NCBI GenBank assembly: GCA_040766585.1
Contig: JAXGQE010000008.1
Location: 28,500 to 92,499 of the forward strand
Direction of reading: 5' to 3'
DNA from: Candidatus Sumerlaeota bacterium
GTDB lineage: Bacteria; Bacillota; SLNR01
Length of the DNA stretch: 64,000 bases
Part shown: piece after piece, positions 1 to 64,000 of the stretch
Layout of the letters: the number at the start of each line of letters is the position of its first letter
How positions within the stretch are numbered: the first letter of the stretch is position 1
Made by a program: the position numbers and the translations under genes
Notes under the pieces: model-generated
Databases searched by the model: none
The model's input: the letters and a program-made list of their open reading frames with translations, nothing else
Told to the model about the DNA's origin: nothing

Positions 1-27
1 GTTTCCTACTGGGACTCCACTGGTGGT

Positions 28-1173
28 GTGCTCATCGATCCTTTTCTCGTGGCTATTTCCGAAAATCTAGAAAGAATAGAAGCAGACGGGCTCATTGTCC
101 ACTCGGATAAAAAGAAAAAAAGAGCCAAAGCAGAAGACCAAAGCATCTCGGATAAGCCTGTAACTGCAGTATTTACCATAGACGGCAGCCCGAGCCTGAC
201 TATAATAGGGAAAGCCCATTTTTGCCGAAAAAGACTGTTGGAGACTTTCAAAGTTAAGTCGGCCATCGTCGTGATTTTATGTACAAAAGGGGACAGTATC
301 CTACAGGAAACGTTTGCACTTGGTGACGATCTGTCCATTCGGGTCTTTGAACCGGTTACAGGGGACGGAGATCAGGACCCATATCCAAAAGTCATTGGCG
401 GTCAGAGTTTCGATTTTGCATGCAATATCGAACCGCTGAGAAATAGTTCAACCGGCATTGTGAAGGAGTTCTATCCGGACCAGGAATTTAGAGGGAATCT
501 GTCCTTGCATAAACATGGGAAAGGTCCCTTTTGTGTATTCACCATTCCGGTAACTGCAGCGAAAAAAAAAGGCATATACATTCTTCTGGTGGACGAGCAA
601 GTCAAGTATATTGGGTTCTGTGATGACCTGTATGAGAAGTTTCATTTCGAGTTTGGACACATACAGCCGAGAGACTGCTACTGGGGAGGTCATCCAGAGA
701 GATGCCGGGTGAACCATTTGATTTTAAAAGCTGCTCAGGAAGGAAAGGAGATCAAACTGGCTTTCTCTAACCAACATGCCAGTGAAAGTAAAACAGCAAA
801 GCTGATTTGGGATTTGAAACCCCAATGGAATATCCACGGGAAAAGGGTGCGCAGCAGAAGTTTCTCTCATTTGAACATTGCCGACGGGACAATGGACGAA
901 TCAGACATCGACCAGGAAACGGAAGCCGGGCTGGGCAAACGATACCGCCGTTTGACGGACCACCTGAAGAAGACGCAGGGAGATGAGATTGTTTTGGGAT
1001 TTGAAGAAATTGAAACGATTAACGGCAGAAAACTGCCTCCATCGGCATACAAATATACCGCCTGGTGGGCCAATGGGGACAGGCCCCAGGCTATCTCATG
1101 GTTGGCTGCCGGCTGGCGAGTCAAACGCGTGGATTTGGGTAAATCCGTAGTATTCCGGAGGGTGGACCGATGA
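28..1173 (+). CDS. Multidomain protein: unknown N-terminal domain + GIY-YIG nuclease-like domain + small C-terminal DUF7662-like domain (frame is open to window start, may be 5'-truncated)
   Basis: GIYILLVDEQVKYIG motif; C-terminal KRYRRLTDHL...FEEIE...LPPSAY...WWAN...WLAAGW pattern; no in-frame stop upstream of 28 within window. Confidence 0.6.
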   Translation: MLIDPFLVAISENLERIEADGLIVHSDKKKKRAKAEDQSISDKPVTAVFTIDGSPSLTIIGKAHFCRKRLLETFKVKSAIVVILCTKGDSILQETFALGDDLSIRVFEPVTGDGDQDPYPKVIGGQSFDFACNIEPLRNSSTGIVKEFYPDQEFRGNLSLHKHGKGPFCVFTIPVTAAKKKGIYILLVDEQVKYIGFCDDLYEKFHFEFGHIQPRDCYWGGHPERCRVNHLILKAAQEGKEIKLAFSNQHASESKTAKLIWDLKPQWNIHGKRVRSRSFSHLNIADGTMDESDIDQETEAGLGKRYRRLTDHLKKTQGDEIVLGFEEIETINGRKLPPSAYKYTAWWANGDRPQAISWLAAGWRVKRVDLGKSVVFRRVDR

Positions 1174-2369
1174 ATAAGGAGTTACTGGAGATTGTATTTG
1201 AGGCCGCAAGTATTCAGCGCTGGAATGATCATATTCGGCCCAACAAAGGTTTCACCGAATTGGATAAGCAGGGGCATAAGATGTACTATGCCTTTATTTT
1301 GGGCAGACTGGAAGAGATGGATCAGCGCAGAGATATCCACTGGACGGAATTAATCGAAGGAGGAATTTTTGAATTTTTGCACCGCATTGTCGTGACCGAT
1401 ATTAAACCTCCCATATTCTACAAACTCATGGAAAAGAAGAGGGAAGAACTCAATCAGTGGGTGATACAGGAATTAGAAGAAAGGATTACCGATTTCCCCG
1501 ACGGGTTCATGGATCGAATGGTTGCCTACCTGGATCGGCCGGAAGATACCTTTTTGGAGAAACGAATCCTTAAGGCAGCGCATTTTTTGGCTACGAATTG
1601 GGAGTTTAAATTTATTTATCACATGAGCTCCGGGTTGTTCGGACTGGATGAGACCAAGAAAAGAATCGAAGACGAACTGGAAGAATACTACAATATTGCC
1701 GGGGTGCAGAACCTGGTTCTCAATAAGAAAACCAGCAATTTTCTGGATCTTGTGGGCCAGCTCCGATTTCAGCAGCGGTGGGCTCAATCTCCTCGTATTC
1801 CTGAAACTTCAGTTATGGGACATATGCTGGTGGTAGCTTTGATGGCATATTTGTGTTCAGTCCAGATTGATGCATGTCCCCAACGCATTGCGAACAATTT
1901 CTTTGGCGGACTCCTGCATGATTTACCGGAGGTTCTGACTCGGGACATTGTGTCCCCCGTCAAGAAAGCAGTCAAAGGACTGGACATGCTGATCAAAGAC
2001 ATCGAGAGCAGTCAGCTGGATGAACAGATATTCCCTTTGCTTCCGAAAGAACTTCACAGCCAGATTCGTTATTATACAGAAAACGAATTTCAATCCAAGA
2101 TTATCATGGATGGGAATGTGCAGATCACGACCAGCCGGGATATCTCTGAGAAATTTAACGAGGACATCTATCAGCCGCTGGATGGTGAGATTTTGAAAGG
2201 GTGCGACCAGCTGGCAGCATACCTGGAAGCGGCTATCTCTTTGCAGCATGGGATTCGTTCGTATCATATTCAAAACGCTTTTGAGACTCTGAAGGAAGCC
2301 AACAGCGACCTTTTCATCAGCGGAATCGATTTCGGGAAAATCTACAGGAATTTTTCTGTGCGTCAATAA
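1170..2369 (+). CDS. Tandem HD-domain phosphohydrolase (YfbR/5'-deoxynucleotidase-like)
   Basis: Two repeats (IQRWND.../QQRWAQ...); second has H...LHDLPE...RDI...D motif; ATGA overlap with upstream gene, RBS GGAGGG. Confidence 0.8.
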   Translation: MNKELLEIVFEAASIQRWNDHIRPNKGFTELDKQGHKMYYAFILGRLEEMDQRRDIHWTELIEGGIFEFLHRIVVTDIKPPIFYKLMEKKREELNQWVIQELEERITDFPDGFMDRMVAYLDRPEDTFLEKRILKAAHFLATNWEFKFIYHMSSGLFGLDETKKRIEDELEEYYNIAGVQNLVLNKKTSNFLDLVGQLRFQQRWAQSPRIPETSVMGHMLVVALMAYLCSVQIDACPQRIANNFFGGLLHDLPEVLTRDIVSPVKKAVKGLDMLIKDIESSQLDEQIFPLLPKELHSQIRYYTENEFQSKIIMDGNVQITTSRDISEKFNEDIYQPLDGEILKGCDQLAAYLEAAISLQHGIRSYHIQNAFETLKEANSDLFISGIDFGKIYRNFSVRQ

Positions 2370-2390
2370 AAAGTATGGTAAGAAAAAAAC

Positions 2391-2429
2391 AGGATCGACC
2401 GGAAAGAGTGGATGGTCGATCCTATTTTT
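2391..2429. terminator. Probable bidirectional intrinsic terminator between HD gene and hut operon
   Basis: AGGATCGACC...GGTCGATCCT stem flanked by A- and T-runs. Confidence 0.55.
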
Positions 2430-2442
2430 CTTTGCCGCAGAT

Positions 2443-3093
2443 TTAACTTTGAATTCTCTGGTATACCATCTGAGTGATCTCTTCCGCAGCAGATTTGGAA
2501 AGAAGAAGCAATCGAGTAATTTCATTCTGGTAGAGAGCCGCTCGATTTTTGTCTTGTAAGCTGGATGCATTGATCACGACATTCATGGCTGCACCTTCAA
2601 CAGCTGCATGAGCCAGCAAGGCACTGACTCCGGCATCGGAGACAGCATTCTTGTTGCCGTATTCCCCTGCCAAACGGATATATGGAAACAGAGTAACAGC
2701 TAATTTGGCAACGCTTAGCGGTACTTCAGCGGATTTTCCATATGCATCCTGAATGGCACAGGCACGCTCATCCATCTCCTGCGGGCAGGATTTCGGAAGG
2801 CGGAATGCTTCCATGACGCAGCTGAATGCAGCGCTGTCGTCTTCCATGAAGCGAAAAAACTGTGCTTCGATCTCTGGAAGCTCCATATTCCTTCTTCTAA
2901 ATTCTTCGACCTGTGCAGCCGGGATCTGATCAAACTTCTTCTTATCAATCGTGAGCGCGTAGACCATTCGAGTTAACGCCACAGATTGAACTCCGCACCA
3001 GGCTGCTACGGTCCCCCCGCCGGGAGTGGGTGCATCGGACGCTACGGAATGGATAAAATCCTTCAGAGTCATGTCTTCAAATCGGCAGGTCAA
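2443..3093 (-). CDS. Formiminotetrahydrofolate cyclodeaminase / methenyl-THF cyclohydrolase family protein
   Basis: ASDAPTPGGG motif, GNKNAVSDAGV, NVVIN; last gene of hut operon. Confidence 0.9.
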   Translation of the reverse strand: MTCRFEDMTLKDFIHSVASDAPTPGGGTVAAWCGVQSVALTRMVYALTIDKKKFDQIPAAQVEEFRRRNMELPEIEAQFFRFMEDDSAAFSCVMEAFRLPKSCPQEMDERACAIQDAYGKSAEVPLSVAKLAVTLFPYIRLAGEYGNKNAVSDAGVSALLAHAAVEGAAMNVVINASSLQDKNRAALYQNEITRLLLLSKSAAEEITQMVYQRIQS

Positions 3094-4358
3094 TCATCAG
3101 CACCTCCCTGTTTGAGGAGCCCGTCTTGCACTCGGATTTTGCCTTTCTTAATGACGGTATGGACATGGTTAATCCCGAAGTGATAGATCAGATATTGCTC
3201 GTTGGGAGCGTCCATAATCACAATGTCCGCCTGCTTGCCGGCTTCAATGCTGCCGATGAGATGACCGCGGCGAATAGCGTGGGCCGCATTGATGGTTATC
3301 CCGTTGATGATTTCCGCCGGTGTCAGGCCCATGCCCAGATAAGCATGTACCATGACGGACTGCAGGGATTCTGTGGGACACGAACCGGGATTGTAATCGG
3401 ATGCAAGGGCAATGGGCAGTCCTTTGGCGATCATTTTCCGAGCCGGAGCATATGTCTTGAGTTTCAGATAAAAGGATGTACCGGGAAGTAGAATTGGAAT
3501 AGTGCCAGCAGCTGCCATGTCATCGATGCCTTGGTCGGAGACGGCAACCAGATGCTCTGCCGTCACAGCCTGCACACGAGCAGCAAGTTCGCCGCCGCCC
3601 ATGGGTTCAATTTCATCGGCATGAATTTTGAGGGCTAAACCGAATTCTGCCCCTTTTCGAAGGATTTGCTCGCTCTCTTCGATGGAGAACACGCCTTCCT
3701 CACAAAAACAGTCAATAAATTCCGCCAGCTTATGATGCGCAACATAAGGGATAACTTCCGTCAGCATGAAATCAATGTATGCAGCTCGATTATTCGAGTA
3801 TTCGGGAGGAACAGCATGGGCTCCCATATAGGTCCGTACGGTCTCTATCGGATGATCCATATCCCGCACAACTTCCAGGCATTTGACCTCATCAAGCAGG
3901 TTCAAGCCATACCCCGACTTTATTTCTACCGTGGTGGTTCCCCACAGCAGCATGGTATTCAGGGTTTTAGCCAGTTTTTCGCTCAACATATCTTTGGAGG
4001 CAGATCGGGTAGCTCGTACTGTGCTTAGAATGCCGCCCCCTTGTTTGAGTATTTCCAGATAGGGGACTCCTCGTAATTTCAGTTCAATTTCATTTTCTCT
4101 GGAACCGTAGTGTACAGCATGGGTGTGGGGATCCACCAGTCCAGGCATCACCACTCTCCCGCCAGCATCGATGATCTGCGTGGAGGCATCCCGATAAAAA
4201 TCACCGGACCCGCCGCCGGTATCCAGGATCATACCTGCTGAAGAAATCGCTACATAGCCGTTTTCAATGATATTCAGATCATTCAGATCTTCCATCGATT
4301 TCGGTGCATTCCCGGCACATGTGACGATCCGTCCATTTTGAATCAAAAGCTCTGCCAT
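3090..4358 (-). CDS. hutI: Imidazolonepropionase
   Basis: PGLVDPHTH, EIKSGYGL, HADEI, ASDYNPG motifs; hut context. Confidence 0.95.
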   Translation of the reverse strand: MAELLIQNGRIVTCAGNAPKSMEDLNDLNIIENGYVAISSAGMILDTGGGSGDFYRDASTQIIDAGGRVVMPGLVDPHTHAVHYGSRENEIELKLRGVPYLEILKQGGGILSTVRATRSASKDMLSEKLAKTLNTMLLWGTTTVEIKSGYGLNLLDEVKCLEVVRDMDHPIETVRTYMGAHAVPPEYSNNRAAYIDFMLTEVIPYVAHHKLAEFIDCFCEEGVFSIEESEQILRKGAEFGLALKIHADEIEPMGGGELAARVQAVTAEHLVAVSDQGIDDMAAAGTIPILLPGTSFYLKLKTYAPARKMIAKGLPIALASDYNPGSCPTESLQSVMVHAYLGMGLTPAEIINGITINAAHAIRRGHLIGSIEAGKQADIVIMDAPNEQYLIYHFGINHVHTVIKKGKIRVQDGLLKQGGADD

Positions 4359-4368
4359 GGGTTCACCT

Positions 4369-5265
4369 CTATTCGGCCAGTTGATACTCCAGAGTCTGGT
4401 GGATGCTGAATCCTTCCAGCTGGAGATAGTATTCCAGCGACTGGATCAAAGCAGCCGATGGGACAAGCCCGACGATTTCACTGCCCAAAATGCTGACGCC
4501 GTACCTCCGGCATTCAAACTTAATCATTTCAAATGCCTGGTAGATGGCAGTCTTTTCGTAGTTGACCAGATTCATGGAGATTTGCACTATTTGCCGCTCT
4601 TCCAGTTTCACTGCCATGGCTTTGACAAATCGCAGCCCCCCGTTGCTGTGTCGAATTCTCTTGGCAATGGCATTGGCGATTTCCATGGAATCTGTGGCAA
4701 GATTGACATTGTACGCTACCAAGAAAAACCTCGCCCCTATAACACTGCATCCGCTTTTGGCATTCATCTCTGCCGGTCCGTAATCAGGCAACCAGTGACT
4801 TTGCTTTATCTTTTCAAAGAATCCTTCATATTCGCCTTTGCGGATGGTGGCCAAATTCTTTCGATCCGGTGAAGAGGCGGCTTCTTCATAGAGATAAACC
4901 GGAATAGCCAGCTCTCTTCCAATTCTCTCGCCAACCCGTCTGGCAATCGATGCACATTCCTCCATGGTGACCTCACGCACCGGAATAAAGGGACAGACAT
5001 CCATGGCCCCTATGCGCGGGTGGCCGCCGGTATGCTGGGACATATCAATCACATCCGCTGCTTTTTCCGCCATCCGGAAAGCGACTTCTTCTACAGCCTC
5101 CGGCGGGCCGATAAAGGTAACAACCGTTCGGTTGTGATCATTGTCCGAGGAATAATCAAGGAGCTTCACTCCTGGATGGGATCGGGGCACATCCAGGATC
5201 GCTTCCACTTCATCCCTGTTTCGGGCAGCCGAAAAATTCGGCACACATTCTACTATTTTTGCCAC
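4369..5265 (-). CDS. ftcd: Glutamate formimidoyltransferase
   Basis: IVECVPNFS, DHNRTV, HPRIGAMDVCPF motifs; GTG start at 5265 after AGGAGG. Confidence 0.93.
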   Translation of the reverse strand: MAKIVECVPNFSAARNRDEVEAILDVPRSHPGVKLLDYSSDNDHNRTVVTFIGPPEAVEEVAFRMAEKAADVIDMSQHTGGHPRIGAMDVCPFIPVREVTMEECASIARRVGERIGRELAIPVYLYEEAASSPDRKNLATIRKGEYEGFFEKIKQSHWLPDYGPAEMNAKSGCSVIGARFFLVAYNVNLATDSMEIANAIAKRIRHSNGGLRFVKAMAVKLEERQIVQISMNLVNYEKTAIYQAFEMIKFECRRYGVSILGSEIVGLVPSAALIQSLEYYLQLEGFSIHQTLEYQLAE

Positions 5266-5285
5266 GTCATTCAGCCTCCTTGCAT

Positions 5286-6935
5286 TTACTTCATCATGGG
5301 GATGTGAATGGAATGCTTTTTCGCAAATTCTATGGCTTCTACATACCCGGCATCGGCATGACGCATGACACCGGAGCCCGGATCCGTGGTGAGAACCCTC
5401 TTCAGGCGTTCTGCCATCTCGGGGGTCCCGTCGGCGCATATGACCATGCCGGCGTGAATGGAGTATCCAATTCCCACCCCGCCGCCGTGATGCACGGAGA
5501 TCCAGGTGGCTCCGTTGACGGCATTGATTAACGCATTCAGGATGGGCCAGTCTGCAACAGCATCCGTTCCATCCAGCATTCCTTCAGTTTCTCGTCTCGG
5601 TGATGCTACAGATCCGCAGTCAAGATGATCACGGCCGATTACAATGGGTGCTTTCAGTTCTCCCTTGGCCACCAGCTCATTCAAGGCAAGGCCGAACTTT
5701 TCACGTTCGCCGTACCCCAGCCAACAGATCCGTGACGGGAGACCCTGGAAGGCCACCCTTTTCTGAGCCATTTTAATCCATCGTTCCAGTTTTTTGTCTT
5801 CGGGGAACAGTTCAAGCACAAGGCGGTCGGTTCGGTAGATATCCTCCGGATCCCCGGACAATGCCGCCCAGCGGAAAGGTCCTTTTCCTTCGCAGAACAA
5901 TGGCCGGATATAGGCAGGAACAAAACCGGGGAACGAAAATGCATCAGTGACACCCTCATCGTATGCCACCTGCCGGATATTGTTGCCGTAATCGAATGTG
6001 ATAGCTCCGGCCTGCTTCATTTCCAGCATGGCTTCCACATGACGGGCCACACTTTTCTTGGTCTTTGCAATATATGTGTCCGGATCTGATTTTCGCAAAA
6101 TCAGAGCTTCTTCGTATGTCATGCCTCCCGGTACATATCCGTTTAAAGTATCGTGGGCGGAGGTTTGGTCAGTAAGAACATCCGGAATAAATCCTTTCTT
6201 TACCATCTCAGGAAGGATATCGGCAGCATTGCCCAGCAACCCGATGGACAAGGCTTTCTTCGAGGCTTTGGCTTCAAGAGCCATCTGAATCGCTTCATCC
6301 ACGTCTTCCACATACAGATCCAGGTATCTTGTCTTCAGTCTTTTCTCAATCCGGTCTCTGTCGACTTCGATGCACAGTGCGACTCCTTCGTTCATCGTGA
6401 CAGCCAGAGGCTGTGCGCCGCCCATACCACCCAAACCGGCGGTCAGCGTGATGGTTCCTTTCAGACTGCCGTCAAAATTCTGCTCAGCCAGGGAAGCCAG
6501 TGTTTCGTATGTTCCCTGCAAAATGCCCTGGGTACCGATATAGATCCAGCTGCCGGCAGTCATCTGCCCGTACATAGTCAGGCCTTTGTCTTCCAGCTCT
6601 CTGAAATGTTCCCATGTAGCCCATTTGGGAACCAGCATGGAATTGGAGATCAGCACCCGGGGGGCTCCCGGGTGACTTTTGAATACGCCGACAGGTTTTC
6701 CGGACTGTACCAGCAGGGTTTCATCGTTTTCTAATTTTTCCAAAGTCCTGACGATCGCTTCGAAGCTTTCCCAGTTTCGGGCAGCTTTGCCCTGTCCCCC
6801 ATATACAATCAGGTTTTCAGGATCCTCAGCCACCTCCGGATCCAGATTGTTCATGATCATTCGATAGGCAGCTTCCTGCTGCCAGCTTTTGCAGTGTAGT
6901 TCGGTACCGCGGGGGGCTTTGATGTTCTTGGCCAT
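5286..6935 (-). CDS. hutU: Urocanate hydratase
   Basis: [37 protein letters not shown] motifs. Confidence 0.97.
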
Positions 6936-6950
6936 TTTCACTCCTCCTTA

Positions 6951-8492
6951 TTATTCAAGTTCCGGTACATGGTTTTTGACAGCGGAAAGCAGTGCGTTGG
7001 TTCGGATCAGATCCGCTGCTTGATGGATATCGGGATACATGACTCGATCCTCGGTGAGTGGGGGGATGCTCTGCCGGATCAGTTCGTAAGCCGGTTTTGT
7101 TCCTGCACCCAGTGAGCCGGGATAGTTTCTCAGATCAATGGCCTGAGATGCTGCCAGGTATTCAATAGCCAGTACATTGAGAGCGTTCTTGATGACGGTT
7201 CTCCCTTTTCTGGCAGCCGTGGTTCCCATACTGACATGGTCTTCCTGATTGGCGGAGGAAGGGATGGAATCCACCGATGCAGGATGTGCCAAAACTTTGT
7301 TCTCTGAAACCAGGGAAGCGGCAGCATACTGGGCGATCATAAATCCGGAGTTCAGTCCCCCCTTGCCTTTGGTCAGAAATGGCGGAAGATCGTTGAGTTG
7401 ATGATTGACGAGCCGTTCCAGCCGCCGTTCAGAAATGTTGGCGATTTCCGACGCTGCAATAGCCAGAAAATCCAGGGCCAACGCCAAAGGCTGCCCGTGG
7501 AAGTTCCCACCCGAAATGACAGCTTCATCATCTGCAAAAATTAGGGGGTTATCCGTGGCACTGTTGATTTCCAGGTCAATCACGTTGTGAACATACGCGA
7601 AGGCATCGCGAGAGGCGCCGTGAACCTGGGGTGTACAGCGCAAACTGTATGCATCCTGAATTCTCAGTTCACCCTGCCGGGTGGTTAGATCGCTGCCCTG
7701 CAAGAGCCTGAGAATGTTGGCCGCAGCGGCTGTCTGTCCCCGGTGCGGTCGGATGGCATGCACTCTGGGATCAAATGCATCCACCACACCGCGCAGCCCC
7801 TCCATGGTCAGAGCACAGACAATATCAGCTGATGCCAGCAAAGACTTCATCTCAGAAACGGCCAGACACCCCAGCGCACTCATGGCGTGGGTACCGTTAA
7901 TTAACGAAAGGCCCTCTTTTTCAGCCAGGATAACCGGCTGGATCTGGGCGTGAGCCATGGCCTCCTGCCCGGGCATTCTCTCTCCCTTATAGTAGGCTTC
8001 GCCCAATCCAATGAGAACCAGAACGATATGGGCCATGGGAGCTAAATCCCCGCTGGCTCCCAATGAACCCTGCTCCGGAACTACAGGGATTACATCCCGA
8101 TTGATCATTTGTACCAGGGTATCCACCGTGGCGGGGCGGGTCCCGGAATATCCTTTGGACATTTCATTGGCCTTCAGAAACATCATGGCGCGGACCACTT
8201 CTTCAGGGAATGGGTCTCCCACACCGCAGGCATGGGACATGATCAGGTTCTTCTGAAGCTGCATGGCATCTTCCCGTGAAATCACAACATTGGAGAATTT
8301 TCCGAACCCGGTTGTGATTCCATATTCGATCTTTTCCTCAGCCACCATTTTCTCCACAATGTTTCTGGTTTCATTCATGCGGGAATAGGTTTGTGCGGAC
8401 AATTCAACGAGACATTCTTTCTTCGCTACCCGAACAACATCTTCAATCGTCAGTGTGCCTCCGTCGATGGAATAGGTAGTGTGCTTGTCCAA
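6951..8492 (-). CDS. hutH: Histidine ammonia-lyase
   Basis: GSLGASGDLAP (MIO-forming ASG), YGITTGFG, QDAYSLRC, NQEDHVSM; TTG start after AAGGGGG. Confidence 0.95.
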   Translation of the reverse strand: MDKHTTYSIDGGTLTIEDVVRVAKKECLVELSAQTYSRMNETRNIVEKMVAEEKIEYGITTGFGKFSNVVISREDAMQLQKNLIMSHACGVGDPFPEEVVRAMMFLKANEMSKGYSGTRPATVDTLVQMINRDVIPVVPEQGSLGASGDLAPMAHIVLVLIGLGEAYYKGERMPGQEAMAHAQIQPVILAEKEGLSLINGTHAMSALGCLAVSEMKSLLASADIVCALTMEGLRGVVDAFDPRVHAIRPHRGQTAAAANILRLLQGSDLTTRQGELRIQDAYSLRCTPQVHGASRDAFAYVHNVIDLEINSATDNPLIFADDEAVISGGNFHGQPLALALDFLAIAASEIANISERRLERLVNHQLNDLPPFLTKGKGGLNSGFMIAQYAAASLVSENKVLAHPASVDSIPSSANQEDHVSMGTTAARKGRTVIKNALNVLAIEYLAASQAIDLRNYPGSLGAGTKPAYELIRQSIPPLTEDRVMYPDIHQAADLIRTNALLSAVKNHVPELE

Positions 8493-8597
8493 TGAAATCC
8501 CCCTTTTCTCCGAAAACTGCATTTCTTTACTGAGTGTATTTCCCAACTGATTCAAAAATTCCTCTAAAATCATACCGAGATAAATCACTCCAGTCGA

Positions 8598-8626
8598 TTG
8601 AGTAACCGATCGTGAAAGAGTATAAT
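8598..8626 (+). promoter_or_regulatory. Sigma-A type promoter for MqsA-like gene
   Basis: TTGAGT-17 bp-TATAAT. Confidence 0.55.
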
Positions 8627-8744
8627 GGAAACAGCAGGATTGTGTTAATTGTTCTACAAATTCCGGAATTCGTACTCAATTGGAACAAATAATCCGTGGC
8701 AGCGCCATATGAGGGAGATCAATTCGATGATGGGAGGATTGAAT

Positions 8745-9743
8745 ATGGACGGTTTCTGCAGTACATGCAATGAAACAGTACGGACTCAGTTAATGGAATC
8801 CCAGCTCGTCGGCAAGATTCGAGGAAAGGACATTGTCTACAAAGGAAAAGTGGCCGTTTGTCCGGTCTGCGGGGACAGCATCGATGCCCAGGGCCTGGAG
8901 GATTTGAATCTTGAATTGATGAAAGAAGCATTTCGTGACAAGGAAGGTTTGATCTCCATAGAAGAAATTGAAACCATTTTAAATCGATACAAAATCGGAA
9001 AGCGGCCGCTGTCACTGCTGCTGGGCTGGGGAGAAGGAACACTGACCCGCTATATAAACGGGGATCTACCTACAAGGCAGTACTCAGCCACATTGAGAAG
9101 GATCAAAGAGGACCCTGGATACTACCGCGAGATTCTGGAGGAGAACCGGGGTGCCATCACCTACCAGGCGTATGTGAAAAGCAAAAAAGCATTGGAACTG
9201 CTGGGATACAGCGACAGACAAATGACTATGGAGTCCATCTGCAGTGAATCGCTGGAACAGACGGCTGCCTATCTGCTGCGGGTGGATCCCCACATGGAAG
9301 AGAGAAAACTGCACATGCTGCTTTATTACCTTCAGGGGTTTCATATGGCATTTCGAGGAATGGAGCTGTTTCCCGAGGAGTTTACCAAGATGGACAGGAT
9401 CCCCCGTCTGCAGCAGATAGCAGAATTGTACCCCACTGGTAAGATCCACGATCAAGCGCAAGCAATGGATCTGGATGGTTTCAGCCCGGAGGAAATCCTG
9501 CTGATGGATACGGTGATTCATACTCTGGGCAGGTACCAGTCATCCATTTTGGAAAGATGGTTTCTGGCGGAGAGTTTTGTTTTCCAAGGAAATCACCAGC
9601 CGGAAGGGAATTCGATCGATGGGGGGAAATCCATCGATAGAGAGATCATCCACGATCATTTCAAGAAAATTTTGGCCAAATTCCAAATGATATCCATATT
9701 GGATATTAAGGAGTACCAAAAAGCATATGACTGGATTACATAG
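8745..9743 (+). CDS. MqsA-like Zn-finger/HTH protein with degenerate C-terminal DUF4065 (Panacea/SocA-like) domain
   Basis: CSTC...CPVC zinc ribbon, YKIGKRPLSLLLGWGEGTLTRY HTH, KLHMLLYYLQG...LFPEEF; ATG after GGAGGA. Confidence 0.75.
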   Translation: MDGFCSTCNETVRTQLMESQLVGKIRGKDIVYKGKVAVCPVCGDSIDAQGLEDLNLELMKEAFRDKEGLISIEEIETILNRYKIGKRPLSLLLGWGEGTLTRYINGDLPTRQYSATLRRIKEDPGYYREILEENRGAITYQAYVKSKKALELLGYSDRQMTMESICSESLEQTAAYLLRVDPHMEERKLHMLLYYLQGFHMAFRGMELFPEEFTKMDRIPRLQQIAELYPTGKIHDQAQAMDLDGFSPEEILLMDTVIHTLGRYQSSILERWFLAESFVFQGNHQPEGNSIDGGKSIDREIIHDHFKKILAKFQMISILDIKEYQKAYDWIT

Positions 9744-9752
9744 GTTCGCTCC

Positions 9753-10670
9753 ATGAGAGAGAAAACAGCATCTATGAAAACAGAAAACCGGGGTCGTTTT
9801 TGGACTCCCGTATACATTTTGATGGCTGCAGTATTGTGGGGAACGGCGGGTACAGGCCAGGCTTTTGCTCCCGATGCTGCATCACCCCTTGCCTTGAGCG
9901 CAGTCCGAATGTCCATCGGCGGAGTCAGCCTGCTGATTCTGGCAATGTCCACCCAGGCCTTTCGTCCTCGGGAGACTTGGTCTGTTTTGCAGGTGGTTTT
10001 ATCCGCTGTCGCTCTGTCTGCATTCAATATCTGCTATTTTACGGGGCTCTCCAGAACCGGAGTGGCTGTCGGTACGGTAGTGGCCATAGGAAGTGCTCCC
10101 ATTTTTGCAGGACTTCTGGGATGGCTCTTTCGAAAGGTAAAGCCAACTCCCCTATGGTACCTGGCCACGCTCATGGCCATTGGGGGCTGTTCACTGCTCT
10201 TTCTCAATCAGGGTGATATTGTGGTGGATTCTATCGGAGTGGCCGCTGCCTTGGGAGCCGGACTGTCCTATGCGTCGTATACGGTGGTTTCCAAAAAGCT
10301 TTTGGAAGAACACGCAACCTTTGCCGTGTTGGCCGTGGTATTTGCCTGCAGTGCCGCCGTTCTCGGCATTCTGGCAGCGGGGGAGAACTGGACATGGATT
10401 CTATCGGCTAGAGGAGCCATGGTATCCCTGCATCTAGGACTGGTTACTGTAGCGCTGGCCTATGTGCTGTTTTCCAAAGGTCTTCTTAATACGTCAGCGG
10501 CAACAGCTGTGTCCCTGACTCTGGCAGAACCGTTGACAGCTGCCACCCTGGGTGTTTTGGTTCTGAAAGAAGCGATTGGATTCCAGTCCATTGTGGGGAT
10601 CGTTCTGATGGGAGTCGGCCTGGTGACGCTGATGGTGGGTGAGACCCGATTCAAAAAGCGGGTTGTATAA
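9753..10670 (+). CDS. EamA/DMT family transporter
   Basis: About 10 hydrophobic segments, LWGTAG and LAEPLTA motifs. Confidence 0.9.
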   Translation: MREKTASMKTENRGRFWTPVYILMAAVLWGTAGTGQAFAPDAASPLALSAVRMSIGGVSLLILAMSTQAFRPRETWSVLQVVLSAVALSAFNICYFTGLSRTGVAVGTVVAIGSAPIFAGLLGWLFRKVKPTPLWYLATLMAIGGCSLLFLNQGDIVVDSIGVAAALGAGLSYASYTVVSKKLLEEHATFAVLAVVFACSAAVLGILAAGENWTWILSARGAMVSLHLGLVTVALAYVLFSKGLLNTSAATAVSLTLAEPLTAATLGVLVLKEAIGFQSIVGIVLMGVGLVTLMVGETRFKKRVV

Positions 10671-10805
10671 CGGGGAAAATGTGCATAGTTGAACTAATAT
10701 TAAATATGATATTCTTACAATTAAGAAGGATTCGGTTCCATCATCGTAGAATATTACGTACGTATGGTTTTATCGCAAAAGAGAGCAGTCTAAGGAGGAT
10801 GAATC

Positions 10806-11786
10806 ATGAGAAAAAGTTGGAGTATAGCTATTATTTTGGTGCTGGCGCTGGTATGTATGTCCGGATGTTCATTATTCGGACCCGAAGAACCGCCGGAAGA
10901 GATTACGCTGAAAGTGTTTATCCCGGATGGAATTACAGCTTTGGGAGCTGCCAAGATTCTCAAGGAGCAGCCTGAACTGGCCTCCCATGTGACCGTGGTG
11001 TATGAAATCACCAAAACTCCGGATTTATTGGCTTCCAAAGTAATGGGGCAGGAAGCTGATATAGCTGTGGTACCGTCAACCTTGGCTGCAGTGGCCTACA
11101 ATCGGGACCTTCCCTACGCGTTGGCCGGAACCATGGGGTGGGGTTCATTTTATCTGGTGACTACCGAAGACATTGATTCCTGGGAAGATCTGAAGGGAAT
11201 GGAAGTGTACAATATCGGTCGAGGTCAAACTCCCGATGTTGTGTTTCAGTATCTGCTGGAAGCCAACGGAATTGATCCAGATAATGATTTGACTCTGACC
11301 TATTTGAATGCTGCAACTGAACTTGCTCCAGCATTTATTGCCGGAACCAGTACGGTGGCCGTGATGCCGGAACCCATGCTGACAACGGTACTGAACAAAG
11401 TGGAAGGGGCAAAAATTGTCCTGAATCTGAATGAAGAATGGAAAGAAATTTCCGGCAGTGATCTGGGTTATCCTCAGTCCAGCCTGATCGTAAAAACGAC
11501 TCTGCTGGAAGATAATCGTGCGGTCATTGATGAGTTTATCCGGGTATTTGAAGAAAGCATCCTCTGGGCGAAAGAAAGTACGGATGAACTGGTGGCTTAC
11601 GCGCAAGAATTGGAAATTGGTGTCCCGCCTGTGGCTGTGGCTGAGTCCATGACAAGGGCCAATCAGCAGTTTGTCCTGGCGAAAGATTCAATCGAAGAAT
11701 ATCAGGACTATTTCGAAGCCATGTTCTCATTTGATCCGAATGTAATAGGGGGAAGCCAGCCGGATGAGGAGTTCTTCATTCAGTAA
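10806..11786 (+). CDS. NitT/TauT-family ABC transporter substrate-binding lipoprotein
   Basis: Lipobox MSGC, GRGQTPD, MPEP motifs; adjacent permease and ATPase. Confidence 0.85.
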   Translation: MRKSWSIAIILVLALVCMSGCSLFGPEEPPEEITLKVFIPDGITALGAAKILKEQPELASHVTVVYEITKTPDLLASKVMGQEADIAVVPSTLAAVAYNRDLPYALAGTMGWGSFYLVTTEDIDSWEDLKGMEVYNIGRGQTPDVVFQYLLEANGIDPDNDLTLTYLNAATELAPAFIAGTSTVAVMPEPMLTTVLNKVEGAKIVLNLNEEWKEISGSDLGYPQSSLIVKTTLLEDNRAVIDEFIRVFEESILWAKESTDELVAYAQELEIGVPPVAVAESMTRANQQFVLAKDSIEEYQDYFEAMFSFDPNVIGGSQPDEEFFIQ

Positions 11787-12516
11787 CAGAATATACTATT
11801 ATGTGGCGACGGCCGGGCTGCTGATTATCTGGGAAGTCATTTCCAGGCTGATCAACAATCCGATCATTATCCCCTCCCCTTTGGACACGCTCCAGATGTT
11901 GATTGAGATTGCGGGCAGGGAGAGATTTAGCATGCATGTTTCCAGAACTCTGGGAAGAAGTTTCCAGAGTTTTGGCATTTCTTTTTTGCTGGCACTGGGG
12001 CTTGGTGTGCTTTCGGGATTGTATCGGTGGGTCAATCATTTCATGGTTCCTATTCTGGCTCTGCTGCGTTCGGTACCCACCATGGCGGTGATTATTCTGG
12101 CCTTGATCTGGCTCAGCAGTGATGTTGCGCCGGTGATGATCGGTATCATTGTCGTTTTTCCGATTCTCTATGAGAGCGTGTACCGGGGAATGATGAATGT
12201 GGATATACGCCTGATCCAGATGGCCAAGCTGTATGCGGTGAACCGAATGGATGTTGTCAAAGATATTTATATGCCGACCATCTATATGTATGTTGGCTCT
12301 GTCATTGGTTCCGCCCTGGGTCTCACTTTAAAATCCGTAATTGCCGGAGAGGTTTTGGGGCAGCCGCGGTATTCGATTGGAGCCAGCCTGCAGTTGGAGA
12401 AATTGTTTTTGAATACCGCGGGGGTATTCGCCTGGATTATGATCGTCGTATTTATAGCGGCTGTGCTGGAATACCTGATTCGGTATATCTTTATCCGAAC
12501 AGAGAACTGGAAGTGA
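11764..12516 (+). CDS. NitT/TauT-family ABC transporter permease
   Basis: Six TM segments, IPSP, EAA-like loop, VIAGE. Confidence 0.88.
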   Translation: MRSSSFSNRIYYYVATAGLLIIWEVISRLINNPIIIPSPLDTLQMLIEIAGRERFSMHVSRTLGRSFQSFGISFLLALGLGVLSGLYRWVNHFMVPILALLRSVPTMAVIILALIWLSSDVAPVMIGIIVVFPILYESVYRGMMNVDIRLIQMAKLYAVNRMDVVKDIYMPTIYMYVGSVIGSALGLTLKSVIAGEVLGQPRYSIGASLQLEKLFLNTAGVFAWIMIVVFIAAVLEYLIRYIFIRTENWK

Positions 12517-12520
12517 TGGG

Positions 12521-13294
12521 ATGGAATGTTACATTGAAAACATCCATAAGAGTTTTGACTCTCTGGAAGTCCTGAAGGGTCTGAGCATACATTTCAAAGA
12601 AAACCAGGTGACTTGCATCCTTGGACCCTCGGGATGCGGGAAAAGCACACTGCTGAATATTATCATGGCTGTACTGGAACCCGAAACCGGTAAAGTGGTT
12701 GGATTTGAAGGGAAAGATATCAGTACCATTTTTCAGGAAGACCGGCTGATCGAATGGCGGTCGGTGGAAGACAACATTGACTTTGTGTTGCGGAACAAAC
12801 TGGGATACGCGGAGAGAAGAAAAATCATTCATGATTATCTCGAAGCCGTTGGCTTAAGCGACTATCGGAACTATTTCCCCAGAAAGCTTAGCGGCGGTAT
12901 GAGACAGAGAGTCAGCATTGTCAGAGCTTTTGCATATCCATCGGAGATCATGATCATGGATGAACCCTTCAAATCCCTGGACGTGAATATGAAAGCGAAC
13001 CTTATGAAGACCTTTTGCAAGCTGCGTCAAAATGATGACCGGACAGTAATCTATGTCACCCATGATGTGGACGAAGCGGTAACACTGGGAGACCAGATCG
13101 TGATTTTGACAGACAAACCGGCCATGGTGAAACGAGTTTTCGAAAATCCGATTAAACAGAACTGCCGCTGGGAAAAGACACAGGAAATCGAGGATTTGAA
13201 AAGAGAAATCATTGGCGAATTCATGGAGGAGGTTCAAGATGAACCACCCATTACACTGGACTCCTCCGCTGCAACGGGGGCAGAGATGGATTGA
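12521..13294 (+). CDS. NitT/TauT-family ABC transporter ATP-binding protein
   Basis: Walker A GPSGCGKS, LSGGM signature, MDEPF, VTHD. Confidence 0.93.
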   Translation: MECYIENIHKSFDSLEVLKGLSIHFKENQVTCILGPSGCGKSTLLNIIMAVLEPETGKVVGFEGKDISTIFQEDRLIEWRSVEDNIDFVLRNKLGYAERRKIIHDYLEAVGLSDYRNYFPRKLSGGMRQRVSIVRAFAYPSEIMIMDEPFKSLDVNMKANLMKTFCKLRQNDDRTVIYVTHDVDEAVTLGDQIVILTDKPAMVKRVFENPIKQNCRWEKTQEIEDLKREIIGEFMEEVQDEPPITLDSSAATGAEMD

Positions 13295-13372
13295 TCCGGC
13301 AACCCCCATAGATCGAATTCCACATGGTGGTAACTGTTTCTCGATGCGGCAGTACTGGTTCCGAAAGGAGTA

Positions 13373-13846
13373 GTGGAAGGTATGGGTGTTGAAGAAGTTC
13401 GAGAGTATCTGAAAAAATTTGACTCCACTCTGGATGTCGTGGAATTTCCCTGCAGCAGCGCCACGGTGGATCTGGCTGCCGAAGCACTGGGGGTTGACCC
13501 GGACATGATCGCCAAAACCATGGCATTCCAATTGAAAGACGATGCAATCCTCATCGTGTTATCGGGGCGGGCAAAAATCAACAATCGAAAGTTCAAGGAA
13601 GTCTTTCAACAGAAGGCAAAAATGATCAAACCGGACCATCTGATGGAGATAACCGGATATCCCATGGGCGGTGTGTGCCCGTTTGCTCTAAAGCAGGACA
13701 TTCCAGTGTATCTGGATGACTCCCTGAAAAAGCATGCAATTATTTACCCAGCCGGAGGAACCAGCAATTCTGCTGTGAAGATGGAGATTTCACAGCTGGA
13801 ACGAATCACCCGCGGACAGTGGGTCAGTGTGTCCGATGATCGCTAG
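13373..13846 (+). CDS. YbaK/EbsC/ProXp aminoacyl-tRNA editing domain protein
   Basis: IAKTM, TGYPMGGVCPF, YPAGG motifs. Confidence 0.9.
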   Translation: MEGMGVEEVREYLKKFDSTLDVVEFPCSSATVDLAAEALGVDPDMIAKTMAFQLKDDAILIVLSGRAKINNRKFKEVFQQKAKMIKPDHLMEITGYPMGGVCPFALKQDIPVYLDDSLKKHAIIYPAGGTSNSAVKMEISQLERITRGQWVSVSDDR

Positions 13847-13920
13847 CATGGAGTGGCAAGAAAGATGCTGCGAATACGGTATGAATCCGACTGCATAACG
13901 ATTTTAATCATACACACCAT

Positions 13921-13948
13921 GATCCTTGCCTACACAAGGATCTTCTTT
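13921..13948 (+). terminator. Intrinsic terminator after ybaK-like gene
   Basis: GATCCTTG-6-CAAGGATC then TTCTTT. Confidence 0.5.
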
Positions 13949-14314
13949 ATGGGAGATAGTCTGACTGTATGATGGGGAAACCCAATTTTCACTTTGGAGG
14001 ATTCATGAACCGGGGGATCAGCATGGCAGGAACATCCATATTTTTTAATTAAAAATATGCGGATGGGGATCTGCAGCAGCTTCTTAATGAAAGTAACTCT
14101 GAGACTGGCGTCGTTGTCCGCGATGTTTTCGTTTGAATGATCGTTTTATTGAAACAGCTGCATTGCGCAGAATAAATGCTTCGGGGTTTTTCCGATATTG
14201 AATGAACAATCATGGATGTGGAAAATCGTGGGGTCTGCATCCAGGAAACGGGCAGGGATATCGAGCAATCCCGCGAATTGAAAAAGGAGTACGGTTTGGA
14301 GAAGGGGGATATTC

Positions 14315-15898
14315 ATGGATCAAAATGCTGCTGAAAAAGTTACCATGGAAATGAAGAAACCCGATCTGGATGAAGTTGCTCGTTTTTACCATAACAGGTT
14401 GAACCCAGAAACCAGAGCTTTACTGAATCAGAGAGGCATCAATGATGCCACCATCGAAAAGTTCATGCTGGGCTATGACGACGGCAGCCGGCTGGGATTT
14501 TCGTCTACAGAAGTAAGTGCACTGGGGGATTATTTCAGGGACAGATTTATCTTTCCTATTATGAATGCCGAAGGAAAAGTAGTCAATATGGTGGGGCGAT
14601 CCCGAACAGATGTCCAGCCGCTGTACAAGAACCTGCCATCCAACTATGTCCTTGATCCCAATTTTCTCTTCAATGAGAGTATCATAAAAGACAGCGATAC
14701 CATTTTTCTCTGCGAAGGCATTGTGGATGCCCTGTCGCTGATTCAGGCAAATTTCCCTGCAGTGGCCATTCTGGGTGTTAACAGCTTCAAGCCGGAATGG
14801 GCTGAAAAATTTAAAGATAAGCACGTTTTTCTCTGCTTCGATAATGACGAGATCGGTCGAATGGGAAAAGAAGGGGTAGCCAAAGAAATCAGTGAAAGTG
14901 CTTCTGAACTGTATTTTATAGATCTGCCGCCAGAGATCAAAGATATCAATGACTATTTTGTTCGAGTCAAAGATGCGGCAAAAAACTTTGTTCTGCTGGT
15001 ATATCAAGCCGTGGATTTGGGCAAATACCGCCAGTTCCCTGCCGATATACGCCATCTGAATGCTTTTCACCAAGAGTATGTCCGCAGAAATGAAGGGAAA
15101 ATGGTTGGATTGTCCACCGGCTTCGAAAAACTGGACAAGATCCTTTTTGGAGGATTCAGAGACGGACTCTACATTATTACCGGTGAGCCCGGATCCGGGA
15201 AAACCACTCTGCTTAAAAATTTGGCCGATCGATATTCAGGCATGAAGATCCCTGTCATATTTGTATCTCTGGAAACATCCGCGTTTGAACTGTGGGCTAA
15301 AAGCATGTCACGGATGACGAAAAACAAGGTTGCGGATGTCCTCTGCGGGAAAGCCGATCTTACGACCATTACGGAAGCAAACAAAGAGTATTCTGCCATG
15401 GCCTCCTTGACCTGGACCGTGGAAGGAATGGGACCGGTTCCCGTCAGCATGATCGACTCCTATGTCTATCAGACGATTAATGAACTTGGAGCAGTCCCTG
15501 TCGTCATGATCGATTATCTGCAGAGGATTCCGGTGGATCTTCAAATCCAGCCCCCCTCCCAAGATGCCTTTGACAACTACAACGCCTATCTGCTGAAGAA
15601 GCTGTCGCAAAAATATTCATGCCCTGTGATTGTGGCATCCTCCATAGAAAAAATTCATTCGGATGAGGAAGATCAAAAAGAGAGAATTACCGGAGTGTTG
15701 TACACGGCAGATGTGGTGCTGAGACTATCCGAAAGAAAAGGCAGTCAGGATAACGGGGAAGATCCCATGCAAGCATGCATTCAGGTATTGAAAAACAGGA
15801 ATGGGATACTTGGCCGGATTCCTGTGCTTTTCAATCGCAGCCACAGCTATTTTGAAGCAGCTCCGGAAGAGGAAAGCAAAACGGACAAGCCGAAATGA
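14315..15898 (+). CDS. DnaG-like TOPRIM primase domain fused to DnaB-like (SF4) helicase domain
   Basis: FRDRFIFPI, CEGIVD, FDND, KDIND (primase core); TGFEKLD, GEPGSGKT, SLE, IDYLQ, KNRNG (helicase). Confidence 0.85.
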   Translation: MDQNAAEKVTMEMKKPDLDEVARFYHNRLNPETRALLNQRGINDATIEKFMLGYDDGSRLGFSSTEVSALGDYFRDRFIFPIMNAEGKVVNMVGRSRTDVQPLYKNLPSNYVLDPNFLFNESIIKDSDTIFLCEGIVDALSLIQANFPAVAILGVNSFKPEWAEKFKDKHVFLCFDNDEIGRMGKEGVAKEISESASELYFIDLPPEIKDINDYFVRVKDAAKNFVLLVYQAVDLGKYRQFPADIRHLNAFHQEYVRRNEGKMVGLSTGFEKLDKILFGGFRDGLYIITGEPGSGKTTLLKNLADRYSGMKIPVIFVSLETSAFELWAKSMSRMTKNKVADVLCGKADLTTITEANKEYSAMASLTWTVEGMGPVPVSMIDSYVYQTINELGAVPVVMIDYLQRIPVDLQIQPPSQDAFDNYNAYLLKKLSQKYSCPVIVASSIEKIHSDEEDQKERITGVLYTADVVLRLSERKGSQDNGEDPMQACIQVLKNRNGILGRIPVLFNRSHSYFEAAPEEESKTDKPK

Positions 15899-15937
15899 GG
15901 ATTAGTGAATAGGAAGAAAGATGAGACCGGAATGGCC

Positions 15938-17149
15938 TCATCTTTTTTTTATCGTATTATGGAGAATGATGGTAAAGCGATTGAGGATCTCTTCCCGCAG
16001 AGACCAAGGCAGAAGATCGGACCGTTTGAGAAGCCGGACCAGTTTTGAACGGGCAGGAGCCCCGAAAGGTTGATGAAAGTCGATACGGTCCATAAAATCT
16101 CCAAACCCATATACCCGGAACCGGTCGATCTTCTGTCTTTGGGCTATCCGTTCAAACAAGGCCAGCACCACATCCCCGTAGGTACCTTCCCGGTCAATTT
16201 TCAGCGACTTGGCAATCAGAGGAAGGAACCGTTCATAAATCGTGCGCAGCATGGTCTCTCCGCCGGTTATTTTCAATTTTTCCAACAGCTCATTCATTTC
16301 TTCTTTGGGCAAACGAGTAATGATCTCCGAGAAATATTCCTCTGAAGGAATGTTCTCAATATAGTAGCGTTGACCGCGATATCCGCGAAAAACTCTCATG
16401 GTATCAAAATATCCCAGGTTAATATTGGTTTCTGCCCGGGCAGGATTGAATTCCAAAACGGCCCCCAGATTCTCTCTGGGTTCAATGACGGTCAGATTGA
16501 TCTGGTGTTCTTTGAATCGACGGTGGATTCCGGGACCGCCGATCATGATGGCGATGATGTCCTTGTATCCTCTTCGGACCAGCATATTGATGGGCAGGTT
16601 ATTGTAGAAACCGCCGTCCAGATAGCTTTTCCCATCGCCAAAATTGCTTTGGAATATGGGCAGACGACTGCTAGCCAGAATATAGTCAATCAGCTCCCCT
16701 TGCGGAATTTCTTCCAAAAAGATTTCCAAAGGAGTCCGGTCTGTGAGAGAGACAGTTACAATCCCGAAATCTTTTTCCGTTTTTCGGATTTTCTCTTCAT
16801 CGATGTGGGCTTCCAGCATTTTTCGGAGAGGGGTTGTATCGATTCCTTTATCCAGAATGGCTGTCTGAAAATAGTTGATAAGCTGAGCCAGCTGGTTCGG
16901 CAGGCGTTCCATTCTTTTTAGTCGTTCCAGCTGGGCAGGATTAATATCAAACAGTTGATGAGGAGCCACACTGCTCCAAACTTGAATGGCTTCTTCAAGG
17001 CTGTCTTGCAATATCAGAGCTCCATTGATGGCGCCCACGGATGTGCCGGCAACGCCGCCAATTTCCAATCCCAATTCAGCCAGTGCCTTCCAGGCACCCA
17101 CCTGGTACGCCCCTTTGGCTCCCCCGCCTTCCAATGCGATTCCATACAT
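15938..17149 (-). CDS. Patatin-like phospholipase
   Basis: GGGAKG, GTSVG, DGG motifs. Confidence 0.92.
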   Translation of the reverse strand: MYGIALEGGGAKGAYQVGAWKALAELGLEIGGVAGTSVGAINGALILQDSLEEAIQVWSSVAPHQLFDINPAQLERLKRMERLPNQLAQLINYFQTAILDKGIDTTPLRKMLEAHIDEEKIRKTEKDFGIVTVSLTDRTPLEIFLEEIPQGELIDYILASSRLPIFQSNFGDGKSYLDGGFYNNLPINMLVRRGYKDIIAIMIGGPGIHRRFKEHQINLTVIEPRENLGAVLEFNPARAETNINLGYFDTMRVFRGYRGQRYYIENIPSEEYFSEIITRLPKEEMNELLEKLKITGGETMLRTIYERFLPLIAKSLKIDREGTYGDVVLALFERIAQRQKIDRFRVYGFGDFMDRIDFHQPFGAPARSKLVRLLKRSDLLPWSLREEILNRFTIILHNTIKKR

Positions 17150-17333
17150 GACAGTGACTCCCCTTTGTATCGACGCTGCAGTTTGTGTATTCAGTATTCA
17201 TCACCCGGCTTGAATTCCCTGCTCACTACGGCCACTTACCGAAAATCTGGAAATCGGTATAATGGACAGGAAAGCAGGAACACGTGGGAATACAGCGAAA
17301 AATAGGGTAGTACGGACACAAGGAGGGATTTGT

Positions 17334-18095
17334 TTGCGGATCATTTCTTGGAATGCAAACGGGATCCGGGCACTGATGAAAAAAGATTTGAAGCAGTGGG
17401 CAGAAACAGAAAGCCCAGACATACTCTGCTTTCAGGAGACGAAAATACACGAATCTCAAATCACGGATGCCGGACTTGATGTGCCCGGCTATTTCGATTA
17501 CTGGGCCAGTGCAGAGAAAAAAGGCTACAGTGGCGTTGCCCTGTACACAAAAAAACAGCCCCTGGAAGTAGTTCAGGCTGTCGTTCCGGAACTCGATGAT
17601 GGGGAAGGCCGGATTCTGCAGGCACAATTCGAAGATTTTCTGCTTCTGAACATCTATTTTCCCAACGGGCAGGCTTCTGAAGAGAGGCTTCAGTACAAAC
17701 TGCGTTTTTACGATCATCTGATTCCCTATCTTAAATCCCTGTCAGATCAGGGAAAGAAAGTCATTGTCTGCGGGGACTACAATACGGCTCATCATCCCAT
17801 TGATTTGAAGAATCCTGAAAGTAATGAGAATTACTCCGGTTTTATGCCCATTGAAAGAATACGTCTCGATCATCTGATGAAAGCAGGGTACATCGATGTC
17901 TTCCGCCGTATGTATCCGGATCGGGTTCAGTACTCCTGGTGGACATACCGCTTCAAGGCTCGAGAAAGGAACATTGGATGGCGGATTGACTATTTCTTTG
18001 TAACAGAGAATGTTTTCGATGATGTATCGGATTGCATCATCATGGATCAGGTGACTGGTTCGGATCACTGCCCTGTCCAGTTGGTACTGAAATAA
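17334..18095 (+). CDS. xth: Exodeoxyribonuclease III / AP endonuclease
   Basis: ISWNANG, QETK, GYSGV, GDYN, WRIDY, SDHCP; TTG start after AGGAGG. Confidence 0.93.
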   Translation: MRIISWNANGIRALMKKDLKQWAETESPDILCFQETKIHESQITDAGLDVPGYFDYWASAEKKGYSGVALYTKKQPLEVVQAVVPELDDGEGRILQAQFEDFLLLNIYFPNGQASEERLQYKLRFYDHLIPYLKSLSDQGKKVIVCGDYNTAHHPIDLKNPESNENYSGFMPIERIRLDHLMKAGYIDVFRRMYPDRVQYSWWTYRFKARERNIGWRIDYFFVTENVFDDVSDCIIMDQVTGSDHCPVQLVLK

Positions 18096-18104
18096 TAACC
18101 GTCA

Positions 18105-18737
18105 TTACTTATAGAATTGGATTCCAGCCACAACTTTGGCGATTACGGTCAAATCTTTCCGGGCATATATGGTGGGAGGAACTTTGGGATCTAGACTTAC
18201 AGCCAAAATACGGTCGTGATCCTCGTAGAGCCGGGCGATAATGGATGGGTTATTTTCTGACCAGGCCAGCATGAGGGCGCCGGAATCCACAACATCCTGT
18301 TTTCGGCACAACAGCATTTCATTCTCAAACCAAGAAGGCAGAGTGCGCTGTACGGTATTCAGCTGAATATAAAAGAGAAAACTACCGGATTCATCAGCAA
18401 TGACTGGCAAGGATCCTTGCCTCGGATGATCGTCCAGGGATATTTTCGGTGTGATCGGAAGCGAAAAAACGGGAGCTGTATGGGTGGGTCTTCTTTCCAG
18501 GAAAGCACCGTCAAGCGGCGTGGATTTCATGGTTCTCTGACTGCTGTGACCAAGCAGATAATCAGTTGTCGTTCCGAACATGCTGGCGAATCGACGAAGC
18601 ATATCGTAATCGGGCTGACGGACATCCCTTTCATAATTGGATAGCGCCGCATTGGAAATGCCGAGTATCTCTGCAGCTTGAAGCTGGGTCCACCCTTTTT
18701 TCTCTCTTTCTAATCGCAGCCGGTCTCCTGTTGTCAT
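18105..18737 (-). CDS. XRE-family HTH regulator with degenerate S24-like C-terminal domain
   Basis: LRLEREKKGWTQ...LSNYERD...P HTH; C-terminus resembles LexA/CI beta-fold ending VIAKVV. Confidence 0.8.
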   Translation of the reverse strand: MTTGDRLRLEREKKGWTQLQAAEILGISNAALSNYERDVRQPDYDMLRRFASMFGTTTDYLLGHSSQRTMKSTPLDGAFLERRPTHTAPVFSLPITPKISLDDHPRQGSLPVIADESGSFLFYIQLNTVQRTLPSWFENEMLLCRKQDVVDSGALMLAWSENNPSIIARLYEDHDRILAVSLDPKVPPTIYARKDLTVIAKVVAGIQFYK

Positions 18738-18850
18738 TCAAACCACCTCAACACTAGTTTCTTGGGTACAATAAAGACTTATTTCTACATAAAGTGAAAA
18801 ATACTTCTTTCTTTTGAGAAATTTTTGGGTGAGCGGCCAATACGCAAGAG

Positions 18851-20287
18851 ATGGTTCCTGTAGGAGGGAATCCTGTGGAAACAAAAGTGAAAGAGACAAT
18901 TCAAAAATACGGCCTGCTCGAAAAAGGGGATCGAGTGATTGTGGGAGTCTCCGGCGGGCCAGATTCGGTGGCTCTGCTGCATATGCTGCATCAGCTGAGA
19001 AAGCCGCTGCAGCTGACACTGGTAGCGGCTCACGTCAACCACCGGATCCGAGGGGAAAATGCCGATGAGGATGAACGGTTTGTGGCCCATCTGGCCCGGC
19101 AGTGGGATATTGAATACCGGGTCCGCTCCATGGATGTGCCGGCTTTGGCCCGAAAAGAGGGATTATCCTGCGAAGATGCAGGTCGCCAGGTACGATACGG
19201 CTTTTTTAGCCACCTGGCGGACGAACAGAGCGGCAGCAAAATAGCTGTCGCCCATCACCGCGATGATCAGGCCGAGACTGTTCTGATGAATCTGATCCGC
19301 GGGTCGGGCACGGAAGGGCTTTCTGGGATGAAGCCCATTCGGGACGGACGCATTATCCGACCGCTTCTGTATGTGAGCCGGGAAGAGATTGAAACCTACT
19401 GCCGGGAGCATCATCTGGAAAGCCGGCTGGATGAGTCTAATCTGGAAACGGAGTATCTCAGGAACAAAATCAGGCTTCTTTTGATCCCCTATATAGAGAC
19501 CCATTTCAACCCTCAGTTTCGCCAGGCACTGAGCCGAACAGCTGAAATTCTCCGGGATGAAAACCACCTGGTTCAGATGCTGGCGGATAAACAGCTCACC
19601 CTTCATTTGAAAGCCGTGGATGGTGGATTTCGTTTTCCGATCCATGTTCTCCAGTCCGAGCCCGTGGCCATGCGCCGGCGTCTGATTCGGGGTATCATTG
19701 CACGGCTCAGCGGCTCGGTGCGCCAGATTGCCCTCACTCATATCGATTCTGTCGTCAGCATCATCGACAAGGGGACAACCGGGAAACAGATTCAGCTGCC
19801 GGGGAAAATCAATGCATCCATTGAATACGAAACACTCATCATCCAAAAGAGCAGCGATGATAGGCCGCCGAAACTGGGCAGGACTGAAATTCAGGTACCG
19901 GGTACTACGGTCATTCCTGAACTTGATTGTGTGTTTACAGCCATCTGCAATACAGATCCGAAATTTTCTTTGGCCGCAGGGAAGTACCACATAGCTGTGG
20001 AAAAAAGCAAAATCAGTCTGCCCCTTTATGTCCGGACAAGAATTCCGGGAGACACGATTTCACTGCCTGGGGGCGGAACAAGCAAAATTAAAAATATTCT
20101 CATTGATCAAAAAATCAGCCGCAGGCAAAGAGATCGGATTCCCATTGTGGTGGATGCCAAAGGGCAAGTCATCTGGATCGTTGGGGTCAAAACATCGGCT
20201 CTCTGTCAGCGGGAAGACAGGAAGGCCAGCACCATCGATATCCATGCAGATTGCAGTCACAGGGAGGAACTCATTGATGAAAAATGA
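18851..20287 (+). CDS. tilS: tRNA(Ile)-lysidine synthetase
   Basis: SGGPDS PP-loop, AHHRDDQAET, IRPLL, RNKIR; synteny with hpt-ftsH. Confidence 0.95.
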   Translation: MVPVGGNPVETKVKETIQKYGLLEKGDRVIVGVSGGPDSVALLHMLHQLRKPLQLTLVAAHVNHRIRGENADEDERFVAHLARQWDIEYRVRSMDVPALARKEGLSCEDAGRQVRYGFFSHLADEQSGSKIAVAHHRDDQAETVLMNLIRGSGTEGLSGMKPIRDGRIIRPLLYVSREEIETYCREHHLESRLDESNLETEYLRNKIRLLLIPYIETHFNPQFRQALSRTAEILRDENHLVQMLADKQLTLHLKAVDGGFRFPIHVLQSEPVAMRRRLIRGIIARLSGSVRQIALTHIDSVVSIIDKGTTGKQIQLPGKINASIEYETLIIQKSSDDRPPKLGRTEIQVPGTTVIPELDCVFTAICNTDPKFSLAAGKYHIAVEKSKISLPLYVRTRIPGDTISLPGGGTSKIKNILIDQKISRRQRDRIPIVVDAKGQVIWIVGVKTSALCQREDRKASTIDIHADCSHREELIDEK

Positions 20288-20828
20288 CATTCAGGAAGTG
20301 CTGATCACCCGGGAACAAATTCATAAGAGAATTCAGGAGATGGGCAGCGAGCTTTCGGAGCATTACCGGGGGCAGGAACTGCTGCTGGTATGCATCCTCA
20401 AAGGAGGGGTGATGTTTCTGGCCGATCTGGCCCGGGCCATCTCCATTCCCTGTGAGCTTGATTTTATGGCTGTATCGAGTTATGGAGCAGCCACAGAGAC
20501 ATCCGGGGTTGTCCGTATACTGAAGGATCTGGATAAAAGCATCCAGGGAAAACATGTCCTTCTGGTTGAAGATGTGGTTGACACCGGGCTGACGCTGCAG
20601 TATCTGGTGAATAACCTGAAAGACCGCGGCCCGGCCAGTCTGAAGATATGTTCTCTGTTAAACAAAAAAGCAAACCGGAAAGTTGAAGTAGAAGTCGATT
20701 TTGTCGGTTTTGAGATTCCAGATAAGTTTGTGGTGGGCTTTGGACTGGATTTTGCCGACGGGTATCGGCATCTTCCCTATGTGGCTGTTCTGAAACCCGA
20801 AATATACAGTGGAGAAGTTCCCCGATAA
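20277..20828 (+). CDS. hpt: Hypoxanthine phosphoribosyltransferase
   Basis: ILKGG, VEDVVDTGLT, FVVGFGLD motifs. Confidence 0.96.
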   Translation: MKNDIQEVLITREQIHKRIQEMGSELSEHYRGQELLLVCILKGGVMFLADLARAISIPCELDFMAVSSYGAATETSGVVRILKDLDKSIQGKHVLLVEDVVDTGLTLQYLVNNLKDRGPASLKICSLLNKKANRKVEVEVDFVGFEIPDKFVVGFGLDFADGYRHLPYVAVLKPEIYSGEVPR

Positions 20829-20906
20829 TGTCAATAACTTGAGAAAATGTCACCTAGAATTGGTTTAATTAACTTGAGAAAATGTCACCCCCGGATACAG
20901 GGAATA

Positions 20907-21035
20907 TGGGGCTCTGCCCCACACCCCGCCCTGCCGGGAAGCGAGGGCCTGTACGACAGACCCCCGCAAAAAGGGTTTGAATGGACGAGGGAATCAAGGG
21001 TCAAGATGAACTCGTGGGACTCGCCCTTGATTCCC
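20907..21035 (-). ncRNA. Candidate structured RNA/ssDNA element in IS 3' non-coding region
   Basis: Three hairpins conserved with compensatory changes in the second IS copy (48912-49043); A-C mismatches on + strand become G-U pairs on - strand. Confidence 0.45.
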
Positions 21036-21041
21036 GCATAA

Positions 21042-22373
21042 TCAGGCATATTCTTTGAGGAAGATGTCTTCAAGGATTTGGATGATATCCCGGTTGCTTT
21101 CATCAAAAGTGATCCTTGGCCAGGCGATGTGGCCGTATTTGAAGTAATGTTCATCGGGAAGAGAAGTATAGATCTGACGAGCAGGAGCCTTAGGTTTGGG
21201 ATTTTTTTTCGGCTTGATAAAGGGGATCACCTGGTAAAAATGCTGATGATGCTGCACCTTAATACCAAAGGCCGGACTGATAAGGACACGGACCGGAGTT
21301 TTGGGAGCCAGGGCAGCCTGAAGGATCTGGAAATGGCGATTAGAAAAAGAGAAGACATGGCCTGCGTCAATGATGCGCTGGTGTTTGACACAAAGGGTGT
21401 GATCCACCAATGTGGAGTCGGGAACATCCCTAAAAGCGGAATCCGGTTCAAGAGGAGCCACTGCAAAACGCTCGTTGAAACGTTTGATGTAGGCAGGGAG
21501 GAAGGCATTGGCGTCACCGATATTTGTGATACCGGCGATTTTAAACTCGACGGGGAGACGGCTTTGGAGAGTGTCCCAGAGTTTTTCCACTCGTCCTTTG
21601 GCCTGGGGTGAACGTGCTTTATGCATGGTGATACCCAGTTCATCCATCGCCCGGCTGAATTGGGTGTGGGGGATCTGCTGGCCGTCAAGCTGATCCTGGA
21701 TGGAGAGGGAGGCGGCTTTGGGTGAGACAAATATGGAGTGGCGGTCCGTGTAGAGGCTGACAGGAATACCGCAGTTGAGAAGCATTTGTCGGGCAACAGC
21801 AAAGTACCCCATCAGGCATTCATGGGGGGTTAGAAAGGCTCCCACAATCTCACCGGTGGCATCGTCAACGGCGCCGTGGAGAGTAAACTTCTCAGGGGTG
21901 GAAAACCATTCAAAGGGAGTGGCATCCATCTGAATCAGAGTACCCCTGCGGGCCTTGCGCTTGCGGCGGTGGTGGGATTTGCGTTTGCGCCTCTTTTTGG
22001 GACTTGCTAGTCCGGCTTCCGTGAGGATTTTGTACAAGGGAGTATAGCTGATGTGAATCTGTTCATGCTCTGCCAGGAGTTCCTGAAAGTGAGTAAAGTT
22101 CGCGTTGATGAAAGGCTCCTGTCCTTTGAGACGAATGATGGCAGCCTTGAGCTGGTCGGTCACTGCGTGAGAAGGTTTACGCCCGGTATTGCTGTGAATG
22201 AGGGATTCTGGTCCCTGTTGTTGCACTCCTTTTTTCAGTCTTTTGATTTGGCGCTCACTTAAATCTAGATCTTCCGCAGCTTCCTGGATCGTCACCTTAC
22301 CTTCGATGACAAGGGATAGTACTTTAAATCTATTCAGTTGTTTTTGGGTCATGAGAAATCGCACCTCGTCCAT
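21042..22373 (-). CDS. ISNCY/IS1202-family DDE transposase
   Basis: N-terminal HTH (LDLSERQIKRL), QMDAT, VDDATG, YTDRHSIF, PQAKGRVEKLWDTLQSRL. Confidence 0.93.
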   Translation of the reverse strand: MDEVRFLMTQKQLNRFKVLSLVIEGKVTIQEAAEDLDLSERQIKRLKKGVQQQGPESLIHSNTGRKPSHAVTDQLKAAIIRLKGQEPFINANFTHFQELLAEHEQIHISYTPLYKILTEAGLASPKKRRKRKSHHRRKRKARRGTLIQMDATPFEWFSTPEKFTLHGAVDDATGEIVGAFLTPHECLMGYFAVARQMLLNCGIPVSLYTDRHSIFVSPKAASLSIQDQLDGQQIPHTQFSRAMDELGITMHKARSPQAKGRVEKLWDTLQSRLPVEFKIAGITNIGDANAFLPAYIKRFNERFAVAPLEPDSAFRDVPDSTLVDHTLCVKHQRIIDAGHVFSFSNRHFQILQAALAPKTPVRVLISPAFGIKVQHHQHFYQVIPFIKPKKNPKPKAPARQIYTSLPDEHYFKYGHIAWPRITFDESNRDIIQILEDIFLKEYA

Positions 22374-22444
22374 AGTGACATTTTATCAAGTTAATTACGA
22401 GGTGACATTATCACAAGTTAAACACAGGAGAAGTTCCCCGATAA

Positions 22445-22473
22445 TTGTATATTTTATCTGGATATGATAAAAT
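22445..22473 (+). promoter_or_regulatory. Sigma-A promoter of ftsH
   Basis: TTGTAT-17 bp-TAAAAT with extended TG; 40 bp upstream of ftsH start. Confidence 0.65.
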
Positions 22474-22512
22474 AATACTCTGTGAATGGTCCATTGGAAA
22501 GGGGGTAAGTTT

Positions 22513-24444
22513 TTGAACAGAGGGGTAAGAAATCTATTGTTCTATGCATTGTTGTTTCTGATCCCGATTATGCTCAGCAGCTATTTTGGCGGGCAGGGAC
22601 AGGAAGTCATCGAAATCAATTACTCAGAATTTGCTTCGTATGTTGAGAACGAACAAATTAAGAGTGTGACGATTACAACCGATACGGATGGCACCAGCAA
22701 AATAACCGGCACACTTAAAGATAATCGTATTTTCACAACCATAACGGTTTCAGATCCCACACTGCCTCAACTGCTGAGGGAAAAGAATGTATCCGTGGAA
22801 GTGGAAAAACCACCGACACCATCCATATGGGTTACCATCCTCTCCACGCTGCTGCCGACGCTGATGATTGTGGGAGTCTTGTTCTTCTTCATGCAGCAGA
22901 CCCAGGGCGGCGGGAATCGAGTCATGCAGTTTGGCAAGAGTCGGGCGAAACTTCATGTGGAACAGAAAAAGCGGGTCACATTTGCCGATGTGGCCGGTAT
23001 TGAAGAGGCCAAAGAAGAGGTTAAGGAAATCGTGGATTTCCTGAAACACCCCAAAAAATATACCGAAATTGGAGCCATGATACCCAAGGGCGTACTGCTC
23101 TTTGGTCCTCCCGGCACCGGGAAAACACTTTTGGCCCGAGCCATTGCCGGCGAAGCCGGAGTGCCGTTTTTCAGTATCAGCGGTTCGGATTTTGTGGAGA
23201 TGTTTGTCGGTGTAGGCGCATCCCGCGTGAGAGACCTTTTCGATCAGGCAAAGAAAAATGCACCGTGCATCGTCTTTATCGATGAAATCGATGCGGTGGG
23301 ACGACAGCGTGGAGCCGGTTACGGCGGAGGTCACGATGAACGGGAACAGACGCTGAACCAGCTGCTGGTGGAAATGGACGGGTTTGGAATGAACGAAGGC
23401 ATTATTGTGGTGGCCGCCACCAACCGTCCCGATGTGCTGGATCCGGCCCTGTTGCGGCCGGGGCGTTTCGATCGTCAGATCATCCTAGACCGACCGGATG
23501 TACATGGGCGATTGGACATCCTGAAAGTCCACATTAAGAACAAACCGCTGGCCGAAGGTGTGGACTTGGAAGTGCTGGCACGAAGGACTCCGGGATTCAC
23601 CGGAGCGGATCTGGCCAATCTGGTCAATGAAGGGGCCCTGCTGGCTGCCCGTATGAATCGAAAGAAGATCGGGATGGAAGAACTGGAAGAAGCCATTGAT
23701 CGGGTCATGGCCGGCCCCGAACGAAAAACCCGAATGATCAGTGAGAAGGAAAAGAAAACTATTGCCTACCATGAAGCAGCCCATGCACTGGTAGCCAGAA
23801 TGGTGGATAAATCAGACCCGGTGCACAAAGTGTCCATCATCCCTCGGGGATCGGCATTGGGCTATGTGCTGCAGCTTCCGACGGAAGATCGATACCTGGT
23901 CAGCAAAACCGAACTGTTGGACAAGATCTCAGTGCTTTTGGCCGGAAGAGCCTCGGAAAGTATATTTTTCGGAGACATCAGCACGGGCGCTCAAAACGAT
24001 CTTGAACAGGCCACCAAACTGACCCGGAGAATGATTACCGAATACGGTATGAGTGATAAACTGGGTCCCGTAACCCTGGGGCACAAACAAGATCAGGTGT
24101 TCCTGGGTCGGGATATTGTTCGGGAAAGGAATTACAGTGAAGAAATTGCTTCCGCCATCGATACGGAAGTACGGGCCATCATCGACGCGTGCTACGAGCG
24201 CGCCAAGAAGGTCATTACTGACAATGAAGAAAAGATGCATCAAATCGTAGCCCTTTTGCTGGAGAAAGAAACCATCGAAGGCAAAGAGTTGGAAATGCTG
24301 CTGAACAATCATGAACCGGAAGAAGAAAAGAATGAGGAACCGGCAATTGAGGCCCCAGAAATCCAACCGGATGAGGCCGAAGTCAAGAATGATGAGAAGG
24401 ACGAAGATGCATACAGAATCGAAAATCGGGAAGCCGGGGAATGA
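22513..24444 (+). CDS. ftsH: ATP-dependent zinc metalloprotease FtsH
   Basis: Two [21 protein letters not shown] zinc motif. Confidence 0.97.
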
Positions 24445-24461
24445 CCCGGCTTCCTTTTTTT
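24429..24461 (+). terminator. Intrinsic terminator after ftsH
   Basis: GGAAGCCGGG-6-CCCGGCTTCC + T7. Confidence 0.75.
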
Positions 24462-24636
24462 ATACCGGGCAGCATATGCGCAGGGATCCATGAAGATGCC
24501 CAGCTCGGTATTTGCAGGAAATCAGACTCCCGAAAGGGAAGTAAACAGCACGAATCGAGTTTTGGCAAAGGGTTTCAGTCAATCGAATCGGACACAGCAT
24601 GAAAATTCAAGGCAGCAAGAAGGTGAGTGGATCAAT

Positions 24637-25197
24637 ATGGATATGGACAAAATCGAAACGGCGGTTCAAATGATTCTGGAGGCCATTGGGGAAGACCCCA
24701 GCCGGGAGGGTCTGCGGGAAACACCCCGGAGAGTAGCCAAGATGTATGCTGAAGTGTTTTCAGGGATCGATCATGACCCCAAAAAAGACCTGGAACTCTT
24801 GTTTCAGGAAAAATATGATGAAATGATTCTGGTGAAAGATATTCCGCTTTATTCAATGTGTGAACATCATTTGCTGCCGTTTTTCGGGAAAGCCCATGTA
24901 GCGTACATTCCTCGGGCTGGAAAAATTACCGGACTCAGCAAAATCGCCCGGCTGGTGGAAACAGTTGCCAAGAGGCCCCAGGTACAGGAAAGGCTGACCA
25001 GCACCGTGGCGGATCTGGTGATGGAACAACTGAATCCCTATGGGGCAGCGGTTATCATTGAAGCAGAACATATGTGCATGACCATGAGAGGTGTACAAAA
25101 ACCGGGATCCATGACGGTTACTTCTGCATTACGAGGCCTGTACCGCAGCGATGAGGCTGCCCGGGCTGAACTCTTTTCCCTGATCAGAAAACAATGA
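24637..25197 (+). CDS. folE: GTP cyclohydrolase I
   Basis: [24 protein letters not shown]. Confidence 0.96.
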
Positions 25198-25213
25198 ATC
25201 GGAGGGATGCTCA

Positions 25214-26410
25214 ATGATCAGCAATCCTCGAATCGTTCAGGCGGATTCTCTGGACGATGCCATGAGAGAAATTGCAGCCGTAGGAGCATGCGGCGCCGGC
25301 GTACGCGCTATGGCGGACAAAGCCAGATATTTGCTTATCCGACTGGATCATGTTTCGCCCATCGCAGCCAATATTATGAAGCAGGAAATGCTTTCAAAGG
25401 GCGGAGAAGCGGCAGTCAGCAAAGGAGCTGTGGATCTATCGGTCAAATACTCTTCGGTCCTGCTGATGGGCACAGTGAAGCAATACAAGATGCTGATCAG
25501 CAAACTGAAGCTGCAGCAGTTTAAACTGCCTGCAATTGCCAAAGAGATTGAAGATCTTCTCTCTCATGTGGAGAAGAAACGCGCAGGTGAATCCGACCGG
25601 CTTCCCTTTGAATGGGGAAAGAGAACATACATTATGGGAATCCTCAATGTAACTCCGGATTCTTTTTCAGACGGAGGACTCTACAACGATCCGGAAGCCG
25701 CTGCAAAGCGAGCGGTGGAAATGGAAGAAGAAGGTGCGGATATCATCGATATCGGTGCAGAATCAACCCGCCCGGGGTTTCGGAAAATATCCAAGGAAGA
25801 AGAAGCTGACCGTCTCTTCCCGGTTCTGGAAAAAGTGCTGCAGAATGTGAGCATTCCTGTGTCCGTCGACACCACCACGGTGGAGATAGCCCGGGAAGCC
25901 ATTTCCATGGGGGCATCCTGGATTAACGATGTTTCCGGTCCGGATCTGAAACCGGAAATGACATCTTTAGCTGCTGAATCCGGTGTTCCCATCATATTGA
26001 TGCACAACCGCAAAGAAGCAGTCTATCAGGATCTTCTGGGTGAAGTAATCTTCGATATCCGCAAAAGCGTTGAGAAAGCCCTGCAGTCCGGAGTTGAAGA
26101 AACACAGATCATTATAGATCCCGGGATTGGTTTCGGAAAGACCGCAGAACACAACCTGATCATACTCAAGAATCTTCGGCAAATCACTACTCTGGGGTTT
26201 CCGGTATTGGTGGGAACTTCCAGGAAGTCATTTATCGGCAAGGTTCTGGATACCACACCCTATGACCGCCTGGAAGGTACAGCGGCTACTGTGGCTGCAT
26301 GCATTGACCGAGGGGCAGATATTATCCGGGTTCATGATGTGGTTCAAATGAGGCGGGTCGCCCAGATGATGGACCGGATTCTGCGAGCAGGAGATGATTC
26401 CAATGAATGA
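25214..26410 (+). CDS. folP: Dihydropteroate synthase with about 130-aa N-terminal extension
   Basis: MGILNVTPDSFSDGG, DPGIGFGK, SRKSF, IRVHD. Confidence 0.95.
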   Translation: MISNPRIVQADSLDDAMREIAAVGACGAGVRAMADKARYLLIRLDHVSPIAANIMKQEMLSKGGEAAVSKGAVDLSVKYSSVLLMGTVKQYKMLISKLKLQQFKLPAIAKEIEDLLSHVEKKRAGESDRLPFEWGKRTYIMGILNVTPDSFSDGGLYNDPEAAAKRAVEMEEEGADIIDIGAESTRPGFRKISKEEEADRLFPVLEKVLQNVSIPVSVDTTTVEIAREAISMGASWINDVSGPDLKPEMTSLAAESGVPIILMHNRKEAVYQDLLGEVIFDIRKSVEKALQSGVEETQIIIDPGIGFGKTAEHNLIILKNLRQITTLGFPVLVGTSRKSFIGKVLDTTPYDRLEGTAATVAACIDRGADIIRVHDVVQMRRVAQMMDRILRAGDDSNE

Positions 26411-26768
26411 TCGGATTCTGCTCCACGGAATGGTGTTCTTCGGATTTCATGGAGTTCATCCTGAGGAAAAGAAACTGGGCCAGCGCTTTATCGTGGATGT
26501 GGATTTGAATGTATCCCTGCAGGATGCAGGCATGACCGATGATCTGACCCGAACCGTCCATTACGGACATGTCTACAAGCTGATTAAAGAAATTGTGACC
26601 GGTCCGAGCTGTAATCTGATTGAAGCCGTCGCAGAGCGAATTGCATCGGCAGTTTTGAAGCAATACAGCGCGGTGGAGGGTATCAATGTACGGATTCGCA
26701 AACCGGAAGTACCCATTGAAGGGGTGTTGGATTTTGCCGGAGTCGAAATTGAACGGAACCGTAAGTAA
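26403..26768 (+). CDS. folB: Dihydroneopterin aldolase
   Basis: HGVHPEEKKLGQRF, HYG, LIEAVAE, KP. Confidence 0.95.
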   Translation: MNDRILLHGMVFFGFHGVHPEEKKLGQRFIVDVDLNVSLQDAGMTDDLTRTVHYGHVYKLIKEIVTGPSCNLIEAVAERIASAVLKQYSAVEGINVRIRKPEVPIEGVLDFAGVEIERNRK

Positions 26769-27264
26769 AGTAATGATCGGGCTGGGTTCCAATGTGGGCG
26801 ACAGATATTCAAACCTGATGCGGGCAGTCAGAGCCATGTCGGCGGATGGGAAGATTATCTTGGAAAAAACATCATCGATCTATGAAACCAGTCCGGTAGG
26901 CGTTCTGGAACAGCCCACATTCTTGAATGCAGTGGTAGAAGGGATCACCGCACTGGATCCTTTCTGTCTCCTGCAGTACCTGAAAGACATCGAAGATGCT
27001 GTGGGAAGAGAGAAAACTTACCGCTGGGGACCCCGGGTGATCGATTTGGATATTATTCTGTACGGGGATCTGCAGATGCAGACCGACGGGTTGACCATAC
27101 CCCATGCAGAAATGAAAAACAGGGCGTTTGTTCTGATTCCCCTGGCGGAAATCGAACCGGATCTGGTGCTTCCGGATGGCACCCCAATCCGACAAGCCTT
27201 GCAGAATCTTTCTGAAGAGGACACAGTAACTCTCCGGAAGGACATATTATTGACACTTTCCTAG
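26749..27264 (+). CDS. folK: 2-amino-4-hydroxy-6-hydroxymethyldihydropteridine diphosphokinase
   Basis: GLGSNVGD, FLNAV, WGPRVIDLDII, IPH, RAFVL; start uncertain. Confidence 0.93.
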   Translation: MNGTVSKVMIGLGSNVGDRYSNLMRAVRAMSADGKIILEKTSSIYETSPVGVLEQPTFLNAVVEGITALDPFCLLQYLKDIEDAVGREKTYRWGPRVIDLDIILYGDLQMQTDGLTIPHAEMKNRAFVLIPLAEIEPDLVLPDGTPIRQALQNLSEEDTVTLRKDILLTLS

Positions 27265-27322
27265 GAAACAGATAGAATGAGATTAGTCTTCCCAAATGCA
27301 CCATGGGAAAGGAGCTATCTAT

Positions 27323-28210
27323 ATGAGACTGAGTCCCTATCAGATTGAAGATGTCGTTCGCCTGGCGCTGGCTGAAGATGTAGGCAGCGGGGATGTTACG
27401 ACGAGTTCGGTTGTCCCGGAGAATACGATCGCATCAGCCGCCATCTATGCGGAAGAGGATGGTATTGTGGCCGGAAATGACATTGCCAAGCTTGTTTTCC
27501 AGATGATTGATAAACGGATCATATACAGCACCCATATTCAGGATGGCGAAGAAGTGGAAGCCGGCCAAGCCATAGCAACGCTGGAAGGACCGGCAGGATC
27601 CATCCTCACCGGAGAGAGGGTCGCGCTTAATTTTTTGGGGCACATGTCCGGGATTGCATCCCGTACCAACCACTTTACGGATTCCATTAAATACTACAGC
27701 GCCAAACTGACGGATACCCGGAAAACAACACCGGGGCTGAGGCTGCTTGAAAAATATGCCGTCAAACTCGGTGGCGGATACAATCACCGCAACGGTTTGT
27801 ACGATGCTGTCTTGATCAAAGAAAACCATATCCGACTGGCCGGAGGAATTAAACAGGCCGTTGTCATGGCGAGAGAGACCATTCCGCATACCATGAGAAT
27901 CGAAGTGGAGATCAACGATATCGATCAGGTGGAGGATGCCCTGGCTGCGAAAGTGGATATTTTGATGCTGGACAACATGAGTCCGGATCAGATAAAGCAA
28001 GTGGTGCAAAAGGTTGATGGGCAGGCCCTGATTGAAGCAGCCGGATACGTATGCAGCGAGAAGATCATTGAAGTAGCGAAAACAGGTGTTGACTATATCT
28101 CCATGGATTGTTTAACCGATTCCAGCAGCCCCGTGCCTATGGAATTGAGAATCGGCGAGATTAAACCGGGAGACAATCCGGCGGACAGCGATCATAAAGA
28201 GCAGGAGTAG
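27323..28210 (+). CDS. nadC: Nicotinate-nucleotide pyrophosphorylase (quinolinate phosphoribosyltransferase)
   Basis: GER, DTRKTTPG, NHR, LIKENH, EVE, MLDN; C-terminal motifs atypical. Confidence 0.85.
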   Translation: MRLSPYQIEDVVRLALAEDVGSGDVTTSSVVPENTIASAAIYAEEDGIVAGNDIAKLVFQMIDKRIIYSTHIQDGEEVEAGQAIATLEGPAGSILTGERVALNFLGHMSGIASRTNHFTDSIKYYSAKLTDTRKTTPGLRLLEKYAVKLGGGYNHRNGLYDAVLIKENHIRLAGGIKQAVVMARETIPHTMRIEVEINDIDQVEDALAAKVDILMLDNMSPDQIKQVVQKVDGQALIEAAGYVCSEKIIEVAKTGVDYISMDCLTDSSSPVPMELRIGEIKPGDNPADSDHKEQE

Positions 28211-28243
28211 CAGCTGGGGGTATTTCGCATTCACCGGAGGTAC

Positions 28244-29149
28244 TTGAGAATGGATATGGAAAAAATGATGTCTGATCTGCACAAATCTGGCTATTTCATC
28301 AGCAAACAGCATTTGTGCGGATTTTCTATTTCCGGAAAAACCGATGAACTGGACCCCCTATGGATTCAAGAGCATCTGGATAGTCAATGGCTGGGGAGGC
28401 ATATCTGCTGCTTTGATCAGCTGGATTCAACCAATGATTTGGCTCAGATGCTGGCTCAGCACCATGCACCGGAGGGGACAGCGGTCCTGACCGATTATCA
28501 GACATCCGGACGCGGTCGAGTCGGCCGAGTATGGCAAATACCGCCGGGGCGAGGGCTGCTGTTTTCTTTTTTGCTGTACCCCTCCATGGAAGCGGCAAAG
28601 ATCCCCCTGCTGACACTGGCAACGGCTGTGGGAGCAGTCAAGGCATTGATCCAAACCACGGGTGTCGATGCAGGAATCAAATGGCCCAATGATTTGATTG
28701 TGCAGAATAGAAAACTGGGCGGAATTCTTTCGGAAGCGCGTTTTGCCGGTTCCTGTCTGAGCCATGTAGTCATCGGCGTTGGCATCAATGTTCATACCCA
28801 GCGGCATGAATGGCCGGTTGAACTTCGCGATACCGCGATTTCACTGCAGCAGGCAACCGGAATATTTTTCAATCGAAATGAATTGTTCTCAGCCATCTGC
28901 CGGGAATGCGAGCATAGCTACAACCAGACTTTCCATGATCCAGACCCAATCATCCAGGACTGGACCCGATACTCCAAGACTTTGGGGAAAGAGATTACCG
29001 TTCAGACACCGTCGGAGGAATATCATGCGGTGGCCGAAGGGATTTCTGGAGACGGGGCTCTGGTGGTCCGCACTGGACAGGGAGAAATGAGGACGATATA
29101 TATGGGGGATATTTCCATCCGCCACGGAAGGAGACAGAACGATGATTAA
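28244..29149 (+). CDS. birA: Biotin--[acetyl-CoA carboxylase] ligase (N-terminal HTH appears truncated)
   Basis: STN, QTSGRGR, KWPND, KLGGIL, GVGIN. Confidence 0.9.
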   Translation: MRMDMEKMMSDLHKSGYFISKQHLCGFSISGKTDELDPLWIQEHLDSQWLGRHICCFDQLDSTNDLAQMLAQHHAPEGTAVLTDYQTSGRGRVGRVWQIPPGRGLLFSFLLYPSMEAAKIPLLTLATAVGAVKALIQTTGVDAGIKWPNDLIVQNRKLGGILSEARFAGSCLSHVVIGVGINVHTQRHEWPVELRDTAISLQQATGIFFNRNELFSAICRECEHSYNQTFHDPDPIIQDWTRYSKTLGKEITVQTPSEEYHAVAEGISGDGALVVRTGQGEMRTIYMGDISIRHGRRQNDD

Positions 29150-30113
29150 GGGGATTACGGATGTTCCGGGGATCTCTGTGGGGCATGTTACGGATGCAGC
29201 TGGGATGACCGGATGTACTGTGGTGTTGGTACCCGGGGAAGGGGCGGTAGCCGGTGTGGACGTACGTGGGTCTGCCCCGGGAACACGGGAAACGGATTTG
29301 CTGAAACCCATGAATCTGGTGCAAAGAGTCCATGCAGTGATCTTATGCGGAGGGAGTGCCTTCGGACTGGATGCTGCTGCAGGAGTAATGAAATTCCTTG
29401 AAGAAAAGAACATCGGATACGATACCGGCGCAGCCAAAGTCCCCATTGTTCCGGCAGCGGTACTGTACGATCTGGCCGTGGGAGATGCCAAAGCGCGTCC
29501 TACGGCAGAAATGGGATACCTGGCTTGTCTTTCTGCCAATACTGGGAGAGTACCGGAAGGGAATTGTGGAGCCGGAGCAGGGGCTACGGTAGCCAAGCAC
29601 CTGGGAATGGACCACGCTGTCAAAGGTGGAGTCGGGACCCATAGTGTCCGCTTGGACAATGGTGTTGTGATTGGTGCGATTGCTGCTGTAAATGCATACG
29701 GGGATATTCTGGACTGGAAAACCGGCGAAACGATAGCGGCGCCAAGAAATGCCGGGACCGATGGCTTCACCAGCACAATGGATTTACTGAAAGGATGCTC
29801 GGAGGCTCCTTCTGTCTTTCCGGCAAACACCACTTTGGCAGTTGTGGCCACCAATGCAAAGCTGACTAAAGAAATGGCCAACAAAGTCGCTCAGGTAGCC
29901 CACAACGGATTGGCTCGCGCGATTAACCCGGTACACACATTGGTTGACGGAGATGCGGTATTTGCCGTGTCGGTGGGGGAGTTGGAATGCGATCCCGTCG
30001 TCGTAGGAGCCGTTGCTGCCGAAGTCGTGGCAGAATCCATCAAGCGAGCAGTTTTGCAAGCGAAAAGCATCGGACATATATTGGCGGTTCAGGATCTGAA
30101 CCGCAACAGGTGA
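29142..30113 (+). CDS. P1/S58 (DmpA-like) family peptidase
   Basis: ITDVPG, GSAPGTRET, GGSAFGL, NTTL, DGDAVF. Confidence 0.9.
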   Translation: MIKGITDVPGISVGHVTDAAGMTGCTVVLVPGEGAVAGVDVRGSAPGTRETDLLKPMNLVQRVHAVILCGGSAFGLDAAAGVMKFLEEKNIGYDTGAAKVPIVPAAVLYDLAVGDAKARPTAEMGYLACLSANTGRVPEGNCGAGAGATVAKHLGMDHAVKGGVGTHSVRLDNGVVIGAIAAVNAYGDILDWKTGETIAAPRNAGTDGFTSTMDLLKGCSEAPSVFPANTTLAVVATNAKLTKEMANKVAQVAHNGLARAINPVHTLVDGDAVFAVSVGELECDPVVVGAVAAEVVAESIKRAVLQAKSIGHILAVQDLNRNR

Positions 30114-30294
30114 AGCAGGAACTTGTGATGGAGTCCTGACTGTTGGGCCAATTAACGATGAAGACTCGTCCGGTATCGACAAAGAACTGGAACGGAGGTG
30201 CGGCCATTTAGATTGTGCAAAGAATGCCGGTCGATCCTGACCGTTAAGGGTACTTTGCATTTATTTTTTTCACTCTGACAAGCGAGGTGCAAAA

Positions 30295-31083
30295 ATGATT
30301 TTTGTCATGGATGTGGGGAATACCAATATCGTGCTGGGTGTATACAAAGAAGATGAGCTGGTGGCTCACTGGAGATTGTCCACCAACCGACAGGCAACGG
30401 CCGATGAGTACGGCATGACGATCCAGAACCTTTTCTCCTTTCATGGACTGGATTCCAAAGAAATTCACGCGGTGATTATTTCATCCGTCGTACCGCCTTT
30501 GATCGACAGCCTGGAAAAAATGACGAGACAATATTTCCACATTGAGCCGGTCATTGTGGGACCGGGCATCAAAACAGGAATCCGCATTATGTACGATAAC
30601 CCGAAAGAAGTGGGGGCAGACCGAATTGTCAATGCGGTGGCCGCCTACGAGCAATACGGTGGACCATTGATTGTGGTTGACTTTGGCACGGCCACCACCT
30701 TCTGTGCCATTACCAAACAAGGGGATTATCTGGGAGGAGCCATCGTTCCAGGTATTGGCATCTCAATGGAAGCTCTGTTCCAAAGAGCCGCCAAACTGCC
30801 CCGGATCGAACTGGTAAAGCCCAAGACCGTCATTGGAAAAAACACGGTTTCCAGCATGCAGTCCGGGATCATATTCGGGTACGCAGGGCTGGTGGACAAA
30901 ATGGTGAATCGTATTAAGGAAGAAATGAATTCCCAGGCCTATGTGGTGGCCACCGGAGGCCTTTCCGAACTCATAAGTTCCGAGGCAGCTACCATCGATA
31001 CGGTCAATCCGTTTCTGACCCTGGAAGGGCTTCTGATTCTGTACAAGAAAAATGCCATCCATGAAAACTCCACCGACAAATAG
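30295..31083 (+). CDS. coaX: Type III pantothenate kinase
   Basis: DVGNTN, GADR, DFGTATT, GG...PG, ATGG. Confidence 0.95.
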
Positions 31084-31110
31084 ATGAGTTGGTAAAAGGC
31101 AGGTGCAACA

Positions 31111-32328
31111 TTGAGAACGAGCGGTGAGCGACTCAAGCAAATGATCCTTGAGCTGGGCAGCATCGGCAAGACAGCGGAGGGCGGTGTGACCCGGCGCGCA
31201 TTCACAAATGAAGATATCCAGGGGCGGAATTACATCAGCACCCATCTCCAGGAACTGGGCTGCTCAATTCGAGTGGATGCTGCCGGCAATCTGATCGGGC
31301 GATGGCCGGGTACGGACGAAACCCTACCCGCCATTGTGGCAGGATCCCATACCGATACCGTACCCAACGGAGGGCTTTTTGACGGAACCATCGGTGTACT
31401 TAGCGGCATAGAGTGTATCCGTACACTCCAGGAGAATGGAATCAGACTGAAGCACCCCTTTGAGATCATCTCCTTTTCAGCTGAAGAAGGCAGTGCTTTG
31501 GGCGGAACATTCGGGAGCCGGGCCATGGCCGGGCAGATCCACCTGGATGCCTTAACCGATCAGCAGCGCCTGATCATGAATGGAAATCTTCAGGCCTTCG
31601 GATTGGATCTGGACAACCTCTACTCCGCCAAAAGGAACCCGAAAACCATGAAAGCATTTTTGGAAGTGCATGTGGAGCAAGGCGGGATATTGGAACAAAA
31701 AAACGTTCCCATTGGGATTGTCTATGGTATAGTCGGAATCTATCGGTATGAAGTTATCATCCAGGGTGAAGCCAACCATTCGGGATCGACGCCCATGGAT
31801 AAACGGGATGATGCCCTGGTGAAAGCAGCCAAGATTATCCTAGCTGTCCAGGATTATGTCCGGGAAGAAAGTGCAGACATGGTGGGCACCGTGGGCTCTA
31901 TTCAGGTTAAGCCCAATGCCATCAACGTGATCCCCGGGGAAGTCCGGATGACGGTGGAATTCAGAGATATCAATGCGTGGGATCCGATACTTGTCTATGA
32001 GCGTCTCCGACATTTTTCCGAAACCCTAGGCGGGGTTTCTTTCAAAAAAATTGTGGAAAAGGAACCGGTTCGCCTCCATCCCGGAATCCAGCAGAAAATT
32101 AAGGAAGCCTGCGAGAAATATGATATTGAATACAACATCATGCCCAGTGCAGCCGGACATGACGCGGTGGCCATGTCGTACCTGACTCCCACGGCCATGA
32201 TCTTCGTGCCCAGCCATGGGGGAATCAGTCACTCTCCCGACGAATGGACCGACTGGGATGATATTACCCATGGAGCGGATGTGCTGCTTCAGACCATTGT
32301 AAGCATTGATCAGGATCCACAGGAATAG
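31111..32328 (+). CDS. M20 Zn hydrolase, N-carbamoyl-L-amino-acid amidohydrolase / allantoate amidohydrolase family
   Basis: GSHTD, DG, EEG, EVHVEQG, NHSG, GHDA, SHSPDE. Confidence 0.9.
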   Translation: MRTSGERLKQMILELGSIGKTAEGGVTRRAFTNEDIQGRNYISTHLQELGCSIRVDAAGNLIGRWPGTDETLPAIVAGSHTDTVPNGGLFDGTIGVLSGIECIRTLQENGIRLKHPFEIISFSAEEGSALGGTFGSRAMAGQIHLDALTDQQRLIMNGNLQAFGLDLDNLYSAKRNPKTMKAFLEVHVEQGGILEQKNVPIGIVYGIVGIYRYEVIIQGEANHSGSTPMDKRDDALVKAAKIILAVQDYVREESADMVGTVGSIQVKPNAINVIPGEVRMTVEFRDINAWDPILVYERLRHFSETLGGVSFKKIVEKEPVRLHPGIQQKIKEACEKYDIEYNIMPSAAGHDAVAMSYLTPTAMIFVPSHGGISHSPDEWTDWDDITHGADVLLQTIVSIDQDPQE

Positions 32329-32377
32329 GGCAGCAGATTGGGGCTGACCACGCATCTTCATATACATGAACCCATCA

Positions 32378-32408
32378 AGGGGGAGGCCGTAGGGCCTGCC
32401 CTCTTTTT
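32378..32408 (+). terminator. Intrinsic terminator
   Basis: GGGAGGCC-GTAG-GGCCTGCCC + T-run. Confidence 0.55.
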
Positions 32409-32480
32409 CTTCCGTGAAGGAAATTTCTTAGTTCTGAAGAAAATGGATGATAGATTGATCAGAAGAGGGGCGGGATTGGC

Positions 32481-33911
32481 ATGATGGACCTTGTGATTCA
32501 AGGCGGGTTGATTGTCACTGCAGCAAAATCATACCGCGGCAGTATCGGAATTCGCAATGGCAAGATTGACACCATTGTCTCACCAGACACAAAGCTTCCA
32601 GGAAAAAAGGTGGTTTCAGCAGACGGCCTGATGGTCATGCCGGGGTTAATTGATATGCATGTCCATTTTCTGTCGCCGTTTATGGGTCAGATGGGAGCGG
32701 CTGATTTTTACAGCGGAACGGTGGCGGCAGCTGTCGGTGGTGTAACAACCATCCTGGACTTTACCAATACAGCCATCGGGCAGTCCATGCTTGACTCCGT
32801 TCGGGAAAAGGATGACCAGGCCCGGAGTCGGGCTGTAATTGACTACTCGTTCCACCCCCGCATTGTGGAAGCGCCCACTCGGATTATTGATGAGATCAAA
32901 CATTTGGTTGAATACGGAGTACCAACATTTAAGATGTTCATGACCTATCGAAAACAGGGTGTGCAAGCTCATGATGGGATACTGCTCAAGGTTCTTGAAG
33001 AAGCACGCCGATGGAATGCTCTGCCGGGAGTCCATGCAGAAAACAATGACATTGTGGAGTCATTCATTGATGACGCAGTCGCTGCCGGAAGAACGGACTG
33101 GCATGCTCATGCCCGCACCCGGCCGCCGATTTCCGAAGAAGAAGCCATTCACCGGGCCATCTATTTTGCCAAAAGAGTGAATTGCCCCATATTTATCTAT
33201 CACGTGTCCACCCAAGGGGGTATGGAAGCCATTGCTCAGGCTCAGAAGGAAGGACATCCTGTCTACGCTGAGACTTGCTCTCACTATCTGTCTCTGACAG
33301 AAGACATGTTGAAGCGGGATGATGGCTACAAGTACATATGCAGCCCCCCATTGCGCAGTGCAGAGCATGTGGAGGCCATGTGGGATGGATTGAGCCGGGG
33401 GGTTTTGTCGGTAACGGGTTCCGATGACTGCAACTATTCTGCCGATGCAAAGAAAGCCCCACTCCAGACCGACCGGGAGGGGAACCTGGTTCCGGAATTC
33501 CATAAAGTGGTCAATGGTTTAACCGGCATGGAAAGCCGCTTCGATGTACTGGTATCGTATGGTGTCAATGGGGGAACATTGACCTGGAATGATCTCGTTC
33601 GGGTAACCAGCTACAATGCAGCCCGCCTATTCGGCTTGTATCCGCAAAAGGGAGATATTCAGATTGGTTTCGATGCGGATCTGATCCTGGTGGACCCCGA
33701 GAAGGAAAAAATATCGACTTACGATCAGCTGCATCTGGATACCCAATACAATCCCTGGGAAGGCATGAAGTCAAAAGGCTCTGTGGTTTCCACCTATGTC
33801 CGAGGCGAGGCGGTCATTGAGAATGGGCAGGTAACAGCACAAGCGGGAACTGGAAAATTTGTGCATAGAAAATTGGATCCGGCTTACTTGCGAAGCTTCC
33901 AAAGGCTTTAA
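32481..33911 (+). CDS. Dihydropyrimidinase / D-hydantoinase family cyclic amidohydrolase
   Basis: PGLIDMHVH, GGVTT, FKMFMTY, VHAEN, YHVS, CSPPLR, GSDD. Confidence 0.9.
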   Translation: MMDLVIQGGLIVTAAKSYRGSIGIRNGKIDTIVSPDTKLPGKKVVSADGLMVMPGLIDMHVHFLSPFMGQMGAADFYSGTVAAAVGGVTTILDFTNTAIGQSMLDSVREKDDQARSRAVIDYSFHPRIVEAPTRIIDEIKHLVEYGVPTFKMFMTYRKQGVQAHDGILLKVLEEARRWNALPGVHAENNDIVESFIDDAVAAGRTDWHAHARTRPPISEEEAIHRAIYFAKRVNCPIFIYHVSTQGGMEAIAQAQKEGHPVYAETCSHYLSLTEDMLKRDDGYKYICSPPLRSAEHVEAMWDGLSRGVLSVTGSDDCNYSADAKKAPLQTDREGNLVPEFHKVVNGLTGMESRFDVLVSYGVNGGTLTWNDLVRVTSYNAARLFGLYPQKGDIQIGFDADLILVDPEKEKISTYDQLHLDTQYNPWEGMKSKGSVVSTYVRGEAVIENGQVTAQAGTGKFVHRKLDPAYLRSFQRL

Positions 33912-34030
33912 CAAAGGGGAAAGCCTGCGCCGGATCGATTCTCTTCGGTGCCGCAGCAATCCGGGGAGATATTTCAGTTCCAAGTTATAATCTTGAGTAT
34001 CCTTATCTTGAGTATCTAAGGAGGGCTACG

Positions 34031-34777
34031 ATGAGAATCAAAATCATCAATCCCAATACCACGTGGGAAATGACTCATTCCATTCAAGAGTCTGCCGTTG
34101 GAGCTGCCCGGAGCAGCACTGAGATTGTGGCTGTCAGCCCCGCTGCAGGCCCCGTTTCCATTGAAAGCTATTACGATGAACAGCTGGCCATTGTGGGGGT
34201 TTTGGAAGAGGTTCTGCTGGGTGAAAAGGATTCATACGACGCATACATTATTGCGTGTTTCGGAGATCCGGGTTTGTATGCTGCACGAGAGATTACATCA
34301 GCCCCGGTGATCGGGATTGCTGAGGCTGCCATGCTGACTGCCTGTATGCTGGCTCCCAAATTCTCAGTTCTTACTGTACTGGCTCGATCTCAGATGATTA
34401 CTGAAGAGCTGATCCGGAAATATGGCTTGTGGGAAAGATGCGCTTCTTTGCGTTCGACCGGGTTGTCCGTTCTGGATTTTGAAAACGATCCGGCAACGGG
34501 TATCCGGGAGCTGAAACGGGCCGGTGAGATAGCGGTTCGTGAAGATGGGGCTGAAGCACTGCTGCTTGGGTGTGCCGGCATGGCCGGGCTGGAGGATGAG
34601 TTGGAAAACACACTGAAAGTACCCGTCATCAATGGAGTGGCGGCTGCAGTAAAAATGGCGGAGAGTCTTTTTGACCTGGGGAAAAAGACCAGCAAAGTAA
34701 AGACATTCTCTCGACCGGAGCCCAAAACCATCGTCGGGTACGAAAATATTTTTCAGCTTCAAAAACGGGAGGAATGA
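34031..34777 (+). CDS. Hydantoin/allantoin racemase (Asp/Glu racemase family)
   Basis: INPNT, IACFGDPG, LGCAGM two-Cys motifs. Confidence 0.92.
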   Translation: MRIKIINPNTTWEMTHSIQESAVGAARSSTEIVAVSPAAGPVSIESYYDEQLAIVGVLEEVLLGEKDSYDAYIIACFGDPGLYAAREITSAPVIGIAEAAMLTACMLAPKFSVLTVLARSQMITEELIRKYGLWERCASLRSTGLSVLDFENDPATGIRELKRAGEIAVREDGAEALLLGCAGMAGLEDELENTLKVPVINGVAAAVKMAESLFDLGKKTSKVKTFSRPEPKTIVGYENIFQLQKREE

Positions 34778-35166
34778 TCATGGAGATCGAAATTCTGGCA
34801 GGGGAGTATGCTGTCTGCCAGATTCCCAAAGGCCAAAGCATGGCACCTCCCAAAGATCGTGGCGGATTCTGGTCGGTTACCGAAACCGATGAGGAGGTTT
34901 CCCTGATCTGCCGTGTCGATAGAATCCCGGAAACTCTGCAGAAAGAGACAGGATGGTGTGTCACTCGTATCCGCGGCGTGCTGGATTTTTCACTGGTAGG
35001 GGTGCTTTTGAAAGTCATTCAGCCCTTGGCAGACCGGGGAATCAGCATATTTACCGTATCAACTTACAATACGGACTACATCCTTTTGAAGGAAGAATGT
35101 TTGGAGGAAGCCGTGCAGGCTTGGAATGAACAAGGATATCATGTCAGGAGGGAAAGCCATGATTAA
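34774..35166 (+). CDS. ACT-domain protein (CASTOR/ACT_7-like)
   Basis: SVTETDEEVSL, LDFSLVGV, ISIFTVSTYNTDYIL. Confidence 0.85.
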   Translation: MIMEIEILAGEYAVCQIPKGQSMAPPKDRGGFWSVTETDEEVSLICRVDRIPETLQKETGWCVTRIRGVLDFSLVGVLLKVIQPLADRGISIFTVSTYNTDYILLKEECLEEAVQAWNEQGYHVRRESHD

Positions 35167-35776
35167 TGTAGTGGATTTGGAACCTGGAATAAAAGAAATA
35201 CAATTGTTTTCCAATGAACGGCAGTTCAGAGCTTTTGTAGTCGAAACACCGAAAGGGGCCGTGTTGATTGACACCGGTCTGCCGGATACTGCCGAAGAGC
35301 TGGTCCGTACTGTGGAGCCCATGAACATCAGCATGGTCGTTTTGACCCATTACCACCAGGATCACACAGGCGGGCTAGAAATCATGGCCGAGAAAATGCC
35401 GGACATGGAGTTTGCAGCCCATGAACTGGAGGCCGAGAAAATCAAAGTACCCATGACCCGGCTGCTGAAAGACGGGGATCTGGTGGCGGATACGCTGCGG
35501 GTAATTCATATTCCCGGGCATACCGCCGGCAACATGGCTCTGTACCATGAAAAGAACAAGACCATACTGGCCGGAGACAGTGTATTCGGAGCCGGGGGTT
35601 ATGACAAAATATTGATCTCTCCACCGGCTGTCTATTCAGAGGACGTCAAACTGGCCAGACAGAATATAGCCAGGATGCTGAAGTATCCATTTGAAAAAGC
35701 ATTCTTGTCCCACGGGGCCCATTTGCTGGAGGATGCACAAGGGCAGATCGAAGCACTGCTTGGGGAAGAGGCGTAA
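35159..35776 (+). CDS. Metallo-beta-lactamase fold hydrolase
   Basis: IDTG, THYHQDHTGG, PGHT, GD, SHG. Confidence 0.9.
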   Translation: MINVVDLEPGIKEIQLFSNERQFRAFVVETPKGAVLIDTGLPDTAEELVRTVEPMNISMVVLTHYHQDHTGGLEIMAEKMPDMEFAAHELEAEKIKVPMTRLLKDGDLVADTLRVIHIPGHTAGNMALYHEKNKTILAGDSVFGAGGYDKILISPPAVYSEDVKLARQNIARMLKYPFEKAFLSHGAHLLEDAQGQIEALLGEEA

Positions 35777-35799
35777 CGTGCTTTCAGAACGGCATAGAG

Positions 35800-35838
35800 A
35801 AAAGAGGGGAGTTGCGGTAAAAAAGGGTCCCCTCTTTT
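35800..35838. terminator. Bidirectional terminator between convergent genes
   Basis: AAAAGAGGGGA...TCCCCTCTTTT. Confidence 0.55.
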
Positions 35839-35903
35839 TGTTTGGGTCCGGTTCATATTGGAATCGTTTCAACATCGTTCAGGGTAAATTATGGTATAAT
35901 AAA

Positions 35904-36161
35904 CTAGCAGTCAAAAGACACAAAAGACGCTTTAACTCCTTCCAGCTGGTTCAGCTCGGCATGAAGCGTTTTCGCAGAAGATCCATCTTCATCGCACATA
36001 TGGAGAATGATGATTCCGTCTTCTCCGCAAAAGTCCTTGCGTGCTTCATGAAAACCGACCCGGGTTTTGATGTAACAACCAAACTCAGTCAGCAGTGCCT
36101 GGACTTCAGCCGCATGGGTAGTTCTCTGGTCAACGCGAATAGCCATGATGATACAATCCAT
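35904..36161 (-). CDS. Small ACT/ferredoxin-fold protein resembling TM1266 (iron-only hydrogenase system regulator-like)
   Basis: R...VQ.LLT.FGC.IKTR.G.H pattern; ATG after GGAGGG. Confidence 0.6.
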   Translation of the reverse strand: MDCIIMAIRVDQRTTHAAEVQALLTEFGCYIKTRVGFHEARKDFCGEDGIIILHMCDEDGSSAKTLHAELNQLEGVKASFVSFDC

Positions 36162-36254
36162 AACGATCCCTCCTGTAATATTCATTCTGATGAGTCATTT
36201 CGTCAAAAGAATGAGAAATCCTTTGCTTGAATATTTTCCTTGGAGGTGGGCTGT

Positions 36255-37100
36255 ATGAATCAAAACGAACATCTGAAGGAACGAATCATCGAATTCCTGA
36301 CGATGCGGGGAGCGGATTTGGTTGGTTTTGCTTCCGTATCACGCTGGGACGAATGGGATGAAGTTCGTCCAGAATTTCGCCCGGGCAGGTTGTTCCCCCA
36401 GGCAAAATCCGTCATAGTTTTTGGCATGGGGATGCCGCTTCCCGTGGTTGAGACAACGCCATCATCCATCCATATGGAGCTGTACAATACGGTCAACCGG
36501 GAACTGGATGGGTTGGCCTATCATCTTACCCGTTTTTTGGGCAGGAATGGGTCGGCAGCCTACTCCTTTCCCAGGGATGGATACGGACATATCCGCATTA
36601 TCAAGGAGAAACCGCGCGCAGCCTTTTCCCATGTGTATGCGGCCAAGTATGCCGGCCTGGGGTCCATTGGCATGAACAATGTGCTGCTGACCCCGGAATT
36701 CGGGCCCAGGGTACGGTGGGTATCTGTGTTTACCGATCAGGACCTGTCCGGCAAGGACGTCATGACCTCAGAACTGTGTATCCGCTGCCAGGCCTGTGTT
36801 CGCTGCTGTCCTGTGGATGCTCTGTCCCCCAGAAATGACCGCACAAAACCGGATTTTGATTCGTTAAAATGTGCGCAGCGGGCTGAGGACCTGACACGCA
36901 GACGGAGTTATCCCTGCGGGATCTGTATTAAAGTCTGCCCGGTGGGAGAAGATCGCAAACTGTACCAAGCTGAGCGAAAAATGGCCTTGTATCTGAATGA
37001 AGAGAATGCGGATTCAAAAGAGAATCCTGAATATCAAATCTGGAACCACTACCGACAGTGGGGAAGCTGGACAGAGGAGGAGATCAAAAAAAATGAGTAG
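36255..37100 (+). CDS. Epoxyqueuosine-reductase-like (QueG/reductive dehalogenase superfamily) 2x[4Fe-4S] protein
   Basis: GADLVG, AGLGSIG.N..LTPEFGPRVR, CxxCxxCxxxCP and CGICIKVCP. Confidence 0.75.
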   Translation: MNQNEHLKERIIEFLTMRGADLVGFASVSRWDEWDEVRPEFRPGRLFPQAKSVIVFGMGMPLPVVETTPSSIHMELYNTVNRELDGLAYHLTRFLGRNGSAAYSFPRDGYGHIRIIKEKPRAAFSHVYAAKYAGLGSIGMNNVLLTPEFGPRVRWVSVFTDQDLSGKDVMTSELCIRCQACVRCCPVDALSPRNDRTKPDFDSLKCAQRAEDLTRRRSYPCGICIKVCPVGEDRKLYQAERKMALYLNEENADSKENPEYQIWNHYRQWGSWTEEEIKKNE

Positions 37101-37827
37101 TATTTCCATGAAAGAGTATTTGGAAGCAGTCAAAGAAATAAGCAGCAGCACCATGGATCAAGATGAGAAGATCCACAAAGTTATGAGTTGGAAGGAAAAG
37201 CTAATGAGCAATGATGAGTTGCTCATAGATTTGCTCACCCAATCTGCCGTGATAGAGGAGCCGGAACAATTTCTGCCTCAGGATATCAACGGATTCAGTC
37301 TGTACAGAGATCCGGACAAAGACTTTTCCATGCATGTTTTCGTGTGGGCACCGCATGTTCCCTATCCCATCCATGACCATGGATCCTGGGGAATCGTCGG
37401 GCTGTACCGCGGACACATTGAAGAAACCAAGTATCGGTGGCTGGGTGCGGAAGATCATCGGGTGATGCTGGAACCAAAAACACCCAAGAAGTATAAAAAG
37501 GGGGAAGTATTCTACGTTCTCCCGCTGGATGAAGGGCCGCACAGCATGCGATCATTGGGCAGCCAGACTTCCATCAGTATACACACCTACGGCCGGCCGA
37601 TTCGCAAAAGCATGCTGCGTCTGTTCCATCCAGCGTTTGATGAAAAAGGAAAGTACTCCTTCTATTATACCTATCCGCTCTATGTGTATCGGCGGATGCT
37701 GGCGCTGGATGCTCTCAGTGCTATCAGCGAAGATGCCGGAATGGATCTGGAAAAACATCTGATGGAGAAATCCGGGAACAAAGTCCTGGTAGCCGCTTTG
37801 CGCGACAAGAGAGAAGAGGACCGATAA
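37093..37827 (+). CDS. Cysteine-dioxygenase-family cupin (thiol dioxygenase-like)
   Basis: PIHDHGSWG, PHSM and SIHTYG (3-His + Ser-His-Tyr pattern). Confidence 0.75.
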   Translation: MSSISMKEYLEAVKEISSSTMDQDEKIHKVMSWKEKLMSNDELLIDLLTQSAVIEEPEQFLPQDINGFSLYRDPDKDFSMHVFVWAPHVPYPIHDHGSWGIVGLYRGHIEETKYRWLGAEDHRVMLEPKTPKKYKKGEVFYVLPLDEGPHSMRSLGSQTSISIHTYGRPIRKSMLRLFHPAFDEKGKYSFYYTYPLYVYRRMLALDALSAISEDAGMDLEKHLMEKSGNKVLVAALRDKREEDR

Positions 37828-37851
37828 CAGTCCAATCAAAGTCAAAGGGGG

Positions 37852-40704
37852 ATGACCATGCTGGTACCGCTCCACAATCCGAGAAAAGGAAAACTACGGG
37901 TTTTGGGTTTTGCCTCGGGATCGGGCAACACATTATGGAAAATATTGGAATTACAGCAAGAGTTGGAAAAAACCTTCGAAGGATCACCTTTCGAAGTCGT
38001 GGGGGTTTTTTCGGACAATCCGGATTCCAAAGCCGTGGAAACGGCTCAAAAGTATAATTTCCCCCATGTCAGCAAAGACCTGCGCCAGTTTCACAAGGAT
38101 CACAATGCGCCTTTGAAAGACCGCAGTGTCCGGGCTGCGTTTGACCGGGAAGTTATCCAGCTGATTGAACCCTTCCAGCCCGATGTCATTTTGCTGGCCG
38201 GGTATGTCTGGGCGACGACAGACATCATCGTCGATACGTACCGGGTGGTGAACATCCATCCGGCGGATCTTTCTGTGGAAGAAGACGGTCATCGTCTTTT
38301 TGCCGGAGCCCATGGAATCCGGGATGCTTTGGATGCTGACGTGGATACTCTTCACTCTTCTGCCCACGTGGCCACCAAGAAACTGGATGGCGGCCCGCTG
38401 CTGATGATATCCCCCGGGGTTCCTGTGGACAAAGAGCTGGGACTGAAGGGGAATGACGGGGAAAGACACTATCTCAGCGCAGTCAACAAGCAGTCCAGAG
38501 CCCTGGCTGCCCGAACCATCTACGAAATTGCCACTGGTGCTTTCAGTGAAGATGAAGAGGGCAGTATCTATTATCACGGAGAAAAGGTTCCCCATGGAAT
38601 ACGACTGGAAAGTTGGGAAACACGCGTCCCAAAGTATAAAAGGGACATGGCAGCCTTTGTCCGGCCGCAGAGTATTGCCGTCATTGGGGCTTCTTCCCGA
38701 GGCGGTATCGGACACGCCATTGTCCATAACCTGGTTCAAGGGGGATTCAAGGGGCAGCTGTTTGCAGTCAACCGTCGGGGCGAAGAAGTCCTGGGGGTTG
38801 CCGGGTATGCCTCTGCGGCCGATATACCGCAGCCGGTGGACATGGCTGTGATCGCTGTTCCGTCATCCGGTGTACTGGCCACGGCGAAAGAATGCGGCCA
38901 GGCGGGAGTAAAAGCCATTGTCTGTATATCCGCAGGATTCAGGGAAACGGGTGAAGACGGGAAAGCGCGGGAAAAAGAACTTCTGGATATTGTGGATCAA
39001 TACAATATGAGACTGCTGGGGCCAAACTGTATGGGTATTGCCAATACCGACCCGGACAGTCTGCTCTATGCCAATATTCTTCAGGGAATTCCGCCGCGGG
39101 GTGGGATCGGTTTCATTACCCAAAGCGGGGCGCTGGGAGCCGCCATGGTTGATTTTGCTTCATCCATGGGTATCGGATTTTCCATCATTGCGTCCTTGGG
39201 TAACCAGGCTGATGCAACATGCAGCGACCTGCTGCCTCTGTTGGCGGACGATCAGCAGACCAAAGTAATACTGCTTTATCTGGAGGAAATTACAGAACCT
39301 GCTCGTTTCGTTCATATCGTCAGCCGCATCACAGAAAAGAAACCGGTAATCATTATGAAAGCAGGCAGAACTTCCGCCGGCGCCCAGGCGGCATCTTCCC
39401 ATACCGGCAGCCTGGCTGGAAATGATCAGGTGGCGGATGCCCTTCTGGCTCAAAGCGGGGCTATTCGCGTGAAGACCCTCAATGAGGCATTTCTTCTGGC
39501 GGATGCCCTGAGCAAAATGCCCCCTGTCCAGGGAAAACGAGTGGCCGTGGTAACCAATGCCGGCGGCCCCGGGATATTGGTTGCGGATATGCTCAATGAA
39601 CAGGGATTCGAACTGCCGCTTCTTGACTCGGAGACCCGGAGCACTCTTGCCGGGAGCCTTCTTCCCGAAGCGTCCACCGGCAATCCGGTGGATCTGGTGG
39701 CCCCCGCTTTGCCGGAGCAGTATTCCATAGCCGTAAAAACTGCGGCAGAGAGCCATCTCTATGATGCCCTGCTGCTAATTTGTGTTCCTCCCGCCACCAT
39801 CGACACGGGAAAGGTGGCCGAATCCGTCATCCATGAACTGAAGCAAATCGATGTTCCCGTACTGACTTGTTTCTTTGGACCGACACTGGGAGCAGCAGGC
39901 CGAAAAGTGATGATTGAAGCCGGGATTCCTTCCTTTGTATACCCGGAAGAGACGGCCAGCATTCTGGCCATGATGAAGATGGATCAGAATACAGTGGATA
40001 GGCAGTCCCAAAGGAACCGTCTGGAAAAATCGAAAGTGGCGGAAATGAGAGCATTCCTAGCAGATACTCATTCCGGGGAGTATCTTCCGGAAGAGAGCAG
40101 CCGAAGATTGCTGCAGGAGTTTGGATTTGATTTGGCCCAGACGGCTACCCTGCAAAATTCTAACGAGATTTCGGAACGAGTGCACAAATACCCTGTGGTA
40201 GCAAAGATCAATCATCCGCAGATCATTCACAAAACCGATGTAGGGGGAGTGGTCCTGAACATTGGCTCCGGTGAAGAACTGAAAGAGGTTATGGATGAAA
40301 TGCTTGCCAAGTTCCCCGGGGCGAACGGTGTTACCGTCCAGGAACAGATACCTGCCGGCTTGGAAGTGATTATCGGGGCGGTGAAAGATCCGTCGCTGGG
40401 CCACGGTATCATGGTGGGACTGGGGGGTACCCATGTGGAAATATCTCGAGACATTTCATTCGGATATGCTCCTGTCAGCCCGATGCAGGCTGCGGCGATG
40501 ATGGAAAAACTCACCGGTTACCCGCTGCTGAAAGGCTATCGGGGAAGTCAGGGGGTCAATATTGAAAAGCTGGCCGATTTAATCTCGCGTCTCAGTTGGG
40601 TTTTGATGGAGATTCCTCAAATCACGGAGATGGATCTGAATCCTCTGATCTACGATGCCGCAAGCGACCGTTTTGTCACAGTAGACTGCCGAATCCGTTT
40701 TTAA
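37852..40704 (+). CDS. Fusion: PurN-like formyltransferase domain + ADP-forming acyl-CoA synthetase (CoA-binding, ligase, ATP-grasp)
   Basis: N-term FASGSGN, LLAGY, NIHP, LDGGP; C-term IAVIGAS, LGPNC, QSG, SHTG, TNAGGPG, NPVD, HKTDVGGV, DLNP. Confidence 0.85.
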   Translation: MTMLVPLHNPRKGKLRVLGFASGSGNTLWKILELQQELEKTFEGSPFEVVGVFSDNPDSKAVETAQKYNFPHVSKDLRQFHKDHNAPLKDRSVRAAFDREVIQLIEPFQPDVILLAGYVWATTDIIVDTYRVVNIHPADLSVEEDGHRLFAGAHGIRDALDADVDTLHSSAHVATKKLDGGPLLMISPGVPVDKELGLKGNDGERHYLSAVNKQSRALAARTIYEIATGAFSEDEEGSIYYHGEKVPHGIRLESWETRVPKYKRDMAAFVRPQSIAVIGASSRGGIGHAIVHNLVQGGFKGQLFAVNRRGEEVLGVAGYASAADIPQPVDMAVIAVPSSGVLATAKECGQAGVKAIVCISAGFRETGEDGKAREKELLDIVDQYNMRLLGPNCMGIANTDPDSLLYANILQGIPPRGGIGFITQSGALGAAMVDFASSMGIGFSIIASLGNQADATCSDLLPLLADDQQTKVILLYLEEITEPARFVHIVSRITEKKPVIIMKAGRTSAGAQAASSHTGSLAGNDQVADALLAQSGAIRVKTLNEAFLLADALSKMPPVQGKRVAVVTNAGGPGILVADMLNEQGFELPLLDSETRSTLAGSLLPEASTGNPVDLVAPALPEQYSIAVKTAAESHLYDALLLICVPPATIDTGKVAESVIHELKQIDVPVLTCFFGPTLGAAGRKVMIEAGIPSFVYPEETASILAMMKMDQNTVDRQSQRNRLEKSKVAEMRAFLADTHSGEYLPEESSRRLLQEFGFDLAQTATLQNSNEISERVHKYPVVAKINHPQIIHKTDVGGVVLNIGSGEELKEVMDEMLAKFPGANGVTVQEQIPAGLEVIIGAVKDPSLGHGIMVGLGGTHVEISRDISFGYAPVSPMQAAAMMEKLTGYPLLKGYRGSQGVNIEKLADLISRLSWVLMEIPQITEMDLNPLIYDAASDRFVTVDCRIRF

Positions 40705-40769
40705 AGGTGAAGCAGGGATCTACCGGTTACCAGAGAATTATGATTTCTATGAAGATTTAGAAAGGAGCG

Positions 40770-42221
40770 ATGAATTTGTCTGCTGGAAAGAAAACAATGA
40801 TTAAGGGTGGTTGGATCATTGCATTCAATGGAAAAGAGCACGCTTTGCTGAAAAACGGGGTTATTGTCATTGAAGGAAACTCTGTGATCCATGTGGGCAA
40901 GGATTATGCCCAGCCGGTGGATAAAGTGGTGGATGCTTCCTCGCATGTGATTTCTCCAGGATTCGTCAGCGTTCATGCTCATATGATGAACAGCCCGATG
41001 AACAAAAGCTTCTTTGAAGACACGGGAAGCCGGCAGTTTGGGATGAGTGCGCTCTATGATTACGGAGCCATTGACAGCGCTGCAACCGAAGATGATTTTC
41101 GTCTGTGCGGTGAGTTTTCAGCGGCTGAAATGATCAAAACCGGCATGACCACGGTTGTTGAACTGAACAGACAGAATGCGGACATTGCTCACAAAATTAT
41201 TGGAGAAAGCGGTCTGAGAGGGTATGTCGTTCCCGCTTTCAAATCGGGATCCTGGTACACTCCGGACGGGAAAAAGGTGCACTACAAATGGAATGAAGAA
41301 GCCGGGATGAAAAGCCTGGAATATGCTGTTGATTTCATCGACAAAGTGAAGGGTACATACGATGGCAGGATCAGTTCAATGCTGAGTCCCTACCAGATCG
41401 ATACGGTGACTCCCGAACTGTTTGCAGCAGCCAAAGAATACGCTGAAAAACTAGGGGTCAGACTGCAGGTTCATGCCGCCCAGTCTCTGGTAGAGTTTAG
41501 AGAGATCATGGAACGTTACGGAATGACTCCCATTGAATGGCTTCACGAACTGGGCATTCTAAATGAAAATTTGATCATAGGCCACTGCATTTTTATCAGC
41601 GGTCACAGCTCTGTGGCGTATCCGGGAGACAGAGATCTTGAGCTTTTGGCGGAAGCAAAAGCGTATGTGGCACACTGCCCGTGGGTATTTGCCCGCAGAT
41701 CCATCATCCTGGAGTCATTGTCCAAGTATCTGAAGATGGGCATTCCGGTGGCCATGGGAACCGATACTTTCCCCCAGGATTTGCTGAACGAAATGAGAAT
41801 TGCAGCCGTTGCCTCGAAAATTCACGATCAGGATACAGCGACGGCCACGGCCAGACAGGTATTTGATGCGGCAACGCTGACCGGTGCAAAAGCTCTCAAT
41901 CGGGATGACATCGGGCGGATTGCCAAAGGAGCCAAGGCGGATCTGGTCTTCTTCAAAACAGATACACTGAGGATGTCGCCTCTGAGAGATCCCATCAAGA
42001 ACATAGTTTTCAATGCAAACGGCCAGGACGTGGACAAAGTCATGGTGGACGGGAAGTTCCTTGTTGAAGACGGGAAACTGCTCCACATGGATGAAGAGAA
42101 GATTGCGAAAGATTTTCAGAAGATGCTGGAACGATTGTGGCCTCAAGCCGAAAAATATGACCGGGCGGGCCGGTCCATGGAAGAACTATCACCCATGTCC
42201 ATCCCTGAGTGGAGCGAATAG
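40770..42221 (+). CDS. Amidohydrolase (chlorohydrolase/nucleoside-deaminase-like family)
   Basis: PGFVSVHAH, VHAAQ, GHC, HCP, MGTD, GAKADLV. Confidence 0.85.
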   Translation: MNLSAGKKTMIKGGWIIAFNGKEHALLKNGVIVIEGNSVIHVGKDYAQPVDKVVDASSHVISPGFVSVHAHMMNSPMNKSFFEDTGSRQFGMSALYDYGAIDSAATEDDFRLCGEFSAAEMIKTGMTTVVELNRQNADIAHKIIGESGLRGYVVPAFKSGSWYTPDGKKVHYKWNEEAGMKSLEYAVDFIDKVKGTYDGRISSMLSPYQIDTVTPELFAAAKEYAEKLGVRLQVHAAQSLVEFREIMERYGMTPIEWLHELGILNENLIIGHCIFISGHSSVAYPGDRDLELLAEAKAYVAHCPWVFARRSIILESLSKYLKMGIPVAMGTDTFPQDLLNEMRIAAVASKIHDQDTATATARQVFDAATLTGAKALNRDDIGRIAKGAKADLVFFKTDTLRMSPLRDPIKNIVFNANGQDVDKVMVDGKFLVEDGKLLHMDEEKIAKDFQKMLERLWPQAEKYDRAGRSMEELSPMSIPEWSE

Positions 42222-42339
42222 CACTGTCTGACAGACCGGTCGTATCAGGGAGAGATCGTGGGGATCCCAATGGATGTCAGGGAGCTGTCAAAGGCTGTGC
42301 TGAATCCAATTACGCAATGGAGAGAGGAGCGTTGAAACC

Positions 42340-42528
42340 ATGAAAGCACGAGTGAATCAAGATGACTGCATTGGCTGCGGAGCGTGTGCAGGAACCTGCC
42401 CCGAGGTATTCCGTCTGGGGGAAAGCGGAAAAAGCGAAGTGTATGTAGATGAAATTAAAGGCGAATGGGAAGACGGAGTCCGAGCTGCTGCCGACGGCTG
42501 CCCCATGGGAGCCATCAGCATCGAATAG
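42340..42528 (+). CDS. Single-cluster ferredoxin
   Basis: CIGCGACAGTCP...CPMGAI; RBS GAGGAG. Confidence 0.9.
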   Translation: MKARVNQDDCIGCGACAGTCPEVFRLGESGKSEVYVDEIKGEWEDGVRAAADGCPMGAISIE

Positions 42529-42621
42529 GTTGAATCCAAAAGAAAGCTTCTGCTCATGCAGAAGCTTTTTCTATTTGATTATGATACAATGAACAGAGAT
42601 TGCACCGAAAGGGGATTCTTG

Positions 42622-43593
42622 ATGAAAATCGGAACTGTGGTTTTGGACAATCCATTGATCATGGCTCCTCTGGCTGGAGTAACCGATTACCCATTCAGGC
42701 AAATCGTAAAAGAATTCGGAGCTGCCCTGGTGTACACAGAAATGATCAGCGCCCAGGGCCTTCTTCACCATAATCGTCAGACACAGCGGATACTGGATAT
42801 TTCAGCCAAAGAAAAACCCACAGCAGTGCAGTTGTTTGGAAAAGAGCCGACTGTTCTTGCTCAAGCAGCTGCAATGGCGGTGGAACGCGGCGCAGACATC
42901 ATTGATGTCAATATGGGCTGTCCAGTGCCAAAGATCGTAAAGAATCAAGAAGGCTCATACCTGATGAAAACCCCGGATCGGGTACGGCGAATCATTGCAG
43001 AATTGGTAAACACCGTTTCAGTGCCTGTCACGGTGAAGATTCGTAAAGGATGGGATCCGGATCATGTCAATACGGTGGAAATTGCCCAGATATGCGAAAA
43101 AGAAGGTGCATCAGCAGTGGCCGTTCATGCCAGGACCCGGGATCAGTACTACGCCGGTAAGGCGGACTGGGATTGCATCGCCCGAGTGAAAGACGCCCTG
43201 CAGATCCCTGTGATTGGCAATGGAGATATCAATGATCCGGAGGATATTCTGAAAATGATTAATCAGACCGGGTGCGATGCGGTGATGATTGGACGTGCCG
43301 CCATGGGCAACCCCTGGATCTTCTCACGAGGGAAGGCCTATCTGGAAACCGGGATCGTACCCCCTCCGCCTTCTGTGTACGGAAAGATTGCCACAGCCAT
43401 TGTGCATTTGCACAACCTGGTTAATTACAAAGGGGAAAGCACCGGCGTCAAAGAGATGAGAAAACATGCTTCCTGGTATATCAAAGGGCTGAAAGGATCT
43501 ACTGAGATCCGGGTAAAAATCAATCGAGCCATGACACTGGCGGAGATGGAGTCTATTCTTTTGGAGTACGGTGAACATCTGGTTCGCCAATGA
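42622..43593 (+). CDS. dusB: tRNA dihydrouridine synthase
   Basis: APLAG, NMGCP, VTVKIR, VHART, GNGD, MIGR. Confidence 0.93.
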   Translation: MKIGTVVLDNPLIMAPLAGVTDYPFRQIVKEFGAALVYTEMISAQGLLHHNRQTQRILDISAKEKPTAVQLFGKEPTVLAQAAAMAVERGADIIDVNMGCPVPKIVKNQEGSYLMKTPDRVRRIIAELVNTVSVPVTVKIRKGWDPDHVNTVEIAQICEKEGASAVAVHARTRDQYYAGKADWDCIARVKDALQIPVIGNGDINDPEDILKMINQTGCDAVMIGRAAMGNPWIFSRGKAYLETGIVPPPPSVYGKIATAIVHLHNLVNYKGESTGVKEMRKHASWYIKGLKGSTEIRVKINRAMTLAEMESILLEYGEHLVRQ

Positions 43594-43614
43594 ACCAACT
43601 GTTATACAAGACAT

Positions 43615-43643
43615 AAGGGGGCAGCGTAGGGCTGTCCCTTTTT
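43615..43643 (+). terminator. Intrinsic terminator after dusB
   Basis: AAGGGGCAGC-GTAGG-GCTGTCCCTT + TTT. Confidence 0.6.
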
Positions 43644-43656
43644 CAATGGAAGCATA

Positions 43657-43710
43657 TTGATTTTCACGGACCGGACTGGTACAATATCAATGAACACAAA
43701 AATGTGCACA
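43657..43710 (+). promoter_or_regulatory. Sigma-A promoter with downstream imperfect palindrome (candidate operator)
   Basis: TTGATT-17-TACAAT with extended TG; TGAACACA-AAAA-TGTGCACA at 43691-43710. Confidence 0.55.
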
Positions 43711-43730
43711 CTAGGCAAGGAGGTGCTGCA

Positions 43731-44255
43731 GTGGATTTTGTTCGAATTGGAGATAAAATAATCAGCCGCAGTAAAGTCATCAAGGTAATCGACAAGATCT
43801 TTTCCTTGCGAAGCCGTGGGTGGTCCCAGCAGGAAATCGCCGATGAGATCGGTACTGATCGAAGTTTTGTTTCTCGACTGGAGACTCTGGCTGAAGTACG
43901 ACGAGGCAAACGGATTGCCTTGATTGGGTTCCCGATCAGCAATAAAGAAGAGATCGAGGAAGTAGCCGTGGAGGAAGGTGTCGAGTTTACACTTCTGCTG
44001 ACCGAAAAGGAACGGTGGGGGTTTGTCCAGGACAAAAGCGGGCTTCAGGTTTTTGATGAAATCATGAAAATCCTTTCTGACATCCGCAGTTTTGATGTGG
44101 TTATTATTATGGCATCCAACAAACGAGTGGCCCTGGTGGAAGGACTGCTGGACAAGGAAGTGATCAGTGTAGAGATTGGCCGGTCACCCATCGGAAGCGA
44201 TATCCGGGTGGAACCGGACACAATCAGAGATATCATCCGTAGCGTTCAAAAGTGA
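43731..44255 (+). CDS. HTH transcriptional regulator
   Basis: LRSRGWSQQEIADEIGTDRSFVSRLE; GTG start after AGGAGG. Confidence 0.8.
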   Translation: MDFVRIGDKIISRSKVIKVIDKIFSLRSRGWSQQEIADEIGTDRSFVSRLETLAEVRRGKRIALIGFPISNKEEIEEVAVEEGVEFTLLLTEKERWGFVQDKSGLQVFDEIMKILSDIRSFDVVIIMASNKRVALVEGLLDKEVISVEIGRSPIGSDIRVEPDTIRDIIRSVQK

Positions 44256-44280
44256 GGATATCATACTGGAGGTCATATCA

Positions 44281-45189
44281 ATGAAGAATATTGTCAGTGT
44301 AAGCCTTGGGTCCTCAAAAAGAAACAGTGTTGCGGAATTGGAGATACTCGGCGAACAGGTACGGATCGAACGAATCGGAACGGATGGAGATCAGCATAAA
44401 GCCATCCAGCTGATTCAGGAAATGGATGGGAAAGTGGATGCATTCGGAATGGGCGGAATCGACCTGTATGTATGGGCTGGAAAGAAGCGCTATGTTCTCA
44501 GGGATGCGGTTCCCATCGCCAAAGCGGCAAAAATCACACCAATTGTTGACGGCAGCGGGTTGAAAAACACTCTGGAGCGCCGAGTCATCTACTATCTGCA
44601 GGAAGAGAAGAAAATTGATTTTCGGGGACGGAAGGTTTTGATGGTCTGCGGAGTGGATCGATTCGGTATGGCTGAAGCTCTTACGGAAGTAGGGAGCAGG
44701 ATGACTTTCGGCGATTTGATTTTTGTGGTGGGGCTGCCGCTGCCCATTCATTCTTTAGGGAGCCTTCACCTGGCCGCCTCAATTCTCGGTCCGATTATCA
44801 GCAAACTACCATTCAGCATGCTGTATCCCACCGGATCGAAACAAGAAAAGGTACAGCCCAAATACGCACGCTATTACCATGAAAACGAAATAATCGCGGG
44901 GGACTTCCATTTTATCCGGCGGTACATGCCGGAAAAGATGGAAGGTAAAATTATCATTACCAACACGGTGACCAAAGATGATGTGGAAGAACTCCGATCC
45001 AGGGGTGTATCCACACTGATTACCACCACACCGGAATTGAATGGTCGTTCTTTCGGGACCAATGTAATGGAAGGAGTTCTAGTGGCCTTATCCGACAAGA
45101 ACTACAAAGACCTGACCCCCCAGGATTACAGTGAACTTCTGGACAGGATTGGATTTGCACCGAGAATAGAGCATCTAAACGATAATTAG
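44281..45189 (+). CDS. Conserved hypothetical protein (family often auto-labelled quinate 5-dehydrogenase; function unproven)
   Basis: VSVSLGSS, RIGTDGD, GMGGID, DGSGLKNTLER, GRSFGTNVME pattern. Confidence 0.6.
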   Translation: MKNIVSVSLGSSKRNSVAELEILGEQVRIERIGTDGDQHKAIQLIQEMDGKVDAFGMGGIDLYVWAGKKRYVLRDAVPIAKAAKITPIVDGSGLKNTLERRVIYYLQEEKKIDFRGRKVLMVCGVDRFGMAEALTEVGSRMTFGDLIFVVGLPLPIHSLGSLHLAASILGPIISKLPFSMLYPTGSKQEKVQPKYARYYHENEIIAGDFHFIRRYMPEKMEGKIIITNTVTKDDVEELRSRGVSTLITTTPELNGRSFGTNVMEGVLVALSDKNYKDLTPQDYSELLDRIGFAPRIEHLNDN

Positions 45190-45202
45190 GAAGGGGATCT
45201 AC

Positions 45203-46288
45203 ATGGAGAAATTCGGTTTTATCTTGCATCCCATAACAGTACGGGATATATCCCGAAAGTTCGGATTTGCCAAACACCTGCCCGATTCAGTACTCGAAAG
45301 TTTGTTTAAGATGGTTCCTCCCCTGAAAGTGTCTCACATCACCGGGGTTAAATCCGACTACAATGAAGCAGAGGGCTGGTTTGTCGCTGTCCCCCTGACG
45401 CCCGCACAAATGACGGGTCTTCCGCTGCCTTTTGTGATGAACCGGATTATCCAGGCGGGGAAAATTGCAGAAAAACAAGGAGCTAAAATTGTTGGGCTGG
45501 GTGCCTTTACATCAGTGGTTGGGGATGCAGGCATTACGGTGGCCAAGCATCTGAATATTGCCGTAACCACAGGAAACAGCTATACTGTTGCCACCGCTCT
45601 GCAGGGAACTGAAAAAGCAGCGGCTTTGATGGATATTGATATGAATCAGGCTCAGGTGGTGGTCCTTGGGGCTACCGGTGCCATCGGCAGTGTCTGTTCC
45701 CAGATTATGGCCCGTGACGGAAGAAATCTCACCCTGGTGGCCAGAGATGAATCAAAACTGGATGGCTTGGCGTCCAGGCTGACAGCCGAATATGATGCCT
45801 CCGTCAATGTTTCAGCAGACGTAAAAAAATCCGTGATGAACGCCGATGTAATTGTGGCAGTCAGCAGCGCGGTGGAAGCGTTGATTGATGGTGAAGATCT
45901 GAAACCCGGAGCCATTGTGTGCGATGTGGCTCGTCCTCGAAGTGTATCCAAGGCCGTCAGTGAAACCCGGGATGATGTCCTGGTTATTGAAGGCGGGGTT
46001 GTGGAACCGCCAGGAGATGTGGACTTTAATTTCAACTTCGGCTTCCCGCCCAAGAATGCGTATGCCTGCATGTCCGAAACTATGATTCTCGCCTTGGAGA
46101 AGCGCTATGAAAACTTCTCTTTAGGAAGAGACATGACCATGCAGCAGATCGAAGAAATATCACAGCTGGCTGACAAGCACGGGTTCAAGCTTGCCGGGTT
46201 CCGCAGTTTTGAGAAAGCGTTGATGCCAGAGGATATCGACCGGATCCGAAAGAATGCTGCAGAACGGCGAATGAAGCTCAACGCATAG
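45203..46288 (+). CDS. Acyl-ACP reductase-like NAD(P)-binding oxidoreductase (COG5322-like)
   Basis: LGAFTS, TTGN, GATGAIGS Rossmann motif, EGG, YACMSE, NFSLGR, HGF. Confidence 0.65.
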   Translation: MEKFGFILHPITVRDISRKFGFAKHLPDSVLESLFKMVPPLKVSHITGVKSDYNEAEGWFVAVPLTPAQMTGLPLPFVMNRIIQAGKIAEKQGAKIVGLGAFTSVVGDAGITVAKHLNIAVTTGNSYTVATALQGTEKAAALMDIDMNQAQVVVLGATGAIGSVCSQIMARDGRNLTLVARDESKLDGLASRLTAEYDASVNVSADVKKSVMNADVIVAVSSAVEALIDGEDLKPGAIVCDVARPRSVSKAVSETRDDVLVIEGGVVEPPGDVDFNFNFGFPPKNAYACMSETMILALEKRYENFSLGRDMTMQQIEEISQLADKHGFKLAGFRSFEKALMPEDIDRIRKNAAERRMKLNA

Positions 46289-46466
46289 GATGAATTTGTC
46301 AGGAAGGAGAGCGCGCTCTCCTTCCTTTTCCATCCCTGGAAGATGGAAAAGGCGGAGATTTACGGAATTACTGAAAAAATAGAGGAATGAAATGATATTT
46401 GTAGAATAGAAAAATGAATTTTCAATCATCAGAGTTTAAGAGCGTCTGATTTGCATTTGGGTATGA

Positions 46467-46495
46467 TTGACAAAGTTTGGGCATGGTCTTATAAT
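46467..46495 (+). promoter_or_regulatory. Consensus sigma-A promoter of greA-lysS
   Basis: TTGACA-17 bp-TATAAT perfect match. Confidence 0.85.
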
Positions 46496-46666
46496 TAGGA
46501 AGACACAAATGCTGTCTACATAGTCCGAAACATGTATCAGGATGCTGTCCTGATACTAATTTTCGTCTCAGTGTGATGCCAGTTCGGCCTTATGGATCCA
46601 TAGCAAATGGGGTCCTTTATTCTATATGAAAAGCATGATGAGTACAGGTAAAGGAGAGCGAAAACA

Positions 46667-47143
46667 ATGGCAGAAAAAGAAGTCATTTTGACGGCCGGCG
46701 GCCTGAACAAACTCGAGACCGAGCTGGAACATCTGAAAACAGTGAAACGCAGGGAGGTAGCTGAACGGATCAAACAGGCTCGGGAATTCGGTGATATCAG
46801 CGAGAACTCCGAATATGAGGACGCCAAGAATGAACAGGCATTTATTGAAGGGCGAATTTTAACCTTGGAAAAAATGCTGCGGGGAGCTCGTTTGATTGAC
46901 GATGATGATATCAGTACCACCCAGGTCAATGTGGGCAGCAAAGTGACATTGAAAGATATAGAATCCGGAGATATTTTCCAGTATTTAATCGTGGGTTCTG
47001 CTGAAGCGAATCCACGGGAAAGCAAGATCTCCAACGAATCGCCGGTTGGAAAAGCACTGCTGGGACTTCCTCCCGGAAGCACGGTGGAAGTGAAAGTCCC
47101 GGCTGGTATCATGAAGTACGAAATATTGGCCATCGCCCGATAA
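46667..47143 (+). CDS. greA: Transcription elongation factor GreA
   Basis: [26 protein letters not shown]. Confidence 0.96.
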
Positions 47144-47165
47144 CAAACCAAATGGAGGGCTACCT

Positions 47166-48647
47166 ATGACGGAAGAATTCAGTATGGATGAAATACACGA
47201 ACTGGTCGCTTTGCGCATGAGCAAAGCCGATGAGCTTCGCGAAAAGGGTATTGACCCATACGGGGATAAGTTTACACGCAACGCTGAAGCCTGTGAAATT
47301 ATTGAGAAATTTGATGAATTCGAAGGTTCTGAAGTGAAAATAGCCGGGCGGATTATGAGCAGACGTGAACACGGGAAAGCAGCTTTTGCGGATCTCCAGG
47401 ACATGACAGGAAAAATCCAATTGTACTTCAGAAAAGATGATCTGGGAGATGAGCCCTACGAAGTGTATACCCGGCTGGTGGACACAGGGGACATCATTGG
47501 CGTGGAAGGGAAAGTATTCCGCACCCGGAGAGGCGAAATATCCATTGCCGTGAAAGAGTTTACCGTCCTATCCAAAGCGCTGCGTCCGCTGCCTGAAAAA
47601 TGGCACGGTTTAAAGGACGTGGACCTGCGGTATCGCCAAAGGTATCTGGATCTGATTGTCAATCCGGAAGTTCGCGAAACCTTTATTCGTAGAACAAAAA
47701 TTATCCAGGCCATTCGCCGGTATATGGACCGGGAAGGATTTTTGGAAGTTGAAACACCCATGATGCATCCCATTGCTGGCGGCGCCACGGCGCGACCCTT
47801 CGTGACCCACCACAATGCTCTGGACATGAAGATGTTTTTGCGGATTGCGCCGGAATTGTACCTGAAGCGTTTGACCGTTGGTGGGCTGGAAAAAGTCTAC
47901 GAAATCAATCGCAACTTCAGAAACGAAGGAGTATCGACGAAACACAATCCGGAATTCACGATGATGGAGCTTTATCAGGCCTATGCGGACTATGAAGATA
48001 TGATGGCGCTGGCCGAGAATATCATTTACTATACAGCCAAGGAAGTTTTGGGAACTGCTCAGATTACTTACCAGGGAGAGCAAATCAACCTGGCTCCCCC
48101 GTACGAGCGGGTAACCATGCTGGATGCCGTAAAGCAGTATGCCGGAGTCGAGTTTATGAGCATTCATTCGGATGTAGAAGCCCGAGCGGCTGCCAGAAGC
48201 CTGAAATTGACGGTTGAACCCAACACCACTCGCTCCCAGGTGCTGGACGAGATCTGGGGTGAATATGTCGAGAAGAACCTCATACAGCCGACCTTTGTTT
48301 TGGATTATCCCACGGAAATTTCACCGCTGGCCAAGAAAAAGAAGGATGATCCCCGGCTGACCTATCGATTTGAACTGTTCATTTTCGGCCGGGAAATGGC
48401 CAATGCGTTTTCAGAACTCAATGATCCCGTGGATCAGAGAGACCGATTTATGCAGCAGATGGCTGAACGGGAAAAGGGCGATGATGAAGCGCACCAGATG
48501 GATGAAGATTATGTAACCGCCCTTGAATACGGTCTGCCCCCCACCGGGGGAATGGGGATCGGCATCGATCGGCTGGTGATGCTTTTAACGGATTCTGCAT
48601 CCATCCGGGATGTTATATTGTTCCCGCAAATGAGACCTCGAGAGTAA
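47166..48647 (+). CDS. lysS: Lysine--tRNA ligase (class II)
   Basis: RYRQRYLDL, EVETP, FRNEG, PPTGGMGIGIDR. Confidence 0.97.
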   Translation: MTEEFSMDEIHELVALRMSKADELREKGIDPYGDKFTRNAEACEIIEKFDEFEGSEVKIAGRIMSRREHGKAAFADLQDMTGKIQLYFRKDDLGDEPYEVYTRLVDTGDIIGVEGKVFRTRRGEISIAVKEFTVLSKALRPLPEKWHGLKDVDLRYRQRYLDLIVNPEVRETFIRRTKIIQAIRRYMDREGFLEVETPMMHPIAGGATARPFVTHHNALDMKMFLRIAPELYLKRLTVGGLEKVYEINRNFRNEGVSTKHNPEFTMMELYQAYADYEDMMALAENIIYYTAKEVLGTAQITYQGEQINLAPPYERVTMLDAVKQYAGVEFMSIHSDVEARAAARSLKLTVEPNTTRSQVLDEIWGEYVEKNLIQPTFVLDYPTEISPLAKKKKDDPRLTYRFELFIFGREMANAFSELNDPVDQRDRFMQQMAEREKGDDEAHQMDEDYVTALEYGLPPTGGMGIGIDRLVMLLTDSASIRDVILFPQMRPRE

Positions 48648-48664
48648 CGATTTTAGTCAAGTAC

Positions 48665-48693
48665 GAGGAGGCCCGTAAGGGCTTTCTCTTTTT
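48665..48693 (+). terminator. Intrinsic terminator after lysS
   Basis: GAGGAGGCCC-GTAA-GGGCTTTCTC + T-run. Confidence 0.7.
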
Positions 48694-48911
48694 CTTTCCC
48701 GATGTCCGGGCGGCGGGTTGGGAAGTTAAAAACAAGTCCAAGTAGCGATAACGAGATATCGGTCAGAATTATATTTCTCAGAGTAGATGAAAAGTGCTGA
48801 AAAACCAGCAAATCTAGTTGTCAATAGTCTGAGATAATGTCACCTAAAAGAGACGAGATTATTCTGAGAATACCCTTTGAATAAGTCAAGAAAGAGTTGA
48901 AGAATTTTGTG

Positions 48912-49043
48912 GGGACGCTGTCCCACTCCCTGTCCTGGCCGGAAGGCAGGTGCCTGATGGGACAGGCACCTAAAAACAGGATGGACAATCACAGGGACTG
49001 TCAAGGGTACACAAGCGAATAAGACCGCTCGCCCTTGACAGTC
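48912..49043 (-). ncRNA. Candidate structured RNA/ssDNA element homologous to 20907-21035
   Basis: GGGAC/GTCCC, AGGTGCCTG/CAGGCACCT, GACTGTCAAGGG/CCCTTGACAGTC stems in the same order as in the first IS. Confidence 0.45.
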
Positions 49044-49058
49044 TGAAGCAAATCCTCT

Positions 49059-50379
49059 CTATGCCCATGGACGGACGGAGCTAAACAGATCATCCAACAT
49101 GGCGAGCATTTCAGCATCTCTCATGAAGCCATAAAGGGGGACAGGGTTTTTAGCACTTTTTCGCCAGGGATGATCGGCCGATGGAGGGGACCCATTTTCA
49201 GGGCGGTTGATTTTTCAACCAGATCCATTTTCTTAGCCTTGATCCAGAATGGCGGTCTGGAAAAGCGCATCTTTGTAGATGCAGCGGATTCCTTGAAGCG
49301 GATGATCCAAGATTTGTCACTTTACCTTCGGTTTACTTATGGTGCTGCATTAACTGATAATGCAGACCCTGGTATGAAAAAGCGCCCTGGTCGATGAGAG
49401 TACGGGTATGTTTGATACAAAGCACCGTAGTGAGATCACAAGAAGAATCCACCGGGCGAAAAGCCGTGGAGGGAGTCTTGCGGAACCACCGCAAATCGGT
49501 TAAAATGGCGGATCATTTCCGGTAAGAAGGCATTGGCTTGTTCCAGGGAAGTAATGCCACTGAGTTCAAACATCACCGGCAATCGACTTTTTGTATAGTG
49601 TTCCAGAGCCGTTCGATACGGCCCTTGGCTTGAGGAGCGGGGCTTTGATCATCTGAATGGCAAGCTCTTGCATGGCCCGTCCGAATTGGGTCAAAGGCTC
49701 AGTGACTCCTTGAAGCTGATCTTCTAGAGAGACAGCCGTATCCTTCGGAGAAAGAAGATGGTGTGGCGGTCACAGTACAATTTCGCCGGACGGCCATATT
49801 CTTTGAGAAGTTGATTCATCACCTGAAAGTAGCCATGCAGACACTCATTTTCCGAAAAATGCAGCCCTAAGATGGCCCCAGTGGCATCATCAATTGCCCC
49901 ATGCAATGTGATGGGCTTTTCATTGGGAATCCAGGCAAAAGGGGAAGCATCCATTTGAACCAGAATGCCTGCCTGTCTTTTACGACGATGGTGTGCCTTT
50001 TCTGGCGATGAATTTTGGGGGCTTTTAATCCCCGCCTGAGCCAGCGTGCGGGTAAACGGTGGGATAACTCACATGGATCTCTTCCATCTCCGCTAAAAGT
50101 CGGGAAATGAGCAAAATTGGCCGATGGATACTTAGTCTGTTTGAGAGAGACTATGTGTGCAAAGCGGATCAGAAACAGCGTGCGGGTGCTCGGACTCCGA
50201 TTTTTATGGATGAGAAACGACGGTCCGTGGTTCAAAACCCCTCCTTTTAAACGGAGCACTTGTCGTTCACTGAGGCCCAACATCTCAGCCGCTGTTTTGA
50301 TGGTAATTACTTTATCAATCGTTTGGTTAATGACCCGGTTGACTTCTTGTTGAGTCATGTTGAATATCTCCCTTCTCAT
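49059..50379 (-). pseudogene. Frameshifted ISNCY/IS1202 transposase (real pseudogene or consensus errors)
   Basis: Fragments LGLSERQVLRL, MDASPF..LHGAIDDATG..YCDRH, C-terminal MLDDLF in different frames. Confidence 0.75.
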
Positions 50380-50450
50380 AGGTGACATTTTATCAGAATA
50401 AATTCAACATGACATTATCACAGAATAACTACAAAACCAGCAAATCTAGT

Positions 50451-50479
50451 TTGACAAGCGTTTTTGATTATGATACTAT
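50451..50479 (+). promoter_or_regulatory. rrn operon sigma-A promoter
   Basis: TTGACA-17 bp-TACTAT with extended TG (TATAAT also at 50477-50482). Confidence 0.7.
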
Positions 50480-50597
50480 AATAAAGCATCTCAACGCAGG
50501 GAGCATGCATTTTCCCTCTTGAGATTTTCTGGTCCTTGACAACTGAACAGTACGAAGGGGAAAGAAGTAAACGAGAGTCAAGACAGACTTTCAGGAT

Positions 50598-52136
<1,539 letters not shown>

Positions 52137-52260
52137 TAGGGAGCAATCCCGAGGTCGAAGGTGCGCAAGCGCACTGGAACACAGGGTAAGACCCCTTCTC
52201 GTACTGTTTGGTTATCAGGGACCAGGAGACTGCACCTTGAAAAATTGCACAGTGAAACGA

Positions 52261-55212
<2,952 letters not shown>

Positions 55213-55240
55213 TCATTCACTGTGCGATTTGAAGGTGCAT

Positions 55241-55353
55241 TCCGGTGGCAATGGCGGAGGGGTTCCACCCGTTCCCATCCCGAACACGGCCGTTAAGCCC
55301 TCCTGCGCCGATGGTACTTGGGTCTTTCCCTGGAAGAGTAGGTCGCTGCCGGA
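55241..55353 (+). rRNA. rrf: 5S rRNA
   Basis: TCCGGTGGC...CCCATCCCGAACAC...GCCGATGGTA...AGTAGGTCGCTGCCGGA. Confidence 0.93.
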
Positions 55354-55363
55354 GTACTTTTAT

Positions 55364-55438
55364 TCCTCGATAGCTCAACGGTAGAGCACTCGGCTGTTAA
55401 CCGAGTGGTTGTTGGTTCGAATCCAACTCGGGGAGCCA
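55364..55438 (+). tRNA. tRNA-Asn (GTT)
   Basis: Cloverleaf, anticodon loop CTGTTAA, GTTCGAATC T-loop, encoded CCA. Confidence 0.95.
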
Positions 55439-55445
55439 TGTTTTG

Positions 55446-55472
55446 AAAAAACCCGATATTTCGGGTTTTTTT
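55446..55472 (+). terminator. rrn operon terminator
   Basis: AAAAACCCGA-TATT-TCGGGTTTTTTT. Confidence 0.8.
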
Positions 55473-55645
55473 ATTTTTTACTTGAAGAGATTTTGCACTC
55501 TTTGATATAATAATATGAGCATTCGCCGGCATCGGATTGGTTTTGGCGACAAGGCACGGGACGACTGGGTATAAAGGAGGATATGCACGCAGGCGGCAAG
55601 AATATATATGGGATGAGTACATCAGAGACGAGGAGGATACTGTGA

Positions 55646-57724
55646 ATGAAAAAGTATGAAACGAGTCAACTGCGAAATCTTTGCTTAATTTCGCATGGTG
55701 GTGCAGGGAAGACCACTTTGGCAGAAGCAGCATTGTTCGATGCTGGAGTAATTGACCGTTTTGGCAAAGTGGACGACGGCACATCAACCATGGATTTTGA
55801 TACCGAGGAAGTCAGGAGAAAGATATCCATCAACGCATCCATCGCGTCGGTTCCGTGGAACGATGTAAAAATCAATATTGTGGACACTCCCGGGTATTTT
55901 GATTTTGTTGGAGAAGTCAAAGGTGCGCTGCGGATTGCTGACAGTGCTGTGGTTGTCCTGGATGCAGTGGGCGGCGTTGAAGTTGGTGCAGAACTGGTTT
56001 GGGGTTATGCGGATGAACAGAACCTGGCCAGAATGATTTTTATCAATAAGATGGATCGGGAAAACGCCAATTTTGCCAATGTACTGGGTAAAGCCAAAGA
56101 AATGTTTGACGGACAGATTATTCCATTGCAGATTCCCATTGGTGCGGAAGCTGCCTTTAAAGGAATTGTTGATATTGTCAACCTGAAGGCTTATGTGTAT
56201 TCGGCCGACGGGAAATTCGAAGAGAAAGAAATCCCCGCTGATCTTCAGGGCCAGGTGGACGAGTACCGGGAACAGCTCATCGAAATCGCTGCGGAAGGCG
56301 ATGATGAGCTGACCATGAAGTACCTGGAAGGAGAAGAACTGACCGATGAGGAAGTTCGTTTCGGTCTTCGAGCAGGGATTATTGCCGGGAAGGTCTACCC
56401 CGTCCTCTGCGGTTCTGCATACAAGAATATCGGGATCCGCCACATGCTGGATGCCGTGGAAGCGTTTATGCCGGCACCCACGGATCTTCCGGACGAAGAA
56501 GGAAAGAAACCGGGAACGGATGAAACAATCAGTCGAAAACCGGATCCGGCGGAACCGTTCTCAGGACTGGTGTTCAAAACCATGGCCGACCCGTATGTGG
56601 GCCGACTGTCCCTTTTCAGAGTCTACTCCGGAAAATTGAAATCTGACTCATCATTCTTCAATCCCAGCAAAGAGAAAGTGGAGAGAATCGGTCAGCTGTT
56701 CTTCCCCCAGGGAAAACACCTGGACCCTGTGGATGAAGTCAAAGCCGGCGATATTGTGGCGGTAGCGAAACTTCAGGAAACAGTGACAGGGGATACCATC
56801 TGCGACAAAGACCATCCCATTATGCTGGAAACCATTCATTTCCCTCAGCCCAATCTGAAACTGGCCCTGACTCCGAAAGCCAAGGGCGATGAAGACAAAC
56901 TGGGCTCCGGACTGCAAAGACTGTCGGAAGAAGATCCGACCTTTGAAGTCAGCAAAGATTCCACAACCGGTGAACTGGTGGCTTCCGGCATGGGTGAGCT
57001 CCATATCGAAGTGGTAACCAGCCGTTTGCACAAGAAATTTGGTGTTGAAGTGAATCTCGACACTCCAAAGGTTCCATATAAAGAGACGATCCGATCCAGT
57101 GTAAAAGTCGAAGGAAAGCATAAGAAGCAGTCCGGGGGTCGCGGACAGTTTGGCCATGTGTGGATTGAATTCGAGCCCATCCACGATGGTGAAGACTTCG
57201 AATTTGTGGATAAAATTTTCGGAGGATCGGTTCCGAGACAATATATCCCTGCTGTTGAAAAAGGTCTAAGGGAAGTCAAGGACGATGGAGTGCTGGCCGG
57301 TTATCCGGCTGTGAACTTCAGAGCCACCCTGTATGACGGATCATTCCATCCGGTGGATTCATCCGAAATGGCCTTCAAAATTGCGGCCAGCCTGGCTTTC
57401 AAAAAAGGGATGGAACAGGCAAAACCCGTTCTCCTGGAGCCCATTGTCATTGCCGAAGTAACTGTGCCGGATGTGTACATGGGCGATGTCATCGGGGATT
57501 TAAACAAAAAACGAGGGCGCATCTTAGGCATGGAACCCAATGGAAGCCTGCAGATTGTCAAAGCACAGGTTCCCATGGCGGAAATGTTCCGGTACGCCAC
57601 CGACCTGCGCTCAATGACCCAAGGCAGGGGTACATTCACCGTCCAGTTTGACCATTATGAAGAAGTTCCGGCCAATATCTCGGAAAACATTATTGCTGCT
57701 GCCAAAAAGGAAAAAGAAGAATAG
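55646..57724 (+). CDS. Elongation factor G paralogue (EF-G2-type, outside str operon)
   Basis: Full EF-G domain set; SHGGAGKTT, RKISI, DTPGYFDF, NKMD; KKQSGGRGQFG. Confidence 0.9.
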   Translation: MKKYETSQLRNLCLISHGGAGKTTLAEAALFDAGVIDRFGKVDDGTSTMDFDTEEVRRKISINASIASVPWNDVKINIVDTPGYFDFVGEVKGALRIADSAVVVLDAVGGVEVGAELVWGYADEQNLARMIFINKMDRENANFANVLGKAKEMFDGQIIPLQIPIGAEAAFKGIVDIVNLKAYVYSADGKFEEKEIPADLQGQVDEYREQLIEIAAEGDDELTMKYLEGEELTDEEVRFGLRAGIIAGKVYPVLCGSAYKNIGIRHMLDAVEAFMPAPTDLPDEEGKKPGTDETISRKPDPAEPFSGLVFKTMADPYVGRLSLFRVYSGKLKSDSSFFNPSKEKVERIGQLFFPQGKHLDPVDEVKAGDIVAVAKLQETVTGDTICDKDHPIMLETIHFPQPNLKLALTPKAKGDEDKLGSGLQRLSEEDPTFEVSKDSTTGELVASGMGELHIEVVTSRLHKKFGVEVNLDTPKVPYKETIRSSVKVEGKHKKQSGGRGQFGHVWIEFEPIHDGEDFEFVDKIFGGSVPRQYIPAVEKGLREVKDDGVLAGYPAVNFRATLYDGSFHPVDSSEMAFKIAASLAFKKGMEQAKPVLLEPIVIAEVTVPDVYMGDVIGDLNKKRGRILGMEPNGSLQIVKAQVPMAEMFRYATDLRSMTQGRGTFTVQFDHYEEVPANISENIIAAAKKEKEE

Positions 57725-57739
57725 TCGGTGTGACTTTCG

Positions 57740-57766
57740 GAGGAAGGTTCTTACCTTCCTCTTTTT
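57740..57766 (+). terminator. Intrinsic terminator after EF-G paralogue
   Basis: GAGGAAGGT-TCTT-ACCTTCCTC + T5. Confidence 0.7.
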
Positions 57767-57787
57767 GTCGTCTAAGGAGGAATCGCA

Positions 57788-58966
57788 ATGGCTGTAGTAC
57801 AGTTGAAGAAAAGGAAAGACACCCGGATCGAATCGGGGCATCCCTGGATCTATCAGTCTGAAATCCAGCAGATCCAGGGAGAGTACCAACCCGGAGATAT
57901 TGTGGATGTGGTCAATCATTCGAAATCCTTTGTGGGAAGAGGATACATCAATCCCAGGTCCATTATCACCGTACGATTGCTCACCCGGGAAGAAAGGGCC
58001 ATCGATCAGGGATTTTTCGATGAGCGGATTCAGCAGGCATGGACCCTCCGCCAGGAATTGATTGGGGCCGATACCGATTCCTATCGGCTGATCCACGCCG
58101 AATCCGATGGGCTGCCGGCTCTGGTGGTGGATAAATTCGGAGACTATCTGGTGGTTCAGTTCCTTTCCCTGGGGATGGACATACGCAGAGAACCGGTGAT
58201 GGAAGCCCTGATGCGGGTTGTAAACCCCAAAGGAATTTATGAACGCAGTGATGTGAATGTGCGAAAAATCGAGGGACTGCCGCTGAAAAAAGGACATCTG
58301 ATAGGTGAATTTCCAACGCGCCTGCCCATTGTTGAGAATGGATTTTCATTCATTGCAGATATCGAAAACGGTCAGAAAACAGGATATTTCTTTGATCAGA
58401 GAGAAAATCGTCAGGCAATAAAACGCTATGTCAAAGGGAAAAAGGTCTTGGACTGTTTTTGCTATGTGGGATCTTTTGCGGTTCACGCTGCCGGTTACGG
58501 AGCAGCGCAGGTCAGGGCCATTGACATCTCGGAGGATGCCATAGCAGACAGCCAGAAGAATATGGAGCTGAATGGTTTCTCGGAGAAGGCCTCCTACCTG
58601 GCAGCCAATGTGTTCGATGAACTGAGAACCATGGAAGCCAGGGAGGAACGGTACGATGTCATTATCCTGGACCCTCCAGCCTTCACAAAAAGCAAGGATT
58701 CACTCCAGAGCGCTTTGCGGGGGTATAAAGAGATCAATCTGCGGGCCATGAAAATATTGGAGGACGGAGGGTATTTGATTACCAGCTCCTGTTCCCACCA
58801 TGTATCCGAGGAGATATTCTGGAAAATGCTTCTGGATGCAGCCCGGGATGCCGGAAAATCCATGCAGATTCTGGAAAGGAGAACCCAGGGCGCTGACCAC
58901 CCAATTCTGCTGGCCAGCAAAGAGACCCAGTACCTGAAATACTTCATATTGAAGGTTGCGAAATGA
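57788..58966 (+). CDS. RlmI-like PUA-domain SAM-dependent rRNA methyltransferase
   Basis: GHPWIY, ESDGLP, GQKTGYFFDQR, ILDPPAF, SCS, YLK. Confidence 0.9.
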   Translation: MAVVQLKKRKDTRIESGHPWIYQSEIQQIQGEYQPGDIVDVVNHSKSFVGRGYINPRSIITVRLLTREERAIDQGFFDERIQQAWTLRQELIGADTDSYRLIHAESDGLPALVVDKFGDYLVVQFLSLGMDIRREPVMEALMRVVNPKGIYERSDVNVRKIEGLPLKKGHLIGEFPTRLPIVENGFSFIADIENGQKTGYFFDQRENRQAIKRYVKGKKVLDCFCYVGSFAVHAAGYGAAQVRAIDISEDAIADSQKNMELNGFSEKASYLAANVFDELRTMEAREERYDVIILDPPAFTKSKDSLQSALRGYKEINLRAMKILEDGGYLITSSCSHHVSEEIFWKMLLDAARDAGKSMQILERRTQGADHPILLASKETQYLKYFILKVAK

Positions 58967-59059
58967 GTAATCTATTGGAGAAAATCGGTGTAAATCACAG
59001 GAAATAAAAGAAAATCCACTGCAGGATGTGTTTTTCAGCATTGAATCCGGCAGTGGATT

Positions 59060-59113
59060 TTTGCTTTTTCCAGCAGGTGGGGTATAATATAAGTAAGGTC
59101 AAAGATAGTCAAT
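59060..59113 (+). promoter_or_regulatory. ctsR operon promoter with CtsR box
   Basis: TATAAT at 59083-59088; heptad repeat GGTCAAA-GAT-AGTCAAT at 59097-59113 matching the CtsR operator consensus. Confidence 0.8.
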
Positions 59114-59136
59114 GTTGAACAGGGAGGGGGAATACC

Positions 59137-59613
59137 ATGCCCAATCTGGCAGATATTATTGAAGAGTACATTCGGGATATGATTGAGCAGTCCTACAACG
59201 ATATGGTCGAAATCCAGCGAGGGGAGTTGGCTAAAGCGTTCCAGTGCGTTCCTTCGCAGATTACGTACGTCCTGGATAAGCGGTTTTCCATTGACCGGGG
59301 ATATCTGGTGAAAAGCCGGCGCGGCGGAGGCGGATACATCCGCATTAGCAAGCTCCCGGCTCAAGAGGATGCGGAACTGCTGAAAGCTGTCATCTCGGAG
59401 GTGGATGAGGGAGTCTCCCAAACCCGTGCTCTGGATCTGATCAATCGTCTGGAGGATGAGGGAGCATTGACCAGTCGGGAAGCAGCCATGGCCAAGAGCG
59501 CTGTCCTGCGGGAAACCATCCCGCTGCAGATCTCAGCCCGAGATGTCCTGCGGGGAAGAATCATCCGTGCCATGCTATCTGCATTGCTCCATCAGATTGC
59601 CCAGGAGGACTGA
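59137..59613 (+). CDS. ctsR: Class III stress gene repressor CtsR
   Basis: NLADIIEEYI, CVPSQITYV, SRRGGGGYIRI. Confidence 0.95.
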   Translation: MPNLADIIEEYIRDMIEQSYNDMVEIQRGELAKAFQCVPSQITYVLDKRFSIDRGYLVKSRRGGGGYIRISKLPAQEDAELLKAVISEVDEGVSQTRALDLINRLEDEGALTSREAAMAKSAVLRETIPLQISARDVLRGRIIRAMLSALLHQIAQED

Positions 59614-59658
59614 CCCGGTACACCATGTCAGAAGGAAAGAGAAACAGGGGGTGAGGGT

Positions 59659-60210
59659 ATGCTTTGCGATGAATGCAAAAAAAATCCGGCCACAGTTCAT
59701 ATAACACGGATCGTCAACAACCAGAAAGTTGAACGGCATCTGTGCAGTGTTTGCGCTGAGAAATATGGCGGCATGCATTTTCCGTTTGAACCGACCTTTT
59801 CCATCAACAGCCTTCTTTCAGGGTTGTTGAATCAGGGAGTGGATTACGGTCCCGGGGCGGAATCGCAGTCACATAAAGAACGCTGTGAAAACTGCGGGTG
59901 CAGTTTTGAGGACTTTAAACAAACGGGGCGATTGGGCTGCAGTGAATGCTACCGCGTTTTTGCACCTAACATTGAGCCGATTCTGCGCCGTATTCACGGC
60001 AGCAGCAACCACAGTGGAAAGGTGCCTCTGCGTTACGAAGGACAGATCCATGCTTCGCGAAAGATCGATACCCTGCGAGCGAAGCTGGCGAAGTTGATTG
60101 AAAAGGAAGAATTCGAAGAAGCAGCGGCTGTACGGGATGAAATCAAAGAATTGGAGAAAGAAGATCTGGACCGGAATCAAAAGGGGGGCGATGCGGATGC
60201 AGTTGAATGA
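59659..60210 (+). CDS. mcsA: McsA (CxxC + UVR domain)
   Basis: Four CxxC motifs, H.GK.P, EEFEEAAAVRDEI. Confidence 0.93.
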   Translation: MLCDECKKNPATVHITRIVNNQKVERHLCSVCAEKYGGMHFPFEPTFSINSLLSGLLNQGVDYGPGAESQSHKERCENCGCSFEDFKQTGRLGCSECYRVFAPNIEPILRRIHGSSNHSGKVPLRYEGQIHASRKIDTLRAKLAKLIEKEEFEEAAAVRDEIKELEKEDLDRNQKGGDADAVE

Positions 60211-61285
60211 TGTATTTCGCAGCACCGTCAGTGCCTGGATGAATGGAAGCGGTCCCAACTCTGATATTGTCATCAGCAGCCGGGTGCGTCTGGCCAGAAA
60301 TATTGCGGGAATCCCGTTTCCCCATATTCTGAACCGGGCGGATGCACTGAAGGTTATGGGTATTGTCAAAAAAGCGGTGGATGATGTGAACAAACGCGGT
60401 CATATCGGGAAGTTCCACTATTTCAGTTATGACGATATGAGCAGCCTGGACCGCCAGATCCTGGTTGAAAAGCATCTGGCCAGCCCCGGGCTGGGACAGG
60501 GATGCGCCATCTGCGGCATTGTACTGAATGAGCAGGGTACCCTCAGTATCATGATCAATGAGGAAGATCACCTGAGGTTGCAGTGCATTCAGTCCGGTCT
60601 CCAGTTGGATGAAGCGTTGAAAATATGCTCTTCCCTGGACGATGGTTTGGCCGAAACCATGGACTATGCCTTTTCAGATAAGTATGGATACCTGACCGCC
60701 TGCCCCACCAATGTAGGGACCGGGCTGAGAGGCTCTGTCATGGTCCACCTGCCGGCCTTGGTGATGGGAGGGCATGCCGGAAGGATCCTGAACACAGCGG
60801 GACAGCTGGGACTGGCAGTACGCGGGTTCTACGGCGAAGGGTCCGAAGCCGCCGGCAACATATTTCAGATTTCCAACCAGATTACTCTGGGGTATGAAGA
60901 AGAGCAGATGATTGACAAACTGGCCACCGTCACAAAACAAATCATCGAACAGGAACAGGCAGCACGTCAGTCGCTGCTGCAAAGCGCCAGACTCAGCATC
61001 GAAGATCGGGCTTTTCGGTCGTACGGGATTTTGTCCCACGCCCGTGTGGTGAATTCCACAGAAGCCATGCAGCTTTTGTCCGATGTGCGAATGGGATCGG
61101 AAATGAATATATTACCCAAGATTCCCACGCAAACCTTAAATGAGCTGCTGACAGTCACCCGACCGGCGTATCTGCAGTGGCTGGCGGGACGGACATTGGA
61201 ACCGGGCGAACGAGACTGTGTCCGGGCGGAAATCATAAGAAATAAACTATGTGACGATAAAAAGGAAACAGATAAGGGGGAATAA
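60197..61285 (+). CDS. mcsB: Protein arginine kinase McsB
   Basis: SSRVRLARN, NEEDHLR, CPTNVGTGLR, QISNQITLG. Confidence 0.95.
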   Translation: MQLNDVFRSTVSAWMNGSGPNSDIVISSRVRLARNIAGIPFPHILNRADALKVMGIVKKAVDDVNKRGHIGKFHYFSYDDMSSLDRQILVEKHLASPGLGQGCAICGIVLNEQGTLSIMINEEDHLRLQCIQSGLQLDEALKICSSLDDGLAETMDYAFSDKYGYLTACPTNVGTGLRGSVMVHLPALVMGGHAGRILNTAGQLGLAVRGFYGEGSEAAGNIFQISNQITLGYEEEQMIDKLATVTKQIIEQEQAARQSLLQSARLSIEDRAFRSYGILSHARVVNSTEAMQLLSDVRMGSEMNILPKIPTQTLNELLTVTRPAYLQWLAGRTLEPGERDCVRAEIIRNKLCDDKKETDKGE

Positions 61286-61288
61286 TCC

Positions 61289-63772
61289 ATGAATGGTCGA
61301 TTTACTGAAAGATCACAACGTGTCGTTCTTATGGCACAGGAAGAAGCGAAACGACTGAAACATCACGCAGTAGGCACAGAACACCTGCTGCTGGGACTGA
61401 TCCGCGAAGGAAGCGGAGTTGCCGCCAAAGCGCTGGAGATGCTCCAGATTGATTTTGATCAGGTTCGAAGCCAGGTGGAAAGCATGATTGGGCAGGGAGA
61501 CGTGGAAGTCCAGGGTGAAATCGGGTTCACTCCCCGAGCCAAGAAAGTCGTACTGGAATTGGCTCTGCAGGAAGCTCAGAAACTGGGCCACAGCTATATT
61601 GGAACCGAACATCTCCTCTTGGCACTGATCAGTGAAGGTGAGGGTGTGGCGGCCCGAGTGCTGGAAGGTCTGGGCGCCAGCCTCCCGCAGGTACGTGCAG
61701 TTGTTATGGAACTTTTGGGAGGAGAAGTCCGGCAGGATTCACCGGCAGCAGGCGATGTCCCCGCAGGATCCCACAAGGCCCAAGGCGGAGAAAAAAGCAC
61801 CACGCCCACATTGGACAGTTTCAGCCGGGATCTGACCCAGATGGCCAGAGACGGCAAACTTGACCCTGTGATTGGCCGGGAGATTGAAATTGAGCGTGTC
61901 ATCCAGGTTCTCAGTCGCCGGACCAAGAACAATCCCTGTCTGGTGGGTGAACCCGGTGTGGGTAAGACCGCCATTGCGGAAGGGCTGGCCCAGCGGATTG
62001 TGGACAGCAATGTGCCGGAAACGCTGAAAGACAAACGGGTCGTATCATTGGACCTGGCATCGCTGATTGCCGGCACCAAGTACCGGGGCGAATTTGAAGA
62101 ACGACTGAAAAAAGTGATGGAAGAGATCAAGAGTGCAGGAAATGTGGTTGTCTTTTTGGATGAACTGCATACCATTATCGGAGCCGGAGCAGCGGAAGGG
62201 GCCATCGATGCGTCCAATATCTTAAAACCGGCCCTGTCCCGAGGGGAAATGCAGGTCGTAGGAGCAACCACCCTGGATGAATACAGAAAACATGTTGAGC
62301 GAGACTCAGCTCTGGAACGTCGGTTCCAGCCCATTACCGTGGATGAGCCCACTGTGGACGAGACCATTGCCATTTTGCGGGGTCTTAGGGATCGTTATGA
62401 AGCCCACCACAAAGTAAAGATCCTGGACGACGCCATTGAAGCCGCCGCCAGACTGTCCGATCGATATGTATCGGGGCGGTTCCTTCCGGACAAGGCCATC
62501 GACCTCATAGATGAAGCTGCATCGAGAGTTCGTCTGGGATCCCTGGTGGCACCTCCCGATCTGAAGGACCTGGAAGAACAACTGGAAAAAACACGACGAG
62601 AAAAAGACGCCGCTGTGCACAGCCAGGAGTTTGAAAAAGCGGCCCAGTTACGAGATGAAGAAAGAAAGATGAAAGAGGAACTGGAGAAACAGAAAGCGGA
62701 GTGGAAACAGAAAAATACGACTCAATACGCCCAAGTAACCGAAGATGACATTGCCCAGATTGTGTCCAGCTGGACCGGTATTCCGGTTCGGAAGCTGGCG
62801 GAAGAAGAGTCCGAAAGACTCTTGAAGCTGGAAGAAATCCTGCATAAAAGAGTTGTCGGCCAGGAAGAAGCCGTCAAGGCAGTGTCCAAGGCGGTCCGGA
62901 GAGCACGAGCCGGGCTGAAGGATCCCAAGCGTCCCATCGGATCGTTTATTTTCCTGGGACCGACAGGGGTTGGGAAAACGGAACTGGCCAGAGCGCTGGC
63001 AGAGGCCCTGTTCGGGGATGAAGATGCCATGGTTCGCGTGGACATGTCGGAATACATGGAACGACACTCGGTGTCCCGTCTGGTAGGAGCCCCTCCGGGA
63101 TATGTGGGATACGACGAAGGGGGGCAGCTGTCTGAGGCCATCCGGAGAAAACCGTATTCAGTCATTCTCCTGGATGAAATCGAAAAAGCCCATCCGGAAG
63201 TATTCAACATTCTCCTGCAGATCATGGAAGACGGCCGATTGACCGATAACAAAGGGAGACTCATAGACTTCCGCAACACGGTGATCATCATGACATCCAA
63301 TGTGGGGGCTTCTATTTTGAAGAAGGAATCGTCACTGGGATTCAAGCCGTCCGATGAAGAAGAGAAGGCCAAATATGACGACATGAAGGATCGGGTTACC
63401 GGTGAACTGAGACGAACTTTCCGACCGGAGTTTTTGAACCGGATTGATGAAACCATCGTATTCCATCATCTCACAGAAGAAGACATCAAGCAGATCGTTG
63501 TCTTGATGCTCAATGAGTTGGGGAAACGGCTGGCTGAAAACGACATCGCCATTGAAGTAACGGAGGCAGCCAGGGCGGAACTGGTCAAACAAGGGTTTGA
63601 CCAGACCTACGGAGCCCGGCCGCTGCGCAGAGCCATCCAGAGGTTGATTGAAGATCCGCTGTCGGAAGCATACCTGAGAGGCCAGTTCTCCATGGGAGAC
63701 ACGGTGCTGGTGGATTACACAGAAGAAGGTTTCAGCTTCAACCGAAAGGACGAGTCGTCCGATTCCATCTAA
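61289..63772 (+). CDS. clpC: ATP-dependent Clp protease ATPase subunit ClpC
   Basis: Two Clp-N repeats, [22 protein letters not shown] ClpP-binding loop. Confidence 0.96.
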
Positions 63773-63788
63773 CCAAGAGACAGTAATG

Positions 63789-63818
63789 AAAAGAGAGCTG
63801 CAGACGCAGCTCTCTTTT
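63789..63818 (+). terminator. Intrinsic terminator after clpC
   Basis: AAAAGAGAGCTGC-AGAC-GCAGCTCTCTTTT. Confidence 0.8.
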
Positions 63819-63892
63819 CCTCATCAAAAAGGAAAACCTGAGTTGTTGAAGAAGTTTCAATTACCTGGATATCGATCACCGGAGGGATGGCG

Positions 63893-64000
63893 ATGTTGGC
63901 AAATCGAAACCCGGATCTGTACCACGGGCACAATAAAAGCAAGAATTTCTTTGAGGGTTGGTATTTTAAGCTGGTGGATGCCAAGAAGGAAAATGTGATG
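63893..64000 (+). CDS. Partial CDS, tocopherol cyclase family-like N-terminus
   Basis: MLANRNPDLYHG...NFFEGWYFKLVD after GGAGG; runs off window end. Confidence 0.6.
   Translation, partial: MLANRNPDLYHGHNKSKNFFEGWYFKLVDAKKENVM

Follow-up and report, generated by a model that had tools for sequence, protein, structure and literature searches.

An IS1202-family lineage of insertion sequences very probably targets promoters of the sigma-A type, with the promoter lying exactly one target site duplication (TSD) from one end of the element. The two strand transfers are staggered by 16 to 18 bp; the promoter-proximal one meets the -35 hexamer precisely at its upstream boundary, and the element always enters with its IRL (the transposase-5' end) toward the promoter. 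Insertion in this mode regenerates the -35, the spacer, and the -10 together with the 16 to 18 bp upstream; as a consequence, the upstream gene retains its end, the transposase gene points away from the host promoter, and the site remains a target, so that elements can stack.

The initial annotation had described two elements in the window (i.e., the whole 64,000-nucleotide stretch of DNA analysed here) as inserted flush against a -35 box, and a script that re-found all coordinates places both insertions exactly to the base (Table 1). As had also been claimed, the two TSDs are unrelated in sequence, the transposase gene of each element points away from the host promoter, and the host genes are spared: the stop codon of hpt is preserved within the left copy of the element 1 TSD, and ftsH is whole, its true start probably lying slightly downstream of 22486. 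The TTGTAT and TAAAAT of the predicted ftsH promoter are separated by N17, as are the TTGACA and TACTAT of the predicted rrn promoter, and TGA precedes the -10 in each; the former promoter is not listed by the promoter scan because its -35 matches only 3/6. Element 1 is 96 to 99% identical to four further copies in the same genome. Element 2 shows 90 to 95% identity, with 27 to 42 gap openings, to seven other subfamily B copies, and its transposase frame is broken in the assembly (longest open reading frame [ORF], 173 aa).

Table 1. Features at the two insertion sites, in window coordinates
Feature	Position	Strand	Basis or remark
hpt-like phosphoribosyltransferase ORF	20028..20828	+	Pfam Pribosyltran 3.1e-31; final 18 bp, including the stop codon, are the target duplication
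Element 1 left TSD copy, GGAGAAGTTCCCCGATAA, 18 bp	20811..20828	.	Exact repeat of 22427-22444
Element 1, IS1202-family (ISTde1-subgroup) insertion sequence, 1598 bp, subfamily A	20829..22426	-	IR pair and TSD
Element 1 IRR (transposase-3' end)	20829..20854	+	Tip TGTCAA is TTGACA facing outward
Element 1 transposase, 443 aa, intact	21042..22373	-	NF033594, 401.7 bits; Pfam HTH_29/HTH_28/rve
Candidate transposase promoter within IRL, ATGTCA-N17-TAAAAT with TG	22380..22408	-	Promoter scan 9/12; consensus match only
Element 1 IRL (transposase-5' end), end toward host promoter	22401..22426	-	Sequence
Element 1 right TSD copy, GGAGAAGTTCCCCGATAA, 18 bp	22427..22444	.	Exact repeat of 20811-20828
Predicted ftsH promoter	22445..22473	+	-35 TTGTAT 22445-22450; TG 22465-22466; -10 TAAAAT 22468-22473
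ftsH ORF, unbroken	22486..24444	+	Pfam FtsH_ext, AAA, Peptidase_M41
lysS (class II lysyl-tRNA synthetase type), upstream of element 2	47166..48647	+	Pfam tRNA-synt_2 1.9e-97, tRNA_anti-codon
Element 2 left TSD copy, AAACCAGCAAATCTAGT, 17 bp	48802..48818	.	Exact repeat of 50434-50450
Element 2, subfamily B copy, 1615 bp	48819..50433	-	IRs 48819-48844 and 50408-50433
Element 2 right TSD copy, AAACCAGCAAATCTAGT, 17 bp	50434..50450	.	Exact repeat of 48802-48818
Predicted rrn promoter	50451..50479	+	-35 TTGACA 50451-50456; TG 50471-50472; -10 TACTAT 50474-50479
16S rRNA gene	50598..52135	+	Rfam RF00177, 1401.7 bits, full length; starts 119 bp past the rrn promoter

Promoter-targeted transposition, suggested on the strength of these two cases, is well supported by 37 insertions for which the two ends and a TSD could be placed: 13 in the window's own genome and 24 elsewhere, in other Bacillota and in one Atribacteria MAG. 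These 24 are L107 together with 23 out of 80 loci that were retrieved solely by protein. When these insertions are aligned on the TSD boundary, the best promoter match over offsets 0 to 59 lies at the boundary in 31/37, and TAnnnT follows the boundary hexamer by 17 bp in 34/37. A promoter match of at least 9/12 starts at the first base past the TSD in 30/37, versus 2/2035 at other offsets of the same insertions and 0.05% of 200,000 positions taken at random in the window's own genome; on the IRR side, the control at the opposite end, 0/35 reach that score. The insertion orientation is always the same, with IRL toward the promoter. At 31 more loci, where the IRL tip was placed by motif only, the best offset is 16 to 19 in 23. 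Exceptions exist, among them L034, which adjoins an apparent tRNA gene, and L077, L033, and L058, which have no promoter; at L108, TTGACA is flush but the -10 is poor.

Could the register be a coincidence, or could the promoter be carried by the element as a mobile outward promoter rather than belong to the host? The original finding did rest on n = 2, but exact register in 31/37 sites versus 2/2035 at other offsets counts against coincidence, and the spacer sequences and TSDs all differ. Unoccupied sites speak to the same point. In G001, a sister species of the same genus that has no insertion sequence there, the TAA of hpt is followed directly by TTGTGC-N17-TAAAAT, and a contig from a public metagenome DNA run (X7) joins 20810 to 22427, element 1 being absent; the promoter is found without the element in both. 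Contig C13 of the window's own genome carries an unoccupied TTGACA-N17-TATAAT, whose flank appears joined to element ends among the loose ends of runs X3 and X15. We regard this alternative, in either form, as refuted by the register counts, the differing spacers and TSDs, and the element-free promoters, with a residual probability that is negligible.

The window's own genome has 16 distinct IRL ends. Exact TTGACA begins 17 to 18 nt from the tip at 10 of them, five further ends have TTGCAA, TTGACC, TTGTAT, TGGTAT, or TCGTAA at the -35 place, and TAnnnT lies exactly 17 nt past the hexamer at 14/16; one end (C14:142670) has TTGACA but a poor -10. Downstream genes, among them ftsH, rrn, and an apparent tRNA gene (identified by eye), are co-oriented with the promoter. 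At 13/15 sites, an ORF of at least 70 aa begins no more than 300 nt from the predicted start, the remaining two having the 16S rRNA gene and the apparent tRNA gene, and 8 of the 10 downstream ORFs tested fall into Pfam families (rplU, thrS, cysS, guaB, rsmD-like, MFS carrier, GDT1, and HTH_3 regulator). On contig C1, one 17-bp TSD is present three times between successive stacked elements that adjoin a tRNA-operon promoter.

These data also bear on another explanation, in which only a TTGACA-like word is recognised, insertions elsewhere are purged, and the survivors look like promoters. The word itself is common at the boundary (TTGACA exact in 18/37 sites, TTG in 31/37), and intragenic insertions would often be harmful. 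However, only 101 (7.3%) of the 1389 TTGACA sites in the genome have TAnnnT at N17, as opposed to 34/37 insertion sites, and by our own tally elements occupy 9 of those 101 versus 1 of the other 1288. Sites whose -35 matches 3/6 or less still have a -10 in exact register, and base-exact register cannot come from selection. Moreover, one insertion, in Paenibacillus, lies within the coding region of another element, of the IS3 family, and still has the full pattern (TSD18|TTGACC-N17-TATAAT), which implies that a sequence or polymerase site is chosen rather than an intergenic position. We therefore consider recognition of the hexamer plus selection very improbable.

What, then, is being read? In the logo of 36 aligned sites, the -35 counts are T36 T34 G33 A26 C24 A24, and the extended -10 and -10 read TG (25, 22) and then T34 A34 T20 A27 A25 T34, with no conservation outside the -35, TG, and -10. 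This is the sigma-A pattern (TTG, TG, TAnnnT) and not the element's own IR motif; all hosts sampled share one promoter consensus. Sites with a poor -35 (TGGTAT, TCGTAA, TTTTTA, and CTTCCA) keep the register via TGnTATAAT at N17. TG is present in 10/13 sites with a -35 of 3/6 or less versus 14/45 others, a cut chosen after seeing the table; at the preset cut, the association is not significant (12/22 versus 12/36; p = 0.17). All six sites whose spacer measures 16 or 18 bp nevertheless begin TTGA at the boundary, which indicates that the ruler begins at the -35 and not at the -10. The first -35 position is T in 36/36, and its mirror-image counterpart outside the second cut is A in 25/35, so part of the signal reflects a base preference of the catalytic site.

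Based on these observations, we posit that the mark recognised would be the promoter as sigma-A reads it, and recognition through promoter-bound RNA polymerase seems to us an even proposition or slightly better. The main competitor is direct DNA readout, in which the transposase, using the beta-barrel or the pair of HTH domains at its N terminus, would bind the -35 and extended -10 without RNA polymerase, the rationale being that the promoter words resemble those bound in the element's own ends. The IRR tip TGTCAA, found in every listed TSD-confirmed relative, is indeed the complement of TTGACA; both IRs of all relatives examined carry TGnGA(T/A)AAT and then GTCAC; the promoter scan calls a promoter inside IRL; and two sites have a flush TTGACA but lack a good -10. 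Against this, although none of these points is decisive, the target logo tracks sigma-A preferences rather than the IR motif; targets conserve TTG more than ACA, whereas the fixed part of the IR is GTCA; 34/36 targets open the -10 with T and 0/36 with G, though the IR motif has G there; the two words differ in relative orientation and spacing between IR and promoter; and TGn-10 rescues weak -35 sites, as it does in polymerase binding. On balance, we judge direct readout unlikely, if still a serious contender.

If the transposase docks on polymerase, the ruler would most likely take its zero point from sigma region 4 or from an adjacent part of the holoenzyme surface, and contact may be made via the subgroup-specific C-terminal part of the transposase, comprising the beta-barrel, a basic linker, and a conserved acidic helix. 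The similar C-terminal strings reported for the two elements are both present (RDIIQILEDIF in the translation and DAEMLAMLDDLF read by eye on the reverse strand), and the conservation of the C-terminal tail holds. The domain order is HTH, HTH, RNase-H (DDE) core, beta-barrel, basic linker, and C-terminal helices. In an AF2 model of the element 1 transposase (pLDDT 84.8), Foldseek matches are to TnsB, IstA, MuA, and retroviral integrases (best 8rdu, 7svw, 8b4h, and 4fcy; E, 4e-15 to 7.5e-9) at 12 to 17% sequence identity. D150, D170, D171, D210, E263, and Q270 are invariant columns in an alignment of 43 sequences, and from this alignment and the model the catalytic triad appears to lie among these columns.

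The assignment as IS1202-like stands. The element 1 transposase scores 401.7 bits against NCBIfam model NF033594 (transpos_ISNCY_2; cutoff, 250), the next-best model being IS481 at 96 bits (cutoff, 224), and 4120 of 8000 scored proteins belong to the lineage at E up to 0.001. In the available text of PMC10132070 and bioRxiv 10.1101/2022.12.17.520857, the family is given imperfect terminal inverted repeats of about 24 to 27 bp starting TGT, and the ISTde1 subgroup is given a target duplication of 15 to 17 bp. Elements 1 and 2 have 26-bp IRs beginning TGT at each end, as do 22/23 TSD-confirmed relatives (in the exception, L104, IRL starts TGC). TSD lengths among the 37 insertions, by our own tally, are 16 bp in 4, 17 bp in 21, and 18 bp in 12, the last being one bp above the published range. 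The DDE-region insertion typical of the ISTde1 subgroup is present as nine extra residues (gaps of 5 and 4) relative to an ISKpn21-family transposase. Judged by these sequence features, both elements are IS1202-family members with the testable features of the ISTde1 subgroup. As a separate observation, the TSD lengths of IS1202 subgroups (5 to 6, 16 to 18, and 27 to 28 bp) step by about one helical turn.

We speculate that, throughout the IS1202 family, C-terminal modules may be exchangeable and serve to recognise nucleoprotein landmarks of the host: the Xer complex for the 5- to 6-bp subgroup, polymerase for the 16- to 18-bp subgroup, and another mark for the 27- to 28-bp subgroup. A corollary would be that divergent placement couples transposase expression to strong growth-related promoter activity. 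The joint reading, i.e., docking on the holoenzyme with its zero point at sigma-A region 4 on the -35, via the C-terminal module, together with family-wide landmark modules and expression coupling, is held tentatively, as somewhat short of an even chance.

Target choice by transposons sets the extent of damage and where genomes rearrange. In bacteria, base-exact targeting involves attTn7, Xer sites, REP sequences, guide RNAs, or single-stranded motifs, and our literature searches found no report of an ordinary promoter as a transposon landing mark. If true, promoter targeting would explain how so widespread a lineage can load a small genome without gene breakage (about 9 of the 101 consensus promoters are occupied here). 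It would also predict that elements stack into arrays at strong promoters and that genomes rearrange between the promoters of rrn, tRNA, ribosomal-protein, and synthetase genes. Markers could be inserted with such a natural tool at a constant distance from promoters, polymerase occupancy might be read out in vivo, and there would be a testable handle on the role of the variable C-terminal region in IS1202-family transposases.

If polymerase docking is true, the system would be the bacterial analogue of Ty3/TFIIIB. Eukaryotic retroelements tethered to the transcription machinery include Ty3 (at Pol III start sites via TFIIIB), Ty1, Tf1, and Dictyostelium TRE; they too integrate with base-level precision at a constant distance from a promoter landmark and spare genes, but hosts and machinery are unrelated, and the tether is biochemically shown there and inferred here. 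The best structural matches, Tn7/CAST TnsB, IS21 IstA, and MuA of Mu, share the layout of HTH, RNase-H, beta-barrel, and tail. In those systems, the C-terminal tail contacts a separate target-selecting ATPase; the present element, in contrast, has no TnsC/IstB/MuB-like gene, and a target selector would thus have to be a host factor.

Among bacterial insertion sequences, IS5 and IS1 in Escherichia coli gather upstream of the promoters of silent operons (bgl, flhDC, and glpFK), according to the available portions of PMC5493358 and PMC4117983. The accumulation in promoter-upstream regions is similar, but it reflects regional hot spots arising from DNA structure plus selection for activation, not base-exact docking on a -35. 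Closer relatives are the catalogued members of the ISTde1 subgroup (ISTde1, ISHahy13, ISCARN53/62/63, ISShha1, and ISVbsp4; 15- to 17-bp repeats), which, as far as their published description was available, resemble the present elements in how long the duplication is, in having TGT at either tip, in conserving an IR block near position 20, and in carrying the small DDE-region insertion. In the accessible text of PMC10132070 and bioRxiv 10.1101/2022.12.17.520857, a target site is reported only for the 5-bp subgroup and none is given for the ISTde1 subgroup; the word “promoter” occurs 0 times in that of the former and 4 times in that of the latter, there on hybrid or junction promoters. The same partial sources describe the ISAba32 subgroup (ISAjo2, ISAba32, ISKpn21, and relatives) as inserting next to XerC/XerD sites (pdif/dif), with the landmark exactly one duplication length from IRL and in fixed orientation, just as here. 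The transposases belong to the same family (32% identity to an ISKpn21-family transposase over residues 7 to 307), but over the final ~135 residues there is no alignment to the XerCD-targeting ISKpn21 type, the duplication described is 5 to 6 bp there versus 16 to 18 bp here, and a Xer site serves those elements as the landmark where the present ones have a promoter.

Taken together, the observations described here make it very probable that these IS1202-family elements direct their transposition to promoters. The geometry is constant: the insertions share a fixed orientation, with the transposase-5' end (IRL) facing the host promoter, the proximal cut is flush with the -35 hexamer, the stagger is 16-18 bp, and both the promoter and the end of the upstream gene are preserved. 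For elements 1 and 2, the two copies in the window, the repeats, inverted repeats (IRs) and promoters were re-found in the sequence, and the coordinates and description in the initial annotation proved exact (see the table; N17 is a 17-bp spacer between the -35 and -10, and TSD is the target-site duplication). The ftsH and rrn promoters each carry a TG one base ahead of the -10. On the far side of element 1, an hpt-like gene is intact because the left TSD copy holds its stop codon; the true start of this gene is probably further downstream than the listed ORF start. The outward candidate promoter called at the transposase-3' end (IRR) would direct transcription backward into the end of hpt. 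Contigs of the RNA run X15 cover parts of the element 5' region and of ftsH and are silent on transcript starts and levels.

Coordinates of the insertion sequences, their duplications and associated features (window positions unless a contig or locus is named)
Feature	Position	Strand	Remarks
Element 1 (IS)	20829-22426	minus (transposase)	26-bp imperfect IRs starting TGT
Element 1 TSD, 18 bp	20811-20828 and 22427-22444		Perfect direct repeat
ftsH promoter, TTGTAT-N17-TAAAAT	22445-22473		Abuts right-hand TSD copy of element 1
Element 2 (IS)	48819-50433	minus (transposase)	26-bp imperfect IRs starting TGT
Element 2 TSD, 17 bp	48802-48818 and 50434-50450		Perfect direct repeat
rrn promoter, TTGACA-N17-TACTAT	50451-50479		Abuts right-hand TSD copy of element 2; 16S rRNA gene 119 bp downstream
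hpt ORF as listed	20028-20828		266 aa; Pribosyltran domain at residues 96-242; overlaps preceding ORF
ORF preceding hpt	18851-20287		478 aa
Candidate outward promoter, GTGACA-N17-CATTAT with TG	20825-20853	minus	Promoter scan, consensus match only; spans IRR tip and TSD
Promoter called inside IRL, ATGTCA-N17-TAAAAT with TG	22408-22380		Promoter scan
Stacked insertions, own contig C1	C1:193900-198510		One 17-bp repeat three times
Unrelated DNA with ORF start, ~1.36 kb	C1:195533-196891		Breaks IRL of an A copy after 18 nt
Composite of two A copies, own contig C10	C10:208204-212798		4.6 kb
Spirochaetia relative	L109:2250-4159		42% identical
Flank adjoining apparent tRNA gene	L034:1100-1167		T-arm-like GGTTCGAATCC in flank

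How general is this placement? In the window's own genome (2.36 Mb in 16 contigs, the window included), a search with the IRL-tip pattern returned 18 tips, which reduce to 16 distinct sites once three tips with one common flank and a degenerate tip are merged. Read outward from the element, in the test that the initial annotation had envisaged, they show an exact TTGACA beginning 17 or 18 nt from the IRL tip at 10 sites, and TTGCAA, TTGACC, TTGTAT, TGGTAT or TCGTAA at 5, with nothing at the last. TAnnnT lies exactly 17 nt beyond the boundary hexamer at 14 of the 16. The genome holds 1389 copies of TTGACA on both strands, only 101 of them with TAnnnT at N17; by a tally of the site list, 9 of these 101 are occupied by an element versus 1 of the other 1288. 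Downstream of the occupied promoters lie co-oriented genes, mostly housekeeping: ftsH, the rrn operon, a tRNA gene (recognized by eye only) and, by Pfam, rplU, thrS, cysS, guaB, an rsmD-like gene, an MFS carrier, a GDT1 protein and an HTH_3 regulator. No Pfam family was found in 2 of the 10 downstream ORFs tested.

The same arrangement is found in other genomes. Using the transposase alignment as the only bait, we fetched 80 loci from a one-genome-per-species collection; a script then called both ends from an IR pair and a direct repeat of 15-19 bp, ignoring promoter sequence. Both ends were confirmed in 23 loci, in 22 of which a -35-like hexamer is flush with the repeat. In the remaining one, L037, IRR is joined to IRL through 18 bp on a 1625-nt (1.6-kb) contig of a Desulfosporosinus MAG that barely exceeds the element in length; this may be a circle junction, a tandem or a collapsed repeat. 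Relaxing the search brought in L107, found in an Atribacteria MAG, and these 24 outside insertions were pooled with the 13 own-genome insertions having both ends, giving 37 sites. With promoters scored as matches out of 12 (-35 plus -10 hexamers), 30/37 sites score at least 9 and 33/37 at least 8 where the offset equals the TSD, compared with at least 9 in 2/2035 cases at offsets more than 2 nt away and in 0.05% of 200,000 random genome positions. The promoter enrichment at offset 0 anticipated in the initial annotation is thereby borne out: the best of 60 offsets is the duplication length at 31/37 sites. TAnnnT is present at N17 in 34/37 and at N16-18 in 36/37. On the IRR side, none of 35 flanks reaches 9/12 and no offset is favored; a hybrid promoter there was rejected, conservation being limited to one base.

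In 31 further loci, the IRL tip was set by motif alone, using the outer/inner repeat pair (the inner repeat lies 27 nt inside the element). The best offset is 16-19 in 23 of them and the score at least 8 in 22; at L090 the best offset falls within that range with a score of only 7.5, and the misses are L031, L033, L034, L055, L058, L077, L103 and L108. The tip motif also matched the promoter itself at L043, L081 and L099. Not counted among the 80 loci were 17 without a tip by motif and 8 with less than 50 nt of flank. One miss, L034, adjoins an apparent tRNA gene and has no promoter at the expected offset, which makes it a clear exception. Also at odds with the pattern of the other relatives is L109, which lies between direct repeats of ~125 bp and whose ends could not be defined; it has TGTCAA on the transposase-5' side and a different tail, with the acidic C-terminal helix absent. 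Within the divergent clade L076-L085, an IRL flank is available only in L078 (TTGACT-N17-TATAAT) and L079 (TTGAAA-N17-TAAGAT), each promoter lying, by eye, 17 nt from the tip. The elements occur in such hosts as Clostridium, Pelotomaculum, Sporomusa, Caldicoprobacter, Caloramator, Dethiobacter, Anaerovoracaceae, Oscillospiraceae, Tepidanaerobacteraceae, and Coriobacteriia and Atribacteria MAGs; cultured carriers include Caldicoprobacter oshimai DSM 21659, Sporomusa rhizae DSM 16652 and Pelotomaculum terephthalicicum JT. An additional site, on a Paenibacillus replicon, has a TSD of 18 followed by TTGACC-N17-TATAAT; it falls within an IS3-family element, in the stretch that separates the HTH_Tnp_1 ORF from the HTH_21/rve ORF. 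A search for extra copies in Spirochaetia, Atribacteria, Coriobacteriia, Lentisphaerae and Acholeplasma MAGs gave single copies only.

Anchored on the first base beyond the duplication, a logo of 36 sites reads TTGACA at positions 0-5 (36, 34, 33, 26, 24 and 24 of 36), TG at positions 20-21 (25 and 22) and TATAAT at positions 23-28 (34, 34, 20, 27, 25 and 34), with no conservation inside the duplication or beyond the -10; as far as sequence goes, this is the textbook sigma-A pattern. At six sites the spacer is 16 or 18 bp, and all six keep TTGA at the boundary; the fixed point is therefore the -35 and not the -10. Duplication length varies across the 37 sites (16 bp in 4, 17 bp in 21 and 18 bp in 12), and thus the distal cut is the flexible one. 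The first base past that cut is A at 25/35 sites, the counterpart of the T that never varies at the proximal cut, an indication that the active sites themselves prefer certain bases. Where the -35 is very poor, register is held via TGnTATAAT. The TG occurs in 10/13 sites with a -35 of at most 3/6 versus 14/45 others, a cut picked after the table was seen; at the pre-set cut of at most 4/6, the counts are 12/22 versus 12/36 (p = 0.17).

Unoccupied versions of these sites also exist. In a genome of the same genus, the hpt stop codon is followed directly by TTGTGC-N17-TAAAAT and then ftsH, the site being free of an element, and a 1183-nt contig from a public sediment metagenome run (X7) joins 20810 to 22427, omitting exactly the element and one repeat copy. 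Conversely, in loose ends of runs X3 and X15, element ends are joined to a flank whose counterpart on the genome's own contig C13 is an unoccupied TTGACA-N17-TATAAT. The insertions are therefore real and recent enough for polymorphism, and the promoters pre-date them. In the C1 array, beside the TTGACC-N17-TATAAT of an apparent tRNA gene or operon (tRNA by eye), the repeats separate a first A copy, another A copy that unrelated DNA has split, and a 13-nt B-type IRL stump. In each the IRL is on the promoter side, and a single promoter, regenerated as a target, seems to have been hit three times in succession. The interrupting DNA has copies on C10 near 158021 and 209810, its flank occurs three times, and it is possibly another small mobile element. 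The C10 composite, with the C1 repeat and unrelated DNA between its two A copies, is flanked by a 17-bp duplication of its own at the guaB (IMPDH) promoter, TGGTAT-N17-TATAAT, and seems to be a tandem that moved as one unit. A promoter might also form at a circle junction (IRR TTGACA plus IRL TGnGATAAT), but it would need a 3-bp junction spacer, and the only junction-like sequences seen have 17-18 bp. We attribute those junctions, in L037 and in the own-genome tandems, to re-targeting of one promoter.

Element 1 encodes an intact 443-aa transposase scoring 401.7 bits against NCBIfam NF033594 (ISNCY_2, cut-off 250), with Pfam domains HTH_29, HTH_28 and rve. Six residues are invariant across 43 aligned relatives (D150, D170, D171, D210, E263 and Q270), and by alignment they correspond to the DDE plus DD plus Q(E+7) signature given for the family in the available text of the preprint by Siguier et al. 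(10.1101/2022.12.17.520857). The protein is 32% identical to an ISKpn21-family transposase over residues 7-307, and the elements fit those ISTde1-subgroup features that were tested, TSDs of 16-18 bp included, an assignment by features rather than by a tree with ISTde1. Element 2 belongs to subfamily B and is 39-41% identical to the element 1 (subfamily A) protein over broken frames; its longest ORF in the assembly is 173 aa. Among the own-genome copies, full ORFs occur only in element 1 and in a subfamily-B copy on contig C5 (453 aa, 51% identical to the element 1 protein). Within subfamilies, these copies differ by 19-42 gap openings per 1.6 kb versus 4-59 mismatches, more small indels than the mismatches predict, and errors in assembling repeats may account for some of the frameshifts.

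What, then, does the transposase recognize? We consider the chance that the target is recognized via RNA polymerase to be about even, perhaps slightly better. We infer that the landmark is the promoter as sigma-A sees it, rather than a word merely liked by the transposase, because the logo follows the preferences of sigma-A rather than the binding motif of the element itself, because a weak -35 or -10 is tolerated when the other is strong, and because a sister IS1202 subgroup uses a protein-bound XerC/D site with the same geometry (10.1101/2022.12.17.520857, available text). Could the transposase instead read the promoter DNA directly? This is a serious, if less likely, rival: the element ends are built from promoter-like words, the scan calls a promoter inside IRL, and a transposase acting on such ends would clearly be able to bind such sequences. 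However, the target logo differs from the IR motif, in which the first -10-like base is G, never T, and GTCA is the fixed part.

For recognition via RNA polymerase, the non-conserved C-terminal module of the transposase would be the natural candidate for contact, by analogy with TnsB, MuA and IstA, whose C-terminal tails contact a separate target selector. In the AlphaFold model of the element 1 transposase (mean pLDDT 84.8), helix-turn-helix domains (10-58 and 73-119), an RNase-H core (146-303) and a beta-barrel (329-385) precede a low-confidence basic linker and helices at 410-417 and 427-442. The alignment of relatives gives the tail consensus PPD.HY.KYGH ... SD.DIL.MLEEIFL.KYA, kept throughout the clade. 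Co-folding of residues 386-443 with sigma-A 278-358 and the alpha C-terminal domain (score 0.02, mark 0.32) speaks neither for nor against contact. The structures closest to the model are TnsB of CAST and Tn7, IstA, MuA and retroviral integrases. A literature search of main texts (supplements aside) yielded no description of an insertion sequence that docks on promoters, and in the available text of two IS1202-family papers (PMC10132070; 10.1101/2022.12.17.520857) the 5-bp subgroup is the only one with a reported target. The IS family and the principle of targeting a landmark are known; the promoter as that landmark is new and unexpected.

Follow-up and report, generated by a model that had tools for sequence, protein, structure and literature searches.

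A putative ssoT-type single-strand origin carried as a cassette by insertion sequences of several families

Insertion sequences in the window

The window, i.e. the whole 64,000-nucleotide stretch of DNA analysed here, contains two related insertion sequences. IS-A (20829..22426, minus strand, 1598 bp) encodes a transposase of 443 amino acids (21042..22373, minus strand) with HTH and rve domains according to Pfam, which matches NCBIfam profile NF033594 (transpos_ISNCY_2, ISNCY/IS1202 family) with an E-value of 3e-120. Its termini are of the form TGT...ACA (TGTCAA.../...ACACA at the sequence ends), with a repeat of ~20 nt present twice at either end, and an 18-bp target duplication borders the element (left copy 20811..20828, right copy 22427-22444, no strand assigned), of which the stop codon of hpt forms a part. 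The target duplications at the other IS-A copies of the genome are 17–18 bp long and differ in sequence. As delimited in the relevant part of the preprint 10.1101/2022.12.17.520857, the ISTde1-like subgroup of the IS1202 family combines a family transposase, TGT ends and a target duplication of 15–18 bp; the transposase, the ends and the duplication length all place IS-A in this subgroup. The second element, IS-B (48819..50423, minus strand), lies between lysS and a 16S rRNA gene and is a diverged relative of IS-A, with ~41% amino acid identity in the segment where the two agree best. At this site the reading frame of its transposase is broken, and the element is flanked by a 17-bp target duplication (48802-48818 and 50424-50440).

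Architecture of the module

The space between the stop codon of the IS-A transposase and the terminal repeats is occupied by a module of ~145 nt, a candidate ssoT-like single-strand origin (copy A, 20902..21044, minus strand; 112.8 bits and E 3e-34 with the covariance model R1 described below), and a second copy is found in IS-B (copy B, 48906..49052, minus strand; 93.2 bits, E 9e-28). At both sites the module lies on the minus strand and is composed of several covarying helices. The first-pass annotation had reported three hairpins in the same order at 20907-21035 and 48912-49043, and all three are present at these positions in both insertion sequences, so that the observation itself is confirmed. 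Hairpins 3, 2 and 1 of that annotation are named P1, P2a and P3 here.

In the 5′ to 3′ direction of the minus strand, the first of the helices is the P1 hairpin (20989..21035), the arms of which (21024-21035 and 20989-21000) are 12 nt long and 100% complementary in copy A, with the core TCAAGGG/CCCTTGA, a core that is kept in 26 of the 26 aligned sequences. The P1 interior (21001-21023) contains the bulge TTCATCTTGA and a small stem at the apex, in which G.A pairs stand in tandem. Next to P1 lies a three-way junction (20929..20975, minus strand) made up of P2, P2a and a short GCC..GGC hairpin. In P2 of copy A, CCCT (20972-75 as read on the plus strand) pairs with AGGG (20929-32, likewise on the plus strand), and this helix, which closes the junction and encloses P2a (20941-52/20956-67), makes the element wider than first described. 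The two A-C mismatches of P2a, as seen on the plus strand, are indeed G-U or G-T pairs on the transposase strand. The P3 hairpin (stem 20908-12/20916-20) and an associated G-run (20924-28) together span 20908..20928 on the minus strand; the G-run, situated 5′ of P3 and covarying with it, also goes beyond the earlier description. It is the mirror image of the P3 5′ strand, and the two are a candidate for a class I purine-motif intrastrand triplex.

The earlier suggestion that the transposase strand is the folding one agrees with the folding z-scores of copy A, which are −5.26 for the minus strand (0 of 200 shuffles as good) and −1.81 for the plus strand; those of copy B are −5.58 and −5.72 for the minus and plus strand, respectively. 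The module had also been called more elaborate than a simple terminator, and this description holds. An intrinsic terminator was rejected after a scan of 20907-21035, in which neither strand contained a hairpin with a T-run; a T-run follows P3 only in some other loci. Two further candidates were discarded, namely a small open reading frame (64 amino acids, 20847-21041, plus strand) that by eye is not kept in the module versions B or C of the same genome, and an ordinary or hairpin-type promoter based on TTGAC in P1, for which the TA found ~19–20 nt downstream in the short versions of IS256 elements is the antisense stop codon.

Alignments and covariation

Two patterns were searched in a collection of species-representative genomes. 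Pattern 1, the exact P1 core, was found in at least 119 stretches, and 80 loci among the matches listed were taken, six of which lay within coding sequence and were set aside as probable chance matches; the remaining loci, again among the matches listed, form long hairpins whose outer arms are variable yet complementary. Pattern 2, representing the 3′ half of the module, was found in at least 110 stretches. Among the matches listed, 80 were inspected, 33 of them with the P1 core within 150 nt upstream, which corresponds to a full module, and 47 without it.

Alignment A2 comprises 26 sequences, i.e. 23 distinct full modules and the three versions found in the own genome of the window. P1 has variable outer arms around the core TCAAGGG/CCCTTGA and an apical stem often with tandem G.A pairs; its 3′ bulge, TTCATC(TT)GA, occasionally holds an additional hairpin. 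The junction consists of P2, with TCCT/AGGA changing to CCCT/AGGG, P2a and the short hairpin GCC-loop-GGC, and P3 takes the form GGGRC-loop-GYCCC. Pairing is retained in 87.1% of the cells of A2 (79.1% after shuffling), and double changes are seen at 23 of 42 pairs (14.2 after shuffling), neither value being reached in any of 500 shuffles, although the 3′ part of this alignment was ascertained by an exact search pattern.

A2 served as the basis of the covariance model R1, for which only modules borne by insertion sequences were used; the E-values of the model are rough, since the calibration was short. Alignment A4 contains 27 R1 matches from 18 sampled genomes, aligned to R1, and therefore leans towards the structure of the model. 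Its pairing amounts to 89.7% of the cells (71.2% in shuffled alignments, 0 of 500 reaching it, and 33–50% in slid controls), and double changes were found at 34 of 42 pairs against 21.6 in the shuffled alignments, with again none of the 500 reaching this number. In P2 the change from UA to CG is seen in 3 of 26 sequences of A2 and in 8 of 25 of A4, and eight of the nine P2a pairs in A2, and all nine in A4, exhibit double changes. The conserved structure that had been supposed from two copies is thus borne out by covariation in two larger alignments. Some members of the group lack P1 and others lack the junction, so that the parts of the module are themselves modular.

Relation to plasmid single-strand origins

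The ssoT class of lagging-strand origins is known from the Bacillus plasmids pBAA1, pTA1060, pTA1040 and pTA1015 and from sso1 of ICEBs1. On pTA1060 (NC_001766.1) the R1 model gives a single strong match at 6344-6490 on the plus strand, which is the rep strand (27.6 bits, E 1.9e-8). On pTA1040 (NC_001764.1) the match is at 5104-5246(+) with 17.1 bits, the P3 part being found also at 5285-5304, and on pTA1015 it is at 5163-5307(+) with 19.2 bits. These plasmid scores are modest, and they come from three plasmids that are relatives of one another; the best control scores were 8.8 bits in 20 kb of the window free of insertion sequences and 12.3 bits in pUB110, which carries ssoU. The sso of pTA1060 has been assigned to 6349-6549 (Wright, Johnson and Grossman 2015, PMC4595007, legend to Fig. 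2) and that of pTA1040 to NC_001764.1 5109-5307 (same paper, in the part on these origins), and in both plasmids the R1 match begins within 5 nt of the published start.

The passages of PMC4595007 on single-strand origins further describe ICEBs1 sso1, 76% identical to the sso of pTA1060, as a functional and orientation-specific sso, and, with reference to Seery and Devine 1993, name three stem-loops as important in pBAA1. According to the same passages and the corresponding ones of PMC5703833, an sso works solely as single-stranded DNA and in one orientation, its fold letting host RNA polymerase or primase prime the complementary strand.

A member of the ssoT class should be similar to a defined ssoT, should form several stem-loops on one strand only, should promote second-strand synthesis, so lowering single-stranded DNA and stabilising a rolling-circle plasmid in one orientation, and should belong to the strand that is displaced or transferred when a rolling-circle replicon or an ICE moves or replicates. 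The R1 matches supply the similarity to three pTA plasmids, and P1, the three-way junction and P3, with their covariation, supply the stem-loops; the setting is different, the modules being located in chromosomal insertion sequences. That the classical setting is missing follows from the sampled genomes, where none of the 27 R1 matches has a Rep or relaxase gene within 600 nt. BLAST against plasmids returned a single irrelevant short match for the module and nothing for a Rep/resolvase locus. The P1 5′ arm resembles, by eye only, the RSB string of PMC4598088, and CS-6 (TAGCGT) occurs in some apical loops without being conserved.

Since R1 matches the sso's of pTA1060, pTA1040 and pTA1015 on the rep strand, the module is very probably an ssoT-type single-strand origin. 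As such, it would be a diverged member of the class that current libraries do not recognise; the Rfam family RF01691 has no match to eight module-bearing loci.

Distribution among genomes and insertion sequence families

BLAST of the own genome (2.36 Mb, 16 contigs) revealed three versions of the module. Version A is present in eight copies of IS-A and version B in eight copies of IS-B relatives; version C, 73–75% identical to A, has four copies, which directly follow the stop codon of a transposase gene of the IS256 family (NF033543, E 4e-104) and are oriented opposite to the gene. With R1, 27 full matches (E ≤ 2e-9) were obtained in this genome, together with nine weak ones that are mostly opposite-strand echoes of the full matches. 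The loci added by R1 adjoin IS30-like genes (HTH_38 and rve) and one rve-only gene, so that the modules of this genome sit inside IS1202-like, IS256 and IS30-like elements. No module was found near any of its three DDE_Tnp_1 (IS4/IS5-type) loci, nor near its two loci of ISL3, a circle-forming family.

In an even sample of 151 genomes from the phylum, an R1 match at E ≤ 1e-6 is present in 19, equivalent to 18 of the 150 other genomes. In the pattern-derived set, among the matches listed, 19 of 24 loci have a transposase open reading frame beside the module: seven of IS256, five of IS3-type, three with another rve domain, two IS30-like and two of IS110. In the sampled-genome set such a frame lies within 600 nt of 12 of the 27 matches, with five representatives of IS3, two each of ISLre2 (UPF0236) and IS21 (IstB), and one each of IS1202/IS481-like, IS256 and rve type; a serine recombinase gene lies within the same distance of one further match. 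Taken over both sets and the own genome, the transposases adjoining full modules represent IS3, IS21, IS30, IS256, IS110, ISLre2 and IS1202-like elements. One Paenibacillus genome has a single module in a gene-less, MITE-like element of ~560 bp with repeated ends and a duplicated flank, and the cultured Herbinix hemicellulosilytica is a carrier with nine copies. For the P1-core hairpins of pattern 1, among the matches listed, the adjoining genes include transposases of IS256, IS3, IS30-like, IS110, IS66 and Y1 type; some of these hairpins are found beside Rep-plus-resolvase elements and, in Acidobacteriota, some beside housekeeping genes.

Neither the orientation of the module nor its position relative to the ends of the insertion sequence is uniform. 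The transposase gene is antisense to the module strand, its stop codon lying a few bases beyond the module, in IS256, in many IS3 and in the IS30-like elements of the own genome; it is in sense and upstream of the module in IS1202-like elements, other IS3, IS21 and ISLre2, and in sense and downstream in IS110 and in two IS30-like elements, where by eye the module precedes the apparent transposase promoter. Both orientations thus occur even within IS3, and there is no simple rule tying the folded strand to one transposition intermediate. In one complete genome of 6.4 Mb, nine copies, a small sample, were distributed over both strands and both halves without any replication-strand bias being seen.

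The element had at first been tied to this type of insertion sequence. It is indeed present in both copies of the window, but it is not specific to IS1202, and relatives of the IS-A transposase can do without it. The 3′ flank is readable at 12 of 20 loci encoding such relatives in other genomes; at L034, L035, L040 and apparently L036 the sequence runs directly from the stop codon into the terminal repeats, three loci have only a core resembling P1, and different hairpins are present at five. The module is accordingly best regarded as an accessory cassette, and at least three IS-A relatives and two ISL3 loci without it indicate that it is dispensable.

The distribution also bears on the proposal that the element is a guide-like or scaffold RNA, in the manner of a bridge RNA that would choose the insertion site through its variable loops. 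IS110 elements use bridge RNAs and are among the carriers of the module, and the loops differ among versions A, B and C. The module is, however, common to DDE families and occurs in unrelated insertion sequences in both orientations, and some members have no P1 at all. A role as target guide was rejected on the evidence of the target duplications: eight near-identical copies of IS-A share the module, and the four intact target duplications, 17–18 bp long, are unrelated and all differ, whence the module does not select the target. A guide RNA has, accordingly, practically no likelihood left.

The folding strand and a candidate DNA triplex

In 61 P1 hairpins the outer stem contains 57 G.T against nine A.C mismatches, and the apical stem 19 G.T against three A.C and 29 G.A against one C.T. 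This excess of G.T and G.A means that one defined strand folds, whichever way the adjoining gene is read. In A4, which is fitted to the model, the asymmetry is less marked, with 42 G.T against 19 A.C and 22 G.A against 19 C.T.

A strand-specific fold could belong to a structured RNA that insulates, processes or stabilises transcripts running over the boundary of the insertion sequence or acts in trans; such an RNA would be a non-coding RNA of the insertion sequence or the 3′ UTR of the transposase mRNA. The transposase-sense minus strand folds far better than shuffled sequences, in IS-A the module is located in the 3′ UTR of the transposase, G.U-type pairs exceed A.C, and GNRA-like tetraloops among the apical loops accompany the tandem G.A pairs; G.T and G.A pairs are, however, equally compatible with DNA hairpins. 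One metatranscriptome contig of 182 nt covers 20869-21050 exactly, but such libraries may contain DNA, and the patchy cover of 20500-22600 by contigs of four RNA-labelled runs is uninformative on expression, strand and ends. Against an RNA stand the R1 matches to experimentally defined DNA origins and the antisense position of the module in IS256 elements, in many IS3 and in the IS30-like ones of the own genome; a conserved promoter was not found. Furthermore, no hairpin with a T-run occurs inside the module in a scan of the consensus, and the Rfam search that had been advised matched no family to the module at any threshold.

A further argument comes from the G-run directly 5′ of P3. Of 25 distinct versions, 20 have a G-run that mirrors the purine strand of P3, a number reached in none of 10,000 permutations, with the reservations that 10 of 53 sequences were left unparsed and that related sequences are not independent; the G-runs observed are GGG, GGGG, GGGGG, AGGG and AGGGG. 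The same arrangement of G-run and P3 is present in pTA1060, pTA1040 and pTA1015. This layout is that of a class I purine-motif intrastrand triplex, which remains a candidate structure. Since purine-motif triplexes cannot form in RNA, as stated in the pertinent section of Holder et al. 2015 (PMC4666352), the mirrored G-run speaks for DNA, and a structured RNA is improbable. The initial interpretation, which offered a functional RNA or a single-stranded DNA structure, is thus partly supported: the matches of R1 to plasmid sso's favour the single-stranded DNA, and the guide-like or scaffold RNA is left unsupported.

The same section of PMC4666352 mentions that purine-type triplexes can arrest polymerases, and with the conservation of the triplex layout it might be supposed that the folded DNA, especially the G/C triplex, is a site of polymerase arrest or recombination through which transposition is timed or limited, and that it takes no part in priming. 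The closest relatives of the module are, however, origins that promote strand synthesis and do not block it, which makes an arrest site very improbable.

Proposed role in copy-out-paste-in transposition

According to the relevant part of the preprint 10.1101/2023.06.07.543989, circles are formed by IS1, IS3, IS21, IS30, IS256, IS110/IS1111, ISLre2, ISL3 and IS1202, presumably through copy-out-paste-in. In the account of copy-out given there, the flanking 3′-OH primes the circular copy, and the priming of the other strand is not addressed in that account. All seven families found beside full modules appear in the list of the preprint, an association that rests on a handful of families which are also common in the phylum.

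The proposal made here builds on what this analysis documents, namely the ssoT homology, the covarying structure, the asymmetry between the strands and the presence in several families of insertion sequences. The strand reading TCAAGGG...CCCTTGA, once single-stranded, would fold into the long P1 hairpin, the three-way junction and the G/C hairpin with its third G-strand. The fold would act as DNA and not as RNA, in the way that the fold of the plasmid relatives lets host enzymes prime the complementary strand. For DDE insertion sequences, copy-out-paste-in appears to be the sole obvious single-stranded stage: a single-strand bridge would form first, and one strand of the element would then be copied from the flanking 3′-OH. 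The other strand would need de novo priming to yield a double-stranded circle, and the module may serve as the site of this priming. Because the benefit would be independent of the type of transposase, the cassette could move from one family of insertion sequences to another.

The role in copy-out is proposed because DDE insertion sequences have no other obvious single-stranded DNA stage and because the families with modules are all circle-forming. The two orientations of the module would fit a bridging of either strand, so that orientation provides no test of the proposal. As a whole, a member of the ssoT class that acts as DNA and primes the second strand of the copied-out element is the best explanation of the data, and one that we regard as somewhat probable. 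The more specific claim, that copy-out-paste-in insertion sequences carry their own exchangeable lagging-strand origin of ~145 nt, with a triplex, which converts the bridged intermediate to a double-stranded circle, is put forward tentatively and falls short of an even chance.

The main alternative is that the ssoT origin is a passenger without any role in transposition, which helps carrier plasmids or conjugative elements to convert incoming or rolling-circle single strands into duplex or is a relic of recombination with such replicons. The homology to plasmid sso's would agree with this, as would the dispensability of the module in IS-A relatives and its unfixed orientation relative to the insertion sequence; moreover, sso's carry a conserved RSB, first defined as the site of plasmid co-integrate formation (as described in the part of PMC5703833 on these origins). 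A passenger does not, on the other hand, readily account for the compensatory changes by which all helices keep pairing across the insertion sequence lineages of one genome (versions A, B and C), for 27 chromosomal copies in 2.36 Mb or for the lack of neighbouring Rep and relaxase genes in the sampled genomes, and a restriction to circle-forming families is not predicted by it. A mere passenger is therefore considered unlikely, and priming of the second strand continues to be preferred.

Although the kind of element is known, two things are new: its occurrence as an exchangeable cassette in at least seven families of insertion sequences, and the evidence from covariation for a third strand. 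No report of an sso inside an insertion sequence was found in the open-access full-text literature; the closest paper, PMC12016507, deals in the part concerned with terminal repeats of insertion sequences upstream of a plasmid sso and not with an sso within an insertion sequence. Copy-out-paste-in is described as a major route of transposition in the part of preprint 10.1101/2023.06.07.543989 devoted to it, and an sso inside such elements offers a hypothesis for second-strand priming that can be tested by mutation, as well as a handle on the host factors. If true, it would constitute a cis-acting replication function of insertion sequences common to at least seven transposase families, a non-coding replication signal traded between unrelated mobile elements. 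The ssoT class would also come to reach far beyond the plasmids of Bacillus, and the covariation is offered as evidence that an intrastrand DNA triplex exists in nature. In genome scans, such modules may easily be mistaken for novel non-coding RNAs.

Comparison with known systems

The ssoT origins share with the module the same ordered architecture: a long hairpin with GTCAA/TTGAC is the counterpart of P1, CCCT...GCCnnCCGGCGAGGG closes a three-way junction around a hairpin, and GGG-TTT-GGGC-loop-GCCC corresponds to P3 and the third G-strand. The string GGGTTTGGGCAnAGCCC is common to the module and the plasmid sso's, and folding is strand-specific in both. Unlike the plasmid origins, the module resides inside chromosomal DDE/DEDD insertion sequences and not on a rolling-circle replicon. 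It measures ~145 nt against ~200 nt for the plasmid sso, being shorter because it is devoid of a plasmid insert of ~60 nt with a block of C-run, G-run and G-run, whose lengths are equal within a plasmid (6:6:6 in pTA1060, 5:5:5 in pTA1040), and the P1 interior differs as well.

The Rfam family RF01691 (Bacillus-plasmid) covers the P1-equivalent hairpin in three of the three pTA plasmids with 59.5–62.1 bits. With a gathering cut-off of 31 bits, it matches none of eight module-bearing loci and nothing in the window region at E ≤ 10; it models 61 nt only and, unlike the module as interpreted here, is filed as an RNA. Similar in principle are ssoA and ssoU, Frpo of the F plasmid and the minus origin of filamentous phages, which, according to the passages on them in PMC4595007 and PMC5703833, are hairpins active as one single strand only, which bring in RNA polymerase or primase of the host. 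The P1 stem of the module holds a −35-like TTGAC, as found in single-stranded DNA promoters, from which the full modules differ by having, as judged by eye, no −10-like box at the right spacing; from ssoU the module is distinguished by the lack of an R1 match in pUB110, where the control score given above was the best obtained.

The bridge (seek) RNAs of IS110/IS1111 and the omega RNAs of TnpB are likewise structured non-coding parts of insertion sequences located beside a recombinase gene. Their loops or guides match the target, whereas identical copies of the module are found at different targets and the module is common to several transposase families.

IS-A copies and their insertion sites

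IS-A, the IS1202-family element carrying copy A of the single-strand-origin-like module (window 20829-22426, minus strand), sits precisely where hpt ends, in the gene order hpt, IS-A, ftsH. The target duplication (window 20811-20828 and 22427-22444) repeats the last hpt codons together with the stop codon, and the gene is thus left intact. Among the eight IS-A copies of this genome, only that of the window retains an intact transposase; the other seven, 96-99% identical at the DNA level, are frameshifted, which could be due either to real decay or to indel errors in the assembly.

Outside the window, three IS-A copies have the module of an IS30-like element some 80 nt away (G000:C10:158099-158245, C10:209887-210029 and C1:196669-196814), and the flank is identical in all three. 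The explanation is either duplication of a composite or a preference of IS-A for that site.

A 64-aa open frame on the opposite strand (window 20847-21041, plus strand) spans the whole module of copy A. It is not preserved in module versions B or C of the same genome, and is therefore probably not a gene.

P1-only hairpins and a MITE-like element

At five loci (L054, L078, L079, L090 and L119) the long hairpin P1 occurs alone. It has a REP_ORF2-G2P replication gene on one side and a serine resolvase gene on the other, lies antisense to the two genes, and is followed by a promoter-like TTGAC-17 nt-TAnnnT layout. This polarity is opposite to that expected of a plus-strand sso beside rep. P1-only hairpins of Acidobacteriota (L051, L055, L063, L068, L071, L072 and others) have perfectly complementary outer arms of 16-20 bp that differ between loci, and precede a conserved GGGAACGAAGC string; since they are often found at contig ends, they probably belong to some repeated element. 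A single module copy in Paenibacillus resides within a gene-less element of about 560 bp (L285:3076-3640), both ends of which carry several GAGCCAnCCnTCCGG-type repeats and which is flanked by a duplicated terminator-like hairpin (GGGGCATAAAAAATGCCCC); this element looks like a MITE.

Mirrored G-runs and the pTA plasmid origins

The G-run preceding the G/C hairpin P3 (window 20908-20928, minus strand) is the mirror of the P3 purine strand and varies in step with it (three, four or five G, in some cases with an A). The origins of the pTA plasmids, Bacillus rolling-circle plasmids with an ssoT-type sso, possess an additional C-run/G-run/G-run block with matching run lengths. These mirrored G-runs and blocks look like natural intrastrand purine-motif DNA triplexes, with candidate sites at window 20908-20928 (minus strand), L317:6463-6552 on pTA1060 and L318:417-500. 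Directly adjoining the single-strand origin of pTA1060 is a match to the Rfam skipping-rope RNA (RF02924; L317:6191-6260, minus strand), scoring 50.4 bits, over its cut-off.

Follow-up and report, generated by a model that had tools for sequence, protein, structure and literature searches.

A formyltransferase-like domain fused to an acyl-CoA synthetase

The window, i.e., the whole 64,000-nucleotide stretch of DNA analysed here, carries on its + strand an open reading frame (37852..40704) that starts with ATG and encodes a 950-residue protein, in which a PurN-like domain precedes an ADP-forming acyl-CoA synthetase (ACD). The single unbroken frame and the motifs quoted in a preliminary description of this DNA were all recovered from the list of open reading frames and from the translation, with ASGSGN at residues 21-26, VVNIHPADLS at 132-141, LDGGP at 178-182, SHTG at 516-519 and HKTD at 793-796. 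At the N-terminal end, Pfam assigns residues 16-186 to Formyl_trans_N (PF00551; 45.1 bits against a cut-off of 26.1).

The possibility that the fusion is unique to this assembly, raised in the preliminary description together with the suggestion to inspect reads at the fusion point, does not hold. Independent assemblies from several phyla supply more than 100 full-length relatives, at 49-71% identity, and Logan contigs from four runs belonging to three studies cross the junction with no other letters and no gaps. These contigs cover positions 38300-38896 in X1 (which may be the source sample), 38426-38651 in X4, 38488-38640 and 38619-38881 in X6, and 38448-38670 in X13, an RNA library. In a collection of 5.8 billion proteins, the best 120 matches listed measure 930-977 residues at 49-100% identity, and 118 of these 120 combine PF00551 with ACD domains, the very architecture that had been put forward for checking. 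An ESM Atlas search with the fusion protein returned its own kind and plain ACD clusters only. Full-text literature searching found no publication on a formyltransferase-ACD fusion, in line with the earlier statement that no characterised example was known. The fusion is thus real, conserved, uncharacterised and widespread among anaerobic bacteria. Databases name its relatives "acetate--CoA ligase family protein".

The N-terminal domain resembles PurN

The formyltransferase-fold domain occupies residues 1-262 (37852..38637, + strand), as indicated by Pfam, the PurN profile and a PDB match. AF2 pLDDT is mostly above 88 across these residues, and the C-terminal extension also aligns with the C-terminus, or helix region, of E. 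coli PurN. Among 21 sequences, S22, G23, S24 and G25 of the SGSGN loop (residues 22-26; 37915..37929, +), which corresponds to the GAR phosphate-binding loop of PurN, are invariant, as are H136 and D139 of NIHPAD (residues 134-139; 38251..38268, +). Also invariant is Asp179 of LDGGP (38386..38388, +), which lines up with a catalytic residue of E. coli PurN, Asp144. At the position of PurN Asn106, 18 of the 21 sequences retain the Asn (N134), and the other three, of Synergistaceae type, have Gly instead.

The closest solved relatives of the domain are GAR transformylases (PurN), rather than Fmt or FDH. The PurN equivalog TIGR00639 is not reached (68.2 bits against a cut-off of 150.1), and HPADLS together with an eight-residue insert stands where PurN has HPSLLP. 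Because its score is so far below the cut-off and separate PurN- and Fmt-size genes are present in the genome, the domain is, as judged from its sequence, not an ordinary PurN. In a phmmer alignment to 1c2t, Glu173 of E. coli PurN, the residue in contact with the ribose of GAR, aligns with Ser215, beside the nearly invariant Arg216, and this replacement argues that the acceptor is not GAR. Distant relatives are fused to 5-formyl-THF cyclo-ligase (six proteins) or to PurD (one protein), which suggests that the lineage is folate-linked.

The C-terminal half as an ADP-forming acyl-CoA synthetase

All the components of an ACD follow on the + strand, each above its Pfam cut-off: subdomain 1, the CoA-binding Rossmann fold (residues 274-398; 38671..39045; CoA_binding_2, PF13380), subdomain 2 (residues 416-553; 39097..39510; Succ_CoA_lig, PF13607), subdomain 5 (residues 564-702; 39541..39957; Ligase_CoA_2, PF19045) and the ATP-grasp unit (residues 742-949; 40075..40698; ATP-grasp_5, PF13549). 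His517 of the swinging loop, in SHTGS (codon 39400-39402, +), and His793, in IIHKTD (codon 40228-40230, +), are invariant in all 21 sequences; residues 506-516 of the swinging loop have low pLDDT, as expected of a mobile loop. On the strength of these subdomains and both catalytic histidines, the C-terminal half appears to be a complete ADP-forming acyl-CoA synthetase.

Residues 268-934 match Nmar_0206 (PDB 8wzu) with an E-value of 4e-130, the SHTG motifs being aligned and IIHKTD facing IIHKSD. The available part of the Nmar_0206 structure paper describes His256 and His535, the counterparts of His517 and His793, as carrying phosphate, and that part offers no acyl-pocket residues usable for predicting specificity (PMC11494057). 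No NCBIfam specificity equivalog (acetate, 3-hydroxypropionate, 4-hydroxybutyrate) is reached, with 518.7 against 1300 bits and 478.5 against 567 bits.

Surroundings in the window and the host genome

A chlorohydrolase-family amidohydrolase (40770..42221, +; NF004801, 422 bits against a cut-off of 416) lies downstream, an arrangement directly 3′ of the fusion that is found only in the lineage of the window and loci L001 and L088. The upstream genes of 34774..37827 (+), conserved with L001 and L088 only, encode an ACT_7 protein, an MBL-fold hydrolase, a 179-residue protein of unknown function, a QueG/RdhA-like 4Fe-4S protein and a second such unknown of 276 residues. Before them, a carbamoylase-type M20 amidase, a D-hydantoinase/dihydropyrimidinase and an Asp/Glu/hydantoin racemase (31111..34777, +) could together supply an amino acid, with co-orientation as the only pointer to a link with the fusion. 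Allantoin breakdown was considered for the window and rejected, as the cyclic amidase scores as a D-hydantoinase (452 against 393 bits) and not as an allantoinase (277 against 358 bits). A scan of 30000-43000 for promoters and terminators gave no excess over shuffles (14 versus 11.9; 16 versus 12.6), a 13-bp hairpin at 42541-42570 being its sole standout.

Elsewhere in the host genome, a separate canonical PurN-size gene (C9:247015-247569) scores 187 bits to PF00551, and separate PurN- and Fmt-size genes occur in the host as well as in all four other fusion-bearing genomes tested. FHS, the formate-THF ligase, is present in these four genomes; in the host genome, which is 94.7% complete, it was found neither by tblastn nor with PF01268 and may be unassembled.

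A conserved gene neighbourhood

Neighbourhoods were compared over 92 loci, 65 of them fused, from Bacillota, Synergistota, Spirochaetota and Sumerlaeota; these loci are not phylogenetically independent, so that the counts overstate the support. An HMGL-like gene of the DRE-TIM type (IPMS/homocitrate-synthase-like) lies within 8 kb in 26 of the 30 fused loci flanked by 5 kb or more on each side. Over all 65 fused loci, the HMGL-like gene is found in 48, an aminotransferase in 37, a regulator in 33, SNF in 24, DctP in 16 and FHS in 5. In the window, L001 and L088, the HMGL-like gene is not beside the fusion; in the host it sits with the regulator at the end of another contig (C9:264145-266333). 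The regulator is of the MerR-XRE-cupin type, the aminotransferase belongs to class I/II (PF00155), and the transporters are SNF or TRAP; the PDB search gave generic DctP matches only for the TRAP solute-binding proteins, with no clue to their ligand. Kynureninase forms anthranilate and alanine, and its equivalog (397 bits, cut-off 246) is reached in four of the 65 fused loci (L114, L133, L136 and L143). The conserved company of the fusion, the most telling of the clues, points to a hitherto undescribed pathway joining one-carbon and CoA metabolism.

Several candidate substrates were discarded: beta-alanine/malonate semialdehyde, as the aminotransferase is of class I/II and not class III; oxalate, as the loci hold no decarboxylase; and glyoxylate/malyl-CoA with ATP formation. 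The family is common among anaerobes of the gut, termites, digesters and sediments, and a cultured carrier is Lactonifactor longoviformis DSM 17459 (locus L007).

The ACD is not the only CoA-activating partner of the PurN-like module. In L142, a stand-alone PurN-like gene of the fusion clade adjoins a separate ACD. In L112, L123, L125 and L126, the stand-alone gene lies beside a family III CoA-transferase and the set of SNF, HMGL, aminotransferase and regulator genes, and this group is nested within the fused clade (tree of 74 rows, SH-aLRT 99). The CoA-transferase that takes the place of the ACD scores higher as CaiB (247 bits) than as formyl-CoA transferase (120 bits); a CoA-transferase cannot make ATP. 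In the sister group, an enzyme of the benzoate-CoA-ligase family (TIGR02262, 504 bits against a cut-off of 375), which among PDB entries matches an anthranilate-CoA ligase best, adjoins the PurN-like gene in 14 of 23 stand-alone loci. Across phyla, the PurN-like module is accompanied by a CoA-activating enzyme and a DRE-TIM enzyme, and the ACD can give way to other CoA-activating enzymes.

The DRE-TIM partner lacks the general-base histidine

The best PDB match of the HMGL-like partner is the homocitrate synthase 6ktq (E-value 1.2e-48). R40, D41, H222 and H224 do not vary among the 11 sequences compared, and Q44 is kept; these five residues align with R89, D90, H288, H290 and Q93 of MAMS, respectively. 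The residue roles in MAMS have been described, including that of His388 as the general base for acetyl-CoA enolisation (PMC11532901). His388 aligns with the invariant Pro317 of the partner, which makes canonical acetyl-CoA enolisation unlikely, and an invariant Trp takes the position of the remaining His of HxxGxH. Pro317 would fit a non-enolisable acyl-CoA, such as formyl-CoA.

Proposed function and alternatives

The architecture, the conservation of catalytic residues, the gene co-occurrence and the replacement of the ACD are observed; all substrates of the pathway, and the way in which flux runs through it, are inferred. The reading that we favour, to which we give even chances, is that the fusion is a bifunctional enzyme coupling the ACD reaction to folate-dependent formyl transfer on a CoA-bound species, at the core of an anaerobe module. 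The ACD half would catalyse small carboxylic acid + ATP + CoA ⇌ acyl-CoA + ADP + Pi, while the PurN-like half would exchange formyl groups between two carriers, tetrahydrofolate and the CoA species made or used by the ACD half. Around them, the module would comprise a divergent, 2-oxoacid-binding DRE-TIM enzyme, an aminotransferase or dehydrogenase as the source of that 2-oxoacid, a transporter and a regulator. Against this reading stands the position of the HMGL-like gene in the window, L001 and L088, where it does not adjoin the fusion.

The likeliest sub-mechanism, advanced only tentatively, is a formyl-CoA hub. The N-terminal domain would catalyse 10-formyl-THF + CoA ⇌ THF + formyl-CoA, the ACD half formyl-CoA + ADP + Pi ⇌ formate + ATP + CoA, and the DRE-TIM partner would make or consume formyl-CoA, or another acyl-CoA, via C-C chemistry on a 2-oxoacid enolate. 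Several points speak against the hub: to our knowledge, no ACD uses formate, the ligase of the sister group is of the benzoate/anthranilate-CoA ligase family and not of a formate or acetate type, the replacing CoA-transferase is nearer CaiB than formyl-CoA transferase, and N134 is Gly in three of 21 sequences. Its first step has precedents, as LctF transfers the formyl group of 10-formyl-THF to CoA in vitro (PMC11730586), and the N-domain of HypX has been proposed to do the same (PMC6802093). Both precedents are of the Fmt/FDH-like kind and not PurN-like as here, a further point against the hub.

The sister-group ligase and the kynureninase loci lend themselves to another, rather unlikely reading, that of an amino-acyl-CoA N-formyltransferase: an amino-bearing acid would be activated by the ACD, the CoA-transferase or the aryl-CoA ligase, and its amine would then be formylated or deformylated by the PurN-like domain. 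The reaction would be analogous to that of PurN on the glycyl amine of GAR, with the phosphates of CoA in place of that of GAR, consistent with an invariant PurN-type phosphate loop in a domain whose acceptor is apparently not GAR (Ser215, beside Arg216, at the position of Glu173). Amino-acid transporters and aminotransferases do dominate the loci, but a class I/II aminotransferase would remove, not preserve, the alpha-amino group, kynureninase is confined to four of the 65 fused loci, and the near-universal DRE-TIM partner has no obvious role in such a scheme. We know of no amino-acyl-CoA N-formyltransferase.

The preliminary description had envisaged a coupling of formyl-THF, formyl-CoA and formate, possibly as an alternative to Fhs. 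The coupling has gained the biochemical precedent of LctF, and HypX chemistry adds to it; the Fhs alternative has been weakened. For the acyl-CoA-regulated formylase also envisaged there, the analysis yielded evidence neither for nor against. A stand-alone C1 enzyme that replaces Fhs, interconverting formate + ATP + THF and 10-formyl-THF + ADP + Pi via formyl-CoA, would agree with the failure of tblastn and PF01268 to find FHS in the host genome, yet FHS may be missing from that incomplete assembly, it is present in all four other carriers tested, and it adjoins the fusion in five of 65 loci. Such a role would also leave unexplained the DRE-TIM, aminotransferase, transporter and regulator partners and the exchange of the ACD for a CoA-transferase, and we regard it as improbable. 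We are just as sceptical of a non-catalytic role, in which the PurN-like domain would serve as a sensor of folate or a nucleotide and adjust the activity of an otherwise ordinary acyl-CoA synthetase, much as in Pat an ACD-like domain regulates a GNAT. The low Pfam score (45 bits), the non-universal N134 and the regulatory fusions of Pat-type ACD scaffolds (9it0) would suit this role, but H136, D139, D179 and the phosphate loop stay invariant over 49-71% identity, and stand-alone copies of the domain occur beside unrelated CoA-activating enzymes, as one would expect of an enzyme that catalyses a step in a pathway. Least credible of all is that the fusion merely unites two uncoupled enzymes, a redundant GAR transformylase and an acetate-CoA ligase, or that it is an artefact of assembly or annotation. 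The database name of the relatives and the GAR transformylases as closest solved relatives agree with it, but independent assemblies and contigs confirm the frame, the PurN score is less than half of the cut-off, canonical PurN-size genes exist in five of five genomes examined, and the context of the module is conserved; the same evidence disfavours the ordinary PurN plus acetate-CoA ligase contemplated earlier.

Significance

Formyl-CoA is a rare metabolite, met mainly in the degradation of oxalate, alpha-oxidation, HypX and one antibiotic pathway, and synthetic formate assimilation is in search of natural enzymes that produce or consume it. Should the fusion connect formyl-THF with CoA thioesters and ATP, one-carbon and acyl-CoA metabolism would gain a new point of contact, and a function could be assigned to the widespread gene that now bears the label "acetate--CoA ligase family protein", as well as to its IPMS-like partner. 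A bolder version, which we hold to be more doubtful than the N-formyltransferase reading, is that the fusion, together with a DRE-TIM partner devoid of the general-base histidine, gives anaerobes a new route of C-C cleavage or formation centred on formyl-CoA. An amino or hydroxy acid would be converted into an acyl-pyruvate-type 2-oxoacid (formylpyruvate being the simplest, a kynurenine-derived dioxo acid another), which the DRE-TIM enzyme and CoA would cleave into pyruvate and formyl-CoA or another acyl-CoA; the fusion would then harvest the thioester as ATP through its ACD half or as 10-formyl-THF through its PurN-like half. Such a route would conserve energy and C1 units in a redox-neutral manner and, in reverse, provide a natural formate-assimilating reaction that forms a C-C bond. 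Even should the formyl-CoA idea fail, the module stands for a clearly delimited new pathway that is open to experiment and has a cultured carrier.

Comparison with known systems

The N-terminal domain shares with E. coli PurN (1c2t) the fold, the catalytic His and Asp, the phosphate-binding loop and an aligned C-terminal helix region, and differs from it by its score below the cut-off, HPADLS and the insert, Ser215 in place of Glu173, and the loss of the Asn in three of 21 relatives. The ACD half has the same five subdomains, in the order 1-2-5-(ATP-grasp), and the same two phospho-histidines as the ACDs Nmar_0206 (8wzu) and Korarchaeum 4xyl, whereas the fusion carries an extra 262-residue N-terminal PurN-like domain and fits no NCBIfam equivalog. 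The DRE-TIM partner has the Arg-Asp, Gln and His-x-His of the metal/2-oxoacid site in common with IPMS, homocitrate synthase and MAMS, but it lacks the general-base His and a LeuA-type regulatory domain and stays below all NCBIfam cut-offs.

ACD scaffolds associated with further chemistry are known from Pat acetyltransferases, in which ACD domains are fused to GNAT, and from DddX, an ATP-dependent DMSP lyase that uses the ACD scaffold in the ligase direction for the first step of a catabolic route. Pat/PatZ (PDB 9it0; 261 bits over the ACD part) likewise joins an ACD-type scaffold to a second acyl-transfer domain; in the fusion, however, the additional domain has a formyltransferase fold and sits at the N-terminus, the ACD histidines remain in place, and the Pfam search found no GNAT domain. 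DddX (PDB 7cm9, matched by the ACD part) also couples an ACD to further chemistry on the CoA ester, but performs both steps within the ACD body, whereas the second chemistry would fall to a separate fused domain in the protein described here.

LctF and HypX contain formyltransferase-fold domains that act, or in HypX are proposed to act, on CoA, and the N-terminal domain of the fusion keeps the fold, the His and the Asp, CoA being its predicted acceptor. Both are Fmt/FDH-like while the fusion domain is, by its nearest solved relatives, PurN-like, and their partner domains, a PKS AT domain and a crotonase-fold decarbonylase, are unrelated to the ACD. HypX nonetheless offers the same layout, in which a formyltransferase domain is fused to a domain that handles CoA thioesters and uses the formyl-CoA made next door.

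Architecture and distribution of the fusion

The gene at 37852-40704 (+) is a single unbroken 950-aa reading frame with an ATG start in the ORF listing, as the preliminary description had it, and all the motifs quoted there are found in the translation. The Pfam domain Formyl_trans_N (residues 16-186, 45.1 bits for a cut-off of 26.1) is followed C-terminally by the full set of ADP-forming acyl-CoA synthetase (ACD) domains, i.e., CoA_binding_2 (274-398), Succ_CoA_lig (416-553), Ligase_CoA_2 (564-702) and ATP-grasp_5 (742-949). The NCBIfam scan of the fusion gave no equivalog above its cut-off; the top ACD model reaches 518.7 bits (cut-off 1300) and the PurN model TIGR00639 68.2 bits (cut-off 150.1). 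An AlphaFold2 model computed from an alignment of 21 sequences has high overall confidence (pTM 0.86, mean pLDDT 87.7), pLDDT falling below 50 solely at residues 712-719 and at 506-516, directly before the swinging-loop His517.

The concern that the fusion might be unique to this assembly is dispelled by a search of a 5.8-billion-protein collection: of the best 120 matches listed (930-977 aa, 49-100% identity), 118 carry both PF00551 and the ACD domains, with Oscillospiraceae, Sedimentibacter, Spirochaetia, Treponema and Synergistaceae among the named sources. The fusion is present in 12 species-representative genomes (L001-L012), including Lactonifactor longoviformis DSM 17459 and three MAGs, assigned to Ca. 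Sumerlaeota (62% identity), Aminobacteriaceae and Spirochaetaceae; within the phylum sample, the N-domain occurs in 3 of 101 genomes, all from one order. The check proposed for the fusion point was provided by Logan contigs, which span the domain junction in four runs from three studies (one an RNA library; one run, X1, may be the source sample) with 0 differences and 0 gaps. An assembly artefact is ruled out by the full-length relatives elsewhere and by these junction-crossing contigs. In L111 (4387-8022), the fusion-bearing open frame is 1211 aa long, the additional ~260 aa at the N-terminus being an extension or upstream read-through.

Conservation of the two halves

Among solved structures, the N-domain comes closest to GAR transformylases such as E. 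coli PurN (1c2t, E 1.7e-10), with which it aligns as far as the PurN C-terminus. Across 21 sequences, H136, D139, D179 and S22-G25 are invariant, while N134 is replaced by Gly in three. Ser215 is the counterpart of PurN Glu173, a contact to the GAR ribose. With residues 1-265 as query, a complete HMMER search of 1.84 billion representatives returned 753 matches at E <= 1e-3 (31 at E <= 1e-30), including stand-alone proteins of ~250-270 aa as well as fused ones. Some distant relatives are joined to 5-formyl-THF cyclo-ligase (six) or PurD (one), which links the N-domain lineage to folate chemistry.

The ACD half matches N. maritimus 4-hydroxybutyryl-CoA synthetase (Nmar_0206, 8wzu; E 4e-130) and, further, Pat proteins and the DMSP lyase DddX. 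It looks catalytically competent, since His517 (SHTGS) and His793 (IIHKTD) are invariant in all 21 family members and align with the Nmar_0206 motifs bearing His256 and His535. At the sequence level, the fusion is a real and conserved architecture, to all appearances bifunctional, with both active sites largely preserved.

Genomic context in the window

Every gene in 22486-48647 lies on the + strand, in the order ftsH, folE, folP, folK, nadC, birA, S58 peptidase, coaX, M20 carbamoylase-type amidase (NF006771, 453.6 bits vs 399), D-hydantoinase/dihydropyrimidinase (TIGR02033, 452 vs 393), Asp/Glu/hydantoin racemase, ACT_7 protein, MBL hydrolase, an unknown ORF, QueG/RdhA-like Fe-S protein, a second unknown ORF, the fusion, a chlorohydrolase-family amidohydrolase, dus, greA and lysS. 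This arrangement recurs in two loci only, L001 from Sumerlaeota and L088 from a metagenome. The QueG/reductive-dehalogenase-like 4Fe-4S protein (36240-37100 (+); TIGR00276 44 bits, RDH 40 bits), its two flanking ORFs (35691-36230 and 36997-37827 (+), neither matching Pfam or NCBIfam), the ACT_7 protein and the MBL hydrolase are kept 5' of the fusion in both loci, forming a lineage-specific group. The amidase, hydantoinase and racemase (31111-34777 (+), between coaX and dus) make up a classic 'hydantoinase process' trio, which may feed an amino acid into the pathway of the fusion. A strong hairpin at 42541-42570, with a stem of 13 bp and a T-rich tail, extends over the annotated dus start (42556); it is likely the terminator of the upstream operon, or else the true dus start lies further downstream. 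The folP-like ORF (25214-26410) has Pterin_bind at residues 141-374 behind a ~140-aa N-terminal extension matching no Pfam family, and an unannotated 124-aa ORF (26394-26768) lies between it and folK.

A conserved partner enzyme

We compared 92 N-domain loci (L001-L011, L088-L167 and the window; L012, which begins inside the ACD, was excluded), clustering all ORFs of 100 aa or longer and assigning names to the clusters through Pfam. The fusion is carried by 65 loci, which also hold an HMGL-like gene of ~405 aa (48), a class I/II aminotransferase (37), a MerR-XRE-cupin regulator (33), an SNF transporter (24), DctP (16) and formate-THF ligase (FHS; five: L002, L006, L090, L105, L114). Thirty fused loci have flanks of 5 kb or more in both directions; in 26 of these the HMGL-like gene is within 8 kb, and the four lacking it nearby are L155, L001, L088 and the window. 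Of the 48 fused loci having the gene, 24 hold it within 300 bp. Two gene orders recur: SNF-HMGL divergent from aminotransferase-fusion-regulator, and TRAP with an SDR or 2-hydroxyacid dehydrogenase, the fusion and HMGL. In the window's genome, the HMGL-like gene (58% identity to that of L002) and the regulator lie together at the end of contig C9 (L087); they are adjoined there by a 564-aa Amidohydro_3 protein (L087:6332-8026 (-)) with no NCBIfam match, and malic enzyme and pyruvate kinase genes are found 4-6 kb upstream.

This partner (L087:9116-10339 and its orthologues, alignment A3) belongs to a ~405-aa subfamily closest to homocitrate synthase and IPMS (6ktq, E 1.2e-48), strongly conserved across all partner types (mean column identity 70%). 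Its R40, D41, Q44, H222 and H224 align with R89, D90, Q93, H288 and H290 of MAMS, a characterised DRE-TIM Claisen enzyme. An invariant WETGMP stands in place of HxxGxH, the site of the general base: Pro317 aligns with MAMS His388, the general base, and Trp312 with the other His. A mutagenesis study shows that His388 is required for acetyl-CoA enolisation (PMC11532901). Because the 2-oxoacid site residues are kept and Pro317 replaces the enolising base, the partner probably binds a 2-oxoacid without canonical acetyl-CoA Claisen condensation. The fusion is part of a conserved module with a predicted 2-oxoacid-binding DRE-TIM enzyme.

Exchange of the ACD for other CoA enzymes

In 23 untruncated loci, the PurN-like gene stands alone (~250-264 aa). 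In L142, an ACD of 682 aa has its own gene 20 bp downstream, while a family III CoA-transferase, closest to CaiB among known relatives, takes the place of the ACD in L112, L123, L125 and L126, where the SNF-HMGL/aminotransferase/regulator set is retained. In 14 of the 23, the adjoining gene encodes an AMP-forming member of the benzoate-CoA ligase family (TIGR02262, 504 bits vs 375; top PDB match anthranilate-CoA ligase), often together with creatininase-family, GCAxxG and AIR-synthase-like proteins, and in L160 and L164 also with the HMGL-like gene. A quick maximum-likelihood tree was computed for 97 N-domains, rows below 230 aligned residues being omitted. It unites fused, split and CoA-transferase forms in a single clade (SH-aLRT 99, 74 rows), within which the CoA-transferase group is nested; the AMP-ligase group falls outside, and the relatives joined to PurD or 5-FTHF ligase are set apart by a long branch. 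The ACD has been interchanged with two other CoA-activating enzyme types, which indicates that the PurN-like module is bound to CoA-thioester chemistry, whatever enzyme provides it. Loci L149-L166 (e.g., L164:7392-12547), from sediment and wetland metagenomes, hold a recurring cluster of LIV-type ABC transporter, benzoate-CoA-ligase-family enzyme, stand-alone PurN-like protein and creatininase-family, GCAxxG, AIR-synthase-like (HypE/ThiL/SelD-like) and SPOR-domain proteins, which may be an aminobenzoate-type pathway.

Possible functions

That the two halves act independently as an ordinary PurN and acetate-CoA ligase, a case raised earlier, is unlikely given the subthreshold PurN score. In the window's genome (94.7% complete; 2.36 Mb in 16 contigs), there are two more PF00551 genes, one Fmt-size (C12:163170) and one PurN-size with canonical motifs (C9:247015); the fusion thus is not the GAR transformylase of the cell. 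A separate PurN-size gene is likewise present in 4/4 other fusion-bearing genomes tested (three above cut-off). The proposal that the fusion is purely a substitute for Fhs is weakened, since all four of these genomes have FHS; it retains some footing in the window's genome, where neither tblastn nor PF01268 found FHS despite the PurN- and Fmt-size genes.

We infer that the N-domain moves formyl to or from a CoA species handled by the ACD. In the simplest model, which we favour tentatively, N-domain and ACD would share formyl-CoA. Such a common substrate would account for the fusion, and formyl-CoA for the FHS neighbours, the missing enolising base of the partner and the swap to a family III CoA-transferase. 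The main rival, N-formylation of an acyl-CoA bearing an amino group, seems somewhat less likely; it draws on the aryl-CoA ligase and kynureninase neighbours, the latter (equivalog TIGR01814, 397 bits vs 246) found in four fused loci, L114 (14421-15785), L133, L136 and L143. Kynureninase beside the fusion is unexpected in these loci, which are Synergistota-like or from other anaerobes, because kynurenine formation normally requires oxygen.

Full-text searches of the freely accessible literature returned nothing on a PurN-ACD fusion. Formyl-CoA formation by such an enzyme would have precedents: in vitro, LctF uses 10-formyl-THF to formylate CoA (PMC11730586), and the same transfer has been proposed for HypX, in which a formyltransferase domain is fused to a CoA-handling domain (PMC6802093).
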